Shown here: piece after piece, positions 1 to 64,000 of the stretch
Position numbering within the stretch: the stretch's first letter is position 1
Layout: the number at the start of each line of letters is the position of its first letter
Source: Isurus oxyrinchus
Lineage: Eukaryota
Assembly: GCA_026770705.1 (NCBI GenBank)
Contig: JANJGN010000121.1
Location: 1,364,001-1,428,000 of the forward strand
DNA: 64,000 nt
Reading direction: 5' to 3'
Translations under genes and position numbers: made by a program
The notes under the pieces: model-generated
Databases searched by the model: none
The model's input: the letters and a program-made list of their open reading frames with translations, nothing else
What the model was told of the DNA's origin: nothing

Positions 1-26657: not shown

Positions 26658-28865
26658 TCAGAGAGAGAGACAGTGTGTGTGGGAGAGAGAGCAAGAGACT
26701 GTGTGTGTGAGAGAGTGTGAGAGAGAGAGAATGTGAGAGAGTGTGCATGAGAAAGTGTGTGAGAGAGTGTGTGAGAGAGAGAGAATGTGAGAGACTGCAT
26801 GTAAGACAGTGTGCATGGGAGAGATTGAGAGTGTGTGCATATTTGAGAGAGGGAGCAAGTGTGTGTGTGAGGAAGTGTGTGTGAGTGTGAGAGAGTGTGT
26901 GTATGTGACTGTGCGAGAGTGTGTTTGAAATAGGGCGAGTGTGCATGTTTGAGAGAGAGAGAGTGTGNNNNNNNNNNNNNNNNNNNNNNNNNNNNNNNNN
27001 NNNNNNNNNNNNNNNNNNNNNNNNNNNNNNNNNNNNNNNNNNNNNNNNNNNNNNNNNNNNNNNNNNNNNNNNNNNNNNNNNNNNNNNNNNNNNNNNNNNN
27101 NNNNNNNNNNNNNNNNNNNNNNNNNNNNNNNNNNNNNNNNNNNNNNNNNNNNNNNNNNNNNNNNNNNNNNNNNNNNNNNNNNNNNNNNNNNNNNNNNNNN
27201 NNNNNNNNNNNNNNNNNNNNNNNNNNNNNNNNNNNGTTTGACAGAATGTGTGCATGTGTGAGAGAGTGTGTGTGAGAGAGAGTGTGTGTGTGAGAGTGTG
27301 TGTGTGTGACAGTGTGTTTGTTTGATAGAGACTGTGCGCATGTGTGAGAGTGTGTGTGAGAGAGTGTGTGTGTGTGACAGTGTGTATGTTTGACAGTGTC
27401 TGTGTTTGACAGAGTGTGTGCATGTGTGAGAGAGAGTGTGTGAGAGAAAGTGTGTGTGTGAGAGTGTGTGTGTGTGACAGTGTGTGTGTTTGATAGAGAC
27501 TGTGTGCATGTGTGATAGAGAGTGTGTTTGAGAGAGAGAGAGTGTGTGTGAGTGAGAGTGTGTATGTGTTTGAGATAGAGAATGTCTGTGCGAGAGTGTG
27601 TGTTTGAGAGAGGGATTGTGTGTGTGAGAGAGTGTGTGTAAGCGAAAGAGTGTGTGTGAGAGAGAGTCTGTACGAGAGTGTGTGTTTGAGAATGTTTGTG
27701 AGAGAGAGTTTGTGTGAGTGAGTATGTATGTGTTTGAGATAGCGAATGTCTGTGCGAGAGTGTGTGTTTGAGAGAGAAGGATTGTGTGTGTGAGAGTGTG
27801 TGTGAGCGAAAGTGTGTGTGTGAGAGAGTGTCTGTACGAGAGTGTGTGTTTGAGAATGTTTGTGAGAGAAAGAGAGTTTGTGTGAGTGAGTATGTATGTG
27901 TTTGAGATAGAGAATGTGCGAGAGTGTGTGTTTGAGAGAGAGATTGTGTGTGTGAGAGAGTGTGTATGAGAGTGTGTCTGTGTGAGAGAGAGTGTCAGTG
28001 CGAGAGAGTGTGTGTTTGGGAGAGGGAGCAAGAATGTGTGCGTGTGAGAGAGATAGAGCAGAAGAGTGTGATAGAGAGAGATTGTGAGTGTAAGAGAGAG
28101 AATGCGTGTGTGTGAGAGAGAGAGAGAGCAGAAGAGTGTGATAGAGAGAGATTGTGATTGTTAGAGAGAGAATGTGGGTGAGAGAGAGAGATAGAGCAGA
28201 AGAGTGCAATAGAGAGAGATTGTGAGTGTTAGAGAGAGAATGTGTGTGTGTGAGAGAGAGATAGAGCAGAAGAGTGTGATGGAGAGAGCTTGTGAGTGTT
28301 AGAGAGAGAATGTGTGTGTGTGAGACAGAGATAAAGCAAGAGAGTGTGATAGAGAGAGCTTGTGAATATTAGAGAGAGTGTGCGTGTGAGAGAGAGAGAG
28401 AGAGAGCAGAAGCGTGTGATAGAGAGAGATTGTGAGTGTTAGAGAGAGAATGTGTGTGTGTGAGAGAGAGAGAGAGAGAGCAGAAGAGTGCGATAGAGAG
28501 AGATTGTGAGTGTTAGAGAGAGAATGTGTGTGTGTGTGTGAGAGAGATAAAGCAGGAGAGTGTGATAGAGAGAGATTGTGAGTGTTAGAGAGAGATAGTG
28601 TGTGTGTGTGAGAGAGAGATAGAGCAGAAGAGTGCAGTAGAGAGAGATTGTGAGTGTTAGAGAGAGAATGTGTGTGTGTGAGAGAGAGATAGAGCAGAAG
28701 AGTGTGATAGAGAGAGATTGTGAGTGTTATAGAGAGAATGTGTCTGTGAGAGAGACAGAGATAGAGCAGAAGAGTGTGATTGAGAGAGATTGTGAGTGTT
28801 AGAGAGAGAATCTATGTGAGAGAGAGAGAGATAGAGCAGAAGAGTGTGATAGAGAGAGATTGTGA
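26658..28865. repeat. GA/GT low-complexity tract with an approximately 60-bp subunit (paralog 53630-54245 is much shorter)
   Basis: gagagatagagcagaagagtgtgatagagagagattgtgagtgttaga repeats. Confidence 0.92.
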
Positions 28866-29134
28866 GGGCTAAACTCACTGAGAGAAAAAGCTGGACACCC
28901 AGCACAGGGAGTGAGGGACCAATGAATTTTTGCCGTGTTTGGTGAATCAGTTTGCGATGTCCCTTCTCAATCTCTCCTTCCTTGTCTTGACATTAGTTTA
29001 TTCTCTGGGGCTGTTTAATTCACTGAAAGGTGCCATTTAAACACAAGTTGTTGTTGTTTGAGGAAGAAACGCTGGGGACAATTTATGAAAAAGTCTCTGT
29101 CTTTATCATTTTCCATTTAGATGAGGAACTGAAG

Positions 29135-29180
29135 ATGGGAGAGGTCGGTCTGATATTGATCTTCATCAGCTTGCTGCAAG
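29135..29180 (+). CDS. Gene 2 signal peptide exon (acceptor at 29120)
   Basis: aagATGg Kozak; MGEVGLILIFISLLQG|gtacaa; phase 1. Confidence 0.85.
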
Positions 29181-32100
29181 GTACAAATTCATTACTGATC
29201 GGAACTCAGGGAATTGGATTCTTTCCTGGAGTGAGGAAGTGAACATTTAATTTTAGAGAACAGGGTTAGTGATCACACAGAGAGTGAGTGAATAGCGAGT
29301 CAGAGAATATAGCAAAAGAAAAAGACTCATACGGACTCGAAACGTCAACTCTGTTTCTCTCTCCACAGATGCTGTCAGACCTGCTGAGTTTTTCCAGCAT
29401 TTTCTGTTTGTGCATCAGAGAGCTTGTTTCAATAGGAATGACAGTGCATTTATATAGCACCTTTAATGCAGTAAAACATCCTTATTGCGTCACAGGATTC
29501 CCCCACAAGGGGTAACATCCCCTCAGCATCCACCCTGTCAAACCCCCCACCACCTCAGAATCTTATATGTTTCAATAAGATCACCTCTCATTCTTCTAAA
29601 CTCCAATGGATACAGGGCCCAACCTGCTCAACATTTCCTCACAGGACAAACCCCCTTCATCCCAGGAATCAGCCCAGTGAACCTCCTCTGAACTGCCTCC
29701 AATGCAGAGTCTATCCCTCCCTAAGTAAGGAGACCAGAACAGTACACACTGCTCCTGATACAATCTCACCAACGCCCTGTACAGTTGTAGCAAGACTCCC
29801 CTCCTTTTATACTCCATCCCTTTGCAATAAAGGCCAACATTCCACTTGCCTTCCTCATTCTGTGCTGTTCCTGAATGCTGACTTTCTGTGATTCATGTAC
29901 ATGGACACCCAGATCCCTCTGTGTCACATTCTGTAGACTCTCTCCATTGAAGTAATATACTGCTTTTTGATGTCCTGTCCCCTCCCTTGTTGCCTTTCAG
30001 GAGTGACGTCAGAGGGATGGTCTATGAAGGCGCTGCCTCAGAGGGCCATCAGCAGCTCTTGTGTGGTTATTCCGTGTAGCTTTGACTTTCCTTCCCACTC
30101 TTACACAGCACTGCACGGAGCTTGGTATAAATATTGGTATAGATGGAAATATACCATCACATACACCAAAGATCCCAATTATGGGATGGCCACATTCGTG
30201 GGACGTGCTAAAATAATCGGCGACTTGGAAGGGAAGAATTGTTCGGTGAGGATTGACAGTCTCAGAGCTGAAGATAGTGATGTGTATTACTTTTATGTGG
30301 ATGTGGAGGGCTACACAGATCACACTTTTACACAACCAGTCCAACTCCAGGTTCTTGGTAAGTCCCAGTTCCTTTCACACTCAGTCTCTCAGCACAAGGG
30401 GGTCATGTTCTCATCTCAGAGCCAGGCAGTCATGGGTTCAATTCCTGCTCCAGGAGATGTCAGAACAAAGTCCAGGATGTGATCAGGCACAGTACTGAGG
30501 GAGTGCCGCACTGTCAGAGGGTCAGTATTGAGGGAGTGCTGCAGTGTCAAAGGATCAGTACTGAGGGAGTGCTGCACTGTCAGAGGTCAGTGAAAAGGGA
30601 GTGCTGCACTGTCAGAAGGTCAGTACTGAGGGAGTGCTGCAGTGTCGTATGGTCAGTACTGAGGGAGTGCTGCACTGTCAGAGGGTCAGTACTGAGGGAG
30701 TACTGCACTGTCAGAGGGTCAGTACCGAGGGGGTGCTGCACTGTTAGAGTGTCAATACTGAGGGGCTGCTGCACATTCAGAGAGTCAGTACTGATGGGGT
30801 GCTGCACTGTTGGAGGGTCAGTACTGAGGGAATGCTGCACTGTCAGAGGGTCAGTACTGATGGAGTGCTGCACTGTCGAAGGGTAAGTACTGATGGAGTG
30901 CTGCACTGTCAGAAGATCAGTACTGAGTGAGTGCTGCACTGTCAGATGGTCAGTACTGAGGGAGTGCTGCACTGTCAGAAGGTCAGTACTGAGGGGGTGC
31001 CGCACAGTTAGAGTGTCAATACTGAGGGGGTGCTGCACTTTCAGAGAGTCAGTACTGATGGGGTGCTGCACTGTTGGAGGGTCAGTACTGAGGGAGTGCT
31101 GCACTGTCAGAGGGTCAGTACTGAGGGAGTGCTGCACTGTCGAAGGGTCAGTACTGATGGAGTGCTGCACTGTCAGAAGGTCAGTACTGAGGGAGTGCTG
31201 CATTGTCAGAAGGTCAGTACTGAGGGAGTGCTGCACTGTCGGATGGTCAGTACTGAGGGAGTGCTGCACTGTCAGAGGGTCAGTACTGAGGGAGTGCTGC
31301 ACTGTCAGAGGGTCTGTACTGAGGTGGTGCTGCACTGTTAGAGTGTCAATACTGAGGGGGTGCTGCACTTTCAGAGAGTCAGTACTGATGGGGTGCTGCA
31401 CTGTCGGAGGGTCAGTACTGAGGGAGTGCTGCACTGTCAGAGGGTCAGTACTGAGGGAGTACTGCACTATCAGAGTGTCAGTACTGAGGGAGTGCTGCAG
31501 TGTCGGAGTGTCAGTACTGAGGGAGTTCTGCATGGTTGGGGGTCAGTGCTGCGTGAGTGCTCCACAGTCTGAGGATCATTGGCAAAGCAGTGGGTAGTGA
31601 TAAGGAGAGATTGGGCACGAGAGGGGCAGGATCAGGGTGAGGTGGGCAGACACATAGCTGATGCATTTTAGTGCAGTGAAGTGTGAAGTGACGCACTTTG
31701 TCAGGATGAATACAGAAAGATATTGGACACGAACAATTTGGACAAGTGTTGGACAATAGAGACCTGGGTGTCTCTCTGCACACATTCTGAAAGATTAAAG
31801 GGCAACTTGTTGAGGGGATTAAGAAAGCAAATATTTTCCTTGTGTTAACAGACTGAGGAACCGAGTTAAAAGCAAAGAGATCATGCGGGAACTTTATAAA
31901 TCACTGGTTAGAACTCAGCTGGAATATTGTTCAGAACGCTGGGCCTCCACACTTCAGGAAAGATGTAAGAGCTTCAGAAAGGGTGTCAAAGAGGACAAAA
32001 CAGTAAAAACTGGGACATAAGAGTCCTGCTCGAAACTGGTCTTGTATAGCTTAACATATAACACCAGTAAAACTGGGAAATAAGAGTCCTGGTCCAAACT

Positions 32101-35100
32101 GGTCTTGTATAGCTTAATATAGAACACCAGTAAAACTGGGAAATAAGAGTCCTGGTCCAAACTGGTCTTGTATAGAATAATATAGAACACCAGTAAAACT
32201 GGGAAATAAGAGTCCTGGTCTGAGCTGTTTTTTTGCTTCTGGGTGGAGAGGAGATTGAGCAGAATGGGTCCAGGGATGAGGGATTTTAGCTACAAGGTTG
32301 GGTTGGAGAAGCTGGGGTTGTTCTCCTTGGAGCAAAGGAGATTGAGGGGGGATCTGATCGAGGTGTACAAGATGATGATGGGTTTAGATAAGGTAGACAA
32401 AGAGAAGCTGTTGCCATTAGCTGATGGGACAAGGACTGGGGGACACAGATTGAAGGTTGTGGGAAGAGGGGGGATGTGAGGAGGAACTTTTTTACACAGC
32501 GAGTGGTAATGAGCTGGAAATCGCTGCCTACGAGGATGGTGGAAGTGGAGACGATGGGCGATTTCAAAATGAAATTGGACGGACACTTGAGGGAAATAAA
32601 TTCGCAGGGATACGGGGATAGAGGAGGGGGAATGGGACTGATTGGATTGGTCTACAGAGTGACAGCATGGACTCGATGGGCTGAATGGCCTCCTTCTGTG
32701 TTCTGAGTGTCTGTGACCCTATTGAAAAATCAAAGGACAAATCAAATCTCTTTTCTACTTGTCTGTTAACATCTGGAACTTTCTATTACAGATGTTCCAG
32801 ATAAGCCAGTTATTGTGCTCCTGAAGGATTTACAGGAGGGCACTCCTGCACATATCATCTGTAAATGCCTCGACACCTGCCCTGATAACCACCCCAATCT
32901 AACCTGGAGTGAATTGCTGACTTCCTCGGTCAGCACCATCACAGAGAACGGTGGTGAGGTTTCTGCTCTACTGACCTTTAACCCTTCGTTCAAGCATCAT
33001 GGACGAACTCTCCGCTGTACCTGTGACTACCCTCAAACCAGCCATCGAGTGGTCAACTCAGTTACTCTGAGTGTAAAGTGTAAGTATTGGTTAGAACATC
33101 CTGCTTGTGATGGAGGGGGAGTCAGTCTCCTATTAAATCAGGCATTGGAGAAGGTGCAAGTGGGATTGACATGGATGATCTCCGAACTGAGAGGTTATAA
33201 CTAACAGGAAAGACTGAACAAGCTGGTATTCTTGTCTCTAGAAAAGAGAAGGCTGAGGGGGTGACCTGATCGAGGTCCTTAAAATGATGAAACGGTTTCG
33301 ATAGGGTAGATGTAGAGAAGATGTTTCCACTTGTTGGAGCGAGGCCAGAACTAGGATCCATCAATATAAGATAATCATTAATAAATCCAGTGGGGAATTC
33401 AGGAGAAACTTCTTTACCCAGAGAGTGGGGAGAATGTGGAAGTCGCTCCCACAGGGAGTGGTAAAGGTGAATAGTATCGATGTATTTAAGGGATAAACAC
33501 ATGAGGGAGAAAGTAAGAAAAGGTTATGGGGATGGGGTGAGATAGCCACTTGTAGACTCGCTGTAATTCTGTGTGACATCATCTGCTGGTGAGGAACACA
33601 GTGCAGTTTGTACAGGTGCTAGTGTTGGAGCTGTATCCAGTCCATGATTCAAAACAGACCCTATCCCAATCTGGATGTTACACCTCATCAGTTCACTCTT
33701 TTTTTCATTCTTTTCTGGGATGTGGCCATTACTGGCTGGGGCCAGCATTTATCACCCATTCCTAATTGTCCCTTTGGAAGGTGGTGGTGAGCTGACTTCT
33801 GGGACTGCTGCACAGCATGTAGTGAAGGTGCACCAAAAGTGCTTCCTGGAGAGTGTTCTAGGATTTTGACCCAGAAACAATGAAGTAACAGTGAAATCGT
33901 TCCAAGTCAGGATGGTGTGTGGCTTGGAGGGGAACTTACAGGTGGTGATGTTCCCATGTATCTGCTGCCCTTGTCCTTATAGGTTTCAGAGGTCATGCGT
34001 TGGAAGGTGCTGTCTTAAGAGCCTTGGTGAGTTGCTGCAGTGCATCTTGTAGATGGTACACATTGCTGATAATGTGCGTCATTGGTGGAGGGAGTGAATG
34101 TTGAAGATGGTGGTTGGGATGCCGATCAATTGGGCTTTGTCCTGGATGGTGTCGAGTTTCTTGGGTGTGTTGGAGCAGCACTCATCCTGGCAACTGGAGA
34201 GAATTCCATCACACTCCTGACTTTAGCTCAGTGTTTAATGTGTTGATAATTTTGTATTTGAAAGATTCTCCTCACAACACGTCTGTCAGGCTGACACGGG
34301 AAAAAGGAAAGATGATTTCTCTAAGTTGTTCCAGTGATGGGAATCCAGCAGTCCACAATTTCACCTGGTTTAAGATCCCCCAAGGCAAGGTGACAAATCT
34401 GGTGCTCACTGGTCAAACTATTACAGTTCCTTATGGATTCGATGAGGAAATCTCCTACTACTGTGAAGCAACAAGTATCCTGGGCAGTTCCCAGTCTCTG
34501 CCCATTAAAATTCCCACTGAATGTGAGTACTTTTTTTATTCATACATGCGATGAAGGTGTCACTGGCTAGACCAACATTTATTGCCCATCCCAAATTATA
34601 CTGGAACAGAGAGGCTTAGTGGGCCATTTCAGAGGATATTGAGGAGTCAACCACGTTGCTGTGGGTCTGGAGTCACATGTAAGGCCAGACCAGGTAAGGA
34701 CAGCAGATTTACCTCCCTAAAGGACATTAGTGAACCAGATGGGGTTTTAACGACAATTGGCAATGTTTTCATGGTCAACAATAGACTTTCAATTACAGAT
34801 TCTCATTGAATTGGTTGGAAAGTGGACATTTGAACACTATGGCCACAATTTGTCCACAATTATCTGTTGCCAGCCAATCAGCACCCTCTTCTCATGCAGT
34901 ATAATTTGTTATCCCTTTGAGATTTGGTAATCTTGCAATTCTGTCCTGATGAGTGAAAGATGAAAAGCTTTGACAGAATGTCTCCTTTTTCACCAATGCT
35001 CAGGTTCTGTCCTGCCAAGTGACTGTAAACATCGTCTTCTGTAAATCAAAATCCTGAATACACTCGTAAATGACTAACATATCATTCCTGGTACACAAAT

Positions 35101-38100
35101 CAGAGAAAGTTAGTATGCAGGTGCAGCAAGTGGTTAGGAAGGCAAATGGAACATTGGTGTTTATTGCAAGGGAGCTTGAGTGTAAAAGTAGGGACACATG
35201 TAACAACTGTACAGGCTATTGGTGAGACTGCATCACGAGTACTGTGTACAGTCTTGGCTTCTGACATAGAAAAGATGTGCCGAATGTGCAGCTGTAGACT
35301 ACCTGTAATTCTGTGTAACATTACCTGCTGGTGATGAATACAGTGCAGTTTGTACATGTGCTAGTGTTGGAGCTGTATCCAGTCCATGATTATATAAAGA
35401 GACTATTCAAATCTAGACTTTAAACCTCATGAGTTTGCCCATATTTAGTTCATTCACAGGATGTGGGAGCTGCTGATATGGGCGACATTAATTGCCCATC
35501 CCTAATAACCCCTTGTCCTGACCTGCTGCAGTCCACATGCTGTACGTATATCCACAGTGCTGTTAGGGAGGGAGTTCCAGGATTTTGACCCAGCGAAAGT
35601 GAAGGAACGGCCGATATATTTCCAATTCAAGATGGTGAGAGGCTTGGTGGGGAACTTGCAGGTGGCGTTGTTCCCATTTTCCTGCTGCCCTTGTTCTTCT
35701 AGGTGTTAGGGATTGGAAGGTGCTGTTCAAGGAGCCTAGGTGTGCTGTTACATTGCATCTTGTAGACGGTACACACTGCTACCACTGTGCATTCATGGTG
35801 GAGGGAGTGAATGTTGAAGATGGTGGGTGGGATGCCGTTCAAGTGGGCTGCTTTGTCCTGGATGGTGTCCAGCTTCATGAGTGTTGTTGGAGCTGCACTC
35901 ATCCCGGCAAATGGAGAGTGTTCCATCACACTCCTGACTTTAGCTCAGTGGTTAATGTGTTGATAATTTTGTATTTGAAAGATTCTCCTCACAACACGTC
36001 TGTCAGGCTGACACGGGAAAAAGGAAAGGTGATTTCTCTAAGTTGTTCCAGTGACGGGAATCCAGCAGTCCACAATTTCACCTGGTTTAAGATCTCCCAA
36101 GGAAAGGTGACGAATCTGGTGCTCGCTGGTCAAACTATTACAGTTCCTTATGGATTCGATGAGGAAATTTCCTACTACTGTGAAGCAACAAGTATCCTGG
36201 GCAGTTCCCAGTCTCTGCCCATTAGAATTCCCACTGAATGTGAGTACTTTTTTTATTCGTTCATGGGATGAAGATCTCACTGGCTAGACCAACATTTATT
36301 GCCCATCCCAAATTACCCTGGAACTGAAAGGCTTGCTGGGCCATTTCAGAGGTCATTGAAGAGTCAACCACATCTCTGTGGGTCTGGACCTGCATGCAGG
36401 CCAGACCAGGTAAGGACGGCAGATTTTCCTCCCTAAAGGACATTAGTGACCCTGATGGGTTTTTAATGACAATCGGTAATGTTTTCATGGTCATCGTTAG
36501 AAATTCAATTCCAGGTCCTAATTGAATTGGTTGGCAAGTGGACATTTGACACTTTATCCACAATTTGCCCTCAATTATCTGCTTTCCAGGCAATCAGCAC
36601 CACCTCCTCATGCAATCTCAATTGTTGTTCCCTTTGAGATTTGGTATTCTTGCAATTCTGTCCTGATGAGTGAAAAATGAAAAGCTTTGACAGAATGTCT
36701 CCTTTCTCACCAACGCTCAAATTTTTTACTGCCAAGTGACTATAAATATCTTCTTCTGTAAATTCTCCTGAATGCTCTCCCAATTGACTAATATATAATT
36801 TCTGGTACATGAAACATAGAAGGTTCGTATGCAGGTGCAGCAAGTGTTTAGGAAGGCAAATGGAATGTTGGTGTTTATTGCAAGGGAGATTAAGTAAAAG
36901 TATTAGGGATGTAGGGTGGAGGTGTACAGGTTCTTTTTGAGACTGCATCAGGAGTACTGTGTATAGTCTTGGCTTCTGACATAGAAAAGATGGGCTGAAT
37001 GCGCAGTTGTAGACTACCTGTAATACTGTGTAACATTATCTGCTGGTGAGGAATACAGTGCAGTTTGTACTTGTGCTAGTGTTGGAGCTGTATCCAGTCC
37101 ATGATTATATAAAGAGACTATTCAAATCTAGATTTTAAACCTCATGAGTTTGCCCATATTTAATTCATTTGATGATATGGGCAACATTTATTAGCCATCC
37201 TTAATTACCCCATGAGCCACTGTATTCAACTGCTGCAGTCCATGTGCTGTAGGTACACCCACAGCAATGTTAGGGAGGGAGTTCCAGGATTTTGACCCAG
37301 TGACAGTGAAGGAATGGCGATAGATTTCCAAGTCAGGATGGTGAGTGGCTTGCAGGGGATCTTGCAGGTGGCATTGTTCCTACCTATCTGCTCCCCTTGT
37401 CCTACTTGATGTTAGGGTTTGGAAGGTGCTGTTCAAGGAGCCTTGGTGAGCTGTTGCAGTGCATCTTGTAGATGGTACACACTGCTGCCACTGTGCACCA
37501 GGGAGTGAATGTTGACTATGGTGGGTGGGGTACCGTTCAAGTGGGATGCTTTGTCCTGGATGGTGTCGAGCTTCCTGAGTGTTGCTGGAGCCGCACTCAT
37601 CCCGGCAACTGGAGAGTTTTCCATCACACTCCTGACTTTAGTTCAGTGGTTAATGTGTTGATAATTTTGGATTTGAAAGATTCTCCTCATAACACGTCTG
37701 TCAGGATGACACTGGAAAAAGGAAAGATGATTTCTCTAAGTTGTTCCAGTGACGGGAATCCACCAATCCACAATTTCACCTGGTTTAAGAGCTCCCAAGG
37801 AAAAGTGATGAATTTGGTGCTCGCTGGTCAAACTATTACAGTTCCTTCTGGATTCGATGAGGAAATCTCCTACTACTGTGAAGCAACAAGTATCCTGGGC
37901 AGTTCCCAGTCTCTGCCCATTAGAACTCCCACAGAATGTGAGTAATTTTTTTATTCGTTCATGGGATGGAGGTGTCACTGACTAGACCAACATTTATTGC
38001 CCATCCCAAGTTACCCTGGAACAGAGTGGCTTGGTGGGCCATTTCAGAGGGTATTGAAGAATCAACCACATTGCTGCAGTCACAGGTACGCCAGAGCAGG

Positions 38101-41100
38101 TAAGGACAGCAGATTTCCCTCCCTAAAGGACATTAGTGACCAAGATGGGGTTTTAACGACAATCAGCACTGTTTTCATGGTCATCATTAGACTTTCAATT
38201 CCAGATTCTAATTGAATTGGTTGGCAAGTGGACATTTGACCACTTTGGCCACAATTGGTCCACAATTATCTGTTGCCAGCTAATCAGCACCCTCTTCTCA
38301 TGCAGTATCAATTGTTGTTTCCTTTGAGATTTGGTATTCTGGCAATTCTGTCCTGATGAGTGAAAGATGAAAAGCTTTGACAGAATGTCTCCTTTCTCAC
38401 CAATGCTCAGGTTCTGTGCTGCCAAGTGATTGTAAACATCATCTTCTGTAAATCAGAATCCTGAATACTCTCTCCAATGACTAACACATCATTCCTGGTA
38501 CACGAACCAGAGAAAGTTAGTATGCAGGTGCAGCAAGTGGTTAGGAAGGCAAATGGAACGTTGCTGTTTATTGTAAGGGAGCTCGCGTGTAAAAGTAGGG
38601 ACGCATGTTACAACTGTACAGGCTCTTGGTGAGTCTGCATCACGAGTACTGTGTACAGTCTTTGATTCTGACATAGAAAAGATGGGCCAAATGTGCAGCT
38701 GAAGGCTACCTGTAATACTGGGTAATGTTATCTGCTGGTGAGGAATACAGTGCAGTTTCTACTTGTGCTAGTGTTGGAGCTGTATCCAGTCCATGATTAT
38801 ATAAAGAGACTATTCAAATCTCGATTTTACACCTCATGAGTTTGCCCATATTTAATTCATTCACAGGATGTGGGAGCTGCTGATATGGGTAACATTTATT
38901 GCCTATCCTTAATTACCCCTTGTCCTGACCTGCTGCAGTCCATGTGCTGTACGTATACCCACAGTGCTGTTAGGGAAGGGGTTCCAGGATTTTGACCCAG
39001 CGATAGTGAAGGAACGGCCGATACATTTCCAATTCAGGATGGTGAGAGGCTTGGCGGGGAACTTGCAGGTGGCATTGTTCCCATGTATCTGCTGCCCTTG
39101 TTCTTCTGGTATTAAGGAATGGAAGGTGCTGTTCAAGGAGCCTTGGGGAGCTGTTGCAGTGCATCTTGTAGATGGTACACACTGGACATTCATGGTGGAG
39201 AGAGTGAATGTTGTAGATTGTGGGTGGGATGACGTTCAAGTGGGCTGTTTGTCCTGGATGGTGTCGAGCTTCCTGAGTGTTGCTGGAGCCGCACTCATCC
39301 AGGCAACTGGAGAGTGTTCCATCACACTCCTGACTTTAACTCAGTTATTAATGTGTTGATAATTTTGTATTTGAAAGATTCTCCTCACAACACGTCTGTC
39401 AGGATGACACTGGAAAAAGGAAAGATGATTTCTCTAAGTTGTTCCAGTGAAGGGAATGCAGTAGTCCACAATTTCACCTGGTTTAAAATCTCACAAAGAA
39501 AAGTGACGAATCTGGCACTCGCTGGTCAAACTATTACAGTTCCTTATGGATTTGAAGAGCAAATCTCCTACTACTGTGAAGCAACAAGCATCCTGGGCAG
39601 TTCCCAGTCTCTGCCCATTAGAATTCCCTCTGAATGTGAGTACTTTTCTTCATTTGTTCATGGGATGGAGGTGTCACTGGCTAGACCAACATTTATTGCC
39701 CATCCCAAATTACCCTGGAACTGAATGGCTTGCTGGGCCATTACAGAGTGTATTGAAGAGTCAACCACATCTCTGTGGGTCTGGACTTGCATGTAGGCCA
39801 GACCAGGTAAGGACAGCAAATTTCCCTCCCTAAAGAACATTAGTGACCCAGATAGGTTTTTAACGACAATCGGTAATGTTTTCATGGTCATCGTTAGAAT
39901 GTCAATTCCAGATTCTCATTGAATTGGTTGGCAAGTGGGCATTTGACACTTTATCCACAATTTGTCCACAATTATCTGCTTGCCAGCTAATCAGCACATT
40001 CTCCTCATGCAGTATCAATTGTTGTTCCCTTTCAGATTTGGTATTCTTGCAATTCTGATGAGTGAAAGATGAAAAGCTTTGACAGAATGTCTCCTTTCTC
40101 ACCAATGCTCAGGTTCTGTGCTGCCAAGTGACTATAAACATCGTCTTCTGTAAATCAGAATCCTGAATACTCTCTCCAATGACTAACACATCATTCCTGG
40201 TACATGAATCATAGAAAGTTAGTATGCAGGTGCAGCAAGGTGTTAGGAAGGCAAATGGAACGTTGGTGTTTATTGTAAGCAAGCTTGGGTGTAAAAGTAG
40301 GGATGCATGTTACAACTCTATAGGCTCTTGGTGAGACTGCATCAGGAGTACTGTGTACAGTCTTGGCTTCTGACATAGAAAAGATGGGCCGAATGCGCAG
40401 CTGTAGACTACTTGTAATTCTGTGTAACATTATCTGCAGGTGAGGAATACAGTGCAGTCTGTACATGTGCTAGTGTTGGATCTGTATCCAGTCCATAATT
40501 ATATAAAGAGACTATTCAATTCTAGATTTTAAACCACATGAGTTTGCCCATATTAAATTCATTTGCTGATATGGGCAACATTTATTGCCCATCCCTAATC
40601 ACTCCATGTGCTGTAGGTACACCCACAGCAATGTTAGGCAGGGAGTTCCAGGATTATGACCCAGTGACAGTGAAGGAAATGACGATAGATTTCCAACTCA
40701 GGATGGTGTGTGGATTGGAGGGGAACTTGCAGGTGGTTGTGTTCCCATGAACAGATGCCCTTGTCCTTCTAGATGTTAGAGGTGATAGGTTTGGAAGGTG
40801 CTTTTCAAGGAGCCTTGGTGAGCTGTTGCAGTGCATCTTGCAGATGGTACACACTGCTGCTACTGTGCATTCAAGGTGGAGGGAGTGAATGTTGAAGATG
40901 GTGGGTGGGATGCCAATCAAGTGGGCTGCTTTGTCCTGGATGGTGTCGAGCTTCATGAGTGTTGTTGGAGCTGCACTCATCCCGGCAACTGGAGAGTGTT
41001 CCATCACACTCCTGACTTTAGCTCATTGGTTAATGTATTGATAATTTTGTATTTGAAAGATTCTCCTCGCAATACGTCTGTCAGGATGACATGGGAAAAA

Positions 41101-44100
41101 GGAAAGATGATTTCTCTCAGTTGCTCCAGTGACGGGAATCCAGCAGTCCACAATTTCACCTGGTTTAAGATCTCCCAAGGAAAGGTCATTAATCTGACAC
41201 TCACTGGTCAAACTATTATGGTTCCTGATGGAGTCGATGAGGAAATCTCCTACTACTGTGAAGCAACAAGTATCCTGGGCAGTTCCAAGTCTCTGCCCAT
41301 TAGAACTCCCACAGAATGTGAGTAATTTTTTTATTTGTTCATGGGATGAAGGTCTCACTGGCGAGACCAACATTTATTGCCCATCCCAAATTACCCTGGA
41401 ACAGAGTAGCTTGCTGTCCATTTCAGAGGGTTTTGAGGAATCAACCTCTTTGCTGTGGGTCTGGAGTCACATGTACACCAGACCAGGTAAGGATGGCAGA
41501 TTTCCCCCCCTAAAGGACATTAGTGACCCAGATGGGGTTTTAGCGACAATCAGCAATGTTTCCATGGTCAAAGTTAGACTTTCAATTCCAGATTCTAATT
41601 GAATTGGTTGGCAAGTGGACATTTGACACTTGGGCCACAATTTGTCCACAATTATCTGCTTGCCAGCCAATCAGCACATTCTTCTCATGCAGTATTGTTG
41701 TTCCCTTTGAGATTTGGTATTCTTGCAATTCTGTCCTGATGAGTGAAAGATGAAAAGCTTTGACAGAATGTCTCCTTTCACACCAATACTCAGTGCCGGA
41801 AAAGGATGAATGATCTCCTCCGTTCCACCAGCGTAAGTCACCCTTTTCATCACTCCTAACTCACACACTCACAAACACATCACACACCCACAGGGCCCTC
41901 ACTCACTGCCAGCGCAAGAGATATCACCATTCACTCTCTCACTCACACCGTCATTGTCCACATCCCATCCGTAGGACCACTCACCACCCACACAGGTCAG
42001 GCATACTTATCATCTGGCCTGGCAGGCATCCTGATACACTCTCCCCATCTCTATCCATGCAGGACAAACTGGCTCACAACAGGAGGGGAAGGTCACAGAC
42101 AGGTGGAGAGATGTCGGAGATCAAAGCTCTGACAGAATTGGAAAACAGAGTCATCCAGCTGGCCGGCAATGACCGGGATCGGTCCTGTGCTGACAGTGAG
42201 TTCAGCGCTGCTTTCCCAAGTGAGGATCCAGAAGTGCAACATCCATCAAACAACCATGCTGTGAGTGATGTGTCCTCTTTCACAGGCCACTGCCATGCAC
42301 TAATTAGCTCCCAATGCTTTCACAGACACATCTGGGAAGCAGCAGACAGAGTCCACGACCCAGAACCTCCAAGCAAGCTCCGAAGAAACCTCTGAAGAGG
42401 AATCTGAAGGCACCCTCCCTGAACTCCCCTCACAGCGCTCATCCTCACCCTCCATCAGCGCAGAGACACACACCTCAGTGGGACCTAGCTTTAGAGTAGC
42501 CTCTGGTGAGCACATCGCACTGTTTGATTCACAGCAGGCTGAGGCAGGGACCTACCAGGTCCCCGGCACTCGGAGGACTGCTGGAGGCCAGAACATTGCT
42601 GAGTCCGAGTCGGATGATGAGCTTCTGACTCAGTAATGTCACAGTTGCTGGAGCTGCAAAGGCAAGCTGGGGAACATCAGGAAGGGATGTCCGCTGCACT
42701 CCTCAGATTGCAAGGCATGATGGAGGAGTCCGTCTGCCTTCAGGTTGAGGTGATAGTGCCAGCATGGCAACGCACTGAGGTCAACACTGGCAGGATGACG
42801 GCCGCCATGGAGACCTTGGTCCAGGACGTTGCTCACGTACTGCTACACGGGTTTAACCCCATCTCTAATGTCATAGTTGGCCTCCTACAGTGTTCAGGTG
42901 AGAGGGATGCTGGGCAGCTCAATCTCACTCTACCTACACCCCATCTCTCATCCCCATTGATGTCCTCCTCATCAGAGGAGACCTCCAGCTCCTCCATCTC
43001 CTCCTCAGCCAGCTCCTCTCCCAGTTGCAGCGCCTGGTTGTAAAGGGCGCAGCAGACAATGACGATGTGCGATACCCTCTGCGGACTGTATTGCTGGGCT
43101 CCACTAGACTGGTCCAGGCACCGCAACCACATCTTCAGCATCCCGGGTCTGTGCTACCAAATTACGAGTTGCTGCCTGAGCCTCATTATAGCGTCGCTCT
43201 GCTGCAGTCTGAGGCCTCTGCACGCGTGTCATCAGCCACAACCACTGTAGTCCTTGTCCCCAAGGAGCCAACCCTGCAGCCTCTGTGGACCCTGGAAAAC
43301 TGCAGGGATCTGAGAGTGACTCAGGATGTAGGCAATGTGCGCACTCCCTGTAAACCGTGTGCATACCACAGGATGTGTTGCTGCTGGTCACATACCAACT
43401 GCATATTCGATGAGTGGAAACCCTTGTGGTTGATGAAGTCCACTGGGTGTAGCGATGGAGACCTGAGCGCCACATGAGTGCAGTCAATCGTACCCTGCAC
43501 CTATGGGAATCCCGAGATCAGGGCAAATCGAAAGGCCCTTGCATCCTGGCTGTCCGGGTCCCGGGCGAAATGCATAAAGTTGTTGCCATGGAGAAGATGC
43601 ATCCGGGACCTCATGGATGTATTTGTGGGTGGAGAATTGTGATATCCCACAGAGGTCGCCTGTGGAGCCCTGAAAGGAGACACTGGCAGAGAAATTGAGC
43701 ACCACGGTCACTGTCACAGGCACTGGCAGTGGATGCCCTCTATGTTCCCTTGGATCCAAGTCCTGCAGTAAGTGGCAGATGTGAGCCAACAGGTCCCTAG
43801 ACATGCACAGACATCAGTGACTCTGGTTCTCAGTCATCTGCAGGAATGACAGGCGGTGTCTATAGACTCTGGGTGTCGCTAGGCGCTGACCAGCCACGGC
43901 TCACTGTCGCTCCTCGACAGCGTATGCGAGACCTCCACTGCCCCTTCTTCATGAGGTTGCTGTTCCTGCCTTTGTGCGGCCAGGAGCCTCAGTCACTCTC
44001 TCCTCCGTCTTCTAAAGTCTCCGTGGACCATCAGGCACGCAGCTAGGTCACCAGGGTCCATCATCCCGACATGGCCCTCCTGCACCATGAAAAAGAGAGA

Positions 44101-47100
44101 GAGAGAGACTTGGTTATCGTGGCTGTACTTAGCACCTTTCCTGGCCATGTGTGACTGCCCCTCAATGCTTCCCGGGAAGTGCTGGTCACCGCTTGGACGG
44201 CCAGAGATGAGTGCGCTGCATGGCTGCCCTCTCAACCCGTGACATGCGGGACACTGGTCCAAACCGAGATGCTGAGAGACCTGACAGAGTTTTGTCTGTG
44301 GAAGTCAGAGGCTTGTAACATCAAAGCAGCTGTAAGCCTACACCTGTCTGCAAAGGAACCAAAGTGAAAGGAACCTCATTTGGAATTTGTGAGGTTAAAA
44401 TGCTTTGCCTGGTGTCTGCTTAAAGTCTATGGGTTGTCTTAGAGGAGATTAGTTTGGGAATTTGATAAAAAGTTTTGATCATTGTAACTTTTAGCCATGT
44501 GTCTATATTTAACTTGTTATAAGTTGGCAAAGTTAGTTTGATATAAAAACCTCTAGAGAACCGGTGGTCTTATTCCTGAATTTTGAGCTGCATCTCAAAC
44601 ATTCCACTGGGAAATATAGGTTTTAACAGTTGTTTAAAGTTCCCCTCTGGGATTTTAAACCACAGCTTTTACCAACTGCTGTATTGTAACATCTATAAAT
44701 GTTACATAGATTACATCGATAAATATTATATATAAATATTACAAAGATTACATCGATAAATATTACATATAAATATTAGATAGGTTATATGGAAATGCAA
44801 GAAGTTTATTCATAAATTGCTTAGAAATTCCTGAAACTCTCAACAGCCAATGAAGCAGTTTTGAAGTGAGCTCACTGTTGTATTGTTGGAAACGCAGCTA
44901 CTGATTTGTGCACAGCAAGATTCCAACAATCAGCATTGTGGTAATGAACTGATAATCGATTATTTTAGTGAGGTTAGTTGATTCATACAAAGAGATTACA
45001 TTTAGGAGGTGGATCACTAATAACCTTTTAGGGAGGGAAACCTGTCTGGGTGTATATGTGACTCCAGTCTCAAACACCAATGTAATTAACTCTGACCTGC
45101 CCTCTGAACTGGTCTCCCAGTTTGGGACAAACCAGTGGTTCAGGAGGAAGACCCCCCACCACCTTCTCAAGGGGAAACTAGGGATGGACAATAAATATCA
45201 GCATTGCCCGAGAATGAGTATTTAAACATTGAGTGAGTGTATCGCTTCTCGAGATACATCGGAGCATCATTCTAAACCTGTAGTGCAGTAATTAATGGCT
45301 GTTTTTACAGGTAGAGACTGCAGTAAATGGACAGTAGGATTGCTCACGGCTGGGATCATGTTGAGTGTTTTCCTGGCTGGAATCTTCATCTTCATCTGTG
45401 TGAGAAAGTAAGTCTGAAGATTTAACTTGATTTTAATATAAACATTTGCTTCAATGTTCTTTCCTTAAGTCGGTGATTGTTTCCCTTGGGATCAGCACCA
45501 GGTCCCTCTCGGTAAGTGGTCCCTGTGTCCACTCTGATCCGGAGAGAACCTTTCATTGTCCTGTATCCAGGTAAACAATCACGAGACCCAGAGATTCCTC
45601 ACTCTGCACGATTACTCCTGGATAAATATTTGCTTCAATGTTCTTTCCTGAAGTCGGTGATTGTTTCCCTTGTGTTAAGCGCCAGATGCCTCTCCGTAAC
45701 TGGTCTCTTTGTCCCTTATGATCCAGAGAGTGTTTTTCATTGCCCGTTATCCAGATGAATAATAATCAGTTGCTGTGATCTGGAAGGTGCTGCCTGAAAG
45801 GGAGGTGGAAGCAGATTCAATAGGAACTTTCAAAAGGGGAATTGGATAAATACTTGAAGGGACAAAATTTGAAGGGCTATGGGGGCAAGAGTAGGGGTGG
45901 AGGGGGGGTCAAAGATATGGCATGTTATTATAATGATATTATACCTTGGGCTTATTTACTGTACAAGACACAAAGCACCAATCGCACACAGGGATTGGGT
46001 GAGAATGTTATGGGCTCGTTTATCAAGAACAGTTATACATACGGATAAAGCTTGGAGGCATCAGAGCTGTGAGTGTGTGCTCTGCTCAAAGCAAAAGTGA
46101 AACTAAGATTGGATCACATGACACACTTCCATTATAGTGATGTCACGCTGATATCCCTTATTGGAACTAGAGACAGTCCAGTCATTGGTGTAAGGTTACA
46201 GTGGGCTCTGTGTCTGTGCTGCACTGACTCTCTGCTATATGATAACCACAGTGTGATATTGTGTTATTGCAGGAGAAAGACAGCGATGGAGGAGAGAGTT
46301 TCAGGGACCAGAGACATTGCATTGACCCCCAGTCCACTCTCTGTGAAGCAGCAGGTACAGGAGCTGTTTACACTCACTCCAAAGCTTCAACCCCAGTGTG
46401 TAGACAACACGTGTCCCAGATTCTCAGCCAGGTTACCCACTGACTTCTAACTGTGGAGTCAGCAATGGCTCAGTTTTTAGCATTGTCTCTTGCTCTCTCT
46501 CTCTCTCCCTCAGTCTCTCTTTCTCCAGAAACCTGAGCACAAAAATGCCGATACATCTGAGGTCAGCACTGGGGGAGAGCAACACAGAAGGAGAATCAGT
46601 ACTGAGGGTGTGCTGCACCATTGGAGGGTCAGTAATGAGAGAGTGATGCATTGGAGAAGGCTCAGTACTGAGAGAGTGCTGCACTGTCAGAGGGTCAGTA
46701 CTGAGAGACTGCTGCACTATCGGAGGGTCAGTACTGAGGGGGTGCTGCACTGTCGGAGGGTCAGAACTGAGGGAGTGCTGCACTGTCGGATGTTCAATAC
46801 TGAGGGAGCGCCGCACTGTTGGAGGGTCCATATTGAAGGAATGCTGCCCTCTCGAAGGGGCAGTTCCAAGGGAGTGCCGCACTGTCAGGAGCCAGCACTG
46901 AGAGAACGTTGCATTGTTCAAAGTGCCATCTTGCAGAACAGTTGTGTAATGCTGACCATGTTAACCGTCTCAGGTGGGCATATAAGATCCAACATTATAG
47001 CAGTGACACACTTCAATAAAATTCCTTCATTGGCGTGAGGTGTTTTGGATGCCTGTGTTTGTGATGAATGGAGCACAAATCTCACGATTCAGATGGTAAC

Positions 47101-47524
47101 TAGGACTTCCAGACTCAGGTGAGCAAGAGAGAGAGAGAGAGAGGGAAAGAGAGAGAGCGAAAAAAGGGTTAAACCCACTGAGCCACGACTGACACTAACG
47201 AGGCTGCACAATAATTTAACCCTATCAGTGCCAGTAAATGATGTGAGGATGTCTTCTGTTTCCATTTCTCTGTAGGATGAACAGAACATGCTGATTACTG
47301 AGCCCCGGGACACAACCAGAGACACAACTAGTGAGGGGCAGACCCCAGCTCCCCGGGGTCTCTCTGAAAGTCCAGTGGGAGGCGATGCTGGACATGGGAA
47401 CCCCGACAATCCCGACGACATTCTCTACGCCAACATCAACTTTTCAAAGCTGCCCAGCGGTGACAGGACTGTGCACAGGAGCGAGGACACGGAATACACA
47501 CTGATTGGATTCCAGAAAAACTGA
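29135..47524 (+). CDS. Gene 2: complete Siglec-family (CD22-like) receptor, 7 Ig domains (V + 6 C2), TM, ITIM + ITSM, about 802 aa
   Basis: Exons 29135-29180, 30001-30357, 32792-33079, 34265-34522, 35982-36239, 37680-37937, 39378-39635, 41060-41317, 45311-45407, 46273-46354, 47276-47524 sum to 2409 nt with consistent phases. Siglec hallmarks: CVVIPCSF, GR..GD...NCS in the V-set and an extra Cys (TCP) in domain 2. Confidence 0.88.
29320..29410 (+). mobile_element. Short Penelope-like terminal fragment (duplicate at about 54697-54787)
   Basis: ggactcGAAACGTCaactctgtttctctctccacagatgctg...ccagcattttctg. Confidence 0.5.
29510..29965 (-). mobile_element. CR1 LINE fragment (duplicate at about 54890-55340)
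   Basis: EYKRRGVLLQLYRALVR...CVLFWSPYL. Confidence 0.8.
30001..30357 (+). CDS. Gene 2 Siglec-type V-set exon
   Basis: GWSM...SCVVIPCSFDFP...GAWYK...FVGRAKIIGDLEGKNCSVRIDSLRAEDSDVYYFYVD...LQVL; ctttcag| ... |gtaagt. Confidence 0.92.
30490..31570 (+). repeat. 33-bp minisatellite behind a tRNA-derived SINE head (paralog at about 55867-56375)
   Basis: About 32 units; B-box-like GGTTCAATTCC at about 30435. Confidence 0.92.
31575..32705 (+). mobile_element. CR1 LINE fragments (duplicate at about 56585-57575)
   Basis: LEKLGLFSLEQRRLRGDLIEVYKMM; RNFFTQRVV. Confidence 0.8.
32001..32222 (+). repeat. 63-bp tandem repeat, about 3.5 copies (about 1.5 copies at 57005-57100)
   Basis: ccagtaaaactgggaaataagagtcctggtccaaactggtcttgtatagc at 32064, 32127 and 32190. 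Confidence 0.9.
32792..33079 (+). CDS. Gene 2 Siglec domain 2 (C2-set) exon
   Basis: DVPDKP...EGTPAHIICKCLDTCPDNHPNLTW...LTFNPSFKHHGRTLRC...LSVK; 288 nt, phase 1-1. Confidence 0.9.
33125..33545 (+). mobile_element. CR1 LINE 3' fragment (duplicate at about 58000-58425)
   Basis: gaaaagagaaggctgaggggtgacct...aggagaaacttctttacccagagagt. Confidence 0.75.
34265..34522 (+). CDS. Gene 2 Ig C2 exon B1
   Basis: 258 nt; YSPHNTSV...LSCSSDGNPAVHNFTWFK...YYCEATSILGSSQS. Confidence 0.88.
34938..34979 (+). ncRNA. Minimal type I hammerhead ribozyme motif, copy 1 (Penelope-like)
   Basis: attctgtc CTGATGA gtgaaagat GAAA agct TT gacagaat; perfect 8-bp stem I, palindromic AAGCTT stem III. Confidence 0.7.
35982..36239 (+). 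CDS. Gene 2 Ig C2 exon B2
   Basis: 258 nt, aag/gtgagt, open frame. Confidence 0.88.
36655..36696 (+). ncRNA. Hammerhead motif copy 2
   Basis: Core and stems intact; loop II variant. Confidence 0.68.
37680..37937 (+). CDS. Gene 2 Ig C2 exon B3
   Basis: 258 nt, aag/gtgagt, open frame. Confidence 0.88.
38345..38386 (+). ncRNA. Hammerhead motif copy 3
   Basis: Same motif as copy 1. Confidence 0.7.
39378..39635 (+). CDS. Gene 2 Ig C2 exon B4
   Basis: 258 nt, aag/gtgagt, open frame. Confidence 0.88.
40052..40088 (+). ncRNA. Hammerhead motif copy 4 (5-nt deletion destroys stem I)
   Basis: aatt-CTGATGA...; core present, 5' strand of stem I lost. Confidence 0.5.
41060..41317 (+). CDS. Gene 2 Ig C2 exon B5
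   Basis: 258 nt, aag/gtgagt, open frame. Confidence 0.88.
41728..41769 (+). ncRNA. Hammerhead motif copy 5
   Basis: Same motif as copy 1. Confidence 0.7.
41791..42900 (+). mobile_element. Harbinger Myb/SANT accessory gene remnant, 5'-truncated
   Basis: QCRKRMNDLLRSTS|gtaagt (41791-41832), then ag|DKLAHNRRGRSQTGGEMSEIKALTELENRVIQLAG (from 42063). Confidence 0.7.
42940..44070 (-). pseudogene. Harbinger (HARBI1-like) DDE transposase remnant
   Basis: LPVPVTVTVVLNF...GDLCGISQ; GFP...DCTHV; ERRYNEAQAATRNLV; LKMWLRCLD...VSHIVIVCCALYN plus acidic tail; frameshifted. Confidence 0.85.
44265..44691. mobile_element. LTR-like 3' fragment
   Basis: Ends in tgtaaca; resembles the 3' part of the 20785-21697 element. 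Confidence 0.4.
45311..45407 (+). CDS. Gene 2 transmembrane exon
   Basis: [33 protein letters not shown]; near-identical to 18418-18514. Confidence 0.85.
46273..46354 (+). CDS. Gene 2 cytoplasmic exon 1
   Basis: [27 protein letters not shown]; phase 2-0. Confidence 0.78.
47276..47524 (+). CDS. Gene 2 terminal exon with ITIM (ILYANI) and ITSM-like (TEYTLI) motifs
   Basis: tgtag|GAT GAA CAG... open for 83 codons to TGA. Confidence 0.88.
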   Translation, partial: DEQNMLITEPRDTTRDTTSEGQTPAPRGLSESPVGGDAGHGNPDNPDDILYANINFSKLPSGDRTVHRSEDTEYTLIGFQKN

Positions 47525-47717
47525 GTGTGAAACAGGGAGCGGGGCTGTGGGGTGTGTGCAGCCAACATGGTCAAATAGTAATGAACAGAAATATGATGTT
47601 GCTCAATTTTTTTTATCAGTTCTGAGTGAGCTTTCTGAATGCTGCACCTTTTTCCATGCTGTAAAAGATTGTGAGAAGCTTATGAATTATGTATAATTTT
47701 ACATCTGTTAATACAAG

Positions 47718-49800
47718 GTGAGGTGAGAGTGACTGCCTTTGACATCAAGGCTGCATTTGACCGAGTGTGGCATCTAGGAGCCCGAGTAAAACTGGAGTCA
47801 ATGTGAATCAGGGGTGGTATGAAAATCCAATAACTTTCATAATATTTTTCTGGTTTGTTGTAAAGTAGGTTTATGGGTGTGAGTGTAGATGGGTCTGTCT
47901 GTGTGGTTTAATTACATCTGGAGTCAGGTAGACTATAAGCTTGAGATTATCAAAAGAAGCTAGGTGTAGAAATGTACTGGAAATGTTGAAATGGAGGCTG
48001 TCTCAGCATGTAAGGTGTGAAGAGAATTTGCATTTTTAGATAAGTTAAGGGATTGTTTGGATTTCAAAGGCACGCTGGTCTGTTTACAACTGTCCTGATA
48101 AGCAAGGCTGAGGAGTGTTTTAATTTTTCCCAAAGTTTACTGACAATATTGGCAACATAAAAGTTATTATATTATTAGAAAGTTACAGTTCCAAAGACAT
48201 ATAAACAATCGAATTTACACATCAAAGAGGGAGAAACACATTTAAAGGAGAATGAAACGCTATGTTGGGGGCCATGTAAGATCTAACAGGAGTGTGTGAA
48301 ACAGGCTTGAAGAAGCCTCCAGGCATTTGTGCAAAAGTCTGTTATGTTCAGTAAATAAAGTTGGAGAAATCCATTTAGAATTCCAATGTCAAGTGTGTGC
48401 TGTGTTAACTCGCTGGGTTTGTTTTTAATCTAAAATCTTATTTTGGACTGTTGCCTTAAACGGGGTATGTAACTGGGAGTCAGGTTAATTAGGAATGTTA
48501 GGATTTGTTTTAGTAGTAACTGCTGCCTTAGATACATGCTTGAAATCTTTTATTTTGTCAATAAATATTTTAAATTAGTTTTTAAGATCTCTAGATGTCT
48601 TCATCGATTAATTTCTCCTGAATTCAGTACATGCATCTCGTAATAAATATAAATTGCAAAACTGTTGTGATAGCACAATCAAGTTGCCATTGTGGATTTC
48701 GCACACATCATCTGCCATGTCATAAGGTGGGGGGGAAACACTCAGCTGGTTCGATTCGTACCTAGCACAAAGGTTGTGGTTGTTGGAGGTCATTCATCTC
48801 AGTTCCAGGACATCACCGCAGGAGTTGCTCAGTGTAGTGTCCTCGGCCCAACCATCTTCAGCTGCTTCATCAATGACGTTCATTCTATCAGAAGGTCAGA
48901 ATTATGGATGTTCGCTGATGATTGCACAATGTTTAGCACCATTCGTGACTCATCAGATACTGAAGCAGCCCATGTCCAAATGCAGCAAGACCTGGCCATT
49001 ATCCAGGCTTGGCCTGACAAGTGGCAAGTAACTTTCATGCCACACAATTGCCAGGCAAAGACCATCTCCAACCAGAGAGAATCTATTAATTTCCCCTTGA
49101 CATTCAATGGCATTACCATTGCTGAATCCCCCACTATCAACATTCTGGGGGTTACCATTGACCAGAAACTGAACTGGACTAGCCATATCAATACTGTGGC
49201 CACAACACCAGGCCAGATGCTGGGAATCATGTGGTGAATAACTCACCTCCTGATTCCCCAAAGCCTGTCCACCATCTTCAAGGCACAGGTCAGGAGTGTG
49301 ACGGAATACTCCCCACTTGCCTAGGTGGGTGCAGCTCTCACAACAGACAAGAAGCTCGACACCGTCCAGGACAAAGCATCGCGTGTGATTGGCACCTCAT
49401 CCACAAACATTCTCTCCCTCCACAACTGACGCACAGTGGCAGCAGTGTGTGTACCATCTACAAGATGCACCGCAGGGGCTCACCAACACTCCTTAGACGG
49501 CACCTTCCAAACACATGATCACTACCATCTCGAAGGACAAGGGCAGCAGACACATGGGAACACCACCACCTGGAAGTTCCCCTCCAAGTCACTCAGCATC
49601 CTGACTTGCAAATATATCACCGTTCCATCACTGTCGCTGGGTCAGAATCCTGCAACACCCTCCCAAACAGTTCTGTGGGTGTACATACACCACAGGGACT
49701 GCAGCAGCTCAAGAAGGCAGCTCACCACCATATTCTCAAGGACAATTAGGGATGGGCAATAAATTCTGGCCTAGCCAGTGTCAGTGAATGAATAAAAAAA
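47718..49800 (+). mobile_element. Duplicate LINE RT fragment, with the solo LTR at about 47815-48727
   Basis: ORF 48692-49237: GVAQCSVLGPTIFSCFINDV...MFADDCT...WPDKWQVTF. Confidence 0.82.
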
Positions 49801-52800
49801 AGAAGCAATTAAAATGCCCTGACATTTCTGTACATTTTTATCAAATTAAATACGTTCTCTAGTGAATAATTCCATTCTCCAAGGCACCACTTCCTGTTGT
49901 CACATGCCCTTCTGATTATTTAAATTCCTGTGTCATTGGTAATGGAACATTCCCATGTAAACATGTCACACTGTAATTACAGCCTCCTGCCAGTGGTGGT
50001 GCTCTAGTGTCCTAGTTTTGCTTCTCAGAGACTGGAGGAGATCTATACGTTGTGTTTACAATATGAGTAACACTCAGGGGTGACCAGGGGGATTCTTTCG
50101 GCCAAGTTTATGATGTTGCTAAGATACAATGGCCCCATGGGATTTTTCCTACTGCGTTTACAAGGTTGAATCGAAGAGATTTTTGAAGTGTCTGGCACAG
50201 TTTTATAAAGGTCCCCGCACTGCGTTCAGGTCTGGGGCCTGCAGCTTAGGAATGATATATTGTCCATGGAGAGGATGCTGTACCGATTCACCAGAATGAT
50301 CCCGGGGCTGAAAGGGTTAAATCCCGAGGACAGGTTGCACAGACCAGGCTTGTGTTCCCTCGAGTCTCGAAGATTAAGGGGTGATCTAATCGAGGGGTTT
50401 ATGATGATTAAAGGCTTTGATATGGGCAATAGAGAGAACGCAGCAGCTCATTGAACTTTGTCCAGCGCTGATGGGCTTGTATTGCACTCACCACAGCCGC
50501 TACTTGAACCCAGGCCCTCTTGGTTGCTGCAGGATCATTACGGTGACCAGCCGAATACAGGGCTGCTCTCCTCTTCTGGATCTCTTCCACCAAAACAGGA
50601 AGGTCCTATCAGGAGAGCACGGAGCAGCTGGACCCAGCCATTTCCCAGCGTCCCCGCTGTGTGACATTCTATCAACGGAAAGGTAAGGTGAAAAGGGTCA
50701 CGGTCCATTCAGATTACAAAGCTCCCGTTGACTTTTGTGTGCTTGTCCACACGAACCATTTTCACCGCATCACCAGTGATTACTGGGAAGGTTTGGTGGA
50801 GAGACCGGCTCTGCATGAATGCTCGGTGCCAGGCATGTTGTGGCTGTGACTCTGTGGGAACACGCGGTGCTCCGTCACCACCCACAGCCCTACCAGTTTC
50901 CTCCCTCTGACTCACGCTGTTATGTCGTGACAGTGAGCAGCTGCGAGGGACCTGGGCAAGGGTCAACAGTGTGGGCACCTGCTGATGGACGGGTGGCAAG
51001 GGGGCAAATGGATGTGATAATGAGCATGGCACTGTCCATCATTCGTCCACCCTCTGAGTCTTTGGCAGCTAACCACATGACTGCAGAATATCTGTACCAG
51101 CGAGTGGTGGTGGGACAATGCCAACTCCGAGTCTGTGTCTTGTGAATCCATCTCATGTTTTCACTTAAGCCCACAGAAACCCACAGGAAACCCACAGAGT
51201 GACAGTCACTGGGAAAGACACTCGCTCCTTGTGGCTTCACGTTTTAACCATATCCTGTCTGAGTGTCTCAAATGTTAAACACACCAGCCATATTCAGGGA
51301 GGTTTCACTCTGAGAANNNNNNNNNNNNNNNNNNNNNNNNNNNNNNNNNNNNNNNNNNNNNNNNNNNNNNNNNNNNNNNNNNNNNNNNNNNNNNNNNNNN
51401 NNNNNNNNNNNNNNNNNNNNNNNNNNNNNNNNNNNNNNNNNNNNNNNNNNNNNNNNNNNNNNNNNNNNNNNNNNNNNNNNNNNNNNNNNNNNNNNNNNNN
51501 NNNNNNNNNNNNNNNNNNNNNNNNNNNNNNNNNNNNNNNNNNNNNNNNNNNNNNNNNNNNNNNNNNNNNNNNNNNNNNNNNNNNNNNNNNNNNNNNNNNN
51601 NNNNNNNNNNNNNNNNNNNNNNNNNNNNNNNNNNNNNNNNNNNNNNNNNNNNNNNNNNNNNNNNNNNNNNNNNNNNNNNNNNNNNNNNNNNNNNNNNNNN
51701 NNNNNNNNNNNNNNNNNNNNNNNNNNNNNNNNNNNNNNNNNNNNNNNNNNNNNNTCTAGGTGTGTGTATGTGTGTGTGTGAGAGAGAGATTCTAGTGTAT
51801 GTGTGTGTGTATGTGTTTGTACATGTGTGTGTTTGTGTGTATGAGTGTGTGCCTGTATGTGTGTGTGTTTTTGTGCGTGTGTGTGTGTGTTTCTGGTTGT
51901 GTGTATGTGTGTGTGTGTGTTTGTGTGTTCGTGTGCAGTGTTTGTGTATGTTTATTTGTTGTATTTGTGTGTGTGTGTGTGTGTGTGCAGGTGTGTGTTT
52001 GTGCCTCTCTGTGAGACTGTGTGTATCTGACAGCAGGTCAGGCAGAAATAGTCCAGAATGCGCTGTGGTTTTGTAGCATTGAAACAATGACATGATCTAA
52101 ATGAGTGCTGCACCAAATAAAGACATGGAGTGACCACACCAAAAAACCACGTGACTTCCCCAGTTTCACATCTCCCTCAAACACAGAAAAACTGGGTTAA
52201 CACTGACCCTCCTCCCAGAGCCAGTTCACCTCGTGTCCGATGCAGTCAGGAGAGGAAGATCATCTCTCCTCCGATCCTGCTAAACTGAACATTTCCAGAA
52301 TTAGATCAGCTCCCTGAAGTGTCTCCAGTTAGACATTCATCTGACAGGATTGACTCTACAACCCTGGGGACTCATTCTCCTGTAAGTAAAACACTTGCTG
52401 CTCCTGTCAAATCTCTTCTGTACAGCATGGTCTCTGGATGTCCCAGAACACTTTACAGTTGAATTCACCCTTTTTTCGAAGTGTGGTTACTGTTGTAATG
52501 TAGGAAACGCAGCAGCCAATTAGCGCACAGCAAGCTCCCACAAACAGCAATGTGATCATCTGTTTTTAGTGATGTTGGTTGAGGGATAAATATTGGTGCC
52601 AGGACACCGGGGAGATCTCCCCCCTGCTCTTCCTCCAAATAGTGGCTGTGGGATCTTTCACACCCGCCCGAGAGGGCAGACGGGGGACTCGGTTTAGTGT
52701 CTAATATTGGACTAATCTCCAGGCGAGGTTGGCTGGATGGATTATTGACAAGGTCCATTCACCCTGTAAAGAGTTTCTCTGGTTTGAAATAGCTGATCAA

Positions 52801-53654
52801 ACATCGAGTTCTGTGTCTAAACCTTGTGTTGAAAAGACACCTTTCCAGCTCTTCACCTGCCATTAGCTTGTTGAGTCTTCACACGCTCCGTCTGTCCGTG
52901 ACCAACCCCTCTTAGCTCATCCTTTCCTTGTCGTACATCGAGCTGTTCATCCTGACGGGTTCCATCCTTCCCAGTAACACTCCATCTCCGACATCAAACT
53001 AACTCCCAACACGTTGATGAATTGTATGGATTCCAGCGTCAGTTGGTTCTGTCTGAGGCTGTTTCTCTGATCGGGGACCGAGCTGTTCTGAACGGACATT
53101 GTGTTCAGCAGTTCTTATTGCAGATCAGGCTGTTCAACCAATGCTGCTGTTCACTGAGGTGACTCCGATTCTACATTCACACATTAATGATCTCATGTCC
53201 AGCAGCAAACATCTGAATGAAGCCAGGTTCAAGAAAAAACCCAGCTGCTTGATCCGACAGTTATCTGTTCAGGCATGGCCCCTTGTTCCAAATAACAAAC
53301 ATTATTTAAAAATAGTCATCACATGAGCCTGGTTAACAAGGAAATGAAACCATGAACAATTTGCAGTAAAGTGAAACGTACAGGACTAATCTATTTATAT
53401 TGAGCTGATGATATAGAATGTTACACGAGGCATGTTTCTAATTTCTAACATCATCTAAAATACGGCAGTTCTGACAGTGCCGCACTCCCTCAGAACTAAC
53501 CCTCTGGCTGTGTAGCACTCTCTCAGTACTGACCCTCCGACAATTCAGCCCTCCGTCAGCACTCCCGCATTGTATCCATCTGCGTTTTGAGCTGAAATCT
53601 TGAGCAGGCCTCCAAAACACAATCTTCCGTGTCAGAGAGAGAGAGAGAGAGACA

Positions 53655-53689
<35 letters not shown>

Positions 53690-54511
53690 TGTGTGAGAGA
53701 GAGAGAATGTGAGAAATTGTGTGTGAGACAGTGTGCATGTGAGAGAGTGAGAGTGTGTGTGTATTTGAGAGATGGAGCAACAGTGTGTATGTGAGAGAGT
53801 GTGTGTGAGAGAGAGGGTGTGTTTGAGAGAGAAAGAGAGAGTGTGCATGTTTGATAGAGTGTATGTGTGAGAGAGTGTGTGTGTGAGACAGTGTGTGTTT
53901 GAGAGTGTGTTTGAGAGTGTGTGAGAGAGCGTGTGCTTGAGAGAGAGGGTGTGTTTGAGAGAGAGTGTGTATGTGTTTGAGATAGAGAATGACTGTGCGA
54001 TGGAGTGTGTGTTTGAGAGAGAGAATGTGTGTGTGAGAAAGTGTGTTTGAGAGGGTGTGTGTGAGAGAGAGAGTGCCAGTGCGAGAGAGTGTGTGTTTGT
54101 GAGAGGGAGCGAGAATATGTGTGTGAGAGAGAGAGATAGAGCAGAAGACTGCGATAGAGAGAGATTGTGAGTGTTAGAGAGAGAATGTGTGTGTGTGTGA
54201 GAGAGAGATAGAGCAGAAGAGTGCGATAGATAGAGATTGTGAGGGCTAAACTCACTGAGAGAAAAATCTGGACACCCAGCACAGGGAGTGAGGGAACAAT
54301 GAATTTTTGCCGTGTTTGGTGAATCGGTTTGCGATGTCCCTTCTCAATCTCTCCTTCCTTGTCTTGACATTAGTTTATTCTCTGGGGCTGTTTAACTCCC
54401 TGAAAGGTGCCATTTAAACACAAGTTGTTGTTGTTTGAGGAAGAAACGCTGGGGACAATTTCTGAAAAAGTCTCTGTCTTTATCATTTTCCATTTAGATG
54501 AGGAACTGAAG

Positions 54512-54557
54512 ATGGGAGAGGTCGGTCTGATATTGATCTTCATCAGCTTGCTGCAAG
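54512..54557 (+). CDS. Gene 3 signal peptide exon
   Basis: Same peptide as 29135-29180. Confidence 0.85.
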
Positions 54558-57500
54558 GTACAAATTCATTACTGATCGGAACTCAGGGAATTGGATTCTT
54601 TCCTGGAGTGAGGAAGTGAACATTTAATTTTAGAGAACAGGGTTAGTGATCACACAGAGAGTGAGTGAATAGCGAGTCAGAGAATTTAGCAAAAGCAAAA
54701 GCCTCATACGGACTCGAAATGTCAACTCTGTTTCTGTCTCCACAGATGCTGTCAGACCTGCTGAGTTTTTCCAGCATTTTCTGTTTGTGCATCAGAGAGC
54801 TTGTTTCAATAGGAATGACAGTGCATTTATATAGCACCTTTAATGCAGTAAAACATCCTTATTGCTTCACAGGATTCCCCCACAAGGGGAAACATCCCCT
54901 CAGCATCCACCCTGTCAAACCCCCCACCACCTCAGAATCTTATATGTTTCAATAAGATCACCTCTCATTCTTCTAAACTCCAATGGATACAGGGCCCAAC
55001 CTGCTCAACATTTCCTCATAAGACAAACCCCCTTCATCCCAGGAATCAGCCCAGTGAACCTCCTCTGAGCTGCCTCCAATGCAGAGTCTATCCCTCCCTA
55101 AGTAAGGAGACCAGAACTGTACACACTGCTCCTGATACAATCTCACCAACGCCCTGTACAGTTGTAGCAAGACTCCCCTCCTTTTATACTTCATCCCTTT
55201 GCAATAAAGGCCAATATTCCACTTGCCTTCCTCATTCTGTGCTGTTCCTGAATGCTGACTTTCTGTGATTCATGTACAAGGACACCCAGATCCCTCTGTG
55301 TCGCATTCTGTAGACTCTCTCCATTGAAGTAATATTCTGCTTTTTGATGTCCTGTCCCCTCCCTTGTTGCCTTTCAGGAGTGACGTCAGAGGGATGGTCT
55401 ATGAAGGCGCTGTCTCGGAGGGCCATCAGCAGATCTTGTGTGGTTATTCCGTGTAGCTTTGACTTTCCTTCCCACTCTTACACAGCACTGCACGGAGCTT
55501 GGTATAAATATTGGTATAGATGGAAATATACCGTCACATACACCAAAGATCCCAATTATGCGATGGCCACATTCGTGGGACGTGCTAAAATAATCGGCGA
55601 CTTGGAAGGGAAGAATTGTTCGGTGAGGATTGACAGTCTCAGAGCTGAAGACAGTGATGTGTATTACTTTTACGTGGATATGGAGGGCTACACAGATCAC
55701 ACTTTTACACAACCAGTCCAACTCCAGGTTCTTGGTAAGTCCCAGTTCCTTTCACACTCAGTCTCTCAGCACAAGGGGGTCATGTTCTCATCTCAGAGCC
55801 AGGCAGTCATGGGTTCAATTCCTGCTCCAGGAGATGTCAGTACAAAGTCCAGGATGTGATCAGGCGCAGTACTGAGGGAGTACTGCACTGTCAGGGTCAG
55901 TAATGAAGGAGTGCACTGTCAGAGGATCAGTACTGAGAGAGTGCTGCACTGTCAGAAGGTCAGTACTGAAGGATTGCTGCACTGTCACAGGGTTAGTACT
56001 GAGAGAGTGCCGCACTGTCGGAGGGTCAGTAGTGAGGGAGTGCTGCACTGTTGGAGGGTCAGTACTGAGGGAGTGCTGCACTGTCACAAGGTCTGTAGTG
56101 AGAGAGTGCTGCGCTGTCGGAGGGTCAGTACTGAGGAAATGCTGGACTGTCAGAGGGTCAGTACTGAGGGAGTGTTGCACTGTTGGAGGGTCAGGGCTGA
56201 GGGATTGCTGCACTGTCAGAGGGTCATTACTGATGGGGTGCTGCACTGTTGGAGGGTCAGTACTGAGGGAGTGCTGCAGTGTCGGAGTGTCAGTACTGAG
56301 GGAGTGCTGCACATTTGGAGGATCAGTACTGAGGGAGTGCTGCAGCGTTGGAGGGGTCAGTGCTGAGTGACTGCTGCACAGACTGAAGATCATTACTTGT
56401 GTCAAAAAGTTTTAGTTTAATTTTTGTTACAACTTATGCAGCAACTGCACCACATCCCCATGTGTTAACTGGAGCATGTCAGCCTGGAGTTACATGGAAT
56501 TCCAGAGCAGAATCTGCTATCATAGATTGAAGCTGGCATCACTAAGTGTCCCTCAGTGATGATCTTTTCTGATGGAATGAAACTTGGAAAAGCAGTGGGT
56601 AGTGATAAGGAGAGATTGGGCACGAGAGGGGCAGGATCAGGGTGAGGTGGGCAGACACATGGCTGATGCAGTTCAGCGCAGTGATATGTGAAGTGACGCA
56701 CTTTGTCAGGATGAATACAGAAAGTTATTGGACACGAACAATTTGGACAAGTGTTGGACAATAGAGACCTGGGCGTCTCTCTGCACACATCCTGAAAGAT
56801 TAAAGGGCAACTTGTTGAGGGGATTAAGAAAGCAAATATTTTCCTTGTGTTTATAGACTGAGGAACCGAGTTAAAAGCAAAGAGATCATGCTGGAACTTT
56901 ATAAATCACTGGTTAGAACTCAGCTAGAATATTGTTCAGAACCCTGGGCCCCCACACTTCAGGAAAGATGTAAGAGCTTTAGAAAGGGAGCCCAGGAGGA
57001 CAGAACAGTAAAAACTGGGACATAAGAGTACCGCTCCAAACTGGTCTTGTATAGCTTAACATATAACACCAGTAAAACTGGGAAATAAGAGTCCTGGTCT
57101 GAACTGTTTTTTTGCTTCTGGGTGAGGAGGAGATTAAGCAGAATGGGTCCAGGGATGAGGGATTTTAGCTAGAAGGTTGGGTTGGAGAAGCTGGGGTTGT
57201 TCTCCTTGGAGCAAAGGAGATTGAGGGGGGGGGATCTGATCGAGGTGTACAAGATGATGACGGGTTTAGATCAGGTCGACAAAGAGAAGTTCTTGCCATT
57301 AGCTGATCATACAAGGACTGGGGGACACAGATTGAAGGTTTTGGGCAGTGGGGAATGTGAGGAAGAACTTTTTTACACAGCGAGTGGTAATGAGCTGGAA
57401 CTCGCTGCTATGAGGATGGTGGAAGTGGAGACAATGGGCGATTTCAAAATGAAATTGGATGGACACTTGAGGGAAATAAATTTGCAGGGATAGAGGAGGA

Positions 57501-60500
57501 GGAATGGGACTGATTGGATTGCTCTGCAGAGAGACAGCATGGACTCGATGGGCTGAATGGCCTCCTTCTGTGTTCTGAGTGTCTGTGACCCTATTGAAAA
57601 ATCATAGCACAAATCAAATCTCTCTTCTACTTGTCTGTTAACATCTGGAACTTTCTATTACAGATGTTCCAGATAAGCCAGTTATTGTGCTCCTGAAGGA
57701 TTTACAGGAGGGGACTCCTGCACATATCATCTGTAAATGCCTCTACACCTGCCCTGATAACCACCCCAATCTAACCTGGAGTGAATTGCTGACTTCCTCG
57801 GTCAGCAACATCACAGAGAACGGTGGCGTGGTTTCCGCTCTACTGACCTTTAACCCTTCGTTCAAGCATCATGGACGAACTCTCCGCTGTACCTGTGACT
57901 ACCCTCAAACCAGCCATCGAGTGGTCAACTCAGTTACTCTGAGTGTAAAGTGTAAGTATTGGTTAGAACATCCTGCTTGTGATGGAGAGGGAGTCGGTCT
58001 CCTATTAAATGAGGCATTGGAGAAGGTGCAAGTGGTATTGACAAGGACGATCCCAGAACTGAGAGGTTATAACTAACAGGAAAGACTGAACAAGCTGGGA
58101 TTCTTTCCTCTAGAAAAGAGAAGGCTGAGGGGGTGACCTGACTGAGGTCTTTAAAATGATGAAAGTGTTTCGATAGGGTAGATGTAGAGAAGATGTTTCC
58201 ACTTGTCGGAGTGAGGCCAGAACTAGGATCCATCGATATAAGATAATCACTAATAAACCAAAGGGGAATTCAGGAGAAACTTCTTTACCCAGAGAGTGGT
58301 GAGAATGTGGAACTCGCTCCCACAGCGAGTGGTCGAGGTGAATAGTATCGATGTATTTAAGGGGTGAGTTGGATAAACATATGAGGGCGAAAGCAAGAAA
58401 AGGTTATGGGGATGGGGTGAGATATCCACTCATAGACTCGCTGTAATTCTGTGTAACATCATCTGCTGGTGAGGAACACAGTGCAGTTTGTACAGGTGCT
58501 AGTGTTGGAGCTGTATCCAGTCCATAATTCAAAACAACCCTATCCCAATCTGAATGTTAAACCTCATCAGTTCACTCTTATTTTCATTCTTTTTTGGGAT
58601 GTGGCCATTACTGGCTGGGCCCAACATGATAAATGATAAACCGAATCCTAATTGTCCCTTAGGAAGGTGGTGGTGAGCTAACTTCTTGGACTGCTGCAGA
58701 GCAAGTAGTGAAGGTGCACCAAAAGTGCTTCCTGGAGAGCGTTCTAGGATTTTGACCTGGCAACAATGAAGTAACAGTGAAACTGTTCCAAGTCAGGCTG
58801 CTGTGTGGCTTGGAGGGGAACGTGCAGGTGGTGATGTTCCCATGTATCTGCTGCCCTTGTCCTTCAAGGTTTCAGAGATCATGAGTTTGGAAGGTGCTGT
58901 TCAAGGAGCCTTGCTGAGTTGCTGCAGTGCATCTTGTAGATGGTACACACACTGCTGCCACTGTGCTTTCATGGAGGAGGGAGTGAATATTGAAGATGTT
59001 GGGTGAGATGCCATTCAAGTGGGCTGCTTTGTCCTGGATGGTGTTGAGCTTCTTGAGTGTTGTTGGAGCCACACTCATCTAGGCAAGTGGAGAGTGTTCC
59101 ATCACACTCCTGACTTATCTTGTGTTTAATGTGTTGATAATTTTGTATTTGAAAGATTCTCCTCGCAAGACATCTGTCAGGATGACACTGGAAAAAGGAA
59201 AGATGATTTCTCTAAGTTGTTCCAGTGATGGGAATCCAGCAGTCCACAATTTCACCTGGTTTAAGATCTCCCAAGGCAAGGTGACAAATCTGGAGCTTGC
59301 TGGTCAAACTATTACAGTTCCTTACGGATTTGAAGAGGAAATCTCCTACTACTGTGAAGCAACAAGTATTCTGGGCAGTTCCCAGTCTCTGCCCATTAGA
59401 ATTCCCACTGAATGTGAGTAATTTTTTTATTCATTCATGGGATGGAGGTGTCACTGGCTAGACCAACATTTATTGCCCATCCCAAATTACCCTGGAACAG
59501 AGTGGCTTGCTGGGCCATTTCAGAAGTCATTGAAGAGTCAACCACATTGCTGTGGGTCTGGAGTCATATGTAGGCCAGACCAGGTAAGGACGGCAGATTT
59601 CCCTCCCTAAAGGACATTAGTGACCCAGATGGGGTTTTAACGACAATCGGCAATGTTTTCATGGTCATCATTAGACTTTCAATTCCAGATTCTAATTGAA
59701 TTGGTTGGCAAGTGGACATTTGACCACTTTGGCCACAATTGGTCCACAATTGTCTGTTTACCTGTCAATCAGCACCCTCTACTCATGCAGTATCAATTGT
59801 TGTTCCCTTTGAGATTTGGCATTCTTGCAATTCTGCCCTGATGTGTGAAAGATGAAAAGCTTTGACAGAATGTCTCCTTTCACACCAATGCTCAGGTTCT
59901 GTGCTGCCAAGTGACTGTAAACATCGTCTTCTGTAAATCAGAATCCTGAATACTCTCTTAAATGACTAACACATCATTCCTGGTACATGAATCGTAGAAA
60001 GTTAGTATGCAGGTGCAGCAAGGTGTTAGGAAGGCAAACCTGGAATGTTGGTGTTTATTGCAGAGCTTGAGTGTAAAAGTAGGGACGTATCATATTCTAC
60101 AACCGTACAGGCTCTTGGTGAGATTGCATCAAAAATACTGTGTACAGTCTTGGCTTCTGACATAGAAAAGATGGGCCAAATGTGCAGCTGAAGGCTACCT
60201 GTAATACTGTGTAACATTTTCTGCTGGTGAGGAATACAGTGCAGTTTGTACTTCTGCTAGTGTTGGAGCTGTATCCAATCCATGATTATATAAAGAGACT
60301 ATTCAAATCTAGACTTTAAACCTCATGAGTTTGCCCATATTTAATTCATTCACAGGATGTGGGAGCTGCTGATATGGGCAACATTTATTGCCCATCCCTA
60401 ATTACCCTTTGTCCTGAACTGCTGCAGTCCATGTGCTGAACGTATACCCACAGTACTGATAGGGAGGGAGTTCCAGGATTTTGACCCAGCAATAGTGAAG

Positions 60501-62830
60501 GAATTGCGATAGATTTCCAAGTCAAGATGGTGAGTGGCATGGTGGGGAACTTGCAGGTGGCGTTGTTCACATTTTTCTCCTGCCCTTGTTCTCCTAGGTG
60601 TTAGGGTTTGGAAGTTGCTGTTAAAGGAGCCTTGGTAAGCAGTTGTAGTGCATCTTGTAGATGGTACACACTGCTGCCACTGTGCATTCATGGTGGAGGG
60701 AGTGAATGTTGAAAATGATGGGTGGGATGCCGCACAAGCGGGCTGCTTTGTCCTGGATGGTGTCGAGTTTCTTGAGTGTTGTTGGAGCCACACTCATCCA
60801 AGCAAGTGGAGAATATTCCATCACACTCCTGACTTTAGCTCAGTGGTTAATGTGTTGATAATTTTGTATTTGAAAGATTCTCCTCACAATACGTCTGTCA
60901 GAATGACACTGGAAAAAGGAAAGGTGATTTCTCTAAGTTGTTCCAGTGACGGGAATCCAACAGTCCACAATTTCACCTGGTTTAAGATCTCCCAAGGCAA
61001 GGTGACAAACCTGGATCTCGCTGGTCAAACTATTACAGTTCCTTATGGATTTGATGAGGAAATCTCCTACTACTGTGAAGCAACAAGTATCCTGGGCAGT
61101 TCCCAGTCTCTGTCCATTAGAATTCCCACTGAATGTGAGTACTTTTTTTATTCGTTCATGGGATGAAGATCTCACTGGCTAGACCAACATTTATTGCCCA
61201 TCCCAAATTACCCTTGAACTGAGTGGCTTGCTGGGCCATTTCAGAGGTCATTGAAGAGTCAACTACATCTCTGTGGGTCTGGAGTCACATGTAGGCCAGA
61301 CCAGGTAAGGATGGCAGATTTCCCTCCCTGAAGGACATTAGTGACCGAAATGGGTTTTTAACGACAATTGGCAATGATTTCAAGGTCATTGTAAGACTTT
61401 CAATTCCAGATTCTAATTGAATTGGTAGGCAAGTGGACATTTGACCACTTTGGCCACAATTTGTCCATAATTATCTGCTTGCCAGCCAATCAGCACATTC
61501 TCCTCATGCAGTATAAATTGTTGTTCCATTTGAGATTTGGTATTCTTGCAATTCTGTCCTGATGAGTGGAAGATGAAAAGCTTTGACAGAATGTCTCCTT
61601 TCTCACCATTGCTATGGTTTTCTTCTGCCAAGTGACAATAAATATTGTCTTCTGTAAATCAGAATCCTGAAAACCTTCTTAAATTACTGACACAACGTCC
61701 CTGGTGCAGCAAGTGCTTAGGAAGACAAATGAAACATCGGTGTTTATTGCAAGGGAGCTTGGCTGTAAAAGTAGGGATGTATACAATACTGCAACTGTAC
61801 AGGCTCTTGGTGAGACTGCATCAGCAGTACTGTGTACAGTCTTGGCTTCTGACATAGAAAAGATGGGCCGAGGGTGCAGCTGAAAGCTACCTGTAATTCA
61901 GTGTAACATAATCTGCTGGTGAGGAATATAGGGCAGTTTGTACATCTGCTAATGTTGGAGCTTTATCCAGTCCACGATTATATAGAGTCTATTCATATTT
62001 AGATTTTGAATCTCATGCGCTTGCTCATATTTAATTCATTCACAGGATGCAGGCGTTGCTGATCTCGGCAACATTTAGTGCCCGTCCCTAATTACCCATT
62101 GAGCCGTTGTCTTGAACGGCTGCAGACCATGTGCTGTAGGTACACAGACACTGCTTTTAGGGAGGGAGTTCCAGGATTTTGACACAGCAACAGTGAAGGA
62201 ATGGCAATAGATTTCCAAGTCAGGATGGTGAGTGACTTGGAGTGGATCTTGCAGGTGGCGTTGCTCCCTTCTTATTGCTGTCCTTGTCCTTCTAGATGTT
62301 AGGGTTTAGAAGGTGCTGTTCAAGGAGCCTTGGTGAGCTGTTGCAGTGCATCTTGTAGATGGTACACACTGCTGCCACTGTGCACTCACAGTGGAGGGAG
62401 TGAATGTTGAAGATGATGGGTGGGATGCCGCTCAAGTGGGCTGCTTTGTCCTGGATGGTGTTGAGCTTCTTGAGTGTTGTTGGAGCTGCACTCATCCAGG
62501 CAAATGAAGAGTATTCCATCACACTCCTGACGAGCTCAGTGATTAATGTGTTGATAATTTTGTATTTGAAAGATTCTCCTCACAACACGTCTGTCAGGAT
62601 GACACTGGAAAAAGGAAAGGTGATATCTCTAAGTTGTTCCAGTGACGGGAATCCTGCAGTCCACAATTTCACCTGGTTTAAAATCTCCCAAGGAAAGGTG
62701 ATGAATCTGGCGCTCGCTGGTCAAACTATTACAGTTCCTTATGGATTCGAAGAGGAAATCTCCTACTACTGTGAAGCAACAAGTATCCTTGGCAGTTCCC
62801 AATCTCTGCCCATTAGAATTCCCACAGGAT
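54512..62830 (+). CDS. Gene 3 (3'-partial): recent paralog of gene 2, Siglec/CD22-like
   Basis: Exons 54512-54557, 55378-55734, 57664-57951, 59156-59413, 60877-61134, 62573-62830; the repeat unit continues to the window end. Confidence 0.87.
55378..55734 (+). CDS. Gene 3 V-set exon
   Basis: 357 nt; 6 aa differences from gene 2. Confidence 0.92.
57664..57951 (+). CDS. Gene 3 domain 2 exon
   Basis: 288 nt; 3 aa differences from gene 2. Confidence 0.9.
59156..59413 (+). CDS. Gene 3 Ig C2 exon B1
   Basis: 258 nt, open frame. Confidence 0.88.
59830..59871 (+). ncRNA. Hammerhead motif copy 6 (core mutant CTGATGT)
   Basis: A9 to T and a stem I mismatch. Confidence 0.5.
60877..61134 (+). CDS. Gene 3 Ig C2 exon B2
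   Basis: 258 nt, open frame. Confidence 0.88.
61551..61592 (+). ncRNA. Hammerhead motif copy 7
   Basis: Core and stems intact; loop II variant. Confidence 0.68.
62573..62830 (+). CDS. Gene 3 Ig C2 exon B3
   Basis: 258 nt, open frame. Confidence 0.88.
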
Positions 62831-63243
62831 GTGAGTATATTTTTTATTCTTCATGGGATGGAGATGACACTGGCTAGACCAACATTTATTGACCATTCCA
62901 AATTACCCTTGAACTGAATGGCTTACTGGCCATTTCAGAGGGTATTCATGAGTCAACCACGTTGCTGTGAGTCTGGAGTCACATGTAGGCCAGACCAGGT
63001 AAGAACGGCAGATTTCCCTCCCTAAAGGACATTAGTGACCCAGACGGGGTTTTAATGACAATCGGTAATGTTTTCATGGTCTTCGTTAGACTTTCAATTC
63101 CAGATTCTCATTGAATTGGTTGGCAAGTGGACATTTGACACTTGGGCCACAATTTGTCCACAATTATCTGCTTGCCAGCCAATCAGCACACTCTTCTCAT
63201 GCAGTATAAATTGTTGTTCCTTTTGAGATTTGGTATTCTTGCA

Positions 63244-63285
63244 ATTCTGTCCTGATGAGTGAAAGATGAAAACCTTTTACAGAAT
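63244..63285 (+). ncRNA. Hammerhead motif copy 8 (stem III palindrome and stem I mutated)
   Basis: GAAAaccttttacagaat. Confidence 0.5.
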
Positions 63286-64000
63286 GTATCCTTTCTCACC
63301 AACTTTCAAGTTTAGTACTGCCAAGTGACTATAAATATATTCTTCTGTAAATCAGAATCTTGAATGCTCTCCCAATTGACCAACAATCATTCCTGGTACA
63401 TGAATCATAGAAAGTTAGTATGCAGGTGCAGCAAGGTGTTAGGAAGGCAAATGGAACGTTGGTGTTTATTGCAAGGGACCTCGAGTGTAAAAATAGGGAC
63501 ACATGTTACAACTGTACAGACTCTTGGTGAGACTGCATCAGCAGTACTGTGTGCAGTCTTGGCTTCTGACATAGAAAAGATGGGCCGAATGCGCAGTTGT
63601 AGATTAGCTGTAATTCTGTGTAACATTATCTGCAGGTGAGGAATACAGTGCAGTTTGTATGTGTGCTAGTGTTGGAGCTGTATCCAGTCCAGATTATATA
63701 AAAAAAACAATCAAATTTAGATTTTAAACCTCATAAGTTTCCCCAAATTTAATTCATTTGATGATATGGGCAACATTTATTGCCCCTCCCTAATTACCCC
63801 TTGAGCCGTTGTCTTCAACTGCAGCAGTCCGTGTGCTGTAGGTAAACCCACAGCACGGTTAGGCAGGGAGTCCAGGATTTTGTCCCAGCGACAGTGTAGG
63901 AATGGCAATAGATTTCCAAGTCAGGATGGTGAGTAATTTGGAGGGGAACTAGCAGGTGGTGGTGTTCCCATGAGTCTTCTGTCCTTGTCCTTCTAGATGT

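Follow-up and report, generated by a model that had tools for sequence, protein, structure and literature searches.

A tyrosine at the Siglec arginine position is conserved in a lineage of Siglec-like receptor genes of sharks and rays

The window, that is, the whole 64-kb stretch of Isurus oxyrinchus DNA analysed here, carries three tandem genes, all on the + strand. Gene 2 was modelled with 11 exons and 802 codons, all splice sites being AG/GT, and encodes a signal peptide, a V-set domain, a domain 2 (D2), five C2 repeats (7 Ig domains), a transmembrane segment and a tail specified by two cytoplasmic exons. Pfam placed V-set above its cut-off on the V exon, and Ig_CD22 slightly under it. The features of genes 2 and 3 are as follows, in window coordinates.

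29135..29180, + strand: gene 2 signal-peptide exon, coding part (gene model; one contig of run X6 links it to the V exon)
30001..30357, + strand: gene 2 V-set exon (Pfam, phmmer, gene model, contigs)
30123..30152, + strand: gene 2 C strand and CC' motif WYKYWYRWKY, residues 41-50, conserved in the clade and containing WxxW
30294..30296, + strand: gene 2 F-strand codon TAT for Tyr98, where canonical Siglecs have Arg (phmmer alignment; F strand of the model 93-102)
32792..33079, + strand: gene 2 domain-2 exon (TCP cysteine 32878-32880; record 25 of run X6 connects it with V)
34265-34522, 35982-36239, 37680-37937, 39378-39635 and 41060-41317, + strand: gene 2, five 258-nt C2-type repeat exons
45311..45407, + strand: gene 2 transmembrane exon (hydrophobic span without a charged residue)
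46273..46354, + strand: gene 2 first cytoplasmic exon (gene model)
47276..47524, + strand: gene 2 last exon (ITIM-like ILYANI 47420-47437; ITSM-like TEYTLI 47489-47506)
54512..54557, + strand: gene 3 signal-peptide exon (gene model)
55378..55734, + strand: gene 3 V-set exon (gene model)
55500..55529, + strand: gene 3 C strand and CC' motif, identical to the gene 2 sequence
55671..55673, + strand: gene 3 Tyr98 codon TAC (codon read directly)
57664..62830, + strand: gene 3, a domain-2 exon at 57664-57951 plus three exons for C2 repeats; the gene continues past the window end

Both reading frames are clean, as the first-pass annotation had described them: gene 2 is open across its 802 codons, and gene 3 across its 6 exons inside the window. 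The same annotation took both genes for inhibitory receptors. The sequence supports this for gene 2, whose model is that of a type I membrane protein that has C2 domains and a tail bearing ITIM/ITSM-like motifs; the tail of gene 3 lies outside the window, hence the description applies to gene 2 only. The V exons of genes 2 and 3 are recent duplicates, with 350 of 358 bases identical and flanking introns 98-99% identical. The V exons show 6 non-synonymous and 2 synonymous differences, none of them at an invariant site, and are conserved no better than the introns.

In gene 1, the stretch 645-17600 holds a tandem array of at least 16 Ig exons that are nearly identical to one another and differ in repeat type from those of genes 2 and 3. 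Its V exon precedes the window, and its transmembrane and tail exons are common to genes 2 and 3. The last exon of gene 1 (20243-20492) has 250 nt against 249 in gene 2. The additional base, close to 20320, puts the exon out of frame and brings a stop ahead of ILYANI/TEYTQI, leaving the tail as assembled without an ITIM; the frameshift is either a real allele or an assembly error.

In contigs of runs that we guess to be RNA, the V exon continues without introns into the signal and D2 exons, while contigs of two other runs read through introns. The intron-less V contigs point to spliced transcripts of the gene family, not necessarily of the window copy; contigs may derive from paralogues or related species, and none of the runs containing the exon is catalogued as RNA. 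At codon 98 the only change listed is synonymous, in 4/4 runs. Contigs of runs X1 and X16 diverge from the V exon at position 30290, both running on into one unrelated sequence that they share, which suggests an interrupted paralogue. Contigs of three runs connect C2 repeat 2 to repeat 4 (36239 to 39378) at GT..AG; either an exon is skipped there, or the contigs may stem from a paralogue that has fewer repeats.

The first-pass annotation had noted that the arginine with which Siglecs bind sialic acid is replaced by Tyr in both V-set domains, within DSDVYYFYVD. The replacement is real: in the phmmer alignment with known Siglecs, Tyr98 (residue 98 of the 118-aa V exon) stands opposite the Arg of MAG YYFR, sialoadhesin YNFR and Siglec-5 YFFR. 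The site corresponds to MAG Arg118, by counting along that alignment, and to sialoadhesin Arg97. The two genes cannot be taken as two independent cases, because their V exons differ at only 8/358 bases and their flanks are 98-99% identical; the Tyr is one inherited event. The other hallmarks of Siglecs are kept, namely W6, C20 and C25 (CVVIPC), the NCS with C80, and F97 in place of an F-strand Cys. The D2 TCP cysteine is also present and aligns to MAG DNCP. By sequence, the V domain thus has the B-E intrasheet cysteines without an F-strand Cys, and the additional Cys of V and D2; C20, C25, C80 and the D2 Cys align with those of MAG, the disulfides themselves being predicted. Among the aromatic contacts of the A and G strands, W6 is invariant and position 107 is His in 12/15 clade sequences and Tyr in 3/15. 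Because the defining YxFR arginine is replaced, by Tyr in genes 2 and 3 as well as in 32/32 motif-bearing relatives, we call these proteins Siglec-like rather than established Siglecs.

The predicted structure agrees with the earlier assignment to the Siglec fold. An AF2 model of the V domain built from 79 sequences reached pLDDT 88.7, with residue 98 inside the strand 93-102; it replaced an earlier model from 20 close sequences (pLDDT 64). In a fold search its best matches were sialoadhesin (TM 0.89, rmsd 1.4 A, Z 19.3) and MAG (Z 18.4). On this model, the V domain is a Siglec fold. The ESM Atlas returned only generic CD22/CD33-like V clusters, and a homodimer prediction scored 0.08, which speaks neither for nor against pairing.

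In order to place the Tyr-type domains among their relatives, we compared 283 V domains, a set made of the best 150 of 605 hits, the proteins of the initial search and the two window domains, and therefore biased toward relatives of the query. In this set Arg was found in 185, Trp in 34, Tyr in 28 and other residues in 36, so that 98/283 are without Arg. The nearest database V domain was from Carcharodon (96%). All 24 of 24 proteins of the initial database search had a Tyr-type domain, and Tyr98 was present in 32/32 stored proteins with W[FY][KE]YWxxWKY (isoforms included) from 16 named species, which cover lamniform, carcharhiniform, orectolobiform, sawshark and sevengill sharks, skates, a stingray, a manta and a sawfish. 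Among the matches listed, of which about 30 of the best 150 hits were identified by name, no holocephalan member was found. When long proteins were searched with a profile, hemicentins made up most of the hits. The clade proteins are otherwise annotated only automatically, as 'CD22-like/MAG-like/sialoadhesin-like'. Several of them have predicted tails without a strict ITIM, some only 16-18 residues long.

Redundancy thinning before the trees left 108 of the 283 domains, and 72 of 182 in a second set; 3 of these 72 rows (two that aligned poorly and one isoform lacking D2) were dropped before the V, D2 and V+D2 trees and the AU test. The elasmobranch Tyr domains formed one clade with 100/100 support in all three trees, the trait column having been removed. 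P0071, which has Tyr at column 98 but falls outside the clade on a long branch, was not counted. Sharks also possess separate Arg-type Siglec-like genes, therefore the Tyr marks one lineage and not a genome-wide loss. Across that lineage the Tyr-type V-D2 head is joined to at least three stalk/transmembrane/tail types with variable numbers of C2 repeats (P0001-P0025, P0285, P0286). A sawshark model, P0024, combines one Tyr-type V with two Arg-type V domains, and is possibly a fused prediction.

These distributions bear directly on neutral decay, in which the Arg was lost, the V domain has no ligand, and the receptor is retained as a spacer or as a scaffold for signalling. Loss of the Arg is frequent, as the 98/283 domains show, and CpG transitions offer an easy path to it. 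Decay nevertheless predicts a variable site, as is seen among the shark Arg-type paralogues (R, K, S), whereas Tyr98 and the surface aromatics are invariant in sharks and batoids despite 63-70% domain identity. By this sequence invariance neutral decay is largely refuted, and we regard it as very improbable. The first-pass annotation had likewise argued against simple decay, and the fixation of Tyr across sharks and batoids bears this out. One of its arguments, that Arg to Tyr needs two substitutions, is weak, because the change from CGY to TAY consists of two CpG-type transitions, and because the available text of PMC7379906 reports this very change, Arg to Tyr, for an orangutan SIGLEC14 sequence.

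The conservation of the clade extends beyond residue 98. In 15 sequences chosen across the Tyr clade, 38 positions are invariant. Among them are Y44, W45, W48, K49, Y50, Y54, Y60 and M62 (15/15), each of which has a frequency of at most 8% in the 185 Arg-type domains. A contrast in aromatic counts, for which the positions were picked after the clade had been seen, is not counted as evidence. The C strand and CC' region carry the clade motif W[FY]KYWxxWKY, always alongside Tyr98. Over segment 42-50, identity was 0.84 in the Tyr clade (n=92 pairs of 55-80% domain identity; 0.67 domain identity), 0.81 in MAG (n=43) and 0.26 in elasmobranch Arg-type multi-V domains (n=86), the last figure inflating the contrast because the shark Arg-type comparison set consists of paralogues. 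In contrast, identity over the G segment 100-109 was 0.52 in the Tyr clade versus 0.89 in MAG. A substitute arginine was sought by alignment along segments C, CC', F and G, and none is conserved there; R47 occurs in 2/15 clade sequences. Judged from these residues, the pocket is rebuilt and not merely broken. The W45-x-x-W48 pair (30135-30146; 15/15 in the clade) fits the WxxW C-mannosylation motif that is described at MAG W22 in the part of PMC5150538 available, but it lies in the CC' loop adjoining the pocket.

MAG was the best V sequence match (PDB 5LFR/5LFV; E 2e-14) and the only D2 match, and it resembles the shark proteins in fold, cysteines, sequon, a similar CC' length and the Tyr/Thr equivalents of Y65 and T128. 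The shark clade differs by Tyr at R118, by the CC' motif, by the relaxed G segment and by the absence of the N-terminal WxxW, and the shark genes have a variable number of C2 repeats and are tandem duplicated. They thus lack two features of MAG orthologues, since there is only one Trp at the N-terminus and R118 is replaced by Tyr. Sialoadhesin (Siglec-1, PDB 1QFO), the top structural match, shares the A-strand Trp; its Arg97 is Tyr in the shark genes, and gene 2 differs from it by its 7 Ig domains and its ITIM/ITSM-like motifs. According to the available text of PMC5150538, MAG (Siglec-4) contacts gangliosides with its F and G strands and with the CC' loop, which is structurally heterogeneous among Siglecs, and R118A abolishes GT1b binding.

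Part of the MAG contact set is kept in the Tyr clade: W22 corresponds to W6 (15/15), Y65 to Y46 (12/15) and T128 to T108 (13/15), and Y127 to H107, the His/Tyr position described above. In addition, K43 and K49 are invariant (15/15). An anionic or sialylated ligand is therefore possible, and one could imagine that the Tyr98 hydroxyl together with Lys49 (or Lys43) takes the place of Arg in a non-canonical binding of sialylated or other anionic, e.g. sulfated, glycans. The kept contact residues W6, Y46, H/Y107 and T108 and the two invariant lysines speak for it, and sialic-acid binders without the conserved Arg are noted in the available part of a review (PMC13358205). The relaxed G segment, however, differs from that of MAG, and K43 should face away from the pocket by V-set strand alternation. 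MAG, Siglec-XII and ape Siglec-5/14 moreover lose binding without the Arg, as far as the available text of these papers reports (PMC5150538, PMC7379906, PMC6288428). We consider this explanation unlikely.

A ligand other than sialic acid is, on sequence grounds, likely for genes 2 and 3, as the first-pass annotation had proposed. The reading we favour, which we hold to be somewhat better than an even bet, is an inhibitory receptor whose GFCC' face is predicted, from sequence and model, to bind a conserved non-sialic ligand. Without the Arg salt bridge, a carboxylate would not be held in the canonical way. By V-set strand alternation, F/Y42, Y44, W45, W48, Y50, Y96 and Y98 would lie together on the GFCC' face as a single aromatic patch. 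This patch might bind a self ligand that evolves slowly, for which a protein surface and an uncharged glycan or lipid are the candidates. Ligand binding would then recruit SHP-type phosphatases to the tail, and gene 2 would signal inhibition through its ITIM-like tail.

A large conserved aromatic patch would suit a protein interface, and it is through the GFCC' face that V domains of Ig proteins usually pair. The aromatic face could accordingly serve self-association or a cis partner (a V-V dimer or a co-receptor) and not be a site for a ligand on another cell. We regard this as quite unlikely: our tests gave it no direct support, and MAG dimerises via Ig4-5, not Ig1, in the available text of PMC5150538.

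A second clade without the Arg, mostly with Trp, was found in bony vertebrates, namely turtles, the Komodo dragon, the tailed frog and other frogs, caecilians, gar, tarpon, carps and percomorphs (P0026, P0133, P0136, P0102, P0108, P0055, P0092, P0028, P0038, P0084 and others). Gly, Ile or Ser also occur in frogs and caecilians, and one carp domain has Arg; the F-strand alignment of the teleost Trp domains is less certain. The clade was supported at 95/94 on V+D2 and 98/93 on V. Like the shark clade, the Trp-type V domains have an aromatic residue at the Arg site (34/283), an aromatic at position 44 and tails with tyrosine motifs; unlike it, they have Trp and not Tyr, a CC' motif WYQY..RGYP, and only 20-35% identity to it. 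The aromatic at position 44 is found in 31/34 Trp-type, 26/27 Tyr-type and 4/185 Arg-type domains, counts in which related sequences are not independent. We found no paper describing these domains, which are known as database 'CD22-like/MAG-like' predictions.

The trees differ on how the two clades are related. The Tyr and Trp clades are sisters in V-only trees (SH 87; 92/81), but this grouping dissolves once the pocket columns are removed, in a tree from which two further long branches were taken out. It is absent from the D2-only tree, which lacks resolution here, and from the V+D2 tree, where the Tyr clade groups with MAG and a paddlefish protein (94/93, unstarred), a clustering that V-only trees do not show. 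An AU test did not reject a single Tyr and Trp clade (p 0.21). One ancient origin and convergence are both compatible with these trees. It is possible, though we think it doubtful, that the two clades represent one Siglec-derived lineage as old as jawed vertebrates, which traded the Arg for an aromatic cage (98, Tyr44, Tyr96) and reads a conserved non-sialic self signal. If this were true, the lineage would be a parallel arm of the Siglec system overlooked by mammal-centred work.

Loss of the Arg alone is a known phenomenon, because it has been reported in primate Siglecs: the available text of PMC7379906 and PMC6288428 describes human Siglec-XII R122C and a polymorphic Arg-to-His change in ape Siglec-5/14. 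These are recent, partly polymorphic losses, often with null alleles, as those sources present them, whereas the shark Tyr is fixed in 16 species and accompanied by a new conserved loop. In the available part of a paper on fish Siglecs only Siglec1, CD22, MAG and Siglec15 are treated, and sharks are not mentioned (PMC7226832). We found no description of the elasmobranch Tyr lineage in a literature search largely confined to the main text of papers free of subscription.

Collectively, our results bear on how Siglecs without the Arg are viewed, since the known ones have hitherto been seen as accidents of primate evolution, recent and in decay. The divergence of sharks from rays dates to about 270-300 million years ago. 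A Tyr kept since before that split, together with a newly conserved loop, suggests that the V domain of Siglecs can be turned to a different ligand and then maintained by selection. Y98, Y44, W45, W48 and K49 are defined residues with which to hunt for this ligand, and many non-mammal proteins annotated as 'MAG-like', 'CD22-like' or 'sialoadhesin-like' may not be sialic-acid lectins.

What the first reader, a model, noticed from the sequence alone, without database searches (positions are those of the whole stretch)
34938..63285. A sense-strand hammerhead ribozyme motif in every intron of the amplified Ig-B stalk (8 copies)
Seen: about 420-450 nt after each 258-nt exon lies attctgtc-CTGATGA-gtgaaagat-GAAA-agct-TT-gacagaat, at 34938, 36655, 38345, 40052, 41728, 59830, 61551 and 63244. 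It has the hammerhead core (CUGANGA...GAAA...UH), a perfect 8-bp stem I, a 2-bp stem II and a palindromic AAGCTT stem III. Stem I extends (gagat/gtctc) past a bulge whose TCTTGCA is complementary at 6 of 7 positions to the stem/loop II sequence TGAAAGA, a possible pseudoknot. Five copies keep core and stems; predicted cuts are after 34971, 36688, 38378, 41761 and 61584. Established: Penelope-like retroelements carry minimal type I hammerheads with palindromic stem III that cleave mainly as dimers. Inference: exon duplication placed several copies in cis in one pre-mRNA. They could dimerise and cut between Ig exons, affecting exon inclusion or transcript level, or releasing 1.7-kb single-exon RNAs. 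Caveat: the G-U pair at the base of stem II and the UUU cleavage triplet look like CpG decay and may make them slow or dead.
Basis: partly seen in the sequence, partly recalled or inferred. Interest (0 to 1): 0.85.

Follow-up and report, generated by a model that had tools for sequence, protein, structure and literature searches.

The report
Transposon-derived hammerhead relic in array introns
Each copy of a duplicated 1.7-kb exon-plus-intron block in two neighbouring immune-receptor-like genes carries the same 42-letter hammerhead-ribozyme look-alike, which is most likely a decayed piece of a very abundant mobile element copied along passively, with no sign that it still cuts RNA.

Summary
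Eight sense-strand copies of a 42-nt motif lie 408-417 nt after each 258-nt Ig exon. The motif has CUGAUGA, a 2-bp stem II, GAAA, a palindromic AAGCUU, U, and an 8-bp stem I. Five copies keep core and stems; three carry private, disabling lesions.

All eight descend from one ancestral occurrence, so this is one event, not eight. Contigs from DNA runs of two related organisms pile up on the motif-bearing 71-nt bin. Depth there is 10-45 times that of adjacent bins and about a thousand times that of unique bins. The motif therefore belongs to a high-copy dispersed repeat. Earlier unchecked notes report many Penelope-like hammerhead elements in this genome.

It fits the published Penelope minimal hammerhead only partly. 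Core, type I topology and palindromic stem III match. G10.1-C11.1, the long helix II and the extra nucleotide after A9 do not.

- No Rfam hammerhead model matches, even at E 10.
- There is no covariation; every change in a paired column breaks the pair.
- It is the least diverse intron window, but this is not significant after correction.
- Stem II is thermodynamically unfavourable and dimerisation is weak.

Verdict: a passenger transposon relic. Activity is untested and unlikely. The assembly gap touches no copy.

The parts
34938..34979 (+). Copy c1 of the hammerhead-like motif (stem I to stem I). Core and stems are intact. H17 is at 34971.
36655..36696 (+). Copy c2. Core and stems are intact. 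One G-to-A change in loop II. H17 is at 36688.
38345..38386 (+). Copy c3. Core and stems are intact. H17 is at 38378. The upstream bulge has a T-to-G change.
40052..40088 (+). Copy c4. Broken by a 5-nt deletion that removes most of the 5' strand of stem I.
41728..41769 (+). Copy c5. Core and stems are intact. H17 is at 41761. It lies 24 nt before the end of array A, whose homology stops at 41793.
59830..59871 (+). Copy c6. Broken by A9 changed to U in the core and a C.A mismatch in stem I.
61551..61592 (+). Copy c7. Core and stems are intact. One A-to-G change in loop II. H17 is at 61584.
63244..63285 (+). Copy c8. Broken: the AAGCUU palindrome is lost (G to C) and G1.1 is changed to U. There is also a change in the outer stem extension.
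33551..41793 (+). Tandem array A: about 4.8 units of about 1.70 kb. Each unit has one 258-nt Ig-like exon (starts 34265, 35982, 37680, 39378, 41060) and a transposon-rich intron.
58433..64000 (+). Tandem array B of the paralogous gene: three units in the window (exons start at 59156, 60877, 62573). The array runs off the window end.
34890..34995 (+). Approximate extent in unit c1 of the high-copy dispersed repeat that contains the motif. It is inferred from 71-nt depth bins, so its limits are uncertain by tens of bases.
   Evidence: table 2
51317..51754 (.). Assembly gap. It lies outside both arrays, at the spot homologous to the paralogue's own gap at 24301-24522.

Best explanation
A short piece of a very abundant dispersed repeat sat in the intron after an Ig-like exon of a Siglec/CD22-like gene. 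The repeat was most likely a Penelope-like retroelement or one of its non-autonomous derivatives, which carry minimal type I hammerhead motifs. The piece had already lost the canonical C11.1 and C17. The 1.7-kb exon-plus-intron block was then amplified in tandem, and the whole ~27-kb gene segment was duplicated. Both steps carried the motif along as a passenger. Since then the copies have decayed at close to the local neutral rate, and three of eight now carry disabling lesions. As an RNA the motif is at best a very poor, dimer-dependent ribozyme. Most likely it does nothing for the host transcript.

Shown: the eight copies, their common descent, their lesions, the repeat-level depth, and the absence of covariation or model match.

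Inferred: the Penelope origin, the order of events, and the lack of activity.
For: (1) All eight copies lie at the same phase of one tandem unit, on the same strand, in two paralogous arrays.

(2) Contigs from DNA runs were laid at 80% likeness or more. They give a summed word depth of 328,908 (organism A) and 553,117 (organism B) in bin 34910-34980. The bins 34768-34838, 34839-34909 and 34981-35051 give 7,120-30,666 (A) and 5,583-147,988 (B). Unique intron and exon bins give about 0-1,400 (table 2). The motif-bearing stretch is therefore part of a high-copy repeat in two species. It is separated by a trough from the SINE-like repeat at 34555-34767.

(3) The rest of the intron is also a mosaic of high-copy repeats (table 2).

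(4) The motif has the core, the type I order and the palindromic 15.2-16.2 described for PLE minimal hammerheads, which occur in thousands of copies in fish, coelacanth and frog genomes (PMC4209133).

(5) The scan holds 169 unchecked notes on hammerhead-bearing Penelope-like elements in this same genome.

(6) U11.1 and U17 are shared by all eight copies, whereas every lesion is private to one copy.

(7) There is no covariation, and all five changed cells in paired columns break a pair.

(8) Lesion counts fit the non-CpG intron rate (P 0.06-0.2).

(9) No Rfam hammerhead model matches.

(10) Stem II is unfavourable: -5.3 kcal/mol with it against -6.0 with stem I alone. The gain on dimerisation is only about 5 kcal/mol.

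(11) A characterised vertebrate PLE hammerhead cleaves only with the element's own protein and leaves no RNA-seq ends at its cut site (PMC11167929).
Against: - I could not read any other member of the repeat family. The Penelope assignment therefore rests on motif architecture and on unchecked notes.
- No reverse transcriptase or GIY-YIG remnant adjoins the motif.
- Three features typical of metazoan PLE hammerheads are missing: G10.1-C11.1, a long helix II, and an extra nucleotide after A9.
- The 48-nt motif window is the single least diverse window of the intron (0.037 against a mean of 0.119). Five of eight intact copies is nominally more than expected (P 0.02-0.08). Weak purifying selection is therefore not excluded.
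- The depth figures are sums over contigs, not copy numbers.
Confidence: 0.7

Rival explanations
1. Chance look-alike. The hammerhead-like arrangement arose by accident in an unrelated repeat or at an insertion junction. It never was a ribozyme. Amplification then made one accident look like eight.
For: - The lax descriptor is matched by random sequence: 23 hits with stem I of at least 5 bp and one with at least 8 bp in 40 Mb scanned on both strands. This extrapolates to a few high-quality accidents per multi-gigabase genome.
- Stem II is only 2 bp with a G.U pair, which is what a chance match would give.
- No hammerhead covariance model matches.
- An 18-nt direct repeat covers part of stem I and the start of the core (34939-34956) and recurs at 35005-35022. 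It could be a duplication or target-site trace that built part of the motif.
Against: - No random hit combined an 8-bp stem I with a palindromic loop 3 in 40 Mb.
- The stretch is a high-copy repeat in two species.
- The scan's notes describe the genome as rich in Penelope hammerheads.
- The palindromic AAGCUU placed exactly between A14 and H17 is a specific PLE trait (PMC4209133).
Confidence: 0.2
2. Working intronic ribozymes. Neighbouring copies in one pre-mRNA pair through AAGCUU, form double hammerheads and cut between Ig exons. This would lower transcript yield, alter exon inclusion or release single-exon RNAs.
For: - The copies are on the sense strand and several lie in cis 1.7 kb apart.
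- The core is complete in five copies.
- The motif window is the least diverse of the intron.
- There is precedent for conserved intronic type I hammerheads in amniote RECK, CTCL and DTNB (PMC6155905).
- PLE minimal hammerheads do cleave weakly as dimers (PMC4209133).
Against: - Three of eight copies carry private lethal lesions, and array B has one intact copy among three in the window.
- There are no compensatory changes.
- The conservation signal is not significant after correcting for about 24 windows, and the motif has no CpG sites.
- The 2-bp G.U stem II is unfavourable, an alternative fold sequesters G8 and A9, and the gain on dimerisation of about 5 kcal/mol is weak.
- There are no loop-loop tertiary contacts.
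- From my own knowledge, UUU is among the slower cleavage triplets.
- PLE hammerheads show low activity in vitro or need the element's protein (PMC4209133, PMC11167929).
- Hammerhead-bearing retrozymes are reported as depleted from introns (bioRxiv 10.64898/2026.07.22.740005).
Confidence: 0.06
3. An intron-encoded box C/D snoRNA. The UGAUGA would be a C box closed by a terminal stem.
For: The only Rfam matches are weak C/D-box models: snoZ169 at 15.6 bits against a gathering score of 55 (E 2.4-6), and SNORD38 at 14.2 bits.
Against: - The scores are far below gathering.
- The alignment skips about half of each model.
- There is no CUGA D box before the 3' stem strand.
- The unit is 42 nt, too short for a C/D snoRNA.
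- It lies about 1 kb from the next 3' splice site.
Confidence: 0.01

Closest known systems
Minimal hammerhead motifs (min-HHR) of metazoan Penelope-like elements (Cervera and de la Pena 2014, PMC4209133)
   Same: - Type I order.
- Full CUGANGA / GAAA / UH core.
- No real helix III; instead a palindromic 15.2-16.2 stretch that can pair only between two copies.
- Membership of a very abundant dispersed repeat, mostly seen as isolated fragments in fish genomes.
- Expected low intrinsic activity.
   Different: - Helix II is 2 bp rather than 6-8 bp.
- Helix I is 8 bp (13 with the extension) rather than 4-5 bp.
- G10.1 pairs with U instead of C.
- There is no extra nucleotide between A9 and G10.1.
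- No Penelope ORF or pLTR could be identified next to it.
Conserved intronic type I hammerheads of amniotes (HH9/HH10: RECK, CTCL, DTNB introns; PMC6155905)
   Same: Sense-strand hammerhead in an intron of a protein-coding gene, thought to derive from a retroelement.
   Different: Those have 4-bp helix II, loop-loop tertiary contacts, monomer activity and deep cross-species conservation, and they match Rfam models. This motif has none of these, and it decays copy by copy.
Dimer-dependent hammerheads of tandem repeats (newt satellite 2, non-LTR retrozymes; PMC7229834, PMC4209133)
   Same: Repeated in tandem in one transcript, so that two motifs could form a double hammerhead through a palindromic stem III.
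   Different: There the repeat unit is the mobile or satellite element itself (about 150-400 nt) and produces circular RNAs. Here the 1.7-kb repeat is a host exon-intron block, and the motif is a minor passenger.

Membership tests
Hammerhead ribozyme (general definition) | Conserved core C3 U4 G5 A6 N7 G8 A9 ... G12 A13 A14 ... A15.1-U16.1, H17 | tested here: met
   All core letters are present in seven of eight copies. c6 has A9 changed to U.
Hammerhead ribozyme (general definition) | Three helices around the core that can form | tested here: inconclusive
   Stem I is a perfect 8 bp. Stem II is only 2 bp with a G.U pair and is energetically unfavourable. Stem III has no loop and can form only between two molecules.
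Hammerhead ribozyme (general definition) | Helices supported by covariation | tested here: not met
   0 of 18 pairs have a compensatory or one-sided standard change. Five cells break a pair. The eight copies are too alike to say much.
Hammerhead ribozyme (general definition) | Site-specific self-cleavage after H17 | not testable with these tools
   Only contigs, not raw reads, were available. No RNA ends could be mapped.
Rfam hammerhead families (Hammerhead_1, Hammerhead_3, Hammerhead_II, HH9, HH10) | Match to the covariance model at or near its gathering score | tested here: not met
   No hit at gathering over 64 kb. No hammerhead family hit at E up to 10 on 301-nt and 121-nt stretches with lax filters.
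Metazoan PLE minimal hammerhead (PMC4209133) | Type I order, no stable helix III, palindromic 15.2-16.2 / loop 3 | tested here: met
   AAGCUU lies directly between A14 and U17 in seven of eight copies.
Metazoan PLE minimal hammerhead (PMC4209133) | Highly conserved G10.1-C11.1 pair | tested here: not met
   G.U in all eight copies (pair 59-67).
Metazoan PLE minimal hammerhead (PMC4209133) | Unpaired nucleotide between A9 and 10.1; large helix II (6-8 bp); short helix I (4-5 bp) | tested here: not met
   Only nine nucleotides lie between A9 and G12, giving a 2-bp helix II. Helix I is 8 bp.
Metazoan PLE minimal hammerhead (PMC4209133) | Lies in the pLTR of a Penelope-like element or in a dispersed truncated copy of one | tested here: inconclusive
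   A depth spike shows a high-copy dispersed repeat in two species. No other family member or Penelope ORF could be read. There is no other copy in the window.

The most novel reading that the evidence does not exclude
The tandem exon amplification accidentally created what dimer-dependent minimal hammerheads need: several copies in cis in one pre-mRNA. Adjacent intact copies might then pair and cut the nascent Siglec-like transcript. Array length and copy decay would tune receptor mRNA yield or release single-exon RNAs.
Probability: 0.04. Interest if true: 0.75.

Novelty: new member of a known kind. Interest (0 to 1): 0.2.

Why it matters
If the motif were active, it would be a natural case of a host gene whose own exon duplications assemble a working multi-copy ribozyme in its introns. 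That would bear on the open question of what minimal Penelope hammerheads do in vivo.

As the evidence stands, it is an ordinary outcome. Fish-type genomes hold thousands of such motifs, some land in introns, and one was copied along with a duplicated exon.

Its practical value is as a caution. Tandem amplification turns one relic into an apparently recurrent 'cassette'. Depth of related contigs is a quick way to see that such a motif belongs to a dispersed repeat.

Tried and rejected
- **Rfam.** Searches at gathering over the whole window and at E up to 10 on short stretches gave no hammerhead family. Only sub-threshold C/D snoRNA and miRNA noise appeared. The snoRNA reading was rejected.
- **Other motifs in the window.** A descriptor scan for other minimal hammerheads, including A6 variants with stem II of at least 3 bp, found none. 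No in-window reference for the genome's Penelope hammerheads could be obtained.
- **Other copies of the segment.** A sensitive BLAST of 34523-35060 against the window found matches outside the arrays only for the SINE-like head at 34523-34737.
- **Collection scans.** Exact-pattern scans of metagenome and viral contigs for the 25-nt core gave 0 hits, as expected for an animal repeat.
- **Fold-back test.** I asked whether the motif lies in a palindromic double-hammerhead mini-element like those noted elsewhere in this genome. The arm-to-arm alignment score was only marginal (P 0.02-0.05 against shuffles). The 291-nt fold is no more stable than shuffles (z 0.63). This is unresolved and not claimed.
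- **Apparent divergence jump.** One search showed a sharp rise in divergence just after the motif. It proved to be an artefact of copy c5, whose array homology ends at 41793. Without c5 the downstream intron is only a little more diverged than the upstream one.
- **Pseudoknot and extended stem I.** There is no covariation, private changes weaken both, and the extension is absent from the minimum-energy fold.
- **RNA evidence.** Only assembled contigs were on offer, so ends, strand and level could not be read. One intron contig of a probable RNA run spans a predicted cut site, but it is 86% identical and so comes from another copy.
- **Papers not reached.** The paper by Lunse, Weinberg and Breaker on small PLE hammerhead dimers is not held. 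The supplement of PMC4209133 is not held either.
- **Protein search.** Only one exon was searched as protein, by reference.

Full report
**1. What is in the sequence**

A search for the 20-nt core-plus-stem-II string with up to three mismatches finds exactly eight matches, all on the + strand. They are at 34946, 36663, 38353, 40055, 41736, 59838, 61559 and 63252, against 0.02 expected from shuffles.

The 258-nt exon recurs eight times, at 34265, 35982, 37680, 39378, 41060, 59156, 60877 and 62573, with 91-97% identity. It has AG/GT borders. It translates to an Ig-like domain: Pfam Ig_3 at E 1.3e-5, which is below Pfam's own cut-off. I searched this one exon by reference and joined no exons.

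Each motif starts 408-417 nt after an exon end, on the coding strand.

The other three copies carry private lesions:
- c4 has a 5-nt deletion in stem I.
- c6 has A9 changed to U and a stem I mismatch.
- c8 has lost both the AAGCUU palindrome and G1.1.

**2. One event, not eight**

The copies sit at the same phase of a ~1.70-kb tandem unit. Array A spans 33551-41793 (about 4.8 units). Array B starts at 58433 and runs off the window. The two arrays belong to a ~27-kb segmental duplication whose flanks are 92-95% identical.

U11.1 and U17 are shared by all copies. These are the two departures from the best hammerhead letters, and both sit before a G, as expected for CpG decay. They therefore predate the amplification. 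Every disabling lesion is private to one copy and so came afterwards.

**3. The assembly gap**

The gap at 51317-51754 lies in the duplicated segment more than 7 kb upstream of array B. Its flanks are collinear with paralogue A, which has its own gap at the homologous place (24301-24522), beside GT-rich repeats. No motif copy or array unit is affected. Continuity across the gap is unproven. I did not fill it or look it up.

**4. Chance**

A lax descriptor of this kind is matched by random sequence. In 40 Mb of second-order Markov sequence scanned on both strands I found 23 hits with stem I of at least 5 bp. One had at least 8 bp, and none combined that with a palindromic loop 3. Extrapolated to a multi-gigabase genome, a few accidents of this quality are possible. 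The motif alone does not prove a ribozyme origin.

**5. It belongs to a dispersed high-copy repeat**

Runs of two related organisms hold the stretch, and only assembled contigs were available. I laid them at 80% likeness or more on 34200-36300 (table 2). The table gives summed word depth per bin:

| Bin | Organism A DNA | Organism B DNA |
|---|---|---|
| 34768-34838 | 7,120 | 5,583 |
| 34839-34909 | 30,666 | 147,988 |
| 34910-34980 (motif) | 328,908 | 553,117 |
| 34981-35051 | 24,352 | 12,525 |

- Unique intron and exon bins have depths of roughly 0-1,400.
- Single-copy contigs have depths of about 25-40 (table 8).
- The same peak appears in two probable RNA runs.
- The peak is separated by a trough from the SINE-like repeat at 34555-34767.
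- Its height is similar to that of the next repeat fragment, at 35123-35193.

The depth figures are sums, not copy numbers, but the contrast is 10-45-fold with neighbouring bins. The motif-bearing ~100 nt is therefore a fragment of an abundant interspersed repeat. The intron as a whole is a mosaic of such repeats.

The scan holds 169 unchecked first-reader notes on hammerhead-bearing Penelope-like elements in this genome. I treat these as a lead only. I could not read another member of the family. None lies in the window, and collection scans were blank.

**6. Comparison with the known family**

Cervera and de la Pena (PMC4209133) describe metazoan PLE minimal hammerheads as follows:
- They are type I motifs without a real helix III, with palindromic 15.2-16.2, so that only dimers can be active.
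- They occur in thousands of copies in fish, coelacanth and frog genomes, mostly as isolated fragments.
- They show low activity in vitro.

Our motif shares all of that. The same authors list traits that emerged beyond their descriptor: a nucleotide between A9 and 10.1, a highly conserved G10.1-C11.1, and typically a 6-8-bp helix II with a 4-5-bp helix I. Our motif has none of these. It has nine nucleotides between A9 and G12, a 2-bp helix II closed by G.U, and an 8-bp helix I.

No Rfam hammerhead model matches, even at E 10 on 121-301-nt stretches. Those models were not built from PLE minimal motifs, so this is weak evidence.

**7. Would it work?**

- With nearest-neighbour energies, the hammerhead fold with stem II scores -5.3 kcal/mol, which is worse than stem I alone (-6.0).
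- The minimum-energy monomer (-7.7) pairs G8, A9, G10.1 and U10.2 with the GCUU of stem III.
- The symmetric dimer gains only about 5 kcal/mol over two monomers.
- The 76-nt context is no more stable than shuffles (z 0.14).
- There are no loop-loop contacts.
- A characterised vertebrate PLE hammerhead (Anolis Poseidon) cleaves only when the element's protein is added. It leaves no RNA-seq ends at its site (PMC11167929).

**8. Selection?**

Across the eight units, the 48-nt motif window is the least diverse window of the 1.16-kb intron. Its pairwise diversity is 0.037 against a mean of 0.119. The runners-up are at 0.051-0.054. The exon is at 0.075.

The motif has no CpG sites. At the non-CpG intron rate, 15.2 changes are expected and 7 plus one deletion are seen (P 0.016-0.03). 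This does not survive correction for about 24 independent windows. Six lesions at structural or core positions against 9-11 expected gives P 0.06-0.2.

No pair shows a compensatory or even a one-sided standard change. All five altered cells break pairs. The proposed pseudoknot fares no better.

An apparent jump in divergence right after the motif was an artefact of c5, whose array homology ends at 41793.

**9. RNA**

A probable RNA run of organism A covers the exon bins at summed depths of 765-2,900 and unique intron bins at 130-180. This is consistent with an expressed, spliced gene. Contigs cannot show ends or strand, so cleavage remains untested.

**10. Verdict**

The best reading (about 0.7) is a transposon-derived, Penelope-type minimal hammerhead relic carried along by exon-unit amplification and gene duplication, and now decaying. 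A chance look-alike within an unrelated repeat remains possible (about 0.2). A working cis-dimerising intronic ribozyme is unlikely (about 0.05).

Known relatives are the PLE minimal hammerheads, the conserved intronic hammerheads of amniotes (PMC6155905) and the dimer-dependent hammerheads of tandem retrozymes. A 2026 preprint reports that such retrozymes are depleted from introns.

Noticed in passing
window 20127-33812 and 47160-58698: A ~27-kb segmental duplication (offset about 27,033; 92-95% identity) carries two paralogous Siglec-like genes. Each has its own exon array, and the array lengths differ. Both paralogues have an assembly gap at the same homologous position (24301-24522 and 51317-51754), next to GT-rich repeats.
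   Followed up: partly
window 41793 and 33551: Array A ends 24 nt after the last motif copy, at phase 35003 of the unit. It begins at phase ~35293. About 290 nt of the internal units (35004-35292, including a LINE-like fragment) are therefore missing from the array's outer ends. This may mark the original duplication junction.
   Followed up: partly
window 34939-34956 and 35005-35022: An 18-nt direct repeat (83% identical, 66 nt apart) covers part of stem I and the start of the core. It could be chance, a small duplication or a trace of a target-site duplication. It is less clear in the other copies.
   Followed up: partly
window 34784-34830 and 34977-35053: Imperfect inverted repeats (21 nt at 76% and 16 nt at 81%) flank the motif. 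The flanked region is ~270 nt, similar in size to the palindromic double-hammerhead mini-elements noted elsewhere in this genome. The arm alignment is only marginal (P 0.02-0.05) and the fold is not unusually stable.
   Followed up: yes
window 34200-36300 (table 2): Almost the whole 1.4-kb intron is high-copy repeat: 34555-34767 (depth 1-3 million), 35052-35264, and 35478-35974 (up to 11 million). DNA-run contigs show zero depth over the exon bins while a probable RNA run covers them. This may be an effect of the tool's filter or of assembly collapse of the near-identical exons.
   Followed up: no
window 19482-19938, 26263-26561, 30490-31578, 46596-46905, 55867-56379: A 33-bp minisatellite (9-33 copies per array, 75-88% matches) recurs on both strands around and inside the genes.
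   Followed up: no
window 42836-43141 (- strand): An ORF fragment gives a weak match to the C-terminal end of DDE_Tnp_4, a Harbinger-type transposase (E 0.095, below cut-off). It is probably a decayed DNA transposon in the intron after array A.
   Followed up: partly
window 34870-34905: CCAAT and TATAAT strings lie 40-75 nt upstream of the motif in most copies. Another reader noted the same pattern in the next window. They lie within or at the edge of the same high-copy repeat. They were not tested as a promoter.
   Followed up: no
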